64,000 nucleotides of DNA from assembly GCA_030390025.1 (NCBI GenBank), contig CM059431.1, positions 154,692,001 to 154,756,000 of the forward strand, read 5' to 3'. The position numbers were made by a program, and so were the translations under genes. Below, in pieces: positions 1 to 64,000 of this stretch (within the stretch, counting starts at the first letter, position 1; each line of letters opens with the position of its first letter). The DNA is from Squalus acanthias (lineage: Eukaryota). The notes below the pieces were generated by a model. That model saw nothing but the letters and a program-made list of their open reading frames with translations. It made no database searches and was not told the DNA's origin.

Positions 1-1382
1 AAGGAAAATATATAATTTCAACGCGGCTAAAATATTAGCTCAGTTATATTGAGGCAGATATGATCAGATAATATCGTGGTGAGGCAATAGAAAGATAGAC
101 AATAGAAGTTTACCATACAAGGTACACAAAGCACACGTGAATGAAAGGAGTGCAGCACAAACTAGAATTACTTGAGCGCGCATAGAAAATGAAATAAAGA
201 ACAGAATTTACAATTGAATGTAGGAGTGTAGGGCTAGTTTTTAAAACAAACGAAGGACGTGTTGGTAATATAGTGATTATATATAATAGATGAATGTGCG
301 CCCGATGACAGAGTTCAGTTAATGATCACATTCCGTATAAACTTCAAAGAAAATAGTTACAACAATAACAGAGCTGCTCAGAGATGAAAAGGGAATGTTT
401 CATATAGATGACGAGGGATTAACTGAAAACTATTAGTACTGCTTCGATGAATGAAAGTGATACTTGGAATGAGTGAAAAACTCATTGAAGTCAATTGAAA
501 AGAAAGTCATACGTGAGTAAAACGGGCCGCCGATTCGATTCAGAGCGTTTGGCCAGGTTGGTCAAAACTGGCCAACACCTTGTGACCCATTATTTATGGT
601 TGTCAACTTGTGCAATCTGAGCTTCTAAAAACCAAGCTGTGCGCTTTCAAAACGATTATTGTCCTTAACAACGAATAATTATTGATTTGATCGGATCCCA
701 TACCTGTAATCTTAAGTTTGTGCTTTGTTTTGCACTTGACCCTTTTCCATCAATCAACTGCTGGTTATAGTGAGAGAAAGTCCAGTCGCCGTGGGTGTCT
801 CAAAGCTGATCCTTTCTATCACTTTCACCTCTTCCAATCCTACAACCTGTAAGATCCAGGCGCTGGTCCAGTTCTGGCCTCTTGTGCATCCCCCATTTTC
901 ATCGCTGCACCATTCCTTCAGCGGTTTAGACCCTAAGCTCTGGAATTCCCTCCAGAATCGAACATGAATCTCTAACTCTCTCTTCTCTTAGACTCTCTTT
1001 AAATCTACTCTCTGACCAAGCTTTGGTCACCTGTCCTAATATCTGCCTCTGAAGCTTGGTGTTACATTCTGTTTGATAACACTTCCTTTGCAACGCTTTG
1101 GGACGTTTTACTGCGCTAGTTCTTGTTCTTTCTTTTTAATTCTCATTGCAGGCACGCCTCCTGTCTGACTAATGGCGTTATTTCCTTTTATTCGCTTATG
1201 GGATCTGGGCGTCGCTGGCAAGGATAGCATTTATTGCTCATCCCTTAATTCTTTGCTGCATTAACTCCCGATTCTGAGCGTTTCATCTCTCTCCTAAGGA
1301 AAGCTAGAAATAGAAAAGACGATTCTTATCCGAGTTTGTACATTACTTCTATATATATGATTGCAATATACATTCTTGTTAG

Positions 1383-1581
1383 GAAATCAGATCCCGAGTT
1401 GAATGTCACCGCAGAAGCGATGCTTCGCAACTCATGTTCGGTACCGTGCTGGAAAAGGGAGCTCGGGGAGAAAGAACAATGTGGAACATATTGCTTCAAC
1501 TGCAGAACACCAAACCCAAGCTGAAAATGACATTGTCAGAGATACAGAACAGATGTACAGCTGGAAAAAGTGAGCTAGGAG
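1383..1581 (+). CDS. NLR exon B1: C-terminal half of a CARD-like module (EIRSRVECHRRSDASQLMFGTVLEKGARGERTMWNILLQLQNTKPKLKMTLSEIQNR...)
   Basis: Acceptor ttcttgttAG and donor GAG|GTTAGT; 199 nt, phase 0 to 1. Length and splice positions are conserved in three copies. Confidence 0.75.
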
Positions 1582-4500
1582 GTTAGTGGTATCCAAATTT
1601 AATTCTCCGTTAGAATAACAACTTTTTATTTAAGATGAGACCTATTTTTTACTCGTTTATGTGATGTGGGCGTCGCTACCAAGGCCAGCATTTATTACCC
1701 ATCCCTAGTTACCCTTGAGAAGGTGGTGGTTCGCCGCATTCCTGAAACGCTGCAGTCCATGTGTTGAAGGTTCTCCCACCATGCTGTTGGGGAGGCAGTG
1801 CCATGCGACAATGAATGAACGGCGGTATCCTGCCAAGAGAGGATGGTGTGTGTCTTGAAGGGGAACTTGGAAGCGTTCGTGTTCCCAAGCGTCTGATACT
1901 CTTGCCCTTCTACTTGGTAGAGCTCGTGGGTTTCGGAGGTACTCGCGAAGAAGCCTTGACGAGTTCCTGCAGTACATTTTGTAGATGGTCCACTCTGCAG
2001 CCACTGTGTGGCAGTGGGGAAGGGACTGGATGCTACTAATTTATACAGGCTTGTGTGAGTTTTATACTCGATTCCTTGAACGAACTTATAAATTTCGGCT
2101 TGGCAGAGCTCCACTAATCCTATGCAAATTCACCTTTTTTTCCACGGATCCGTGATACCCTCATTAACTGAACTACTTTGATTCCTTAAAGCACATTGAT
2201 CATTTGTGAAAGGCTCCTACTCATCCTCAAATCTCTCGCCTATCTTATCTCTGACGTCGTCTTCACATCCCGTCTTTTGCACTCCAGTCCCTCCTCTCCC
2301 TTGCTGTGCTCTCCATTGTACCAGTTCATCAGCTCCGAACTCCAGACATACAACTCAGCCTCACCGAATGGAACTCAACTCATATGAGCTTCAAACTCTG
2401 TAGTTCTTACTTATTTAAACAACGACCAGACTTAGCCAGGACTGGGTTGTTTCTTTTAACTCCAGCAGAACAGTCAGCGTTAATTCTGAATACAACCTCT
2501 GAAAGGAACCACTAACAGTGTTCACTGCTTGAAATACTCTCGAAAGAACTTCTGTCGCGATAGCCGTTAGTTCAGAGTATTCACTTGTTCCATAGCATTT
2601 ATGTTAATCTGTTCTCATTTACACCTTCACAGAAAATGCAGATAATGAAATATTACCAACGTTGGCGAACTACACGGATTTCCAGCTGCGCAGAGTTATC
2701 GGTTGCTACCGTCAGAGACTAGAACAGTCAATTGAAGAGGTAGTGGAGGCCGTTAGTCAGTCGCTTGTAGATGCAAACATGCTTACTGAAACAAATGTTA
2801 AGGTATGTTTAATCTATGTTAGAATCGTAAAGTTTTAAATGAGTCAAACGATTGACTGTTTATAGTCATAGAATCAGAGAGTCTGGCCCAGAAATTGGAG
2901 TTCGATGGTTGCCGCGGGGTTAAGGCTCCCCCGCGATATCACACTCCGCGCCTACTTTTATAGTTTTGGCCCACACGAACTTCAGTTCCTGGGCCTCTCC
3001 CTGGTGCCGGCGCGCAGTGTGTGCGTGTCCCAGAGGCGCAGCTAATTCGATGCGACCTCTGGGATCACGTGGGCCAGTTAGAACCAATGGCAGCACACCA
3101 TCTTTCATTCATAGTTTTGACAGCAAGAGCTGTCAAAACTATGAATACAACAAGCCCCCAAAAGAACAGCTAAAACTCAATTAAATTTAAAAAAAGCCTT
3201 CACATTAATAAAATAACTATAGTTAAATAAATTAACCACTTTAAAAAAAAATTAAATTTTAAAAAAATTTTTAAATTCTTTGTAAACGTTATAAAAATAA
3301 ACTTACCTTTCTTTATAGTCTCTAAAAAAGATAAAGCTGTTGAATTTTTTTTAAATAATACTTAATTAACTAATTACCTTGTTAAAAGGGGGTCTTACGC
3401 CTGCTTTCTTTATGTGTGAAATATTCAACACTTAACTGCGCTTTCAAATCAGAAAAAAAAACTAAGTGCGCTGCGTGCGCACAACCTGTAGCACGCACCC
3501 GGTTCACTTAGGAAACGCCCCCTTCGCAATACCCGAAGTGCCGGTTTCCCGCGCATGCGCAATGCATGCATCAAACCGGCAATTCGGGACCAAATACGTG
3601 AGAGTACACAGTGCGTACTCACCCGCATTAGGTCTAATTTTCGGGCCATTGAGTTGACAACACGGAAAGAGGCCCTACGGCCCATCGTGTCCGGCGCCGA
3701 ATATCAAGCCCTGTCTATTCTGATCCCATTTTGCAGCACTTGGTCCGTATCCTTGTATGCTTTGGCGTTTCAAGTGCTCATCTAAATGCTTCTTGAAAGT
3801 TGTGAAGGCTCCTGCCTCTACCACCCTTTCAGGCAGTGAGTTCCAGATTCCATCCACCCTCTGGGTGAAAAAGTTTTTCCTCAAATCCCCTCTAAACCTC
3901 CTGCCCCTTTCCTTGAAACTGTGCCCGCTTGTTACTGACCCCTCGACTAAGGGAAAAAGTTCATTTCTACCTACCCTATCTATGTCCCTCATAATTTTGT
4001 GCACCTCCATCAGGTCCCCCCTCAGCCTTCTCTGCTATAAGGAAAACAACCCCAGCCTGTCCAGTCTCTCTTCTTAGCTGTAGCGCTGCTACGCAGGTAA
4101 TATCCTGGTGAATCTCCTCTGCACCCTCTCCAATGCAATCACATCCTTCCTATAGTGTGGCCACCAGAACTGCACACAGCATTCCAGCTGTGGCCTAACT
4201 AGCGTTTTGTACAGATCCATCATAACCTCCCTGCTGTTATATTCTATGCCTTGTCTAACGAAGGCAAGTATCCCATATTTCTTCTTAACCAGCTTATCTA
4301 CCTGTCCTGCTGCATTGAGGGATCTATATACATGCACACGAAGTTCCTTCTGATCCTTTGTAATTCCTAAGGTCCTACCATACATTGTCTATTCCCTTGC
4401 CTTTTCAGTCCTCCCAAAATGCATCACCTCACACTTTTCAGGGTTAAATTCCACTGTTCTGCCCATCTGACCAACCCGTCTATATCGTGATGTAGCCTAA

Positions 4501-7500
4501 GTCTTCCCTCCTCCCTATTTACCATGCCACCAATTTTCGTGTCATCAGCGAACTTACTGATCATACCTCCTACATTCATATCTAAATCATTAATGTACAC
4601 TACAAACAGCAAAGGACCCAGCACCTATCCCTGCGGTACACCACTGGGCACAGGCTTCCAGTCTCAAAAACAACCTTCGACCATCACCCTCTGCCTCCTT
4701 CCACGAAGCCAATTTTGGTTTAAATGTGCCCAGTTGCCCTGGATCCCACGGGCTCTTACCTTCTTGATCAGGCTCCAATGCGGGACTGTTTCAAAGCCTT
4801 ACTGAAGTCCATGTAGCCACATCAACTGCACTACCTTCATCCACACACATAGTCACCCCCTCGAAAATCTAATCAAATTGATCAGACATCATCTCCCCCT
4901 GAATGATCCATGCTGACTATCCTTGATTTTTCCTTGCCTCTTCAAGTGGAGACTAATACTGTTCCTCCGAATTTTTTCCAATAATTTCCATACAACTGAT
5001 GTTAGGCTCACTAGACTATAATTACCTGGTTAATCCCTACTACCCTTCTTGAATAATGGTACTACGTTAGCTGTTCTCGAGTCCTCTGGCACATCTCCTG
5101 TGGCCAGAGAGGTTCTGAAAATTTGTGTCATAGCTCCTGCAATCTCCTCCCTTGCCTCACACAGCAGCCTGTGATACATCTCGTCTGGGCCTGGGGATTT
5201 ATCCACTTCTAAGCCAGCTAAAACCGCTAGTACCTCCTCCATCTAAAAACTAATTTGATAAGTATATCACAATCCCCCTGTCTGATTAATATGACTACAT
5301 CGTCCTTCTCCATAGTGAACACAGATTCAAAACATTCATTTAAAACACCACCTACATCTTCTGGCTCGACACACGGATTGCCTCTTTGGTCCCTAATGGG
5401 CCCTACTCTTTCCCTGGTAATCCTCTTGCCCTTAATATATATATAACACACCTTAGGATTTTCCTTTATTTTGCCCGCCAGTGTTAATTCATGCACCCTC
5501 TTCACTCTGCTAATTTCTTTTTTTCAGTACCCACCTGCTCTTTCTATACTCCTCTAGGGCTTCCACTGTTATTAGACATTTGTATCTGCCAAAATACTTC
5601 CTTTTTTCCGACTCCATTCTCGTATATCCCTTGACATCCACAGTTCCCTTGGCTTGTTGGTCCCACCCTTGACCTTTACGGGAACATGTTGCCGTTGTAC
5701 TCTCTCGATTTCCTTTCTGAAAGAATCCCACTGCTCTGATGTGGATTTTCCTACAAGTAGCTGATCCCAGTCCACTTCGGCCAGATCCTGCATTATCATA
5801 TTAAAATCGGCCTTCCCCCAATTTAGAACATTTATTTCCAGTTATCTTTGTCCTTTTCCATGACTGCCTTAAATCTCACCGAATTATGGACACTATCACC
5901 AAAATGCTCTCCTACTAACAGTTCCACCACTTACCCGGCTACATTTCCTAAAATTAGTTCCAGTATCGCCCCCTCTCTTGTAGGACTTTCTACATGCTTG
6001 CTCAAAAAGCTGTCATGGAAGCAGTTTAAGAATTTCGCGCCCTCTAAGCCTTTCACACTCTCACTATCCCAGTTTATATTGGGGACGTTGAAATCTCCTA
6101 CTATTTGTACCTATTATTTCTACACTTCTCTGAGATTTGCCCACATATCTATTCCTCTATCTCCCCTGACTGTTTGGGGGACTATGGTACACTCCCAGCA
6201 AAGTGCTTGCCCCCTTTTTGTTTTTAAGTTCTACCCATACGGCCTCATTAGAGGAACGTGCTAAGATATCATCCCTCCTTAAAGCAGTAATTGACTCCTT
6301 GATTAATATTGCGACACCCACTCCTCTTTTTCACCCCCCTCTGTCTCGCCTGAAGATTCTATACCCCGGAATATTGAGCTGCCAGTCCTGCCCCTCCATC
6401 AACCATCTCTCTGTGAAAGCAACAACATAATACTCCCATGTGTTCATCAACACATTCAATTCATCTACCTGACTCGCAAGACTACTTGCATTATTGGTTT
6501 GAATCAAAAGAGTAAGACTACTTGCATTTAAATAAATGCCATCTAGCCTTGCCATACTCCATTGTGCCGTTATATAATTGATCTGCCTATCAGGCTGACT
6601 TGCTTTTTCCTCAAAAGTTGGCTGTGCATCACCCCCTATTAACCTTCCACTCCGTATCCCATCCTTATGCCAAGTTATTTTAAAACCCCGCAACATTATT
6701 GCAAATCTCCCCGCAATGATGTTGGTCCCGTTCCGGTTAAAGTGTAACCCGTCCGACTTGTTCAGGCCACACCTTCCCCATAAGCAGACCCAGTGATTCA
6801 GGAAATTAAAGCGCTCCGTCGTGCACCAACCCTTTAGCCACACATTCATCTGCTCTATCCTCCTATTCCTATATTCACTAGCACGTGGCACCGGGAGTAA
6901 TCCAGAGATTACTACCTTTGATGTCATGCTTTTTAAATCTGCTACCTAGCTCCCTAAATTCTTTTTGCAGAACCTCATCCATCTTTCTACCAACGTCGTT
7001 GGTACCAATGTGAACCAGGACCTCTGACAGTTCGCCTTCCCCCATCAGAATGCCCTGCAGACGTTCAGTGACATTCTTGACCCTGGTAACAGGGAGGCAA
7101 CATACCATCCTGGAGTCACGTCTGTGGCCAGAGAAACGTCTGTCTGTTCCCCTAAGGATAGAATCCCCTATCACTATTGCTCTCCCACTCTTTTTCCTCC
7201 CCTCCTGTGCAGCTGATCCACTCGTAGTGCCACCGACTTGCCTCCTGCTGCATTCTCCTGTGAAACCATCTCCCCCATCAGTATCCCAAACGGACCATCT
7301 GTCGGACAGGGAGATGAACCCAGGGGACTTCTGCACTACCTTCCTAGTTATTTTACTATGTCTGATGGTCACCCATTCCCTACCTGCCTGTGCACTCTTT
7401 ACCTGCGGTGTGACCACCTTGTTAAACGTGCTATCCACGAAGATCTCAGCTTCGCGGATTCTCCACAGTGACTCCAGCCGCAGCTCCAGCTCCGAAACGC

Positions 7501-10500
7501 GGATTTCGAGAAGCTGCAGCTGGAGATACTTCATGCACATGTGCTCGCCCTGGGCACCTAATGTGTCCCTGACTTCCAACATAGCTCAGGAGGAGAACTC
7601 CACGCTGTTTTGTCAGAGATTATTCTGTGCAAACCAACGATATAAGCAGTATATTACGCTGTAATATTTTAACTTCAGTAGACAATCTGAAATTAATGTC
7701 CTGTCTCAGTGATTTGAAATACTGTTCTGTGATATCTCTGTTAAATTAATTTTTCATGAATTGTCAATGCATGCATTCATAATAAGAGAACAGTACCTCA
7801 TGGACGAACCGTGCTTTTTTAATAGCTGCCTTCTGTGCCCAAGTATCGTCAGCTGGTTCATCTATGACCTTCCTTCAAAAGGTCAGAGTTGGGGCTAGTC
7901 GCTAATAATTGCACAATGTTTAGTTCCGTTCGCAATTCCTCAGAAAATTAAGCAGTCCATGCCAGCACGCAGCATGACCCGGACAACATCCAGGTTTGGG
8001 GCGATAAGTGACAGGTAATATTTATGCCACGTAAGTTTCAGGTGCTGGCTACATGCAACTAGAGAAAGTCTAACCCATTACCATTGACATTCAATGGCTT
8101 TACCATCGGCGTTCTACCACCATGTGTGTCCCGGTGATCACCACTAAAATCAGCTCTGAGAATTTAAAGCCAAACCTCTTGCAGTTAACGTTATTCCAGT
8201 AGTCAAGCCCCTCGAAATGAGTAATTGAATAAGACAAAACATGCAGCGCAAGCAACACACATCATCATTACAGCCCAATGGACAACCAGGTGCTAAGTCA
8301 AAACTGTTATAATCACATAATTCAAATCTCATGTGAATAACTGACACATACGAACTTAACAGTATGACATTTCCTACGATCACGGCCGAGATGCTCTTCC
8401 CATTCTCCATCAAAACGGCCGAGCCTTTCGAATTGGATTGAGCAATTGCCGGTGGCGCGGACTGAACAATTTCTGCTGAACATATCCAATTGGTTTCTTC
8501 CATTCTACTTCTTGGTAAGTCCCACCCCCACCTCGGCCCAAAACTCAGGGACGTCAACACTCCTAGCATCTCCCGAGGCCACATCCTCTCACTTCAGTAA
8601 TGCCATAATGTCGCATTTCATAAAATAAACCCCAGTCTAATCGATGATGTTTATCTGCTCCCTTTCTCCAATACGTCCTCACTAATGTAACACAAATGTA
8701 AAGAGACATAGTACTGTGAATAAAGCTGGGAGGTTCAAGGTACAGTTTGTCTGAGGGTATGATGTAATGATTTGATCGATGTGGGTTATAAAAGGGCAGG
8801 ATTGGGAGATTAATTGTGCCCTGTTACCTGAAGATCATGTTAACTTAAGTTGTATGCAAATAGGGAGCATTCATTAATAACAGTTTCAGTTGCAGAATTG
8901 GATCTTCAGGAATGATATTATGAATTATTCAATATAGAAATCTCTAAGTTTGGGGTAACACCATCATAACATGACTCTTTGTTATAAGGCGATCGTTTTC
9001 TTACACAAAATAATGGAAAAGTGATGGAAGAAGAGTTATATAGACAAATTGGAGATAATGCAGCAATGACAGTAACAGTGATTGGTGACTGTAAATATTC
9101 AAAGTACAGATGTAATCTAACTGGGGAAAGGAGGCCTTGGTGTTTAAAGCTTGTGTAGGACATTATTCAGCTGGCTACAATTTTGGACGACAGGAAAGGA
9201 TTGAGCATTTCATTCATTTCTAGAAATGGGCAGGGGCTAGTCTGTGAGGTAAAGGTAGTGAAACATCTACCAATGTTATCGTTTATATGTTCATATGTTA
9301 GTATTCATATGAATTATAAAATGTTTCGTTACAATCAAACAATAATTATGTTAAAGGAATAAATCTAATGTCAACGAGGCTGACGTATTAGCTCAGTTAT
9401 ATTGAGGCGGATATTATCAAATAATATCGTGGGTAGGAAATAAGAAGATAGACAATGTAGGATTCCCATACAAGATACAGAAATCACACGGGGAATGAAA
9501 GCAGTGCAGGACAGTCAATAATTACTTGAGCTTGCAGAGATAATGAAATAAACAATAGATTTAAAATTGAATGTACGAGTGTTTGGCTAGTTATATAAAA
9601 CAAATGAAGGAAGCCTGGGTAATATAGTGAACATTTAATCGATGAATCAGTGGCCGGTGACAGAGTTCGAGACAATGATCATATGCCAAAGACACTTCAA
9701 TGAAAAAAGTTAAACAAAGAGAAGAGCTGTGTAGAGATGAAATGGGAATGGTTCATATAGAGGACGTAGGATTCACTGAAAAGCTATTGGTACTGTTTCG
9801 ATGAATTAACGTGATACTTGGAATGAATGAAAAACTCATTGAAGTCAATGGAAATGAAAGTCAGACGAGAGTAAAACTGGGATGCAAATTCGCTTCAGCG
9901 CGTTTGACCCAATTGGCCAACACCGGCCAACACCTTGTGACCAATTTTTATGGGTGTCAACTTGTGCAATCTGAGTTTCTAAAAATCTAACTGTGAGCTT
10001 TGAAAAATATTAAGTTGCTCCACTACCAATAATTATTGGTTTTGATCATATCCTCTATCTGTAACCGTAGCTTTGTGCTTTGATTTTCCACTTTACCCTT
10101 TTCCATCAATCAGTTCCTGGTTATAATGAGAGAAAGACCAGTTGCCCTGGGTGTCTCAAAGCTGCTACTTTCTATCTCAGTAACCTCTTCCAATCCTACA
10201 ACCTGTCAAGATTCAGACGCTGGGCTAATTCTTACCTCTTGTGCATTCCCCTTTTTCCATCGCTCCACCATTAAAGGCCTTGCCTTAAGCGGTTTAGACC
10301 CTAAGCTCCTGAATTCCCTCCCCAAACCACTATGAATCTCTAACTCTCTCTTCTCTTAGACTCTCTTTAAATCTACTCTCTGACCAAGCTTTGGTCACCT
10401 GTCCTAATATCTTCCTCTGATGCTTGGTGTTACATTTTGTTTGATAACACTCCCTTTGCCACGCTTTGGGACGTTTTACTACGCTAGTTGTTGTTGTTTC

Positions 10501-13500
10501 TACTTAATTATCATTGCAGGCGCTCCTCCTGTCTGACAAATGGCATATCTTCCATTTATTCGCTTATGGAATGTTGGCGTCGCTGGCAAGGACAGCATTT
10601 ATTGACCATCCCTTAATTGTTTTCTGCATTAACTCCCAATTCTGAGCGTTTAATCTCTCTCCTGAGGAAAGCTAGAAATAGAAAAGACGCTTCCTTTCCG
10701 AGTTTGTACATTACTTCTCTATGTATGATTGCAATATACATTCTTGTTAGGAAATCAGAAACCTAGCTGAATGTCACCGCAGAAGCGATGCATCACAACT
10801 TATTTTCGATTCCGTGCTGGAAAAGGGAGCTCGGGGAGAAAGAACAATGTGGAACATATTGCTTCAACTGCAGAACACCAAACCCAAGCTGAAAATGACA
10901 TTGTCAGAGATGCAGAATAGAAATACAGAGGGAGAAAGTGATCTAGAAGGTTAGTGCTATCCAAATCTAATTTTCCGTTAGAATAACAAAGTTTCATTTA
11001 AGGTGAGAATTTTATTTTATTCTTTTAAGGGATGTGGGCGTCACTGGCAAGGCCAGCATACATTGTCCATCCCTCGTTGCACTTTCGAAACTGTTGGGTA
11101 GCCACTTTCTGAAACGCAGCAGTCGATGTGGTGAAGGTACTCCCACAATACTGTTGGGGAAGGAGTGCCATGAGTTTGACACAGCGACAATGAAGGAAAC
11201 GCGATATACTTTAAAGTTAGGATGGTGTGTGAGTTGGAGGGGAAAATGGAAGTAGTGGTGTTCCCAGGCGCCTGCTGCTCTTGTCCTTCTCGGCGGTAGA
11301 TCTCGTGGATTTGGGAGGTGCCGTCGAAGAAGAGTTGAATGAGTTGCCGCAGTGCATCTTGCAGATGTAACACTCTGCAGCCACGGTGTGGCAGTGGGGA
11401 AGGGACTGAATGGTACAAATTAATTCATGCTTGTATGAGTTTTATACTCGATTTCTTAAATGAACTTTGGCACTGCCCGTTATCATATGCAGCTTGGACA
11501 GCGACCTCTATTCCTGTTCAAATTCAGCCTTAGTTCCGTGATGCCCACATTAACTGACCTACTTTGATATCTTGTCCCATATTGATCAATTGTGAAATGC
11601 TGCTGCTCATCCTAAAAGCCCTCCCCAACTTTATCTCTAAAGTCGTCTTCACATCGCCTCTTTTACACTTCTGTCCGTCGTCTCCCCTTGCTGTAATCTC
11701 CAGTGTACCAGTTCATCTGCTCCGGACTCCAGACATAGAACGCATTCACACCGACTGGAACTCTGTTCCTATGAGCTTCCATCTCTGTACGTCTTACTTA
11801 TGTTAAGCATCGACCACATGTTGCAAGGCCTGGTTCGTTTTCTTAACTCCAGCAAAGCCAGTCTGCGTTAATTCTGACTTCAACCTGTGTAAGGCTCCAC
11901 TGGCAGTGTCACCGCTAAACAACTGCTGTCGCGATAGCAGTTAGTTCAGAGTATTCACTGTTTCATAGCGGAAATTTAAGTCAATCTGTTCTCATTTACA
12001 CCTTCAAAGAAAATGCAGTTTCTGAACTATCACTAACGTTGGCGAGCTACACGGATTTTCAGCTGCGCAGAGTTATCGTTTGCTACCGGCAGAGAATAGA
12101 ACAGTCAATTGAAGAATTCGTGGAGGCCGTTAGTCAGTCGCTTGCAGATACAAACGTAATTACTAAAACAGATCATAAGGTATGTTTCATATATGTTCCA
12201 ATCGTATGTGTGTTAAATGAGTCAAACTATTGACTGTTTAGACAGACTGTGTTTGCTGCAACCCACCTATATTAGCGGTACTTTACGCTGCACTTTACTA
12301 ACTGAAGTGCCAGTGTAATCAACATTTGAAGTACCCTTCAGAGATATCTCTCAGTTAATTTATTTTTTCAGGAATTTTCATTGAATGTATTCATAATAAG
12401 TGAAGTTTCTCATGAACAAACCGTGATTTTTTAAAGGTAGCCTTCTTGGCCCAATTATCGTCAATTACAATAATCTTCCTTCAAAAGCTCAGAGTTGGGG
12501 CTGTTCGCTGATGATTGTACGGTGTTTAGTTCCTTTCGCAAATCCTCAGAAAATGAAGCAGTCGATGCCCACACGCAGCATGACCTAGACAACACCCATA
12601 TTTAGACCGATAAGGGGCAGCTAACATTTATAGATACATAGATACATAGAAGATAGGAGCAGGAGTAGGCCATCCGGCCCTTCGAGCCTGCTCCGCCATT
12701 TAATGAGATCATGGCTGATCCTCCAATTCAGTATCCCGTCCCCGCCTTCTCTCCGTAACCCTTAACCCCTTTTGCCTGTAGAAATATATCTAATTCCCTC
12801 TTAAATATATTTAATGAGCTGGCGTACACTGCCCTCTGTGGCAATGAGTTCCACAGGTTCACCACCCTCTGAGTGAAGAAATTCCCCCTCATTTCTGTCC
12901 TAAATGGTTTAGCCCTTATCCTTAAATTATGTCCTCTAGTTCTGTTCTCACCCGCCAAGGGAAACTTTCCTTCTGCATCTAGTCTGTCTAGACCTGTCAG
13001 AATTTTATACACTTCTATGAGGTCCCCTCTCAATCTTCTAAACTCCAGTGTGTACATCCCTAAACTACATAGTCTCTCCTCATAGGTCAATCCCGCCATT
13101 CCTGGTATCAGCCTGGTGAATCGCCGCTGCACCCCCTCCATGGCAAGAACATCTTTCCTCAGATGAGGCGACCAAAACTGTACACAGTACTCGAGGTGTG
13201 GTCTCACCAGTGCCCTGTACAGCTGCAGCAAGGTATCCCTGTTCCTGTATTCCAACCCTTTTGCTATGAAGGCCAGCATACCGTTTGCCTTCTTGACTGC
13301 CTGTTGCACCTGCATGCTCGCCTTCAGTGACTGGTGTACAAGAACACCCAGGTCTCTCTGTACTTCCCCCTCTCCCAATTTATTGCCATTTAAATAATAA
13401 TTTGCCCTCCCGTTCCTGCACCCAAGGTGGATAACTTCGCACTTGTCCACATTATAGTGCATCTGCCATTTATCCGCCCAATCACCCAGTCTGTCCAAAT

Positions 13501-16500
13501 CGCTCTGGAGCTTCCTGGTCTCCTCCTCTGAGCCCACCCCACCTCCTAGTTTAGTGTCGTCTGCAAATTTGGAAATGCTGCATCCGACTCCCTGATCCAG
13601 GTCATTAATGTAAATTGTGAACAGCTGGGGACCCAGGACAGATCCCTGTGGTACCCAACTTGTTACTGCCTGCCATTCAGAAAATGAGCCGTTTATTCCA
13701 ACTCTCTGTTTTCTATCTGACAGCCAGTGCTCTATCCACGTCAATACTTTCCCCTTTATCCCATGAGCTTCAATTTTCCCTGCTAATCTTTTATGTGGGA
13801 CCTTATCGAAGGCCTTTTGGAAGTCCAGGTACACCACATCTACTGGCTCTCCCCCATCTATTTTACCAGTTACTCCCTCAAAAAATTCCAATAGATTAGT
13901 CAAGCACGATTTACCCTTTGTAAATCCATGTTGACTCTGTCCTATCCTGTCCCCATTTGCTAAGTGCTCCGCTATTTCATCCTTAATGATGGACTCCAGC
14001 ATTTTGCCCACAACTGATGTAAGGCTTACAGGTCTGTAATTACCTGCTTTTTCCCTACCCCCCTTTTTGAATAGTGGGGTAACGTTAGCTACCCTCCAAT
14101 CCATGGGCACTGTTCCCGAGTCTAATGAATTCTGAAAAATCATACTTAGTGCATGCGCTATCTCTAGGGCCACCTCCTTCAGCACCCTAGGATGCATGTT
14201 ATCAGGCCCTGGGGATTTGTCCGCCTTCAATCCCTTTAGCTTCCTTAACACCATATCCTTAGAGATATTGACTTGCGTCAGTTCCTCCTTTGCAAATGTC
14301 CCTATTTTTCCCGATATCCCAGGGAGGTTTTTTGTGTCTTCCTTCGTAAAGACTGACCCAAAGTATGCATTTAGTTGGTCTGCCATTTCTTTATTTCCCG
14401 TTATATATTCCCCCGTATCTGAATGCAATGGGCCAACTTTGGTTTTCACCAGTCTTTTCCTCTTGATATACTTATAAAAGCTTTTGGAGTTAGTTTTTAT
14501 ATTTTCCGCCAGCTTGCTTTCGTAAGCTATTTTGCCCCTCTTGATTAAGCCCTTTGTCCTCCTTTGCTCTATCTTAAACTGTTCCCAATCTTCCGCTCTG
14601 GTGCTTTTTTGGGCTATTTTATACGCCCTATCTTTGGATTTTATGCTGTCTCTAATTTCCCCTGTTATCCACGGTTGAGTCACCTTTTTAGATTTCCTTT
14701 TATGCCAGATTGGTATAAACAATTTTTGCAATTTTGTCATTCTATCTTTAAATGCTTCCCATTGTTTATCTACCTCCAGTCCTCCCAGGAACGTTGTCCA
14801 ATCAGACCTACTCAGTTCCCGTCTAATGGCATCATAATTCCCCTTGTTTAAATTCAGGACCTTAGTCTCTGAGTCAATTTCTTCGCTCTCCATTTCGAGT
14901 GAGAAATCGATCATGTTATGATCGCTCTGACCCAAGGGTCCCCGTACAACAAGATTACTAATTAGTCCCTTCTCATTGCACAGTACCCAGTCCAATATAG
15001 CCTGTTCCCGAGTTGGTTCCTCGACATATTGATCCAGATAACCATCCCTTAAACACTCAAGGAACTCCTCCTCCTCATTATTTTTACTGATTAGGCTATT
15101 CCAATCTATATGTAAGTTAAAGTCACCTATGATGACAGCTGTGCTCTTATTGCACGCTTCTCTAATTTCCCTCGTGATGCCCTCCCCAACCTCTATTTTA
15201 CTATTTGGAGGCCTATATACCACTCCTATTAATGTTTTTCGCCCCTCGCTATTTCTTAGCTCCACCCATATAGATTCTGTATTAACTGAGTTAATATACT
15301 TCCTTTCAATTGCATTTATCCCTTCTTTTACCAGCAATGCTACCCCTCCTCCCTTTCTTTTTTGTCGATCCTTCCTAAATACTGAATACCCCTGTATGTT
15401 AAGCTCCCAGCCCTGCTCACCCTGCAACCATGTTTCCGTAATCCCAATTAGATCATAATTATTAACCTCTATTTCCACAGCTAATTCATCTACCTTGTTC
15501 CTGATGCTTCTCGCATTAAGGTATAAAACCCTCAGGCTTTTTTTATGCTCACATTTTTTATGAATTGGTTTGGCCCTTTGTTTTTTGTTCCTCACCCTTT
15601 TACCATTTATTTCTGTCTGCCTTTCACTTTCCTCTATTTCACTACATAGGTTTCTAGCCCCCTGCCATACTAGTTTAAATGCTCCCGAACTGCTTTATCA
15701 AAAATTACCCCGAGAACATCAGTTCCATCTTTGCACAGGTGTAGACCGTCCCTTTTGTATAGGTCACACCTACCACAAAACTGATGGGTAGTACCAGGTA
15801 CTGGCTACCTACAGCTAGAGAAAGCCTAACCAATTGTCGTTGACATTCAATGGCTTTACCATCGGATTTCTACCACCATGAGTATCCCGGCATCACCAGT
15901 AAAACGAGCTCTGAGATTTCACTGCCAAAATGTTTGCAGTTAACGTAATTCCAGTTGCCAAGCCCCTCGAAATGTGTAATTGAATAAGACACAATGTGCA
16001 GCCTCAGCATCATTTATCCTCATTACAGCCCCAATGGACAACCTGGAGATAGATCAAAACTGTAATAACCACATAAATCAAATCGCATGTGAATAAGTTA
16101 ACTGACACATACGAACTTAACAGTATGAATTTCCCTACGATCACGGCCGAGATTTTGCGCCCATTCTTCATCAAAACGGCCGAGAATTTCCAATTGGATT
16201 GAGCCATTGCCGGTGGTGCGGATTTAAACAATTTCTGCTGAACATGTCCAATTCGTTTCTTCTATTCTACTTCTTGCTAAGTCCCGACCCTACATTGCTC
16301 CAATGCTCAGGGACATCAACAAACCCGTCCTCGACCGAGTCCACATCCTCTCAACTCATGAATGCCATAATATCCCATTTCTTAAAGAAATCTAGACTAA
16401 TCTATGATGTTTATCTGCTCCCTTTCTCCAATAGCTCCTCACTTATGTCACACACATGTAATGAAACACAATACTGTGAATAAAGCTTGTGAGTTCAATG

Positions 16501-19301
16501 AACAGTTTGTCTGAGGGTATGACATAATGATTTGATCAATGTGGCTTATATAAGGGCAGGATTGGCAAATGAAGTGCCCTGTTATCAGCAGATCATGGTA
16601 ACTTCAGTTTAATGCAAATAGGGAGCAGTCATTAATAACAGATTCATTTGACGTATTGGAACTTCAGGACTGATATAAGAAATGATTCAAAATAGAAATC
16701 TATAAGTTTGGGGTAACACAATAATAATGGAACATTTTGTTTATAAGGCGTTCGTTATCTTACACCATACAGTGGAAAAGGGATAGAGGAAGAGTTATAT
16801 AGACAACTTGGAGGAAATGCAGCAATAACAATAACGGTGATTGGTGACTTTAAGTATCCCAAAAACAGAAGTAACATAAGTGGGGAAGGGAGGCCAGGCA
16901 TCTGAAGCTTTACCTGGACATTATTCAAGTAGGTACCATTTTATGACAATAAGAAAGGATTGAGCATTTGATCCATTTCTAAAAATTGACAGCGGCTACT
17001 CAGTGAGCTAAGTCTAGTGAAACATTCACCAATTATATCGTTAGTATTCATATGAATTAGAAGATGTTTCGTTAAAATCAAAACAATAAATTTGTTACAG
17101 GAAAATATCTAATTTCAACGAGGCTAACATATTAGCTCAGTTATATTGAGGCAGATATGATCAGATAATATGGTGGTGAGGCAATATAAAGATAGCCAGT
17201 AGAAGTTTTACGTACAAGATACACAGAGCACAAGTGAATGAAAGGAATGCAGCCCAAACTAGAATTACTTGGGCGTGCATAGAAAATGAAATAAAGAGCA
17301 GATTTTACAATTGAATGTAGGATTGTAGGGCTAGTTATATAAAACAAATGAAGAACGCCTTGGTAATATAATGAATATATAATGGATGAATGAGTGGCCG
17401 GTGACAGAGTTCAGATAATGATCACATTCCGTTTAAACTGCAAAGAAAATATTTACACAAATAACAGAGCTGCTTAGAGATGAAAAAGGAATGGTTCATA
17501 TAGATGACGATGGATTAACTGAAAACTATTAGTACCGTTTCGATGAATGAAGGTTAAACTTGGAATGAGTGAAAAACTCATTGAAGTAAATTGTAAAGAA
17601 AGTTATACGCGAGTAAAACGGGCCGCCGATTCGCTTCAGAGCGTTTGACCCAGCTGGCCAACACTGGCCAACACCTTGTGACCCATTATTTATGGTTGCC
17701 AACTTGTGCAATCTGAGTTTTACAAACCAAGCTGTGAGCTTTCAAAACGATTATTGCCCTTAACAAAGAATAATTATTGGTTTTGATCGTATCCTATACC
17801 TGTAATCTTAAGTTTGTGATTTTATTTAGCAATTTACCCTTTTCCATCAATCAGTTGCTGGTTATAATGAAAGAAAGTCCAGTCGCCCTGGGTGTCTCAA
17901 AGCTGTTCCTTTCTATCTTTATAACCTCTTCGGATCCTACAACCTGTCGAGATCCAGGCGCTGGTCCAGTTCTGGCATCTTGTGCATCCCCCATTTTCAT
18001 CGTTGCACCATTGGTGGCCTTGCCTTCAGCGGATTAGTCCCTCAGCTCTGGTATTCTCTCCCGAAACTACTATGAATCTCTAGCTCTCTCTTCTCTAAGA
18101 CTCACTTTAAATCTACTCTGTGACCAAGCTTTGGTCACCTGTCCTAATATCATCCTCTGATGCTTTATGTTACATTTTGTTTGATGACACTCCCTTTGCA
18201 AGGGTTGGGACGTTTTACTACGCTAGTTTTTGTTGTATCTAATTAATTCTCATTGCAGGCACGCCTCCTGTCTGACTAATGGCGTATTTTCCTTTTATTC
18301 GCTTATGGGATCTGGGCGTCGTTGGCAAGGACAGCAATTCTTGATCATTCCTTAATTGTTTTCTGCATCAACTCCCGATTCTGAGCTTTTCAACACTCTC
18401 CTAAGGAAAGCTAGAAATAGAAAAGACGTTTCTTATCAGAGTTTGTACATTAATTCTTTATATATGATTGCAATATACATTCTTGTTAGAAAATCAGATC
18501 CCTAGCTGAATGTCACCTCAGAAGCGATGCATCCCAACTAATTTTCGATCACGTGCTGGAAAAGGGAGCCCCTGGAGAAAGGCAAATGTGGACCATATTG
18601 CTTCAACTGCAGAACACCAAACCCAAGCTGAAAATGACTTTGTCAGAGATACAGAATAGATGTACAGAGGGAGAAAGTGATCTCGAAGGTTGGTGGTATC
18701 CAATCTAAGTTTTATTCGTTTCTGATATGTGAGCGTCGCTGCAATTGGGGGAGGAGATAGCAGAAGAGCTTGCCATAAGTTTCCAATCTTCGCTAGATTC
18801 GGGGGAGGTGCCTGAGGATTGGAAAGTGGCAAATGTGACACCATTGTTCAAGAAAGGGTGTAAGGACAATCCTGGTATCTACAGGCCGGTCAGTTTAAGA
18901 TAAGTGGTGGGTTCAGTTTTAGAAACAATAAACAAGGAAAAAATTAACGGTCACTTGGGGAGATTTAAGCTAATTAAGGTGAACCAGCACTGATTTATAA
19001 AAGGCAGATCATGTATGACTAATCTAATTGATTTTTTTGTTGAAGTAACAGGGAGGATTGATGAAGGGAATGCAAAAAATGTAGTCTACATTAATTTGTG
19101 GAAGGCTTTTGAAAAGGTGTCACATAATGGACTGGTTAACAAAATTGTTCCTCATAGATTAGGTTGGTCAGTGGCAGCTTGGACAAGGATTTGGCTTAAG
19201 GACAGAAAACTGCGATTTGTAGTAAATGGCTGTTTTTCAGACTGTAGGATGGTAGACAGTGGTATTTCCCAAGGTTTCAGTGCTGGGGCCACTGCATGTT
19301 T

Positions 19302-19347
<46 letters not shown>

Positions 19348-22300
19348 GACGTGCATATTGGAATACAGAGTAGAATTTCTAAATTTGCCGAATACACCAA
19401 ACTTGGCGTGAGGCAAACAATTAGGATGATGCCAATCGACTGCAACATGAGATAGTTAGGCTAGCAGAATGGGCAGAGAAGTGGCAGATGGAATTTAATA
19501 CAGAGAATTGTGAGGTGATGCATTTTGTTAGAAGGAAGAGGGAGAGGCAATATCCAATTAATAACACTGTTTTAAAGAGTGTGCAGGACAGGGAGCTGGG
19601 AGGTAATGCACATAGGTCCCTGAAGTTGGCAGGAGATATTGAGAGATTGGTTCGCAAAGCATATGGGATCTTGGGGCTTCATAAATAGAGGTACTGAGTA
19701 CAAAAGTAGAGAAGTTATACTGAACCTTTATAAAGCGCTGGTTAGGCCACAACTGGAGTATTGCGTCCAGACGCCGTCACCACACTTTAGGAAGGACATG
19801 AAGGTCCTTCAAGGGGTACAGAGGACATTTGCAACAATGGTTCCGGGTACGGAGAATCTTAGGTACAAGGACAGGTTGGAGAAGTTGGATTTGTTTTCAT
19901 GAGAGCAAAGGAGGTTGAGGGGTGATTTAATAGATGTGTGTAAGATCATGACGGGTTTGGATAGGCTAGACGAGGAAAGGAATCTCTCACTAGTTGAAGG
20001 TACAAGTACAAGGGGACACAAATATAATGTTTTAGGCAAGATATACAGGGGGTGGGGGTGTGAGTAAAAACATTTTTACGCAGCGAATGGTGAGGACCTG
20101 AAACTCGCTGTCGATGAAGTGGTGGAAGCGGACACGCTCATTGTTTTCAAGGGGAGACTGGATAGGTACTTCAGGCAAATAAACTTGCAGTGTTACGGGG
20201 ATAGAGCGGGGGAATGGACTGACTCGATTGCTCTACAGAGAGCCGGCACTGACTCGATGGGCCGAATGGCCTCCTTCTGTGCCGTTATGACTCTGACTCT
20301 GTGACATAAAATACCAGTAATTTACCAAGATTTACTTTTGCAATTGATTTTGAAGTTTTAAAATCTTCATTACAAGAAGTTCAAAATCCAACAGCAAACA
20401 CCCCACAAACCTGAAACTTGCTTCATGAACTATTTTTCTGTTACTTCAGAAATTCTATCAGTTTTTTTATATCAATGAGTGTCTAGGCATTAAACTGTAG
20501 AAAGTAAATACGGGATTACTCATTGCTGAGAAACTTTTCGCATTTTTTAAATTTCCTTGACGATAGGTTTCTCCTTCATAACACTGATCTGTTAAATATT
20601 TTTCTCCTTATTACAATGACTACACCAATGACGTTGTTCGTATTCAAGAGATAGAATTAAAGCACAAAGACACTCTCCGCAAACAGAATGAGAAAATAAC
20701 AGTCAAAACCACTGTAGGAAAAGAAAGATCTCGAAGATGTTTTCTGGATGAAAAGTATGCTGATGTAACGATTGTTGCTTCCCTGCGTGAGCGGAGACTG
20801 GTAGAAAATGAACTGAAAGCCCGAGGTAGAGAGCGTGAAGAATTACAGAGGAAAAACATCGAGAATGAGCTGGAAGAGATTCAGCTGGATCAGTTGCTGA
20901 GTTTCGCTAAAACAGGCAATTCTGGGACAACCGTGGTAATTGGGTCCTCGGGGATTGGGAAAAGCACCATGATACAGAAGATAATCCGGGATTGGGCCGC
21001 AGGGAAAATATACAAACAGTTTAAAGTTGTCTTTCCTTTTAAGGTTCGACAATTGAATTTAATAAATGGAAAAACATGTCTAAATAGCCTGATCCTGGAT
21101 TCCTACCCTGATTTCGAAAATGAGTTGAAACTTGTGTGGAAAGAACCCGGAAACATATTATTTATATTTGATGATTTAGACCAATTTGAACCAACCATTG
21201 ATTTCACCGATATTCCGAGAAACAACGACCCCCAATATCAGTGTTTCGATCCCGAGGGCTGCAATGAAGTGTCAGACATCGTGCGCTGCCTCATACAGGG
21301 ACATTTACTGAAAGGCTGTTCAGTGCTGATCACAAGCCGACCGTGGAAACTGGAGTCTCTGGGAAAGGCAAATATAATTCCAACGGTCGAAGTTCTGGGT
21401 TTCAAATCTGAGAAAATAAAACAATACTTCGACCGTTATTTTGGAGATGGCCATTTTTCCACAGATGTAATCAAGTACATTGAGCAGAATGAGACATTGT
21501 ACACCATGTGCTATAACCCTCTGTACTGCTCGGTCCTCGCTTCATTATTAGAGTCACACCGGACAGAAGGAGCGCAGGAGAGAGCATTGTCCGTCACAAC
21601 CAGCACAAAGGTATTCTCCGCTTACGTCACAAGACTTCTAGAGAGATGCGGCTGTGACGCGGAAACTTCTTGCGACATGTGGCTGAAATTGGGCGAGTTA
21701 GCGTACCAGGGAGTTTGCAACAAAACCGTTTTGATTATGACAGACCAGTTCAATCGCCACATAATCGAACATTCCAATCTTATCTGTGCGCTTATGATGG
21801 AGATTCCAGACAAAGACATGTGTACTGTTGTCTACACATTCACTCACTCCGTTATCCAGGACTTTGTCGCTGCTCTTGCGAAAAGTCGAAGTACAGCAGG
21901 AAATGGACTGACACGATTGCTCGATAACGGATACACGTGCGCTGACGACAGATTTAGGACATTTTCACGGTTTCTCGTTGGTCTCTCCTCACGGCATTCA
22001 ACTGATCAGCTTGAGCGGAAATTAGGTACATTTCCTTCTGAAGCAATCCCTTGTGTGTCGGATTGGCTGAAAAAAAATGTCGAAAAACGCGTTACAAACT
22101 TAGAAGATGGGCAAACCCAAAGGACCTTCTTAAAGATATTGGATTATTTCCGTGAATTCGGAGATACAAACCTTAAGATGGCCGCGTTAACACCGATTAA
22201 AAAGGCCATTTTCACACAATGTCGTCTCAAACCTTTTGACTGTGCGATTATTTCAACCACGTTAGTGGCCGTTGAACTCGTAGAAGAGCTGAATCTGGAC

Positions 22301-24755
22301 ACTTGCCGGGTTGAAGATGAAGGGATCCGTCAGCTGGAGCCCATGCTGCACAAATGTAAAATACTCAGGTATTGCGCAGAAATAGTTACATCAACTCTTT
22401 CACTGGCATGTGTGATATTATTATTTCAGTGAAAAGCAAAAACACATTATACATTCGATCAGTTAATGAGCACATTCACGCATTCGCCTCTATATTGTGC
22501 TCAATGGAACGGTAAGAGACGGCGCCGTTGTGTCTGTTCCGGAAATACCTGTAAGTGCTGGAATGCTCATTTAAATAGATCGGTTTGGGTGTTGACAACA
22601 TCAAATTCGATTTTAACGCACTCTTTGTACCACATGAGAATCTGGATTAATCAGTGCAATATACTCCCCTCACCTTGACCATCATATATTACATCTCTGT
22701 TGGGAATTAAACACAATTTCATAGAACTTTATAGAACAAATGGAGGCCATTCGGGCCATCGTGGACATGCCGGGTCTTCCAAACAGTTTTCTAATTAGTC
22801 ACACTTCCCTGCTCTGTCCCCATAGCCCTGCAATTAGATACCCTTCAAGTATTTAACCAATTCCCTTTCGAAAGTAACTATTGAATCTGCTTCCACTAGC
22901 CAGTCAGGCAGTACATACTAAACCATAACAACTCGCTGCATCAAGCAAATTCTCCTCATCTCACCTCTATTTTTTTGCCGTTTAACTTAAAATTGTGTCC
23001 TCCATTAACTGATCATCTTGCCATAGGCACCTTGTCATTAAGAAAAAAATTGGCTTTGTGTTAAACAATTACAATAAATGTTAAAGAAAACTGTTTTATT
23101 TGGCAGTTTGATTAAATTACAAGTGAGTTATTACCGTCCTGTCAGAAAGTTCCCAATTCCTCGATCATACCGATTTGCCGACTCAATAGCTTGTTGTTGA
23201 GCTCAATTATGCCAAGTGAGACAGTAAGATGTGGGTTCGCTTCTGCGAATCCTAAAACTCTGAGTACACTTCCCAGCGGCACAGTTACGTTAAGGCATCA
23301 TGAGAGGCAGAGAGGAAAGGAATATGCAACAGAATATCACTCCACCTGTTATTAGGCATATTAGATTGATGTGTTATAATTCCCCTCAGTAGATTGTCCA
23401 ATAAACTTCTCAGTTAATTCTTCTTGTTTTGGCATGAAGTGCATTTTTAACCTCAGTGCATTAAAAAGATACTTCTCCTACAATAGAGACAAGGTCGGGG
23501 GTACGGTCCCTATATTTACCTCAAATTTATTCTTTTAATAAAGAGAAGCACCCCTGAGAGATATTTGTACTGGATTCCTCTTCGTTACAGACCACCCATT
23601 TACAGCATTTAATCTGTCAACTACTCAGTAACTACATTACATGTAACAGTTTTATAACGTGTGGTTAAATTTTGACCTCCGACATTAAAGTAACTTCCGG
23701 GTTACTGCTTTTACCACATATGATATTTGCAATTAACTTAATGAAAATCACAGAATAGCATTTAAGTTACGGGTCTTATATTAGAGTTTTTATGGTCCAA
23801 CGTGTCCCACGTTAAATATATCACTTAATTGACAACATTTCCTGTCTGCCGCATTAATCCATATTCATTAATCATGTTGTTTATTTGTTTTTAGACTCAA
23901 TGAGAATAAACTGGGAGATTCGGGAGTGAAACGGCTTTCTGCAGTTCTACAGAAAAATGATTGTAAAATACAGAGACTGGAGTGAGTAATTTTGAAAAAA
24001 ATTCGTACAGCACCACGAGAGATATAATTATGTATAAAAATACGATTTACATTGTTAATGATAACCAGTCGATCTCACTGTTCAATTTACTTTAAAACGG
24101 AAGTAATTTAGAAAGGGTTCAGTATGCATATATCATGAACAGGATTACCCCCAGCCCACCTTCATTTTGGAATTCCAAAGTAATTCTTTGCATTTGGCAA
24201 AAAATTAACGTGTGTGTGTGTTTTGTATAATCTGTGTTTATGTTTCGATCTCTGAAGGTTAAAATCTAATGCTCTCACAGATGAGTGTGTGCAAAGTCTG
24301 GTCTCTGCTCTCCGTATAAACGCTTCACTGATGGAACTGGATCTGAGTAACGATAATCAGGATGGTGAACAGTCCAACATATTGACTGACAATTCTGTTC
24401 TGTTATTGCGCAGTCTCATACAGAGCAGCGATACTCTCAAGGAAATCAGGTGATTTTTTTCCTGGTTAACTATTAATTATTTAAATGTTCTTTCACGTGT
24501 AAAATATATTTTCATATTTTTACTTTAATAAATGGACTTGTAATAGAAAATACATCGTCATTATTTTGCGGCGAATGTATATCCTCCATACGATTAAACA
24601 CAAATATTTTGAATGAATCTCACAATATCGCTACTCATAGTGAACAGAGTAAAACTTATTGATAACAATTGTCTTTATTTTAATATTTTTACAGATTGAT
24701 ACGCAATCAGCACATTGCAGAAGAAAAGCAAATTCTGACGTCAATCAATGTATAG
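1383..24755 (+). CDS. Spliced NLR gene (tandem CARD-like modules + FISNA-like/NACHT + short LRR), 5'-partial, 9 exons, 998 aa within the window
   Basis: Exons of 199+170+199+170+199+1720+87+192+61 nt total 2997 nt. All have AG/GT boundaries and compatible phases, there is no internal stop, and the frame ends at TAG 24753-24755. NACHT motifs: GSSGIGKST, LFIFDDLDQ, LITSRP, CYNPLYC, FTHSVIQDFVAA. Confidence 0.85.
1645..2030 (-). mobile_element. 3' fragment of a non-LTR retrotransposon (RTE/RTE-X-like); paralogous copy at ~11015-11410
   Basis: ORF 1705..2004 ends LPNSMVGEPSTHGLQRFRNAANHHLLKGN, a LINE C-terminus. Family assignment is from recall. Confidence 0.55.
2633..2802 (+). CDS. NLR exon A1: N-terminal half of a CARD-like module (ENADNEILPTLANYTDFQLRRVIGCYRQRLEQSIEEVVEAVSQSLVDANMLTETNVK)
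   Basis: Acceptor ccttcacAG and donor AAG|GTATGT; 170 nt, phase 1 to 0, open frame. Resembles, from recall, the helical N-terminal repeats of elasmobranch NACHT-LRR proteins. Confidence 0.78.
2862..7604 (-). mobile_element. Near full-length decayed CR1 LINE (SGNH-esterase ORF1 plus APE/RT ORF2 fragments), intronic and antisense to the NLR
   Basis: ORF1 motifs VIGDSIL, HIGTND, DGLHFN; ORF2 motifs KFADDTK, KSPGPD, NFFTQRV. Absent at the matching site in unit 2; ctgttt occurs on both flanks. Confidence 0.92.
2885..3647 (+). mobile_element. MITE (non-autonomous DNA transposon), ~760 bp, GGCC-ended TIRs
   Basis: Ends GGCCCAGAAATT...AATTTTCGGGCC, with GC-rich arms and an AT-rich core; co-linear with 29020..29779. 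Inserted in the CR1 3' tail. Confidence 0.85.
10751..10949 (+). CDS. NLR exon B2 (paralog of B1)
   Basis: ttcttgttAG acceptor, AAG|GTTAGT donor, 199 nt open: EIRNLAECHRRSDASQLIFDSVLEKGARGERTMWNILLQLQNTKPKLKMTLSEMQNRNTEGESDLE. Confidence 0.78.
12010..12179 (+). CDS. NLR exon A2 (paralog of A1)
   Basis: ccttcaaAG acceptor (AAG rather than CAG), AAG|GTATGT donor, 170 nt open; overlaps ORF 12039..12233. Confidence 0.72.
12631..15788 (-). mobile_element. Young 5'-truncated CR1 LINE (end of ORF1, complete ORF2, 3'UTR, (TATGTATC)n tail) in an NLR intron
   Basis: Absent from the matching position in unit 1 (~8020); tail repeats at 12631-12650. Confidence 0.95.
12728..15595 (-). CDS. CR1 ORF2, APE endonuclease + reverse transcriptase, 955 aa, uninterrupted
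   Basis: Motifs YLNARS, GITETW, GDFN, SDHN (APE) and YLDFQKAFDKVPH, VPQGSVLGP, FADD (RT). Confidence 0.95.
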   Translation of the reverse strand: MRNKKQRAKPIHKKCEHKKSLRVLYLNARSIRNKVDELAVEIEVNNYDLIGITETWLQGEQGWELNIQGYSVFRKDRQKRKGGGVALLVKEGINAIERKYINSVNTESIWVELRNSEGRKTLIGVVYRPPNSKIEVGEGITREIREACNKSTAVIIGDFNLHIDWNSLISKNNEEEEFLECLRDGYLDQYVEEPTREQAILDWVLCNEKGLISNLVVRGPLGQSDHNMIDFSLEMESEEIDSETKVLNLNKGNYDAIRRELSRSDWTTFLGGLEVDKQWEAFKDRMTKLQKLFIPIWHKRKSKKVTQPWITGEIRDSIKSKDRAYKIAQKSTRAEDWEQFKIEQRRTKGLIKRGKIAYESKLAENIKTNSKSFYKYIKRKRLVKTKVGPLHSDTGEYITGNKEMADQLNAYFGSVFTKEDTKNLPGISGKIGTFAKEELTQVNISKDMVLRKLKGLKADKSPGPDNMHPRVLKEVALEIAHALSMIFQNSLDSGTVPMDWRVANVTPLFKKGGREKAGNYRPVSLTSVVGKMLESIIKDEIAEHLANGDRIGQSQHGFTKGKSCLTNLLEFFEGVTGKIDGGEPVDVVYLDFQKAFDKVPHKRLAGKIEAHGIKGKVLTWIEHWLSDRKQRVGINGSFSEWQAVTSWVPQGSVLGPQLFTIYINDLDQGVGCSISKFADDTKLGGGVGSEEETRKLQSDLDRLGDWADKWQMHYNVDKCEVIHLGCRNGRANYYLNGNKLGEGEVQRDLGVLVHQSLKASMQVQQAVKKANGMLAFIAKGLEYRNRDTLLQLYRALVRPHLEYCVQFWSPHLRKDVLAMEGVQRRFTRLIPGMAGLTYEERLCSLGMYTLEFRRLRGDLIEVYKILTGLDRLDAEGKFPLAGENRTRGHNLRIRAKPFRTEMRGNFFTQRVVNLWNSLPQRAVYASSLNIFKRELDIFLQAKGVKGYGEKAGTGY
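18490..18688 (+). CDS. NLR exon B3 (paralog of B1/B2), the last module exon before NACHT
   Basis: tcttgttAG acceptor, AAG|GTTGGT donor, 199 nt open: KIRSLAECHLRSDASQLIFDHVLEKGAPGERQMWTILLQLQNTKPKLKMTLSEIQNRCTEGESDLE. Confidence 0.78.
18750..20303 (+). mobile_element. Decayed 5'-truncated CR1 (RT region and 3' end)
   Basis: ORF fragments 19015..19455, 19639..19902 and 20119..20304 carry RT motifs; gactct-repeat tail. Confidence 0.9.
19304..19344. repeat. (TA)n microsatellite inside the CR1
   Basis: About 20 perfect TA units. Confidence 0.98.
20649..22368 (+). CDS. Large NLR exon: FISNA-like region + NACHT NTPase + helical domains + first LRR
   Basis: Contains most of ORF 20894..22432. The frame stays open upstream to the acceptor tattcaAG (EIELKHKDTLRKQNEK...LDEKYADVTIV...). 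Walker A GSSGIGKS; donor CAG|GTATTG after HKCKILR. Confidence 0.92.
22720..23020 (-). mobile_element. Short CR1 3' fragment in an NLR intron
   Basis: Resembles other CR1 3' ends in the window (catagaac..., ggaggccattc, ttccctgctctgtccccatagccc). Confidence 0.65.
23895..23981 (+). CDS. NLR LRR exon (87 nt: LNENKLGDSGVKRLSAVLQKNDCKIQRLE)
   Basis: tttttAG acceptor, GA|GTGAGT donor, phase 2-2; typical ribonuclease-inhibitor-type LRR. Confidence 0.88.
24258..24449 (+). CDS. NLR LRR exon (192 nt: LKSNALTDECVQSLVSALRINASLMELDLSNDNQDGEQSNILTDNSVLLLRSLIQSSDTLKEIR)
   Basis: tctctgaAG acceptor, CAG|GTGATT donor, phase 2-2, two LRR units. Confidence 0.85.
24695..24755 (+). CDS. NLR terminal coding exon (LIRNQHIAEEKQILTSINV*)
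   Basis: ttttacAG acceptor; phase 2 completes the LRR motif; TAG stop; ATTAAA motifs downstream near 24771 and 24892. Confidence 0.7.
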
Positions 24756-26398
24756 GATTACTTCAGTGTAATTAAAGAATGAAGGTTTACGATGAAGATT
24801 GTTTTATGTAAATATCCTAATTATTTTTTGGGTTTTACTCTATATAATGCAAACAATTTTGAACATGATTTCGGGACCTGCGGTAGAGGAAATTAAACAC
24901 ACTTGGAACTGAGTAATGACGAGGAGATTTAAACTCACGGTTTCCGAGTCGGGGGGCCGCCGTGTCAACTTTCAACAAAGATATATCGCCTGCTCCGGTA
25001 TCTGTGAACCGTGAGCCAAGTAATGGAAATTTGTATCAAAACAAAACCATGGCATGATTACTATTAACGCCACTAATGTGTCAGGATTTACACGCATTAA
25101 TCGCACTGCTCGACTTCTCTGTACATTCAAAGGACAGGGAGCTCAGGCATTAGGATTACCAACTGGTTCCCCCCACTGATATCGCTGAGATCGATGTGAC
25201 AATATTATTGATTAATCTACCATTATTTTTTGCAGTATTTAGCTTTATTAGAAATTACTTTTCCTTTTTTCAATTAATTCATGTTGGCGAGAATTGAAAC
25301 TTGTTCAAACTAAACTGATATTATATTTTACGTTCATATGTTTAAAGCAGATATGGAAAGGGACAAAGGGCGCGCAAGGGTGAAGACACCCAACTGGAAG
25401 AGAACCAATTTCAGTGATTTAAGAAGGGAATCTAGCAGAGCCGGACTGGAAGGAATGATTGGGCAGGAAAACAGTAAATTAGCAATGGCAGGCAGTTGTG
25501 GACATATATTTAGGGTACAAACGAAGCGTATGCACATAAGGAGGATATATGGGGCTTCGAAAGCTCAAGCACCCTGGGTGAAAAATAAATATACTTTAAA
25601 ATAAAATTGAAAAAGGATGTTTATGAAAAAATTCAGGTACAGGGGAATGTACAAAACCAGGCAGAGAGTGAAGGGGAAAATTGAACAAAAAGATAAAAGA
25701 AGATCAAATACATTGTACGAGGAAAGATTATTGGATAACATAAAATGGGACAAAGAAAACATCCTTTAAAACTTATAAAAAGTAAACGGATAGTTAATTG
25801 AACGGTGGGCCGATTAATGCTGCAGTTGAGGAAGGGATTATAAATTGTGTGAAGGACAAATATAGAAAGAAAGCAGGAGCTCGATAGTTTGGAATCCCTC
25901 AAAATTACCAAGTCACCCGACCACGTGGGATGCACCCTATTTTGCTGAGGGAAGCTATGGTGGAGATGCCAAATCACTGAACAAAATCTTTCCATCCTGC
26001 TTGGAAATGAGAATGGTGCCAGAGGACTGAAGGATTGTAAATGTTTCACCCCGTTCAAAAAAGAGGAGGGGTTAACCCTGGTAACTACAGACCATTCAGT
26101 CTTACGTCAGTGGTGGGAAAACAGCTGGATAGCTTTGTCAAGCACAAAATTAACTCTCTATTAGAGAAGCATGTGTTAATAAAGAATGGATTTATTAAAA
26201 GTAAATCGTGTCTGATGAACCTGATTTGTTTCTTTGATGAAGTAATTGAAATGGTTGATAAAGTTAGTGCAGTAGAGGTGTAAATGTTTTTTCAAAAAGC
26301 GTGTGATATCGTACCACATAACAGACATATTCGGAAAATAGAAACGCATGGTATTAAATGGCCGGTGATAAGTTTGCTACCTAATCGGCTAAGAGATA

Positions 26399-29300
26399 CC
26401 AGCGGCGGAGCATAAAACCGTGGGGAAACAGCGCTGACCTGATTAGAAACACCAGGAGCGGCAGAACCGTGGACGATTTCCAAAAGAAATCGAAGAGTGG
26501 CATCACAAGACAGCAGGTAGGTGATTGGTTGGTGATTATTAAGGTTTTTTTTCGCTAACATCGGATAGTGGTTTAAACTCGGTGCAGGAAACTATAACTG
26601 CATTAAATGTATACATTAACTAGTTAAACTATTTAATATAACTATAAAAATCTTTGAATAATAATATTAGCTAATTAAATGAATAAAAAAAGCTCGTCTA
26701 AGATATGGCTGTGCAGTTTGTGTGTCTGGATTGCAGTATGTGGGAGTTGGTGGACGGCGAGACTGTCCTGAGGAAACACGTCTGCAGGAGATGTCACCAT
26801 CTTGAATTTCTCCGGCTCCGAGTCATTGAGCTGAAAAGCGAGTTGGAGAAACCACGACACATAAGGGAGCGAGAGGAATTTCTGGACAGTTTTAGCCAGA
26901 GTACAGTCACACCCGAAAGGAAAGCACAGGTTCAGGAAGGTAAGGGTTTGACTGCTAGGGAGCCGGGTAGCGGGGATATCAGAGAGGTTGAGAAGGAGTT
27001 CGCCCAGATACTGGTCCTGTCCAACAGGTATGATGTACTCGCTACCTGTGAGGACAAGGTGAAAGACTGCAGGGAGGAAAGCCACAATGCAGTCCAAGAC
27101 ACCGTGGCTCAGAGGACTGTCCAGGGAACGGGGGCGGAAGAGCCGGACAGAAATGTAGTAGTGATAGGGGACTCTATAATTAGGATGATATTTCGCCTCC
27201 TCGGCAGCGATGAACGATAATCCCGAAGGATGTGTTGCCTACCTCGTGCCAGGGTAAGGAATATCTCACGGCGGCTGGAGAGGAATTTGGATATGGAGGA
27301 GTGAAATCCAGTTTTCGTGGTCCATGTTGGAGCAAACGACATAGGCAGGAACAGGGAGGAGGTTATCCTGAAAGTGTTTCAGGAGACAAGCACTACATTA
27401 AAGGCATCCTCGAGTTTAATAATCTCCGGGTTATTGCCCGAGCTGCGTCCAAATTGCCAGAGAAGCAGACAGATCAGGAGAATTAACAAGTGGCTAAAGG
27501 GCTGGTGTGGGGAAGTGGGGTTCCTTTTCATGGGACACTGGCACAAGCCCTGGGACAGGAAGGAGCTGTACCAATGGAACGGTGTCCACCCGAACCGGGA
27601 TGGGAGCCGTGTCGCAGCAGAAATGATAAATAGGGAGGTGGCAAAGGATTTACACTAGTAAGAATGGGGGAGGGATCTATAAGAAACGTAAGCAGCTAAA
27701 ATATAAACCAAACAGGAAATGCGAGCATAGGGAAATAATAAAGTAAGGGAGGATATTGACGGCAAGGGAGCAAATAAAGTTATAGAACAACAGTCTAAAA
27801 AGATGGTTAAACATAAAAAGAGTGGAAATGCGATTAAAAGTGAGTTAACATATATGTACAGCAATGCACACAGTGTCTGAATTAAAACAGTGGAGCTGGA
27901 GGCAATCGTGCGTTGGGATGAACCAGCCATAGTAGAATTATTAAGAGATGGCTACAGAAAAATTAGGGTGGGAATTAAACATTGCAGATTATAACATATT
28001 TAGAAAAGATAGAGAGGATAAAAGGGGGGGGGGGCGGTGGAATAGCTGATGAGGGATACCATATTGGCTGTAGAAAAAAGGGATCTAGATATCAGCGTGA
28101 CAAAAATAGAATCCATATGGATAGAGATAAAAGATAATAAACGATCAATTACCCTAATAGGTGTATTCTACAGACCACCTAATAGTGAAAGGGAGGTGGA
28201 GGAAGAACTATACAGATAAATTAGAGCATGAGTAAAAAACAAAGAATAATAACCATGGGGGATTTCAACTGCCCCGATAATAATTGGACAGAAGAGGTAA
28301 TTAAAGGGGATAATAGAATTGAGTTCCTACAATGTCTACAGGACACCTTTCTAGCCCAATATGTAAAAAAGTCCAACAAGGGAGGATTCGCTATTGGATA
28401 TAATTATGGGGATTGAGCCAGAGCAGATAAGTGATGTAAAAGTAGGTAAACATATGTGCAATAGTCACCATAATATAATATGCTTTAAGATGACAATAGA
28501 GAAGGCAATAATGGCAAATTACCAAGTGAATAGATTGGAGAAATGTTGATTTTGAGGGGCTGAGAATGGAATTTGTGTAGATAAAATGGGCAACAATATT
28601 GGCAGCAACGATGTAGAACGACAACGGGAAACATTTAAAACAGTGTTCAATAAAATGCAGTAAAATATATATTCCGCTAAAAGTAAAGAACAAGCTAAAC
28701 ACTGATACCACTTCATGGATGAAAAAGGAGAAAGGAAATAATTAAGTTTATGGAAGAGGCATACATTCAGTACACAGACAGCAGAGGAGTGCATGATAAG
28801 AGAGAATACCAACGGATTAGGAAAGAAGTCAAAACTCCAATAAGCTCGGCAAAGAGGAACTATGAAATTAAATTATCATGGAATATAAAGAGAAAGAGTA
28901 AAATATTTTACAGGCACATAAATAAAAAAGGAAGGTTGGGATGGGAATATGGCCCTTAAGTGATGGACAGGACAATACCAAAAGTAACGATAGGGAGATG
29001 GCAGAAATATTAAATCATTGGCCTAGAAATTCGCGTGGCCGGCTTGCCACGGGGGTAAGGATCGCGCGCGCTCTTACCCACTGCGCCTGCCGTTGTGTTT
29101 TAGGCCCCCAGGGACTTCGGGTCCTGGGCCTCTCCCAAGAGCCGGCGCGCAGTGTTTGCAAGTTCCAGGCGCTCATTTAGTGCGATGCGACCGCTGGGAT
29201 CACGTGGGCCATGGAGAGCGAAGGGCAGCAGACCATCTTTCATTCATAGATTTGACAGGAGTCCTGTCAAATCTGTGAATTGAAATGGGCCGCAAAAGAA

Positions 29301-31498
29301 CGGCTAAACTTAAAATAAATGAAAGAAAAAAACCATCAAATTTATAAAATAACTATAGTTAAATAAATTAAACACTTTAAAAACAAAGTTAAATTTTTCA
29401 AAAAATTATAATACTTTTTAAATGTTATAAAAATAAACTTACCTTTCTTTAAAGTATCTAAAAAAGATAAACCTGTTGAAAAAAAAATTATACTTAATTA
29501 ACTATTTACCTTGTTCAACAGGGGTCTTACGCCTCCTTTTTATTAGCGTAGAATCTTCAATACTTACCCTCGCGTTGAAACCTGAAAAAAAATCTAAGTG
29601 TGCTGCGTGCGCGCCGCCTCTAGCGCGCACGCGGTTCACCTAGGAACCGCCCCGTTCACCATACTGGGAGTTCCAGTTTCCCGCGCATGCGCAGTGCATG
29701 CAGGAATCCGGCACTTCGGGAATGAAAAGGGGTGAGTGCAAACTGAGTACTCACCCGGGAACGGCCGAATTTTTGGGCCATTATTTCGCTTCGGTATTTA
29801 CCAGGGAGATAAAACAGGTGGACATGACGTTGGATAATGAGATGAGTAAAATGATAAGTGCATTTAAAATAAAAAAAGAAGATATATTAAATAAACGAAT
29901 CAAACTCAAAGAGGATAAAACACCTGGTCGGGATTTATTGCATCCATGCATTTTATTAGAATCCAGGGAAGAGATAGCAGAAGCATTAGAACACATTTTT
30001 AATAATTCGTTAGAAAATGTGTAGTGCCAGAGGACTGGCGGATAGCTAACGTAATACCTATATTTAAAAAAGTGGATAGAACATGTCCAGGGAATTATAG
30101 ACCAGTCAGCTTAACAACGGTGAAAGGAAAAATAATGGAATCCCTACTAAAGGATCGAATAGAAGAATATCTAGAAACGAAAAGTATAATCATGAATAGT
30201 CAGCATGGATTTCAAAAGCAAAATTCTTGCTTGACCAAAATTATTGAATTTTTAGAAGAACTAACAGAGAGAGTAAACAATGGTAATTCAGTAGATGTAA
30301 TTTATCTAGATTTTCAAAAGGCCTTCGATAAGCTACCTTAAAATAAACAAATGAATAAAGTCAGACAATGCAGAGCCAGGAGACTAGCAGCAGAATGAAT
30401 GGCTCGCAGGCTTCCAGACAGAAAGCAGAGAGTGGGAGTAGAGGGTAGCTATTCACAATGGCAGAAGGTGGGTCGTGGTGTTCCACAAGGATCAGTGCTG
30501 GGACCACTGCTGTTCACAATTTACATTAACGAGTTAGATTTAGGAATCAAAAACACAATTTCTAAATTTGCGTATGATACCAAATTGGGGGTCGCGGGAC
30601 AGACCATACCGAAGAGGATTGCAACAAATTACAGGAGGACATGAATAAACTTGCAGAATGGACACATAATTAGCAATTCAAGTTCAACACAGGCAAATGT
30701 GCGGTATTATATTTTGGTATGAAGTATGGGGAGGTTACTTATCACTTGGAGGGTGCGAGTCTAGTTGGGATATTGGAACAAAGGGATCTCGGAGTGCAAA
30801 TACACAATTCACTAAAAGTTGCGCCACAGGTTAGCAGGACCATTAAAAAGCAAACCAAGCAAAAGGGTTTATTCCTAGACGGATACAATTGAAAAGTAGG
30901 GATATTATGCTAAACCTGTATCGAACCTTGGTGAGATCACACCTGGAGTACTGCGTGTAGTTCTGTGCGCCTAATTATAAAAATTATATCGAGGCACTGG
31001 AGAGGGTGCAGAGAAGATTTACAAGGATGATACCAGAAATGCGAAGGTATACTTATGAGGAAAGGATGAACAGTCTGTGTCTCTTTTTACTTAAAAAAAG
31101 AATGCTGAGAGGTGACCTGATAGAGGTATTTTAAATTAAGAAAGGTTTTGATAGAGTGGATACAGAGAGAATGTTTCGACTTCTGGGGATAAGTATAACG
31201 AGAGGCCATCAATATAAGATATTCACAAAGAGAATCATTAGCGAATTCAGCAGAATCATTAGCCAGAGAGTGGTGAGAATGTGGAACTCGCTGCACAGGG
31301 AGTGGTTGAAGCGAATAGTTACGATGCATTCAAGGGGGAGCTTGACAAACATATGAGGGCGAACAGAGTAGAGGTTTATTCTGATAGATTTAGATGAAGA
31401 AAGACGGGAGGAGGCTCGAGTGGACCATAAGCACCGGCATGGTTTTGTTGGACCGAAAGGCATGTTTCTGTGCCGCATATCCCTTGTAATCCTATGTA
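26399..31498 (+). mobile_element. Full-length decayed CR1 (5'UTR, zinc-finger/esterase ORF1 26705-27658, disrupted ORF2, tail)
   Basis: ORF1 motifs CLDC...CRRC, VIGDSII, HVGAND; ORF2 fragments. AGATA is duplicated at 26394-26398 and 31499-31503 (TSD). Confidence 0.9.
29020..29779 (+). mobile_element. MITE, 760 bp, ~14-bp imperfect TIR, 3-bp TSD ATT
   Basis: GGCCTAGAAATTCG...CGAATTTTTGGGCC flanked by ATT on both sides. Removing it restores the CR1 ORF2 peptide MAEILNHYFASVFT. Confidence 0.92.
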
Positions 31499-31860
31499 AG
31501 ATAGGAGGCAGTGATAAGTGGTGAACTGCTGTTTTTCTGACCGGAGATAAGGCTGCAATAGAGTCCACAGCGGGCGGTATTCGGACTATTGCTTTTCTTG
31601 TTACATATAAATGACCTGGACATGGGCATAGGGAGTACAATTGTGAAGTTTGAGGATGATACAAAACTTGGCAACGTAGTAAGTATTGAGCAGGAATATA
31701 GAGGACTTCAGGAAGATCTAGGCGGACTGGTGTAAGGTGCAGACTCACGGAAGATGAAAGTTAATGTGGATAAATGTGAAGTAATGTAATTGGGACGAAC
31801 AACATGTCGCAGCAGTATAGTTTAAACGGTACTATTTTGAGGGGTTGCAAGAGCAGAGGG

Positions 31861-34225
31861 AAATGCTGGAAATGCTCAGAAGGTCAATGATGCCTTCGTT
31901 AGAACCGGATAAAGCTGGAGATGGAACAAGCTTTTAAGCAAATGTAGGGGCAGGGAAAGGGCGGAGTGGAGGAAAGAACAAAAGGGAATCTCTGTGATAG
32001 GATGGAAGGCAGGAGAGATTAAGAGACGAAAGGGATGATGCTGCAAGGCAAAAGGATATGGTAATGGGACAAGTTAAGAAACAAATGATGAAGTGTAAAT
32101 GGCACTGGTAGAAAGAAAGACAGCTGTCATGTGAGAGAGAGAAATTCAATGGAAAAGAAAGATAGGGGCAGTGGTTATGTTCTGAGATGTTGAGTCCAGA
32201 AGGCAACCACAGTAGCGGAGAATCCTCACTTGAGGAAAAAAAGATATGTTGGAAGCACTAGTGTGGAAGGTGGCATCGTCGGAGCAGATGCAGCGGAGAC
32301 AGAGAAACTTTGATAATGGAATAGTGTCCTTCCAGGAAGCGGGGTGGGAGGAAGTGTAGTCTAAGAAGCTGTCGGGGTCAGTGGGCTTGGACTGAAAGTC
32401 TGTCAATAGCCTATCCCTAGAGATGGAGAAAGAAAAGTCGATGAAGGGAACTGAAGAGCCGGAGATGGAACATGTTGAATGTGAGGGATACTTGGAAATT
32501 GGAAGCAAAGTGAATGACATTTTCTAGTTCAGGGCGAGAGCATGAAACAGCACCGATACAGTCCTCAATGTACCGGAAAATGAGGTGAGGGAAGGGGCAT
32601 GAGTAGGAATGGACCAAATAACTTTCCACATATCCCATGAAAAGTTAAGCATAGCTAGGAACCATGCGGGTTCCCAAAGCAACACCTTTAATTTGGAGGA
32701 AGTGAGTAGAATCCAAGGAGAAGTTTTTCGACATGAGAACAAGTTCAGCCAGGTGGAGGAGGGTGGTGTGGATGGGGAATGTTTGGGCCTCTGTTCAAGG
32801 AACAAGCGGAGCGCGCTCAGGTCATCCTGGTGGGGAATGGAGGTGTTAAGGAATTGTACGTACATAGTGAAATGTAAACGGTTGGGGCCAGGAAACAGGA
32901 AACTGTTAAAGTGGCAGAGGGCTTCGGAAGAGTTTCGGATGTAGGTGGGAAGAGACTGGACAAGGGGAGAAAAAATAGTGTCGAGATAGGATGAGATAAG
33001 CTCCTTGGGGCAAGAACATGCTGAAATGATTGGTCTACCATGGCAGTCCTGTGTGTCGATCTTGGGAAGGAGGTAGAAGCGGGCTGTGCGGGGTTGGGGA
33101 TCAATGAGTTTGGCGGCTGTGGAGGAAAGATCTCCAGAGGAGATTAGGTCAGTGACGGTCTTGCAAACGTTTGCTTGATGTTCGGTAGTGGGGTCACGGT
33201 CCAGGCAGAGGTAGGAGGAGGTGCCGGAGAGTTGGCGTTGAACCTCCGCTAGGTAGAGGTCAGTTCGCAAAACAAAAACAGCACCACCCTTGTCTGCAGG
33301 TTTAATGACAATTTTGGGGATGGATCTGAGAGAATGGAGTGCTGCAAGTTCACATGGAGGTAGGTTGGAGTGAGTGAGGGGTAGAAAGAAATTGAGACGG
33401 CCGATGTCACGCCGACGGTTTGCAATGAAAAGAACTAGAGAGTTTAAGAGGCCAGAGGGAGAGATCCAGGCAGAAGGATAATTCTGAAAAGGGGAGAAAG
33501 GGTCAGCCGTGCGGGGGGAAGTTCCTGGCCAAAGAAGTGGGCATGGAGACGAAGGCGGCGGAAAAAGTGCTCAGCATCGTGCCGAGCTCGAAATTCATTG
33601 AGAAGGGGCGTAAGGGGATGAAGCTCATGCATTTGCTAAGGACTGATCGTTCGGTGTCAGACAGCGGAAGGTCAGAGTTGATAGTGTAACCACAGCAGGG
33701 GTTGAGATTGGAAGAAGTGCTGGGGTCAGACAAAAGTGAAGGGTAAGAAGGTTCCGGAGGGGTGTTGGTGTCCAAGAGTTGTTGAAGCTTGCGATCCTTG
33801 ACACCTGAAAGTAAGAAAAAACTTTTTTTGCAAAAGCGCCGAATGAGGCCAAGGATGAAATGGAAGTGAGGTCCAGATAGCTTTGAGATAGAGTGAGGCA
33901 TTGCTGCTGAAGAACCTGATCGAGAGTGTTCATTTGGCGGCGCATGGAATTCAGCATGGATCTCAGGATAGGGCAAGAGCAGTGTTTCGAGGAACGCTGA
34001 CTATCATGGAGGTATCTGTAGTCCTGTGTGGATCCAAAACACGAAGGGTGGAATTTTAGTTGGAATACACATGGAGTAAGTCGGAGGCGGAGAAAGTTGC
34101 TGAGGAAAGATATGTGGCTGTGAAAAAGGAGACAGAAAGCAATGAAGATGATCAAGATAAAAGAGACAAACGGATATCTCGCCGGAGAGTAGAGCAGAAC
34201 TTCTTCAATTGGGCATTCTTAGAAG
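31861..34225 (-). mobile_element. Decayed Penelope-like retroelement (RT present; GIY-YIG region apparently deleted)
   Basis: ADKGGA..RTDLYLAEVQRQL, PRTARFYLLPKI, GRPIIS, FRYIED, KPTDPDSFLDYTSSHP; 3' pseudo-LTR segment at 31861-32205. Confidence 0.88.
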
Positions 34226-34234
34226 ATTTATCTT

Positions 34235-34530
34235 CTTAAAAAGCTTATGCCTAGTAAAAAAAATAAAAATTCACTCATTTATATTTTAAAAATACTTTTA
34301 AAAAATGTAAGTTTATTTTTAGCCCGGTAAAAAAATTATTTAAAAAATATTTAATTTATTGTAATTTCAACTCATTTTAAAAACGTGATTTAAAAAAAAT
34401 ATTTAAAGTTTTGACTGTGCTTTTGGGATGATCGTCATTCATACATTTGACAGATCTATCTGTCAAGTGTATGAAGGGAGGTTTACTTCCATTGGACCCC
34501 ATGGCCCACGTGATCCCAGGGACGCTTGGA
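34235..34530 (-). mobile_element. Partial copy of the GGCC-MITE family
   Basis: AT-rich core plus catggcccacgtgatcccag motif shared with 54414..55150. Confidence 0.65.
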
Positions 34531-35109
34531 AATACATGCAAAAACGAGAATGGAATCAAAGAGAATCATTTGGCATGTCAAAATCAAATGATGTCAAGAG
34601 GTTGTGGTTGAAATTGTGGAAGGATTCGCAGGATAATTAACATCGTGACAGGGTCCCATACAACACTGCTTCCATGTCCATAACCATCTCTTATACCAGC
34701 CCATAGGGTGGTTAGGTTCTCGAGGTCTGGACGGTTTTTAGGGTTCCTTTGACTGATACGATGAAGAGGTGTGGGGCAATGTACAGCCACTAGAGGTGAG
34801 TTTCCCGCTGGTTATTACCGCAGAATTCAGTATTGGAGCTTAGGTTTCAGCTCGGTGCGATCAGGGTTCGCACCCTGGCCCTTGTCACTCAGATGCGAGA
34901 ATGTTGCTACGATGTCAAAGTCCAGAAGTGAAGAGGTTTTATTAATAGAGGTGGGCAGATCGAATTAATTCACAATTTTAAAGGAGTGCATTCTGTCCTA
35001 TTTGTTTAGATATTATTTGTGATACATAATAACAAAGCTATTAACAATGTAGGTTGCAGATAAGTGGAGTTCACTGATGCTTTGCGATTTCTTGGCTGGG
35101 AGCTGGACA

Positions 35110-35811
35110 ATGATTTTTGGAGGCGCTGGTTGGAGTCTGCCCACGTGCCGAGTCCTGGAATCAGGAAAAATCTACGAACTTACCTGAGTCCCGGGACGCA
35201 AACACTTCCGATCCTGGGCCTCTCCAAACTCCAAGTTCGCAGGGCTCACGTATCCCCGAGGCGCATGTAGTTCGCAGCGTCTTTGGGATCAGTGGGCCAT
35301 GGGGAGCCAATCAAAGAAGGGAATCTCCCTCAAATGACTTGACAGGAAGACCTGTCAAATATATGAATGGAGGTCACCCCAAAAACATAGTAACATTTTA
35401 AATATTTTTTTTTTTAAATCACATTTTTAAAATGACTTGAACTTACAATAAATTAAATATTTTATACAAAAAATAATAATTTTTGAAAAGAAAATTAAGT
35501 TTTTCACGGGGCTAAAAGTAAACTAACCTTTTTTAAATTAATTTTAAATGATAAATCAGGCCTTACGCCTGCTTTTACAAGGCGTAAGAATTGCAAGGGT
35601 TTTCTGCGGGCGGAGGGTCTCAAAAAGCGGAACTATCCGCCCGCAGTGGCCCTTCTCCAGGGCAGCCGGAGGATCTGTCAATAGCATTCTTGACAGATGG
35701 TAATGCCGGTTTTCAGCGCATGCGCTGTGCATGCCTGAAACCGGCATTTCGATGTCCCTACGGGTGGGTACACAGCGCGTACCCACCCGTCGGGATCGGA
35801 ATATCTGGGCC
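35110..35811 (+). mobile_element. GGCC-MITE copy (left end unclear)
   Basis: Right end GGAATATCTGGGCC followed by AAT; internal hairpin acgggtgggtac-acagcgc-gtacccacccgt. Confidence 0.8.
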
Positions 35812-36169
35812 AATATATTACAAAGACATCTAATGCAAAATTAATTTAAAACAATGTTAAAATGGACGGCGTTTTCAAGTGAATGCTGATTTAATTACGC
35901 AAGAGAGGTATTCAAGATCACTTGATCAGAATGTGCTCACTCCTGACTGAGTGCTGGACAGCTCAGCACACAAGTAAAGTGTAAACAAACTAATGCTTGC
36001 GACATCCCGCAGGGCTGACAGAGAGAGAGACAGGTGTCACAGGTGGAACGTCTTCCGAAGTATTCCAAACTTTCCAGTGGATGTCGACTGCAGGTCTGTG
36101 AGTTCGATGGTAAAGTGACATAGGGCTGAGTTCTCGTCGATAATATTGTGTCAAATTGGAGCTATTTGC

Positions 36170-36330
36170 TTACACTACATGCAGTACCGAGGGACAGCAG
36201 CACAGTCCGAGCTGTCGTCTTTCGGATAAGGCGTTAAACCGAAGCCCTGCCAGCCCGCTCATGTAGATGTAAACGATCCCACGGCACTTTTTAAAAGAAG
36301 AGCATGGAAGTTCCCCGTGTCCTGGCCAGT
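36170..36330 (+). mobile_element. DeuSINE (SacSINE1/AmnSINE1-like) central Deu domain
   Basis: gtctttcggataaggcgttaaaccgaag...gatcccacggcactttt...gtgtcctggcca matches the Deu-domain consensus as recalled. Confidence 0.65.
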
Positions 36331-36699
36331 AATCCTACAATGCCGCACTGGAGTAACAGCCTCGATATTGTATTCAATCTCAGCAGCGGCCCTAAATGTA
36401 CATGTATGCACCTTTATGTATTTTTTTCCGCGCCAGTCAAAACTTCAGTCTAACACGAAATGGCCATGCTCTAACTGATGCAGAACCTCGTGCAATTCCT
36501 CTGCAGAATGTTATTTAGTGTGAGCATGCATAGCGTGCATGTTCTGCTGTTATAGCGAGTGGCAGCAAACTTCAGACGTTAGATTCTGAAAAGAAAGTCA
36601 TTCATTTGCTCTTTTAAGCAAGAGCCAGAAGATGGTGATTGGTAGTGAGAGGCCTGGCTCATTGACATATCCTGTACACAAGGCATGCTTTTGCAAATT

Positions 36700-39600
36700 A
36701 TAAGAACATAAGAACATAAGAACATAAGAAATAGGAGCAGGAGTAGGCCAATCGGCCCCTCGAGCCTGCTCCGCCATTCAATAAGATCATGGCTGATCTG
36801 ATCCTAACCGCCAATCTACTATCTATCACATAGAAACATAGAAACATAGAAAATAGGTACAGGAGTAGACCATTCGGTCCTTCGAGCCTGCACCGCCATT
36901 CAATGCGTTCATGGCTGAACATGCTACCTCAGTACCCCATTCCTGCTTTCTCGCCATACCCCTTGATCCCCTTAGTTGTGAGTGTTATATCTAACTCCCT
37001 TTTGAATATATTTAGCGAACTGGCCTCAACAACCTTCTGTGGAAGAGAATTCCATAGATTCACCAGTCTCTGGGTGAAGAAGTTCCTCCTCAGCTCAGTC
37101 CTAAATGGCTTCCCCTTAATCCTTAGACTGTGACCCCTGGTTCTAGTTTTCCCTACCATTGGGAACATTCTGCCCGCATCTAATTTGTCTAAACCAGTCA
37201 GGATTTTAAATGTCTCTATAAGATCCCCCCTCATTCTTCTGAACTCCAGAGGATACAAGTTCAGTTGACCCAATCTTTCTTGATATGTCAGTCCGGCCAT
37301 CCCAGGAATCAATCTAGTGAACCTTCGCTGCACTCCCTCAATAGCAAGAATGTCCTTCCTTAAGTTAGGAGACCAAAACTGCGCACAATACTCCAGGTGT
37401 GGCCTCACCAAGGCCCTGTACAACTGTAGCATCACCTCCCTACTCCTGTACTCAAATCCCCTTGCTATGAAGGCCATCATTCCGTTTGCTTTCTTGACTG
37501 CCTGCTGCACTTGCATTCCCACCTTCAGTGACTGATGTACCATGACGCCCAGGTCTCGTTGCACCTCCCCTTTCCCTAATCTGCCACCATTCAGGTAATA
37601 GTCCGCCTCTCTATTTTTACCACCAAAGTGGATAACCTCACATTTATCCACATTGTACTTCATCTGCCATACATTTGCCCATTCACCCAACCTGTCCAAG
37701 TCACTCTGTAGCCTCCTAGCATCCTCCTCATTGTTCACACTGCCTCCCAATTTAGTGTCATCCGCAAATTTGGAGATATTACATTTAATCCCTTCGTCCA
37801 AATCATTAATATATAATGTAAACAGCTGGGGTCCCAGCACCGAACCCTGCGGTACCCCGCTGGTCACTGCCTGCCATTCTGAAAAGTACCCATTTACTCC
37901 TACTCTTTGTTTCCTGTGTGCCAACCAGTTCTCAATCCACGTCAACACATTACCCCCAATCCCATGTGCTTTAACTTTGCTCACCAATCTCTTGTGTGGG
38001 ACCTTGTCGAAGGCCTTCTGAAAGTCCAAATACACCACATCTACTGGTTCCCCCCTGTCCACCCTATTGGAAACATCCTCAAAAAATTCCAGAAGATTTG
38101 TCAAGCATGATTTCCCTTTCACAAATCCATGCTGACTTGGACCTATCATGTCGCCACTTTCCAAATGGTCTGTTATGACATCTTTAATAATTGCTTCCAT
38201 CATTTTACCCACGACCGATGTCAGGCTGACCGGTCTATAATTCCCTGCTTTCTCCCTCCCTCCTTTTTTTAAAAGAGGGGTTACATTGGCCACCCTCCAC
38301 TCCATCGGAACTGATCCAGAGTCTAAGGAATGTTGGAAAATGATCGTCAATGCATCCACTATTTCCAAGGCCACCTCCTTAAGTACTCTGGGATGCAGAC
38401 CATCAGGCCCCGGGGATTTTTCAGCCTTCAGTCCCATCAATTTCCCCAATACCTTTTCACAGAACCATCTCCTGCATCTAACAGAATTGAACACACGAAA
38501 TAGGAGCAGAATCAGGCTACACAGTCCCTGGGCCCGCTCCACTACCCACAGGGCCATGACCGATCCGAACCTAGACTCATGTCCAAATTCCTGCCCGCTC
38601 CCCGTAACCCTTAATGCCCTTTACTTCTAGGAAACTGTCTATTTCTATTTTAAATTTAATTAATGTTGTAGCTTCTACAGCTTTTTGTGGCAGCATATTC
38701 CATGGACCTACCACCCTCTGAGTGAAGTAGTTCCTCCTCATCTCAGTTTTGAAAGAGCAGCCCCTTATTCTAAGACTATGTCCCCTAGTTCTCGTCTCAC
38801 CCGTCATCGGGAACATCCTCCCCGCATCCACCCGATCCAACCCCTTCACAATCTTATATGTTTCAATAAGATCGCCTCTCATTCTTCTGAACTCCAATGA
38901 GTAGAGTCCCAATCTACCCAACCTCTCCTCATATGACCACCCCCTCATCCCCGGGATTAACCGAGTGAACCTTTTTTGCACTGCCTCGAGAGCAAGGATG
39001 TCTTTCCTTAAGTAAGGACACCAAAACTGTATGCTGTATTCCAGGTGCGGTCTCACCAATACCTTGTACAACTGAAGCAATACCTCCCTATTTTTATATT
39101 CTATCCCCCTAGCAATGAAAGCCAACATTCCATTTGCCTACTTAATCACTTGCTGCACCTGCATACTAACCTTTTGAGTTTCGTGCACCAGGACCCCCAG
39201 ATCCCTTTGCACTTCAGTACTCTCCAGTTTCTTGCCATTAAGATAATAAATTGCTCTAGGATTTTTCCTGCCAAAGTGCATCACCTCACACTTTCCAGTG
39301 TTGTATTCCATCTGCCAAATCTCTGCCCACTTACTTAGCCTGTCTATGTCCCCTTGCAGGTTTTTTATGTCCTCCTCACTCACTACTTTCCCTCCCATCT
39401 TTGTATCATCTGCAAATTTTGATATGTTACACTTGGTCCCTTCCTCCAAATCGTTAATATAGATTGTGAAGAGTTGGGGACCCAGCACTGACCCCTGTGG
39501 AACACCACTAGTTACTGATTGCCAGTCTGAGAATGAACCATTTATCCCAACTCTTTGCTTTCTGTTAGATAGCCAATCCTCTATCCATGCCAGAATATTA

Positions 39601-39905
39601 CCCCCAATCCCGTGATTTTTTACCTTAAGCAATAATCTTTTGTGTGGCACCTTGTCAAATGCCTTTTGGAAGTCTAAATACACTACGTCCACTGGTTCCC
39701 CTTTATCCACTCTATATGTTACTTCCTCAAAGAACTCCAGCAAATTTGTCAAACATGACTTCCCCTTCGTAAAACCATGCTGACTTTGTCCTATTAAATT
39801 ATGATTATCCAAATGTCCTGTTACTGTTTCCTTAATAATGGACTCCAAAATTTTACCTACCACAGATGTTAGGCTAACCGGTCTATAGTTACCAGCCTTC
39901 TGTCT
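36700..39905 (-). mobile_element. Young 5'-truncated CR1 (subfamily X) with (TATGTTCT)n tail, interrupted in its 3'UTR by another CR1
   Basis: ORFs 39138..39863 and 38577..39128 are separated by a single TAG; the 3'UTR continues at 36700-36830. Confidence 0.93.
36831..38456 (-). mobile_element. Young 5'-truncated CR1 with an open RT frame, (TATGTTTC)n tail, TSD TCACA
   Basis: ORF 36929..38557 (its N-terminal ~33 aa are host 3'UTR). TCACA at 36826-36830 and 38457-38461; the empty site is visible in the copy at ~45640. Confidence 0.95.
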
Positions 39906-39939
39906 ACTGCGCAGCTATCAACTGGCGATCAGCTAACGC

Positions 39940-42900
39940 TGCATATCCCAGGGTACTCTGACCTTCTCAAGGCCCAATGGCGTTGGGTATTCTGATATTC
40001 GACAGCTTCATATGCCAGGATACTCAGATTGTCTCATTATCCGAATAGACCAGAATACACTGCGGACTACAGATCCAATAGCCCAGGATACTCTGACCCA
40101 CTATTTGACTATAACCCAGGTTAATTTAACCCTCTGCAAAGCGCAGTAGCCTTGGTTAGTTTGACCCTCTGCATAGCCTTAAAGCTCAGAGTACTCTGAC
40201 TATCTTTACAACCCTTGGTAATCTGAATCATTACACGCACAATTGCACAGTTACTCGAACCCTCAATACCTGAGGGTACTCTGACCCTCTGAAGGCCCAA
40301 TAGCCCAGGATACACCGGACTTCTGTATAGCCCTTGCAAAACTGACCCTCTGCAAGCCCTAAATACGATGGTATGCTGTCCATCTAAATGCCCAGTAGCC
40401 CAGAATACTCTGAATCTCTGTATAGCCAAGGGAACTATGACCCTCTGCAAAGCACAGAGTACACTGAGACTCTGTCGGCCATAACGGACAGGACACGTTG
40501 TCCATTCACAGGCCAAATACCCAGGGTAATCTGACACTCTATATGGCCCGTGGTAATCTGGTCCTCGACCGGCCCAATAAACCTATGTATCTAACCCTCT
40601 GTATTGCCGGGTTATTCTGTCCCTCTGCATAACCCTGGGTAATCTGACACTCTGCCTGCCCAATAGCCCATGTTCTCTGACTCTCCAAAGGGGTAATAGG
40701 ACTGAATATTCTGACACTCTGTATCGCCCAGCGTCCTCTGACCCTGTACAGGCAATATATGCCAGGATACAGTGACGCTTGATCGGCCCAATTGCCCACA
40801 GTACTCTGACCCACTACCTGCTCAATCGTCCAGGTTACACTAACACTCCACATGCTCAATATCACAGGGTACTCTGGGCCTGTACAGACCCACTAGCCCA
40901 TAATACTCTAACATGCTGAAATGCCCATGGTATTCTGACACTCTGCATAGCCCAATATCCCGGGGTACTCCGATACTCTTTATAGCCCATGCTACTCTGA
41001 CACATTACACGCGCAATAACCCAACTATTCTTTCCCACTGCCGCCTCTGTAACTCAGGGTTCTTTGACCCACTACATGCCCAAAAGACCAGGGTTCACTT
41101 TACCTCTAGGGTCAAACAGCCCAGTTGCACTGACCCTCTACAGGCCAATAGCCCTGACTAATCTAACACTCTGTGTTAGCCTGGGTACTCTGACCCTCGG
41201 CAGGTCCAATTAAGAAGGTTACATTGACCCATTATAAGCCTAATTGCCCACGGTAATCTTCCCCTCAATTTGTTCAAAATCGCCCCGTGTGCCCTGAAGC
41301 TCCACAGGCCCGATAACACAGGGTATTATGACCCATTATGCAGCTCAGGTTATTTGACCCTCTACAGACCCACTAACCCAGCTTACTTTATCACTCTGAA
41401 CAGCGCATCGTATTCTGACACGCGTACCCCAAAAGCCTGAAGTTCTCTGAACCTCTTTAATACAGGTATTCCGCCATTATACATGTTCCACAGCCCAGGA
41501 TACTCTGAACCTCTGAACAGCCCAGGATACTCTGAACCTCTGAACAGCCCAGGTAATCTGACATTTTAGACGCTCAATAGCTCAGCTACTCTGACCCTCT
41601 GCAGGCTCAACAACTGAGGATTTTTTGACCCATTGTAGGTCCAATCGCACAGGGTACTCTTACCTTTCAGATGCCCAATAGCCTAGGATACTGTGAACCT
41701 CTGAATAGCCCAGGATACTATGGACCACTGAATAGCCCAGGATACCCTGCCTCTCCGAATAGACCAGAGGACACTGACTCGCTGCAGGCCCAATAGACCA
41801 GGGCAATTTGTCCTTTTCGAGGCCTAATAGCCCAGGCTACACTGACCATCTGCATAGCCCAGGTTAATCTGGTCCTCCCAATATCGCAGTTCACTCTGAC
41901 CAGCTGCAGAGTCTATGTTACTCTGAGCTTCTAAATTACCCTGGTTAATCTGACACTCTGCATGCACAATGTACTAGTTAATCTTACCCTCTACAGGCTT
42001 CATAGCCGAGGGTAATCTGGCACTCTGTGTAGCCCAGGGTACTCTGAAACTCTGTATAGCCAAGGGTACTCTGGCACTCTGTGTAGCCCAGGGTACTCTG
42101 ACACCCTGTGTAGTCTAGGATGCTATTACACTCTGTGTAGTTCAGGATACTATGACACTTTGTGTAACCTAGGGTATTCTGACGCTGTTTGTAGTCCAGT
42201 TCATTCTGACGCTCTATCGTCCGGTAATTTCACGGTGCACTTACCCTTTATAGCCCAAATTGCCCAGCGCACAGTTACCCTCTACCTGCTCATTCGCCCT
42301 GGTTACCCTGAGACACCACATTTCCACTATCTCAGGGTACACTGATCTTCAACAGACCAATTAGCCCAGGGTACTCTCACACTCTGAACAGCCCATGGGT
42401 TTCTGGCACTACATACCTCAAGAGCCCGAGTTATTCTGAAACTCATTCAAGCCCAGTTTACTCTGACACGTTAAACGTCCAACAGCTCAACTACTCTGAC
42501 CCTCTGCAGGCAGAATAGACCAGGGTAATCTGTACCTCTAAAAGCCCAATATCGCCGGGTACTCCTAACCTCCAGTGGCCCAATTGCTCAGGATATTCTG
42601 AACATCTGAATTGCCCTGGATACTCTGTCTCTCTGGTTATCCCAGGGGACACTCACACTCTGCAGGCCCAATAGCCCAGGATACGCTGTACCTGCAGGCC
42701 CAAAAGCACAATATACCGTAATCCTCTGCAAAACCCAGGGCATCCTGACCCACATGTTCCTCTGACACGATAGAGACGTAATAGCCCAGGGGACACAGAC
42801 CCCCCGCAGCCTCAATATCTCAGGGTATCCGGAACAGATAAAGACCGATCGACCAGGCGACTATGATCCCTACAGTCTCATTAGCCATGCGGACTCAGAT

Positions 42901-44420
42901 CCAACAGAGTTCCAGTAGTCCAGGCTACACTTTCCCTCTAACGTCCCATTAGCCCGGAGAAATCTGGCAATCTTTATATGACAGGTTAGTCTGACACTAT
43001 TTATGCACAAAATTACGGGGTACATGGACACTCCTCCGTCTCAATGTCCCAAGGTAATCTGGCCCATGACAGCCAATACCTCTTACAACCACTACAGGTC
43101 CAATAGCTCAAGGGCAATCTCCCCATCTGCGTAGCAGAGCGTACAGTCAGCCTCTACAGGCCCAATAGTCTTAGATTATTCTGACGCTCTGCATGCGCAA
43201 TAGCTCAGGCTAAACTAGCCCGCTGCAGACCCAATATCCTCATTACTCTAACCTTTTTCATAGCCCAGTGTCCTCTGACCATCTGCCGGCCCAATTTCTC
43301 AGGGTTTCTGACAAGCTCCGGGCCAATTGCTAAGAGACATTGATCCTCTCTATTGCCAAAGCTGCTCTAACCGTCTACAGGCCCAATAGCCCAGAGTATC
43401 CAATCCCCTATATAGCCGATTGTAATCTGACCATACACAGTCCCAATAACCCAGGTTACACAGAAACTCTTCAGTCCAAATCGCCCAAGAGAATCTGACA
43501 TCAGGCCCAATAGCCCAGGGTAATCTGTGCCTTTATATACCCCGGTAAACTCTTGTGCTTTAAGACCCAATAACCCTGGGTACGCTGACAGACCTAATAG
43601 TCCAGGGTACTGTACCGCTCTATCGGCGATATATCACAGCGTATGCTGACCACGTACACGCCCAATAGCCTGGCGTGTGCTGATCCTCTACAGGCCCATT
43701 TACTCAGGGAACACTGACCCTCGACATAGCCCAGAGTAATCTGACACGACATAGACCAGGAGACTCAAAACATCTACATACACAATAGCCCGTAGCCCAA
43801 AGTACTCTAGCCCTCTACAGGCACAATAAATCAGCGTACTGTGGTCCTTTGCGCATTCCAAGTTACTTGAATCCTCAAAATAGCCCGTATTCGCTGTCAC
43901 TCTAAAGACCCTATATAGCTCATGATATTCTGACCCTCTGTAGGTCCAATAGTGCAGGTTACTCTGAACCTATGCATAGCCCAAGGTAATCTTACCATTT
44001 CCAGGATAATTAGCCCACGGTACGCTAAACCTCTTTACAACCAAGGGTACTCTGAACATCGACAGGCCCAGTAGCTCAGGGTACTTTGAGCCTCTGCAGG
44101 CCGAGTAGCCCAGGGTACTCTCAGGTTCTGTGCATCCCCAGTTACTTTGACCTTCCGCAGGCCCAATATTGCAGAACGTCTGATTCTCCAAGTAGCCTAA
44201 GGTACTTTGACCTTTTGAAGGCCGAGTAGCCCAAGGTACTCTGAACTTCTGCCTAGCCCAGGATACTCTGACCCTCTACAGGCCCAATAGCCCAGGGTCC
44301 TCTGATCCTCTGCTTAGCTCAGTATTCTCTGAAACTCCAGAAGATCAACAGCCCAGGATACTATGACCCGCTGCTTACCTTAGGATACTGTGAACCTCGA
44401 CAGATCCAATAGCCGAAGGC
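39940..44420. repeat. Degenerate satellite/minisatellite with mixed 27-nt and 34-nt units (TAGCCCAGGGTACTCTGACCCTCT-GCA / -ACAGGCCCAA)
   Basis: Runs of 27-mers at ~41490-41550 and ~42000-42215; a 34-mer at 44254-44287. No long ORF. Confidence 0.93.
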
Positions 44421-44811
44421 AAAAGTAATCTATGCCTGCACAATTCAATGTTATCCTTTTGTTGCACTGTACAGATTTGGAGCTGATTAGAAAATACCTT
44501 GATATTGCTTATAATGTACAACTGCTTCGCTAGGAAGGCTCGAGTGATTCTCGCCTTAAAACCGATCTATGATCAATTAAAACGGTCTATGCTGATTTTG
44601 ATGCTCTCTTATGGATATTAGGCCATTATTTTTATTTTTATGTTAATATTTGGAAAATTTACAATATTTGAGACTGCATTGGAAATATCCTCAACACATT
44701 TTCTTTCAAACTGTGCATCCACATCCAAACGAGTAAGTACAATAACCAGATATTATTTGTCAGAAAATCTGGAGAATTGCATTCAAATGCATAGCATTTA
44801 CAGCACAATAA

Positions 44812-45763
44812 AGTGTGAGGTGATGCACTTTGGCAGGAAAAATCCTAGAGCAATTTATTATCTTAATGGCAAGAAACTGGAGAGTACTGAAGTGCAAAGG
44901 GATCTGGGGGTCCTGGTGCACGAAACTCAAAAGGTTAGTATGCAGGTGCAGCAAGTGATTAAGAAGGCAAATGGAATGTTGGCTTTCATTGCTAGGGGGA
45001 TAGAATATAAAAATAGGGAGGTATTGCTTCAGTTGTACAAGGTATTGGTGAGACCGCACCTGGAATACTGCATACAGTTTTGGTGTCCTTACTTAAGGAA
45101 AGACATCCTTGCTCTCGAGGCAGTGCAAAAAAGGTTCATTCGGTTAATCCCGGGGATGAGGGGGTGGTCATATGAGGAGAGGTTGGGTAGATTGGGACTC
45201 TACTCATTGGAGTTCAGAAGAATGAGAGGCGATCTTATTGAAACATATAAGATTGTGAAGGGGTTGGATCGGGTGGATGCGGGGAGGATGTTCCCGATGA
45301 CGGGTGAGACGAGAACTAGGGGACATAGTCTTAGAATAAGGGGCTGCTCTTTCAAAACTGAGATGAGGAGGAACTACTTCACTCAGAGGGTGGTAGGTCC
45401 ATGGAATATGCTGCCACAAAAAGCTGTAGAAGCTACAACATTAATTAAATTTAAAACAGAAATAGACAGTTTCCTAGAAGTAAAGGGCATTAAGGGTTAC
45501 GGGGAGCGGGCAGGAATTTGGACATGAGTCTAGGTTCGGATCGGTCATGGCCCTGTGGGTAGTGGAGCGGGCCCAGGGACTGTGTAGCCTGATTCTGCTC
45601 CTATTTCGTGTGTGCAATTCTGTTAGATGCAGGAGATGGTTCTGTGATAGATAGTAGATTGGCGGTTAGGATCAGATCAGCCATGATCTTATTGAATGGC
45701 GGAGCAGGCTCGAGGGGCCGATTGGCCTACTCCTGCTCCTATTTCTTATGTTCTTATGTTCTT
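44812..45763 (+). mobile_element. Young 5'-truncated CR1 (subfamily X), TSD AATAA
   Basis: Almost identical, in inverted orientation, to 38457-39295 plus 36700-36830. AATAA at 44807-44811 and 45764-45768. Confidence 0.93.
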
Positions 45764-47700
45764 AATAACAGGCCATTTGTCCCAACTTGTTTATGCCGGA
45801 GTTTATGATCCATCTGAGTATTCTCCCACCCTATTTCAACTAAACAATACAGCATATAATTTTATTAATTTCTCCCTCATACACTTATCTAGCTTCCCCT
45901 TAAATGCATTTATGCCATTCACCTCAACTACTCCATGTTTTAGTAAGTTCCACATTCAACCACTCTCTGGATAAATAAATTTGTCCTGAATTTCCTATTG
46001 GATGTAATAGAGACTCTTATATTATTGAACCCTAGCATTGGACACCCGAACATGCTTAAATGTTTTCTCCACATCTACTCTGATCAAATCCCTCCATAAT
46101 TTTAAGGACCCCTTTTAGGACACCCCTCTGCTTTCCCCTTTCTTGATAAAAGAACCACAGCGTGTTCAATCTTTCGTGATAGTTATAATCTCTCAGTTCT
46201 AGCATCAACCTTGCAAAAAAATTTTCCACCTTCACCAGCGAATCTCTATCCTTTAAATTAGGTTCTATATAAGTATATCATAACTTCTATCCTCGTGAAT
46301 TCTAATCGTATAGAAATGAACACGAGTGATCTATTTTCACTTTTTGTGGCCTGTTCACTTGCGTTGCAAACAGAAAATGCTGGTTATACTCAGCAGGTCA
46401 GGCAGCATCAGTAGAGAGAGAAACAGAGTTAACGTATGGTAGGTTGCATCGTCAGAGCAGATGAGGCGGTGACAGAGAAACTGGGAGAATGGAATACAGT
46501 AGTTACAGGAAGCTGGTGGGAAGAAGTGCAGTCCAGGTAGCTGTGGGAGTCAGTGGGCTTATAGTGAATGCTTGTCAATCGCCATTTTTCCAATGAAGCT
46601 CAACGTAAGCTCGAGGAACAGCACCTTATCATTCGATTAGGCACCTTACAGCCTTCTGGACTCAACATCGAGTTCAACAATTTTAGACCATAACCTCTGC
46701 CCCAATTTATTTTCACATGACTGCTGTTGATGATTCTGCCATTGCCATTTATACCTCATCTCGAGTCATCTTTTGTTTCTTAACTTGTACCATTACCATC
46801 TCCTTTTGCCTTGCAGCATCATCCCTTTTGTCTCTTAATCTCTCCTGCCTTCCACCCTCTCACAGACCGTCCCTTTTGTTCTTTCCTCTCCTCGCCCCAT
46901 TCCCTGCCCTTAGACTTGCTTAAAAACCTTTGACATCGCTAACTTTTTCCAGTTCTGACGAAGGATCTTTGACCTGAAACATTAACTCCATCTGATCTAG
47001 TTTCTCCAGATAACTGAAACCCATCATCCCTGGTACTATTCTAATAAATCATATCTACATTCTCTCCAAGGCATTTACGCCCTTTCTAAAGTATAGCGTC
47101 ATAATTGGACATAATGATCTAACTGAGCTCTAGAAAATGAGTCATAAGGTTTTAGCATCAATTACTTGCTTTTGTAATCGATACCTCTATTTACAAAGCA
47201 AAGGACCCCTTTCTTTTTTTAACAGATTGATTCACTTTCCTGCCTCCTTCAAACATTTGTGTATGCAAACCCCGAGGTCTTTCTCTTCTGCACCCACTTT
47301 AAAATTGTACAATGTAGTTTATACTGCCTTTGATCATTTTCCTTCCAAAATACATCACGTCGCACGTCTCTGCATTATCTTTCATCTGCCATATGTCTGC
47401 CCATTTCACCAGTCTGTGTATGTCGACATGAAGTTTGCTACTATAATTCTCAATGTTTGCGACATTTCCAAACGTTGTGCTTTCTGCAAACTTTGAAATT
47501 ATGCCTCTTGTACAGGTCATTAATTTACATCGAAAAGAGCAGTGGTCCTAATAACTACCAGTGAGAGACACAATTGCATACTTACCCCAGTCCGGGAAAC
47601 AACCGTTCACGATAAAACTCGATTAGAAAATTTCGTGTCCACGCTGTCAGTGCCCCTTTAATCCCAGGGGCTTCAAGTTTGCTATCAAATAATTTATGAC
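45764..47700 (-). mobile_element. Old CR1 fragments, interrupted by a Penelope fragment
   Basis: ORF 47299..47520 (ISKFAESTTFG...WADIWQM) and CR1-type 3' sequence. Confidence 0.7.
46370..46990. mobile_element. Penelope-like fragment with inverted arrangement (minus arm 46370-46580, plus arm 46580-46990)
   Basis: Plus arm encodes RKLEEQHLIIRLGTLQPSGLNIEFNNFR (end of GIY-YIG), followed by a 3' segment matching 31861-32205 in reverse. Confidence 0.8.
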
Positions 47701-47734
47701 TTCAGTGTGACCGTACTTTTAGTGACCCTGCTCA

Positions 47735-48200
47735 AACATTACTGGTGGTGATTCTATCCTAACATTACTGATGATGACTCTAGTCTAACTTTACTGGTTG
47801 TGATCCCAATATAAAATTATTGATGGTGAATCTATTCTAACATTTCTGGAGGTGAATTTAATCTAACATTACTGATGATGCTGCCTGGCTGTTAAGTATT
47901 TGCATCATTCTTTGTTTTTATTTCATGTTCCACACCTAAAATATTTTGTTTTGCATTACAGGTGATGATTCTACTCAAACGTTCTGGTGGTGACCCTAAT
48001 CTAACCTTACTGTGGTTACCATACCCTATAATTACTGGTGGCGACCCTATTCTGACGTTACTGTTGATTACTGTAGCTTAAAACCATTTACTGGTAGTGC
48101 CTCAACTCAAATTAATGGTGGTGACTCAACATTAACCCTACTTGTGATGTTCTTAATTTAACATTACTGATGGTGACTGTTAATGGCTACAGTGTTACTG
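47735..48200. repeat. Degenerate ~26-nt minisatellite (AACATTACTGGTGGTGACTCTATYCT)
   Basis: Repeated aacattactg(g/a)tggtga units, interrupted at ~47877-47955. Confidence 0.8.
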
Positions 48201-49119
48201 GTCAGAATTGTAACGGAACCTGCTGGGACCGAAAACAACGGGTGTGTCAGAGGAAACTGACCTTCCGCTATATCACCCAGACAGTAGCTGACTGGTCTAC
48301 TCGGGGAATTAATGGTGTGGAAAAATATTTATTGGTTTGAATTCGCTATTTTCTCAATTTCTACTTTATAATACATTTTCCGTGAACCGTTGAAAGTGTT
48401 GAAATAACATTTTTTTCAAAGATTTCAAGCGGGCGAGTGTGTAAAACACAACAGACGGGATATGTATTATCCTTTCTATTTGAGCTTTTTCCCCAATTCT
48501 GTTCCATTCTTCAATTTTCTAATCTTTCTCTCTTTTTCATCACCCCGTCGCTCTCAGTCTCTTTCTGTATATCTCTCTGTCTATTTCTGTATCTCAGTCT
48601 TTATACAATAGCAAAATACTGCGGATGCTGGAAAAATTCTGACGAGTGGTCCTCGAGCCGAAAAGTTCTGACAATGGGTCCTCGACGCGAATGCATTACA
48701 TCTGTTTCTTTCTCCTCGATGCTGCCTAAACAGCTGAGTGTTTCCAACATTTTCTGTTTTTATTTCTCACCCATTATCACTCGCACTGTCTCTTTTTCCC
48801 TTTCATGTCTTTATCACTCTCTCTCTCTCTCTCTCGTTCTGCAATGCAAAATAGAACAGCGTTTAGTAATATAAAGCTAACTTACCTCATGGGCCCCTTT
48901 GAACAAAGAAGTTCCCGCGCCAGGATGACCGAGTATTTGAGTTGTTGGACTTTAGATCCCTTCAGCACATGTTCAACCCCCGCTCCTTTATTTAGTAATG
49001 CGTTTCATGTTTAAATTCGCATCTGCTGGTTGCAAATTTACTTACCCTGCATTAAAGTAACGTGTGTTATAAAATCAATGCGGTTAAAATACTTGCCGGG
49101 ATACCACAATACATAGTTC

Positions 49120-52100
49120 AAGATTCATTAATGTCCTTAAGGGAAGGAAATCTGCAGTCCTTACCTGCTCTGGCCTATATGTGTTTCCAGACACAAAGCA
49201 ACGTGATTGACACTTAACGGCCCTCTAAAATGACCTAACAAGTCCCTCAATTGTAATAAACAACTACGAAAATCAATAATAAGAATATAACCAGACGGAT
49301 CACACTTCATTGGCCAAGGCACCGGATTCGCACACGAAAAAGGCTACTTAGCCTAGACGACCTTGCATGTTCCTCCTCACTAACATCTGGGGAGTTGTGA
49401 CAACATTCGGAAAGATGTCCCCCTGACATATTCATGCTCAAAAAATCATACCTTTCATCCAACGTTCCAGAGTGCTCCATCAACGCTTCCACATCGTTAC
49501 TTCTGTCCCCCAACGATCTATCCTTGGCCCCTTTCTATTTCTCATCTACATGCTGCCCCTTGACGACTTTATCCGAAAACATAGCGTCAGTTTCCACATG
49601 TAGACTAGCGACACCCAGCTCTAACTTATCAACACTTCTCTAGACCTCTCCACGGTCTCTAAATTGTCAGACTGCTTATCCGGCATCCAGTTCTGAATGA
49701 GCAGATTTTTTATCCAATTAAATATTGGGAAGATCAAAGCCGTTGTTTTCAGTCCCCACCACAAACTCCGTTTTCCAAGCCATTTACTTCAGCCCTCTCC
49801 CTAACATCTATCTGAGGCTGAACCACACTTATTGCATACGCGGTGTAATATTTGCCCCTGAAATGAACTTCCAACCACATATCCACAGCATAACTAAGAA
49901 TGCCTATTTCCACCTCTGCAACATCGCCACTGAATGGATTGTATCTAACTTATCGAAAAAGAACTCCATGAGCTCCTCACACTGGTTGTTGTATGTGAAG
50001 ATGGAGGAGAGAGGAGAGTTTGATTTATGATGAAGTTAGCAGTAGAGAGTAGAAGCCAGGGTTTATCTTCGCAATCCAGATTGATTCATAACAGTGAGCA
50101 GTTTTGGCAGACGTGAGCAGGACCCCATAATGCCTTATGCGTTCCAGACAGATCTTGTTCAGCTGATGAAACAGTACTCCTCCACGTTAAATACCACTTG
50201 GGAGAAGCTCTGTTGGTAGTAAGGGCACTGAACGTAGTCCGGCTTGAGGACTCCAATGTCCTTCAACAAAAGTGGCTCGGTAGCATGACTACTGACAGTG
50301 CTCTCTGTGTCCTGAAGGATATAGCTGCAAGATTTAGCCTGATGCTAATGGTGAGAGAATCAACAGTAGGGAGAAACCTACTTGACCCCCTCCTCGTCAA
50401 TATATCTGTCGCAGATGCATCTTTCAATGAGAGTATATTTAAGAGTTACTACCGCACAATCTATGTGGAGACAAAGTCTCGTCTTCACACTGAGGACACG
50501 CTGCATCGTGTTGTGTAGCTCTACTATCCTGCTAAATGGGACAGATACAGAACAGATCTAGCAGCTCACAACTGGGTATGCATGAGGCGTTGTGGGCCAT
50601 CAACAGCATCAGAATTGTATACCACCACAATATGCAAACTCATGGCCCGGCATATCCATCACAGTACCCTTACTAGCAATTCAGGGTACCAATCCCGGTC
50701 CAATGAGGAGTGCAGACGAGCATGCCAGGAGTTCCTAAAAATGAGTTGCCAAACTGGTGAAGCTACAAAACTACATGGGCCTTGAATTTGTTGTTGGATG
50801 CATACCTCCTGAGTATGCGTTCGAACCTTGAAATATTTCTGTACTTACCTCCTCGCTCCACAGCTGTAGAGAGCTCTCATCTCGGGCCTGCAGATATTTG
50901 CCTGCATGAAGGCCCTAGGATCCCAGAGGCAAACGCGGTTATCAAGCCACCCTTGGATCATGTGGGCCTGGCCAACCAATCAGAAAGGGGGATTCCAATG
51001 ATGTTTTGGGTAAGTCCATTTAGGGTTGTGCAGCTCTGCTACGGAATCCCCATAAGCAACTTGGAAATCCCCAAATAAATAAAAAAATCACACCACATAA
51101 ACAAAAAATATATGTTCCCATGTTCAAAATTAATTACAAGACCATTAAATTGTGCAATTAAATAAAAAAATAACTTTTTGAAAAATATATATAATCATTT
51201 TTAAACGTGTCAAAATTTACCTAAATAAATTTTAAATGAATGTGTATGTTTTAAGCATTTAAACAATTTAATTGAAACATTTATTTTAAATCTTATGCTG
51301 GTAAAAGAAGGCCTGACGCCTACCAGGCGTAAGGGTTTCGTGGGCTTTCGGTGGGCAATAGTTGTACAAATTGGTCAACTCTGCACCAGCGAGTATTTTG
51401 CAGTGAATGTGAGTGGACTATCAATGCGAATATTGACAGATATTGTCACGTAATTTCCGATAGGAGGCTTCCTGTGTGCGCATACCTCCTATCGGAAAAA
51501 GACTTGCGCTCTTACCTGAGGGCTCACGAGGTTCGGACACTTCCGATGCTGGGCCGCTCCACAGTCGAAATGCGCAGTGCCCACATATCCCAGGGGCGCT
51601 TGAGGTTCGTAAGCGTCCCTGGAATCACGTGTGCCAAGCGAGCCAATGAAGGATGGGAATTCCCATGACTGTTCGCATGACTGAAACCGGCATTTCCGAT
51701 ATTCCTACGGGTGTGTATACAGCTCGTACACACCAGTCGTCATCGGAAAATACGGGCCAATATGTTCCAGGTTTTCGCGCATGTGCAGCACATGCAGAAA
51801 ATCTGAAACTTGCTGGGCCTTTCAGAAGTCTTCCGACTGCTCACGCTGAGTGTACCCTGCCGAAACCACCGTCATTTCAGGCCCTACATTCTTGCTAAAC
51901 AGCGGAAGCAGCAGTCCATATACACAACTAAGCAATTGCACAAACAACGGTTGGGATAAAAGCTCTGCCATCCTGCCACGTCCAGTCGTGAATGGTGGTG
52001 GACAATTGCGGAACTAACAGCAGGAGAATGCGGAGCTCAGTACCTGAGTGCAAAAAGTCAGGACCGAATTCCGACCATTTACATCCTGGTGTTTTCCATT

Positions 52101-52350
52101 GACCAGAAACTTAACTGGACCAACCACAAAATACTGTGGCTACAAGAGCAGGTCTGAGGTTGGGTATTCTGGGGTACTGGCTCACATTCTGATTCCCCAA
52201 ATACTTTACATTAGCTACAAGGCACAAGTCGGGATGTGATGGAATAATCCCCACTTTCTTGGATGAATGTAGCTCCAACAACACTCGAGAAGGTCGACAC
52301 CATCCATTACAATGCAGCCCGCTTGATTGGCACCCCTTCCACCACCTTAA
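49120..52350 (+). mobile_element. Mosaic of decayed RTE-type and L2-type LINE fragments
   Basis: L2-like RT remnant at ~49500-49930 ([12 protein letters not shown], decayed YADDTQL). Endonuclease/RT-like remnants in ORFs 50198..50518, 50582..50785 and 52048..52239. Confidence 0.6.
50777..51884 (+). mobile_element. Composite GGCC-MITE (outer copy with a related deleted copy ending at 51758 inside it)
   Basis: Outer ends GGGCCTTGAATTT...ATTTCAGGCCC; the inner segment matches 55249..55894 in reverse. Confidence 0.7.
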
Positions 52351-52459
52351 CCAGTCAGCTCTGCTCAGAGACAGGCCCCAGTTTTATCCAGTGACCCCAG
52401 GGCAGTCGATCGGCTCGTTATCAGAACTGAACAGACCTTCCTCACTTTTCCTTGCACCA

Positions 52460-53989
52460 GACACCGAACAATATCAGAAACTTCACACTTACACTCAGGA
52501 TCTAAACAATGATACTCTGATGCAGCTTTTTTGTGCTGATCATTGAAATCAACTTCTTTTCAAATTCATCCAAACCATCAAATATCGGAAACACACTTCT
52601 GTTATTGTTTTAGCCTGGTTCATGGAGATAGCCTAAAGGAAATCGAGAGATCTGCCTAGAAATCCGTTGCGGCCGTTGAAGCAAAGCTAGCGGTATCGGA
52701 TCGGCTGCCTGTTATACGCAGCGCCTGATATTCAGTTCTATTGCAGTCAATGGAGCTGAAATCAGACACTGCGTATAACAGGCGGCCGACCCGATACCGC
52801 CCGTTTATCGCCACCGCCCGAGACAAATTTCTAGGCCAATTAATTTTCATGGTCAGCAGTTCAACCATGTCTTCCTTTTTAAACTTCAAGAATAGTATAA
52901 AACGGGAAAGATCACATGTCTGAACCAAGTGATTCTTGATTCATGCCCATTTTTTCTCAGAATTATCTTTGGAGAGTCTGGAAAGAAGAGAATCATTTAG
53001 AAATTGAACAATTATTTACCTGGGTGCACTTAATTGTCTTGTGAACTTGGTGTTCTTTGAGGAGGAAAGACGATAATATTTGAAGAAATATTTTGGAGAG
53101 GAAAAATGTGCAGCTGAACTCTTTGCTTACGTTGTGGACATTACTACCCTATACATCCTGTACATTAATCTTCGCTACTGTCGCATTCTTTGTTCTACTC
53201 TGGGGCCTCTCTTGAAACAGCGCAAATGAGTCGATGCACAGCTGGATGAAACTATCTCTGATCTATTTTTAAACGACATCGCTGGTCTTTTAAACAATGA
53301 GGGTATGATGTTCAAAACCAACGCGCACTTTTAGAAAAAATAGTGCGATTGTTAATGGAGGTTTGTGGTATTTTATTGAGATCATTTTAGTAGCCACGGT
53401 ATCAAAACTTCGCAGATCACCAAAGGTATTATGATGGATATTCTGGTGAAAGATACCACTACCAAGACTGTTGACCACACATTCTCTCACCTCTCCACCA
53501 AATAGTTTCTCGCAGCTCTCTCAATCCTTCTGAACCCACTCCACAAGTTATGAAACACATTCTGGATAACGCTTACAGTAACAGTGATGGTCGTTTGGAG
53601 ATATTTCTTCATTAATATCTCCTCGCCTTCTCCAGGATGATTTGGGTTTATTTCTTCATAGTTCAGCCAAGTAGATCAAAGCTATGCTGAATGCGCCGCT
53701 GGTACAAACTTTTAAAAAACGTGCACAATCCCGAGAACAAAATAACCCTCCTGGACACATTCTATCTCCTGTATGAATTTCAGGACAAGAACCGAATGTG
53801 AGAGTTATTTAGATCAATGAAGAAAATGGAATTATTTGGTGTTGCATTGTAATTGATACACTGCAGAGTACTACCGACATTCTTAGAGCCCTGTGAGATG
53901 ACCGAGGAAGTGAACCTTGTTTACATTGCCATTGAAACTGAACACATCCAGAGGATTCTACTAGTGTTACACAAATGCTAAAAGCTCTG
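52460..53989 (+). pseudogene. Decayed NACHT exon of a second NLR paralog
   Basis: Manual translation gives QFNHVFLFKLQE*..TCLNQVILDSCP, YLKKYFGEEKCAAELFAYV..TLYILYINLRYCRILCSTL, MMDILVKD..HTFSHLSTK*FLAALS, LDNAYSNSDGRLEIFL, LLDTFYLLYEFQD, EEVNL..IQRILLVLHKC*KL|GT. These are co-linear with 20649..22368 and carry multiple stops and frameshifts. Confidence 0.85.
52653..52837. mobile_element. Short (~185 bp) MITE with the same terminal motif, inserted in the NLR pseudogene
   Basis: (T)GCCTAGAAAT...ATTTCTAGGCC followed by AAT; internal sequence is unlike the 760-bp family. Confidence 0.7.
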
Positions 53990-54413
53990 GTATTTTTATC
54001 AATTCTGGAAAAATCCATTATTGTTTGCTGAATTATAGCCATCCAAACGTGAGGTAGTAATATTGGACATGAGCGGGAGCACAGAACAGCTGGAATCGCA
54101 TCTGTCGCACGTTATACTTTGGCCTCAATAGAACTGTATATGCGGCATGTCGTAAAGCGGGGGAAAAATGCGATTCCACCTGTTTTACGTCATCGCCCAT
54201 TTCCAATTTGTCCATGATTTCTAGCTTTCCTTTAGGAATACTGCTTGAACCAATATAAAACATAAACTGAGTTGTGATTATGGAAATGACTTGGGAAGAA
54301 AACAAATTTGAAATCTGTACATTACACGTCGTATAAAGTTGTACTAGAACCCAACCAGTTTGGACAAAATGTAGACAGTGCTTAAAAGCTATCCCGTAAA
54401 CTGCTAGAACATT

Positions 54414-55150
54414 GGTGCAGAAATTCCAATCCCTACGGGTGGGTACGCTCTGTGTACTCACCCGTAGGGACATCGGAAATGCCGGTTCCAGGCATGCACT
54501 GTGCATGCGCTGTAAACCGGCATTTCCGGTAAGTCAAGAAAGCTCTTGACAGATCCTCCGGCTGCCCTGGAGAAGGGCCTTTGCGTGATGAGATTTTCGT
54601 TTTTTAGAGACCCTCCGCCCGCAGAAAATAATTACAATTCTTGCGCCTGCTAAGAGAATTACCAGGAAAAGTGTTGAAAAAAGTGAAAAAAAAAATTCTC
54701 CACTGACTTATTTAAAAATACTCCAAAAAGGTAAGTTTATGTTTTAGCACCGTTAAAAACTTTAATTATTTTTTTCAAACATGTAAATTTTTGTTTAAAA
54801 TAGTTAATTTATGTAATTTCAACTCATTTTAAAAATGTGATTTTTAAAAACAATGTATTTAAAGTTTTACTATGTTTTGGGGTTGATCTCTATTCATATA
54901 TTTGACAGGTCGTCCCGTCAAATGTATGAAGGGAGATTCCCTTCTCTGATTGGCTGCCCATGGCCCACGTGATCCCAGAGACCCTGCGATCCGCCTGCGC
55001 CCCTGGGATACGTGGGCCCCACAGACCGGCAGTTTAGCGAGGCCCAGCAGTGGAACTCTGCGCCTCCCGGGAGCCCTCCGGTCTTGGCGCAGATTTTTCG
55101 AGATCGCAGCACTCCGCCCGCAGGAGGCCTGCAATCGGAATTTCTGGGCC
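54414..55150 (-). mobile_element. GGCC-MITE copy (737 bp)
   Basis: ATT-GGTGCAGAAATTCC...GGAATTTCTGGGCC-AAT; reverse-complement similarity to 35110..35811. Confidence 0.85.
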
Positions 55151-55248
55151 AATGCCTTCCAACGAATAACCACAGACATGAGTTATTTCACAAAATCATT
55201 ATTTGTCCTGAGACTGCATTTCGTGAATTCCTGCATTTAGGTCTCATT

Positions 55249-55894
55249 GCCCCGTATCTTCCGATACACACCCGTAGGGACATCGGAAATGCCGGTTTGA
55301 GGCATGCGAAAAGCAAGCGCTGAAAACCGGTATTTCCGATCTGTCGGACGCCTGCCCTGGAGAAGAGCCTCTGCGGTGGAGAGTTCCGCTTTCTGCAGAA
55401 ATGTTACGCCTGGTAAACGTTAAAATAAAAATGTTCACTCATTTATAATTTAAAATTACTTTTAAAAATGTTATGTTTATTTTTAGCCCCGTAAAAATCC
55501 TTAATTTTTTTTTGTTGAAAGAATTACATTTTTGTTTACAATATTTAACTTGATGTAATTTTTAATCATTTTAAAAACGTGATGTTTTATTTTAATTTAT
55601 TTAATGTTTTAGTGTCTTTTATTCAGTGATTCCCTTTCATACTTTTGACAGTTCTTTCTTTCAAAAGTAAAAAGAGGGTTTCCCTTCTTTCATTGGCTAA
55701 CCTGGCCCACTTAATCCCAGGGACGCTTGCGAACCGCATGCGCCCCTGGGATATATGGGCCCTGCGCATTTCGATTGTGGAGAGGCCCAGCATCGGAAGT
55801 GTCCGGAACTCGTGAGCCCTCAGGTAAGTGCGTAGATTTCTTTCCCGTTTGGAGGCATCCACACTCAGGCAGCCTCCAGCGGAAATGACGGGCC
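55249..55894 (-). mobile_element. GGCC-MITE copy
   Basis: Same internal motifs (cccgtagggacatcggaaatgccgg, AT core); ends GGAAATGACGGGCC. Confidence 0.8.
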
Positions 55895-57760
55895 TTAAAT
55901 CTGTGTGCTCTGGTTCTCGACCATTCCGAAAATGGGAACAGTTTCTCTCTATTTACTCTGTCTGGACCCCTCATGATTTTCAACACCTCTATCAAATCTC
56001 CTCTCAACCTTCTCTGCTCCAAAGAGAACAACACCAGCTTTCTACTCTATCCACGTTATTGGATTCCATCATCCCCGGAACCATTCTCGGAAAAATTTGC
56101 TGCACCCTCTCTAAGGCCTTCAAATCGTTCTTAAAGTGCGGTGCCCAGAATTGGACGCAATACTCCAGTTGAATCCAAACCAGTGTTTTATAAAGTTCAT
56201 GATAACTACCTTGCTCATGTGTTCCATGCCTCTAGTTATGAAGCCCAGGATCCTGTATGCTCTTCGAACCGCATTCTCAATCGACTCTGCCATTTTCAAC
56301 GACTTGTGTACACATACCCCTTTCTCTCGGAAATAGTCAGCAGGTCAGGCAGCATCTGTGGAGAGAGAAACAGAGTTAACGTTTGAGATCGATGACCCTT
56401 CGTCAGAACTGGCGAAGGGTCATCAACCTGAAACGTTAACTCTGTTTGTCTCTCACAGATGCTGCCTGACCTGCTGAGTATTTCCAGCATTTTCTGTTTT
56501 TATTGCAGATTTCCAGCATCTGCAGTTTTTTGCTTTTGTACCCCTAGATCTCTCTGTTCATGCACCTCTTTAGAATTGTAATCTTTAGTTTATGTTGCCT
56601 CTCCTCGTTCTTCCGACAAAAATATATCACATCACACTTTACTGCGTAAAATTTCATCTGCCACGTGTCCGCCCATTACACTAGCTTGCTTATGTGTTCT
56701 TAAAGTCTATGATTATCCTCGTCACTTTTAACTATACTTCCAAGCTTTGTGTCATCTGCAGATATCGAAATTGTGCCCTGTACACAAATGTCCAAGTCAT
56801 TAATATATATCCAGAAAAGCAGTGGTCCTAGCACAGACCCCTGGAGAACATCAGTGTATACCTCCCTCCAGTCCCAGAAACAACCGTTCACTACGACTCT
56901 CATTTCTTGTCACTTTGTCAATGTCGTATCTAAGCTGCCACTGTCCCTTTTATTACATGGACTTCAGCTTTGCTGGCAAGCCTATTATCTGTCACTTTAT
57001 CGAACGCTGTTTGGAAGTCCATATGCACAACGTGAGCCGCATTGCCCTCATCAATCCTCTCTGTTACCTCATCAAAATCCTCGATCAAGTTATTAAACAC
57101 GATTTGCCTCTAACAGATCCATGCTGGCTTTCTTTAATTAATCCTCATTTGTACAAGTGGCTGTAAATTTTTTCACTGATTATCGTTTCCAAAATAATTC
57201 CCCACAACTGAGGTTAACCTGACTGGCATGTAGTTGCTGGTATTAGTTCACACACTTTTTTGAACAAGGGTGTAACATTTGCAATACTGCAGTCCTCTGG
57301 CACCACCGCTGTATCTAAGGGGGAATGGAAGATTATGGCCTCCGTTCTTTGAGTTCATCAACGAACTCAGTCAAGTAAGCCAAACACGATTTGCCTTTAA
57401 CAAATCTGCACAGACTTTCATTTATTAACCCATACTTTTTCCAAGTGCCAATTAATTTTGTCCGGATGTCTTAACGTTTCCCCACCCCCGAAATTAGACT
57501 GATTGGCGATAATTGACCGGTTTCTCTTCCTCCTTTTTTTGAACGGATTGTGTAACATTTGTCACACAGCAGTTATCTGGCGCCTCTCCCAAATCAGAGG
57601 AGCATTGGGAGATTATGGCAATAGACTCCGCAACTTCCACCCTTTTTCCCCTCAGCAAACATCCCGACAGGGCGATTTTTCTAGTTTCATTACTGAACAC
57701 CTTTTTAGTACATGCACTTTAACCCCATCTAAGTCTGCTTCGTTTTGTCCCCCTGTCTGA
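55895..57760 (-). mobile_element. Decayed CR1 ORF2 fragments (at least two pieces)
   Basis: LEQRRLRGDLIEV, QGSVLGPLLFWIYINDL..ADDTKL, PVNYRQ. Confidence 0.85.
56322..56538. mobile_element. Penelope-derived palindromic (fold-back) element with TSD TACCCCT
   Basis: Arms ~56329-56406 and ~56409-56485 are near reverse complements. TACCCCT at 56315-56321 and 56539-56545. Confidence 0.85.
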
Positions 57761-57889
57761 TAGCTCTTATTTCTGAAATATTATTTTTCGTAATGCTGTT
57801 TGTCACTCCCAGTTCTCTGTGATTTTCTCTCTCCTATCTAATAATTCATTCTTGCCCCATCTATCTGTCAAATTAATTTATACCCTCCC

Positions 57890-58380
57890 CCACAAAACTA
57901 GTTAACCTACCTGAGACGATATTGCTCCCTGCCTGTTACAGTGCTACACTCCCATATTTTACAGAGTTATTCTGCACCATACCTGTTACAATGACCGAGG
58001 AATCTGAAGCCCACCCTCCGGTACCATTTCTCCAGTCGGGCTTTACCCGTTAATATTTTACTGCTCATATACTCACTAGCACGCAGCACTGCGTGTAATC
58101 CAGAGATTACTAACTTTGAAATCCTGTGCGTCAAACTTATTCCTACCTGCTAAAAATCTGTCTGTACGTTAACAACCCTTTTCCTACCTACGTTATTGGA
58201 TGCAACATAGACTACGACTTCTGGCTGTTCCGGTTCCGTCGCAACATGTTCTGCGCCTGTTTAGTGATGTCTTTTACCCTGGCATGAGGGAGGCAACATA
58301 CCATACTAGAATCACGTCGGCGTTTGCAGAAAAGCCTGTCTATCTCCATGACCATCGAATCGCCTATGCCCAATTTACTT
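57890..58380 (-). mobile_element. CR1 ORF1 (esterase) fragment
   Basis: IGDSMV..DRLFCKRRRDSSMVCCLPHARVKDI resembles ORF1 at 6878..7582. Confidence 0.8.
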
Positions 58381-58419
58381 CTGAACTTTTCTGTGCCCCC
58401 TGTGAAGTAATTTGCCCCA

Positions 58420-58552
58420 CTGCGCCGTGGATGTGCTCTGCAGTACATGACAACATTAACTGCACTTCAAAAAATAAGTAATTGAATGTAAAGCACTTTG
58501 GGACGTCCTGAGGTCGTGAAACCGCAATGTAAATGCAATTTCTTTCTTGCTT
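58420..58552 (+). mobile_element. SINE/L2-type 3' tail (DeuSINE-like)
   Basis: tgtaaagcactttgggacgtcctgaggtcgtgaaa...aaatgcaatttctttctt. Confidence 0.55.
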
Positions 58553-59996
58553 TAGACTGCAATTCCCCGTGCTGTTGTCCGCATTGAAAATAAGTTTGAG
58601 ACTGACACATTCCCGGGGGTTTCCTGTATTCCCTGCCGTTCCTACCCAGCAGATGGCCACACTCTTACTGTACTTCAGAAACAAGAGTGATACTGATAAT
58701 GGTGCAAAACGTCAAATTACATGGTCAAGTGTGCCTTCCGTTACCCTGAAACCTCCCTTAATGTTTCACTTTCCAATGAAGAGCACCAGATTTTGTCCGC
58801 AGCAGATTTTAAAAATATATATTCTAAAGTGATAAATTGGTATATTGTTACGCATTGGATACACTCTGGCAGAACTCTTGCACTTATTTGAAAGTTGCAT
58901 TGAGGTTACCTTAAACGAGCACTTTTTGTGCTGAATACAAGAGTTTGCAAGTGTGTGGTGTTGTCTCACAGGATTCAGTCAGGGGCCACTTATGTTTCTA
59001 TTACTAATTTTAATATAGATCTTGTTCAATACTTGCAGATGGTGTAAAAATGAAGTATTTATATCTTTCCTAACGTGATATATAGGTACCATTTAGGAAA
59101 TTGAAAAAATAGATGTGCTAAAACTGACATATGAAATCAAGGTCTGTGTCATTTAATACATACTTCTGAAATATCAGCTGCAATTGCACACTGAATTGAT
59201 GTAGATTCGGTGCTGTGGCGGAGCTGAGTGATGAAAGGGTACACGTTCACATGATATAAAAGGCAGCACCTCAGGTTGGTAAGACCGTAGAAAAATGAAC
59301 TGTAGTCTAGGTTTAATTTCAAGTGTTATAGAATAAAGAATTTCAGATAGTAATGTATTTATATAAACACTTAGTAAGACATCCATTGGAGTAGTGTGTG
59401 TGCACAATTAAGCTATAGTCTTCAGGAAGGATATTCAGGTCTACAGAGCGTCAAATCAGATTTACTGGTATGCTAACTGATATCATCTAAACAGATACAA
59501 ATGAAGACTTGGAAAGCTCCTTTTTCTCATTAGAACCGCACATATTAAGAGTGATGTGATAGATATTTTTAAAATTATGAACTGTTGAGAAAAAATAGAT
59601 AGAAGCAGGCTATTTTCATTAGCTGATGTATCATGAACAAAGGAGGTAATTAAGTTAACGTTTAGATTTTCCCAGTCCCACATAGAATTGAAGCCACTCC
59701 CAAACAGTTAGAATACGGATTAAATCAAAAGGTGAAATTACATCACCACAATTGAAGAAAACAGGCCGATGAAGCAACAAATTCACTTGTTTTCCGAAAC
59801 GCATTTGCTGTTTAAGTTCCAGTACTTGAAACTCGGAGCCTGATACTCATGAGTGAGAACATCCTGATCAAGGCAGAGGCTTTAACACATCAAACAGAGA
59901 CTTTCTGCCGGAGAATATAATCATTGCTCTTTTGTTAATAGGAAAACGAACCATGACAGCAATTGTACACCATCATGGCAATAAGTATTAGATTAG

Positions 59997-61480
59997 CATA
60001 AGAACATAAGACATAAGAACATAAGAAAATAGAACATAAGACGTAGAAGCAGGAGTAGGTCATTTGGCCCCTCGAACCTAATCCGCCATTCAATAAGATC
60101 ATGACTGATCTGATCTTGGCCTCAACTCCACTTCCCTGCCTGCTCCCCACAACCCTTCACTCCCTTACCTTTCAAAAATCTGTCTCTCTCCACCTTAAAT
60201 ATATTCAATGACTCAGCCTCCACAGCTCTCTGGGGAAGAGAATTCCAAAGATTCACGACCCTCTGAGAGAAGAAATTCCTCCTCATTTCCGATTTAAAAG
60301 GGTGCCCCCTTATTCTGAAATAATGCCCCCTAGTTCTAGATTCCCCCACGTTGGAAACATCCTCTCTCCCTCTACCCGTTCAATCCCCTTCAGAATCTAA
60401 TATGTTTCAATAAGATCCACTCACATTCTTCTCAACTCCAATGAGTATAGGCCCAACCTGCTCAACATTTCTTCATAAGATAATCCCTTCATCTCCGGAA
60501 TCAACCTCTTAAACCTTCTCTGAACTGCCTCCAACGCAAGTACATCCTTCCTTAAATAAGGAGACCAAAAATGTACGCAGTACTCCAGGTGTGGTCTCAC
60601 CAACGCCCTGTGCAGTTGTAACAGGACTTCCCTACAATTGTACTCCATTACCTTTGCAATAAAGGCCAACACTCCATTTGCCTTCCAAATTAATTGCTGT
60701 GCATGCATGCTAACTTTTAATGATTCATGTAGAAGGACCTCTTCTGATCGCTCTGTTCCTCAGCATTTCGTAAACTCTCTCCATTTTAATAATAATGGGC
60801 TTTTTTATTTTTTCCTACCAAAGTGGAAAACCTCGCATTTTCACACATTAATCTCCATCTGCCAAATTTTTGCCCACTTACTTGGCCTATCTATATCCGT
60901 TTGCAGATTATTTTCGTCCTCCACACAATTTGCTCCCACCTATCTTTGTATCATCAGCAAATTTGGCTACATTATACTAGGTACCTTCATCCAACTCATT
61001 AATATAGATTGTTACTAGTTGAGGCCCCAGCACTGATACCTGAGGCACACCGCTAGCTAAGGTTTGGCAAGCTGAAAATGACCCATTAAACCCGAATCTC
61101 TATTTTCTGTTAGTTAGCCAATCCATGCTAATATATTACCTCAAGCTCTGATTTTGTGTAGTGGCAACTTTCTGGTAATCCAAATACACGACATCTACTG
61201 GTTCCCCTTTATCCACCCTGCTCGTTACTTCCTCAAAGAACTCCAGCGAATTTGTCAAACCTGATTTCCCTTTCATAAACCATGCTGACTCTGCTTGATT
61301 ATATTGTCATTTTCTAAATGTCCTGCTATCACTTCTTTAATGACGGATTCCAACATTTTCCCAATGACAGATATTAGGCTAACTGATCGAAAGTTGCCTG
61401 CTTACTGTCTCCCTCCTTTCTTAAATAGGGGCGTTACATTTGCGGATTTCCAGTCCGCTGGAACCTCTCCAGAACCAGGG
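59997..61480 (-). mobile_element. Decayed 5'-truncated CR1 with (TATGTTCT)n tail
   Basis: ORFs 60122..60349 and 60421..60708; cataagaa repeats at 59997-60040. A second CR1 3' stub follows at ~61495-61620. Confidence 0.9.
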
Positions 61481-62059
61481 CATTTTGGTCGGAAATGGGA
61501 GTAGCAGTAGACCATTTGGCACTTCGTGCCTGTTTCACCATTCAATGAGATCATGGCAGATCTCATACCTCATCGCCACTTACCTACACTATCCCCATAT
61601 CCCTTGATTCCCTTAATATAAAGGCCCTCATACCGAGATTACCAGGACCGGGATTCGAAAGTAGTTCATTTGCACAGAGTTACAATCTGGACAAAGAAGC
61701 AGCTAGATATCGACATTTAAGATAATTCAAAACAGTTAAAGTTTCAGTTTTGTGAGATTACTGTGCCCTTCGATCTGTTGCTAATCTAAGAAACTCAAAG
61801 CGATCTTTGTTCGTTGCTATCTGTGTCAATTTATATTCCGATAATGTATTAGTTTTATGGTGAACAATAACATCGTGTGGAGGACATGGAGCTGATTCCT
61901 GCAACAGAACACAATTTATCTGCGGGGTCTTCTGAACTGCAGATGGAAGAGCCGGGGGACATTTAATAATTTTTAGCACACCAAGCATTAATGACTTTGG
62001 TTAAAGGATCAGTAACTCACCAGAACAGTTCAACCTGAATGAGACCGTGTTTATTTCAG

Positions 62060-62237
62060 ATCAAGCCCTGCACCAGAGATCAGGGTGGGGAGATATTGTA
62101 CTGATCAGGGCTGATGGTCGTGCTTATAACGGTGATATGCAGCTGATCTTTACCCAGGGTGTATTCATTAACATGCAAACATCCAACGTTATCTTATCCG
62201 GATTGTCTGGAACCAGAATCAGGAGCCGCAGCACAAG
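62060..62237 (+). other. Candidate isolated exon (178 nt) of an unidentified gene
   Basis: Acceptor tttatttcAG and strong donor AAG|GTAAGG; only one frame is open (DQALHQRSGWGDIVLIRADGRAYNGDMQLIFTQGVFINMQTSNVILSGLSGTRIRSRSTR). No recognisable repeat. Confidence 0.3.
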
Positions 62238-64000
62238 GTAAGGACCGGAATATACTGAGCACCATTATAGTGTTTTGATGCATTTGAAAAGTTGCAGTAT
62301 CCATCATGGATCAAGTAAGAAAATATTGTTTTTTCAGAAATTAATTTACTGGAAGTACCGCCATTTAACAGAATAAAACTTCAAAATGTAAACTCATACC
62401 CTAAAATTATATTGGTGCAAATAGTATATCAATATTTTTTATCGTTTATGACACGGCTATGATCAAAAAGTTAGAAGTTGATATTCTTCAACATAAATCA
62501 CAAACAGTAACCATCACCGACATCTTAGATTCCAGCCATGGGTGGTTAACTTTCATTCAAACCGTATTGACCTCAGGATTCTAGAGCTCCTTGTGCCAAA
62601 CGAATCAAATGACGACTTGTAGTCGAGGAGAGGTATGTTCACATTTCCTCTGTCATTTATCTCGTGCACCTGTAAACTTATCAGGATCGAGGAGTTCAAG
62701 CATTACCCGAAATTCGCGTCGGTGCGCAGTTGATTAATAAGTGAGTGTGGCTTGATCACGCTATTTATGAGTCGCTCCATCGCTTTGCTGATCATTGAGA
62801 GGTGACTGATAGGAGGATAATTGGTTTGAGTCAGTGTGTCCTTAATTTCGCGGATAGGATATAGCTGGTCATCCAAAATATATCCCTCAAGAGCAAAAAT
62901 TCCACTTATGCAGTCAAATAACCATGATAAACATTTGAGTTAAGAAGCAGTATAAAACTAATGGCAGGGACTTACACAAATAGCAGAAGACTGTCAAAAA
63001 TATAGAAAGCAACTAAGGGCCACGAAGAAAATATTAAAATCTGCTTGAATGGAACACGAAAAAAATTCCAAGCGATATAACTGTTAATTATTAAATCATG
63101 TATAAATATATCAAGTGTAAGACAGTGGCTGATGGAAATGTGCACATATTAATGACAGACACAGGTGATACGGAAATAGTTAACAAGGTGATAGCCGAGT
63201 TTTTTAAAAAAGTACTTTGTATTGGTTTTCACAGCAGAGCAAGATGACAAAATACCAATGATAGAAGGGAAACTAAAAATAAATCAAGGAGAGGAACTTA
63301 CTGTATTCCAAATTTTAAAAAATTAATGGGGGAAATAAATGAAGTTAGGATAGATACTTCTCCAGAACCTAGTACTTCCCACCATAGGGTATTAAAATAA
63401 GCAGGGGTGGGATATATACAAACGTTATGTGAATTTACAGAAGGCGTTTCGTGCCTTTCCCACCCAGCAGATGGTCACACTCTTAATGTCCTTCAGTAAA
63501 AAGAGAGTTACTGATAATATGGCAACATATCATATTATATAGTCAAGTGTGATTCCCGTTACCACGAAATCTTCCTTAATGATTCAATTTCCAAAGAAGA
63601 GCAACAGTATTTGTCCGCAGCAGAATTTAAAAAAATATATATTCTAAAGTGATAAACTGGTGCATTTTTACGCATTGGATACACTCTCGCAGACCTCTTG
63701 CACTTATTTGAAAGTTGCATTGAGGTTACCTGAAACGAGCACCTGTTGGGCTGAAAACAAGTGGTTGGAATAGAGTGGAGGTGAGTCGCAGGATTCAGTC
63801 TGGGGCCATTTATATTTATATTACTAGTTTGAATATAAATCTTGGTCAATATTTGCAGATGGTGTAATAATTAAGTATTTATATATTTCCTAACGTGATA
63901 TATAGTTACTATTTAGGAAATTGAAAATATACGGGATGTGCTAAAAATGACATTTGAAATCAATGCAGTGTTAGGTGATACATATTTGTAAAATATCAGC

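Follow-up and report, generated by a model that had tools for sequence, protein, structure and literature searches.

A Squalus acanthias NLR gene with seventeen predicted CARD-type modules, a NACHT domain and a short LRR tail

Introduction

Death-fold signalling is thought to need clustering, and receptors with one or two CARDs oligomerise to seed a filament. A gene in a 64-kb stretch of Squalus acanthias DNA (hereafter the window) repeats a small CARD-like module ahead of a NACHT exon, which raises the question of how many modules it carries, whether they are CARDs and what so many of them might do on one chain.

Results

Exons of the gene

Reading of the window sequence found all nine exons of the gene, on the plus strand, with AG/GT ends and matching phases, which bears out the preliminary description of five small exons, in the order B-A-B-A-B, that keep their length, open frame and splice sites. 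Exon B (199 nt) runs from phase 0 to phase 1 and exon A (170 nt) from phase 1 to phase 0; one A+B pair amounts to 369 nt, or 123 residues, and the A+B and B+A pairings are both frame-neutral. Exon A encodes the predicted extra N-terminal helix and first CARD half, exon B the C-terminal remainder of the CARD-like module together with a linker. The small exons are exon B of module 15 (1383-1581, an open frame with AG/GT ends), exon A of module 16 (2633-2802, with a second in-frame AG 9 nt inside), exon B of module 16 (10751-10949, its donor at 10949 being the joint seen in a spliced contig of a paralogue), exon A of module 17 (12010-12179) and exon B of module 17 (18490-18688), the last before the NACHT exon.

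The NACHT exon (20649-22368, 1,720 nt) encodes Walker A, Walker B, the sensor 1 TSR, the winged-helix His, HD2 and the first LRR unit. It is followed by LRR exon 1 (23895-23981, 87 nt), with a homologous stretch in the database models P0004, P0013 and P0019, LRR exon 2 (24258-24449, 192 nt), with 37 genome matches, and the last coding exon (24695-24755), which ends in TAG, 9 codons earlier than in a paralogue at C7:155.52 Mb. The acceptor at 20649 is the sole AG in 20480-20700 that keeps the phase upstream of a conserved "ELKHK" stretch, and it is kept in all four copies compared. In the Mustelus model P0004 the module-to-NACHT joint has the same register, and the phases agree with the proposal that the small exons would splice in frame into the NACHT exon. 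An alternative acceptor at 20567 was ruled out because it has stops in every frame and is not conserved. An Rfam scan of the window gave no match.

Size and growth of the array

When DNA upstream of the window is counted, the array extends over 137 kb and comprises 17 A+B pairs, all of them intact, with all 34 module exons open, and the small exons of the window are its B15, A16, B16, A17 and B17. The A exon of module 15 sits 1.9 kb upstream of the window, where the partner of the first B exon had been expected. The earlier figure of at least three modules was true but far too low, and the suggestion that the array grew by exon-pair duplication is well matched by the 17 pairs. The 17 modules, the NACHT exon and the LRR exons join as one open frame of 2,776 residues. 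The repeat unit measures 4,589 nt, in line with the duplication of about 4.6 kb first described, but the two copies in the window are enlarged, with B-to-B distances of 9,368 and 7,739 nt, because of a 4.7-kb insertion of decayed LINE pieces (2863-7604, no strand assigned) and a 3.2-kb LINE insertion on the minus strand (12632-15788). The latter holds a 988-codon open frame at 12728-15694 and is missing from a 99% identical copy of the gene.

The tree of modules is star-like, with recent block duplication; a later 18.5-kb duplication took in three modules, and the median identity between modules is 84%. All A exons have a pair of in-frame acceptors at a distance of 9 nt, and none of 25 copies has lost both. 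Exon A13 had been considered dead through a lost acceptor, a reading that was dropped since the second in-frame AG is present, at the position used by the spliced contig.

NACHT and LRR regions

The NACHT exon matches Pfam PF05729 at 113 bits (cutoff 26.7) and PF17779 at 29.8 bits (cutoff 23.1), while PF17776, at 30.6 bits, falls just under its cutoff of 33.1. Its best match among solved structures is NLRP3 (E 1.6e-41); entry 5irm, which we take to be NOD2 although its file says uncharacterized, matches at E 1.4e-21. The comparison with NOD1 and NOD2 made in the preliminary description therefore stands as an analogy and not as a statement of kinship.

Walker A (GSSGIGKST), sensor 1 (LITSRP) and the winged-helix His (in FTHSVIQDFVA) are retained. 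The Walker B motif, LFIFDDLDQ, keeps the second acid and has lost the distal E, and it departs from the modified or extended hhhhD[GAS]hDE type. The second acid resembles that of Apaf-1, and NLRP3 has the modified DG type where this gene has DD, according to the portion of PMC2323615 available to us; in light of that portion, the motif is no longer taken to be hydrolysis-dead. The hhhhD[GAS]hDE form is not needed for NLR membership, as NAIP and NALP11 deviate from it too. Two adjacent acids were found in all eight database members of the subfamily to which the gene belongs (see below) and DG in the other 27 proteins with the motif, with no motif match in 7 of 42 proteins.

The two short LRR exons alone gave no Pfam LRR match; two strict LRR motifs were found by pattern, and the stretch is homologous to the LRR regions of relatives. 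The LRR end is short, as had been noted, and the shark and ray relatives of the gene share this feature.

Fold of the module

The module is predicted to be a CARD-type six-helix death fold with an extra N-terminal helix, carried on flexible linkers. An AlphaFold model of a Mustelus homologue, which is 37-48% identical to the module halves of the window in an alignment without gaps, has a pLDDT of 87 and seven helices. Its best VIA matches are the CARDs of SP100, ARC, NOD1, caspase-1, ASC and NLRC4 (Z 11.9-10.4), where top structural matches overall have Z 9-12 and the best CARD matches an rmsd of 1.7-3.3 over 80-101 residues. The best scores of other death-fold classes are lower (DD 8.3, DED 7.0, PYD 6.6), and the CARDs of RIG-I/MDA5 and NOD2 are also among the fold matches. 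Foldseek gave no match to the model at E <= 0.001, with CARDs heading its list. A death-fold or CARD-like nature had been inferred earlier, and the model and its structural ranking agree with it; CARDs rank far above PYDs by fold, and the module does not show the N-terminal pyrin domain of an NLRP. In a multi-module model (pTM 0.48) there was no confident packing between modules.

By sequence the module is much less visible. The Pfam CARD profile matches 6 of 29 alignment rows at E <= 0.1; among six database models P0005, a five-module catshark protein, scored above the cutoff, P0019 was 0.2 bit short and four had no match, as had the half-exons of the window taken singly. The best PDB sequence match is the caspase-1 CARD, at a weak E of 0.19, and exon B as sole query of a word-based protein search found nothing. 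Weak single-exon matches to herpesvirus, coronavirus and annexin families were below the Pfam cutoff and were discarded.

Selection on the array

In modules 3-17 no internal gap occurs in the 15 A and 15 B exons, compared with 5-24 gaps per 300-nt flank, and 157 distinct substitutions among modules include no stop, where 8.6 would be expected (P ~1e-4). The intact exons are thus not due to chance, and the reading frame is under selection. Constraint on amino acids in modules 3-17 is weak (dN/dS 0.74): amino-acid changes are depleted at borderline significance (P 0.05), and core and surface do not differ significantly (P 0.10). The ratio is 0.55 at 27 conserved hydrophobic columns and 0.78 elsewhere, against 0.27 and 0.49 in a paralogue. 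Residue constraint is clear in an 8-module paralogue (P 0.0002) and in an independent 9-module array (P 0.016), which forms a clade of its own. Weak constraint is what would be expected if most copies were redundant, and intact frames would equally be expected if any lesion were to cut off the NACHT domain.

Paralogues, 5' end and transcripts

The 8-module paralogue has all 16 module exons intact and an open NACHT exon with 94% identity to that of the window gene. Many NACHT exons of the cluster contain stops, and the module exons beside broken NACHT exons carry lesions (5 of 9, 1 of 8 and 1 of 4 exons). The NLR cluster shows fast birth-and-death turnover. It also holds module arrays that have no NACHT domain and close with a membrane helix and a stop. 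The 99% identical copy of the gene, in which 3 of 25 exons are broken, begins at an assembly gap, mirrors at least 180 kb and may be either another haplotype or a young duplication.

Upstream of module 1 the exons have decayed. Exon E has lost its acceptor and carries a stop; exon B0 lacks one base relative to its counterparts in two paralogues and is therefore out of phase with module 1. The dead acceptor of exon E is common to the window gene and two paralogues, so its loss is older than their split, and the array has remained intact since. A start exon was sought upstream of module 1 and none was found; in 25 of 147 database proteins no more than 10 residues separate the Met from the module, and the start exon can therefore be too small for detection by homology. 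A possible first exon that resembles the start of P0078 had neither Met nor donor. A membrane exon suspected in a hydrophobic stretch after exon B0 was discounted, as the stretch resembles a T-rich intron. A profile of six membrane exons of the cluster found none in C7:154.40-154.76 Mb, though one that is farther away or more divergent may exist.

One contig from a paralogue, present in two of three same-species runs (contigs from one study, presumed to be RNA), joins exons B-A-B consecutively without skipping. It matches none of the modules of the window gene, and its source was not among the modules fetched, an exact pattern giving 0 matches. Among the matches listed, the three runs held no high-identity pieces or joints of the coding exons of the window gene, and a search for RNA records of the NACHT exon listed none.

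Relatives

A quick tree of NACHT sequences, from which NOD1/2 are absent, places the window gene in a clade of 10 of 35 rows (SH-aLRT 100), with the Rhincodon model P0035 in the neighbouring clade. By its NACHT clade, short LRR and DD Walker B, the gene belongs to an unnamed short-LRR subfamily of elasmobranch NLRs, several members of which have a membrane helix in front of the CARD. Database relatives have one to five modules each, one in 128 of 147 and two to five in 19 of 147 (proteins of up to 2,000-2,860 residues), and module arrays arose more than once. The closest comparisons are two automatic models of the same clade, Mustelus asterias XP_078087540.1 (P0004) and Scyliorhinus torazame XP_072354261.1 (P0005), which share the module, the register of the NACHT joint, the short LRR tail and the Walker B type, with 48-50% NACHT identity. 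They have three and five modules against 17 here, their names do not mention a CARD repeat, and they have a predicted membrane helix, for which the search of C7:154.40-154.76 Mb found no exon in the window gene.

An expansion of cartilaginous-fish NLRs near the NLRPs, with birth-and-death evolution and a proposed role in activating inflammasomes, was reported by Tan et al. 2021 (PMC8455134). Typical members of that group carry one copy of the module found here, although the accessible portion of that paper describes neither the N-terminal domain nor repeats. Human and mouse NLRP3 differ from the window gene in having a single pyrin domain and a long LRR region in place of a CARD array and a short one. 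NOD2 and RIG-I/MDA5 do have CARDs in tandem on one chain, but two each and not 17; moreover, the NACHT of NOD2 is of a different lineage and RIG-I has none. Tandem CARDs seed the filament of a partner CARD in the accepted NOD1/2-RIP2 scheme, as summarised in the accessible part of PMC13249360. In the available part of bioRxiv 10.64898/2026.07.03.736391, cartilaginous fish are described as having a CARD caspase-1, one shark as having ASC and NLRC4, and elephant shark as having no CARD-containing NLR among 98; an elephant shark model contains the second half of the module. The literature searched, which took in few subscription journals, held no NLR with more than two CARDs and no repeated CARDs in shark NLRs.

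Discussion

The gene combines a frame-neutral two-exon unit encoding a predicted CARD, present 17 times, with a NACHT domain followed by a short LRR tail, and our preferred reading, held tentatively at a probability of about 0.4, is that the protein is a multivalent CARD scaffold. The module repeats may act as the effector end of the receptor. Unequal crossing-over probably enlarged the array. Once activated, the NACHT domain would self-associate, and the CARDs of one or a few molecules would reach the local density for seeding a filament of a partner CARD, for which caspase-1, ASC or a RIP2-like kinase are candidates. If many CARDs per molecule supply this density, the signalling threshold would shift with copy number. 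It is rather doubtful that, beyond this, the 17 serial CARDs fold into helical turns as a single-chain filament seed for caspase-1 or an adaptor, with little need for assembly of a NACHT wheel, and that sharks tune the inflammatory threshold by cassette number, which would vary between genes, between alleles and possibly also between splice forms.

Three other accounts have to be weighed against the multivalent scaffold. Copies of a frame-neutral unit would be cheaply added by unequal crossing-over, and the array could be a tolerated accordion, its frame kept for the sake of the NACHT domain and its function confined to the CARDs nearest one end. The weak constraint on residues, the star-like tree with its recent block duplication, the step from 17 to 8 modules between paralogues with 94% NACHT identity and the rapid birth and death in the cluster, with its many NACHT exons with stops, would all fit this. 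Nevertheless, we consider it unlikely, if the least so of the three, given the clear residue constraint in the 8- and 9-module arrays, the repeated origin of arrays and the size of the damage target that 34 exons over 137 kb would be to retain for nothing. The full chain might also seldom or never be made, either because the pairs, frame-neutral in both pairings, are skipped as cassettes to give short, mixed isoforms, or because the gene, its 5' end lost, has recently become a pseudogene with exons still undecayed. The state of exons E and B0, the three broken exons of the 99% identical copy and the early stop of the last exon point this way. Yet the array stayed intact after a loss in exon E that predates the paralogue split, a start exon can be tiny, and the single spliced contig joins B-A-B consecutively, which together make this account quite improbable.

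CARD-only inhibitors are known, and the array might likewise absorb the CARDs of caspase-1 or of adaptors as a decoy or sink that damps the inflammasome, or serve as bait for CARD-targeting proteins of pathogens, with the NACHT domain reporting damage. Since a tail of about four LRR units would hardly suffice to silence 17 exposed CARDs, an inhibitory or inert role might be favoured; the subfamily-wide short LRR tail, which offers little classical sensing surface, the divergence of the modules and the NACHT-less arrays with a membrane helix in the same cluster are in keeping with a decoy. However, the NACHT motifs for nucleotide binding and oligomerisation are retained and the array shows no overall sign of positive selection (dN/dS < 1), so we regard a decoy as the least probable of these accounts.

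If the transcript of this gene were spliced whole, its protein would greatly exceed familiar receptors, with their one or two CARDs, in CARD number. Close paralogues bearing between 1 and 17 CARDs per chain would form a natural series in which the dependence of threshold on valency could be tested directly. Shark NLRs that are automatically annotated as "PYD-containing" carry a CARD-type domain, as predicted here, that profile searches mostly miss, and its presence in these receptors bears on how cartilaginous fish activate caspase-1.

Architecture of the module array

The window covers C7:154,692,001-154,756,000 of the 3.7 Gb genome, and the proteins closest to the NACHT exon it contains are from sharks and rays (identity up to 51%). 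All nine exons proposed in the preliminary description were confirmed, with matching phases. B exons (199 nt) run from phase 0 to phase 1 and A exons (170 nt) from phase 1 to phase 0, which makes the pair frame-neutral in either order (A+B or B+A); one module (A+B) encodes 123 residues. The proposed in-frame connection of the modules to the NACHT exon also held as a predicted joint, since the B exon at 18490-18688 is in phase with the acceptor at 20649; this acceptor is kept in all four copies and its register agrees with the Mustelus model.

With 340 kb of DNA upstream of the window included, 17 A and 17 B exons were found in strict alternation from C7:154,573,320 to 154,710,688. The earlier count of at least three modules therefore stands as a lower bound but was too low. 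Length, frame and usable splice sites are kept in 34/34 module exons, and scripted joining of these to the NACHT and LRR exons gave 2,776 codons with zero stops. At 4,589 nt, the repeat unit agrees with the ~4.6 kb first reported, although the window copies are broken up by insertions of 4.7 and 3.2 kb; B-to-B spacing is 4.1-4.6 kb in 7 of 16 intervals and longer in the others. Modules 11-13 and 14-16 represent a later block duplication (18.5 kb, 94% identity). Amplification by exon-pair duplication, as first proposed, is supported. Protein identity among modules 3-17 is 75-95% (median 84%); modules 1-2 are older.

A LINE insertion on the minus strand (12632-15788), with an open 988-codon frame, is absent from a 99% identical gene copy and is therefore probably very recent or polymorphic. 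The window also carries degenerate 27-bp minisatellite arrays (40100-44400), decayed NACHT fragments on both strands (52350-53523, with an inverted piece at 52654-52836) and a 550-bp direct repeat (58634-59178 and 63452-64000, 84% identity).

Fold of the module

The window module halves align gap-free to a domain present once in most shark NLRs. A Mustelus copy, folded from a 29-row alignment, gave seven helices (pLDDT 87), and its best matches among 48,161 representative chains were CARDs: SP100 (Z 11.9, rmsd 2.0 over 96), ARC (11.1), and NOD1 and caspase-1 (10.9). Death domains reached at most 8.3, DED 7.0 and pyrin 6.6; rank 12 was one de novo protein. Foldseek returned no match at E <= 0.001, although CARDs still ranked first, and Pfam CARD, a weaker support than structure, matched 6 of 29 alignment rows at E <= 0.1; the catshark protein scored above the cutoff. 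The module is thus predicted, from its Mustelus homologue, to have a CARD-type fold, as the preliminary description had proposed. In a model of a catshark multi-module protein (16-row alignment, pTM 0.48), modules were well folded, linkers had low confidence and no confident inter-module packing was seen.

Relatives and cluster paralogues

The second LRR exon has 37 matches (36 long, one partial) across a ~6 Mb cluster that includes the window. B-exon matches elsewhere in the cluster form groups of ~1 to 9 (150 of 433 candidates scored), and the modules of a 9-module array group in a clade of their own, indicating that amplification occurred more than once. In searches spanning protein lengths up to 2,000 and 2,860 residues, a near-complete module was found in 147 of 187 proteins: one in 128, two in 16, three in 2 and five in 1, where two entries come from a single catshark gene and another entry, with two modules, resembles two fused NLRs. 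A quick tree placed the window gene in a clade of 10 sequences from sharks and rays (SH-aLRT 100). The clade is marked by a short LRR tail, consistent with the short LRR end noted earlier, and by a Walker B motif in which two acidic residues are adjacent; this motif resembles that of Apaf-1 and differs from the DG form described for most NLRs (PMC2323615). Several clade members have a predicted membrane helix and cluster paralogues have membrane exons; a profile of six of these exons had no match in the window gene, over C7:154.40-154.76 Mb.

Other arrangements were observed in the cluster. On the minus strand at C7:158.83-158.90 Mb, nine intact modules precede a membrane-helix exon with a stop, and no NACHT lies within 25 kb; of the 13 exons in a twin at 159.17-159.24 Mb, 2 are damaged. 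At 155.74-155.79 and 156.62-156.67 Mb, the order is membrane-type exon, module, membrane-type exon, module, NACHT, and the membrane exons have flanks in common and strongly divergent middles. Some NLRs are preceded by degenerate module-like and spacer exons (D, E types) arranged as tandem pairs (155.43-155.44 and 155.86-155.87 Mb). Outside sharks, bichir and reedfish gene models (P0048, P0050, P0052, P0053) combine immunoglobulin domains with NACHT. An elephant-shark NLR model (P0010) contains the second half of a module, in contrast to a preprint which, in the part cited, describes this species as having no CARD-containing NLR (bioRxiv 10.64898/2026.07.03.736391).

Selection, expression and alternative readings

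We consider a multivalent CARD scaffold the leading reading of the 17-module product, with a probability of roughly 0.4. A tolerated accordion is the next most probable reading, at clearly lower odds. Exons of modules 3-17 have no internal gaps, versus 5, 13, 17 and 24 in 300-nt flanks, and 157 distinct substitutions include no stops versus 8.6 expected at random (P ~1e-4). As an internal control, 5/9, 1/8 and 1/4 module exons beside broken NACHT exons are damaged, and 0/16 in an 8-module paralogue with an open NACHT. dN/dS is 0.74 in the 17-module gene, 0.45 in the 8-module paralogue and 0.64 in the 9-module array; in the 17-module gene, the amino-acid-change deficit is borderline (P 0.05) and the core-surface contrast not significant (P 0.10), so that the sequences suggest modest residue-level constraint. 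In all A exons (e.g., 2633, 12010), two in-frame AGs separated by 9 nt could serve as acceptor; 4 of 25 copies lost one of the two and none lost both. Choice between them could vary the linker of each module by three residues.

It is less probable still that the complete chain is seldom or never produced. Among the matches listed for the NACHT exon, no RNA dataset was found. Two of three same-species runs, presumed to be RNA and all from one study, contain a 383-nt B-A-B contig without introns that leaves B exactly at 10949 and enters A at the inner AG. Each piece differs by 12-18 bases and matches none of the modules compared, so the contig is evidence on tandem-module splicing in some paralogue, rather than on the window gene. 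E-type upstream exons recur within a 1.2-kb contig (two runs) whose depth is similar.

Against a simple reading stand the decayed exons at the 5' side, where no start exon was found, a broken 99% identical copy and a last-exon stop 9 codons early. Module 1 is preceded by an E exon that has lost its acceptor and contains a stop, by an A-like exon that has diverged, and by B0, which lacks one base relative to two paralogues and is thus out of phase with module 1. Since the dead E acceptor is common to three paralogues, these exons may be skipped relics, and the true start exon may contribute no more than a few residues, as seen in 25 of the 147 relatives. A start in the 22-kb intron that separates module 2 from module 3 is possible and would give 15 modules. 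The near-identical copy (99% over the last 13 B exons) begins 0.9 Mb away, where the assembly has a gap, and the mirrored region spans 180 kb or more. Two stops and a frameshift occur across 25 exons of this copy, which represents a young duplicate or else the second haplotype. A role as decoy or sink is given the lowest probability.

For the scaffold reading, the block duplication and module tree suggest that unequal crossing-over amplified the frame-neutral cassette. By analogy with NOD1/2-RIP2, where CARDs seed a partner's filament (PMC13249360), many CARDs would likely reduce the NACHT clustering needed for seeding. Cartilaginous fish have caspase-1 with a CARD, and ASC and NLRC4 were reported in one shark (bioRxiv 10.64898/2026.07.03.736391, part cited). 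None of the papers listed in a literature search treated NLRs with three or more CARDs; supplementary files may give domain architectures. A paper on 'four CARD domains' was rejected as precedent, as the part cited concerns four separate proteins (PMC2858798). Multi-module gene models are already in databases, unnamed, and the family itself has been described as an NLRP-related expansion in sharks (PMC8455134).
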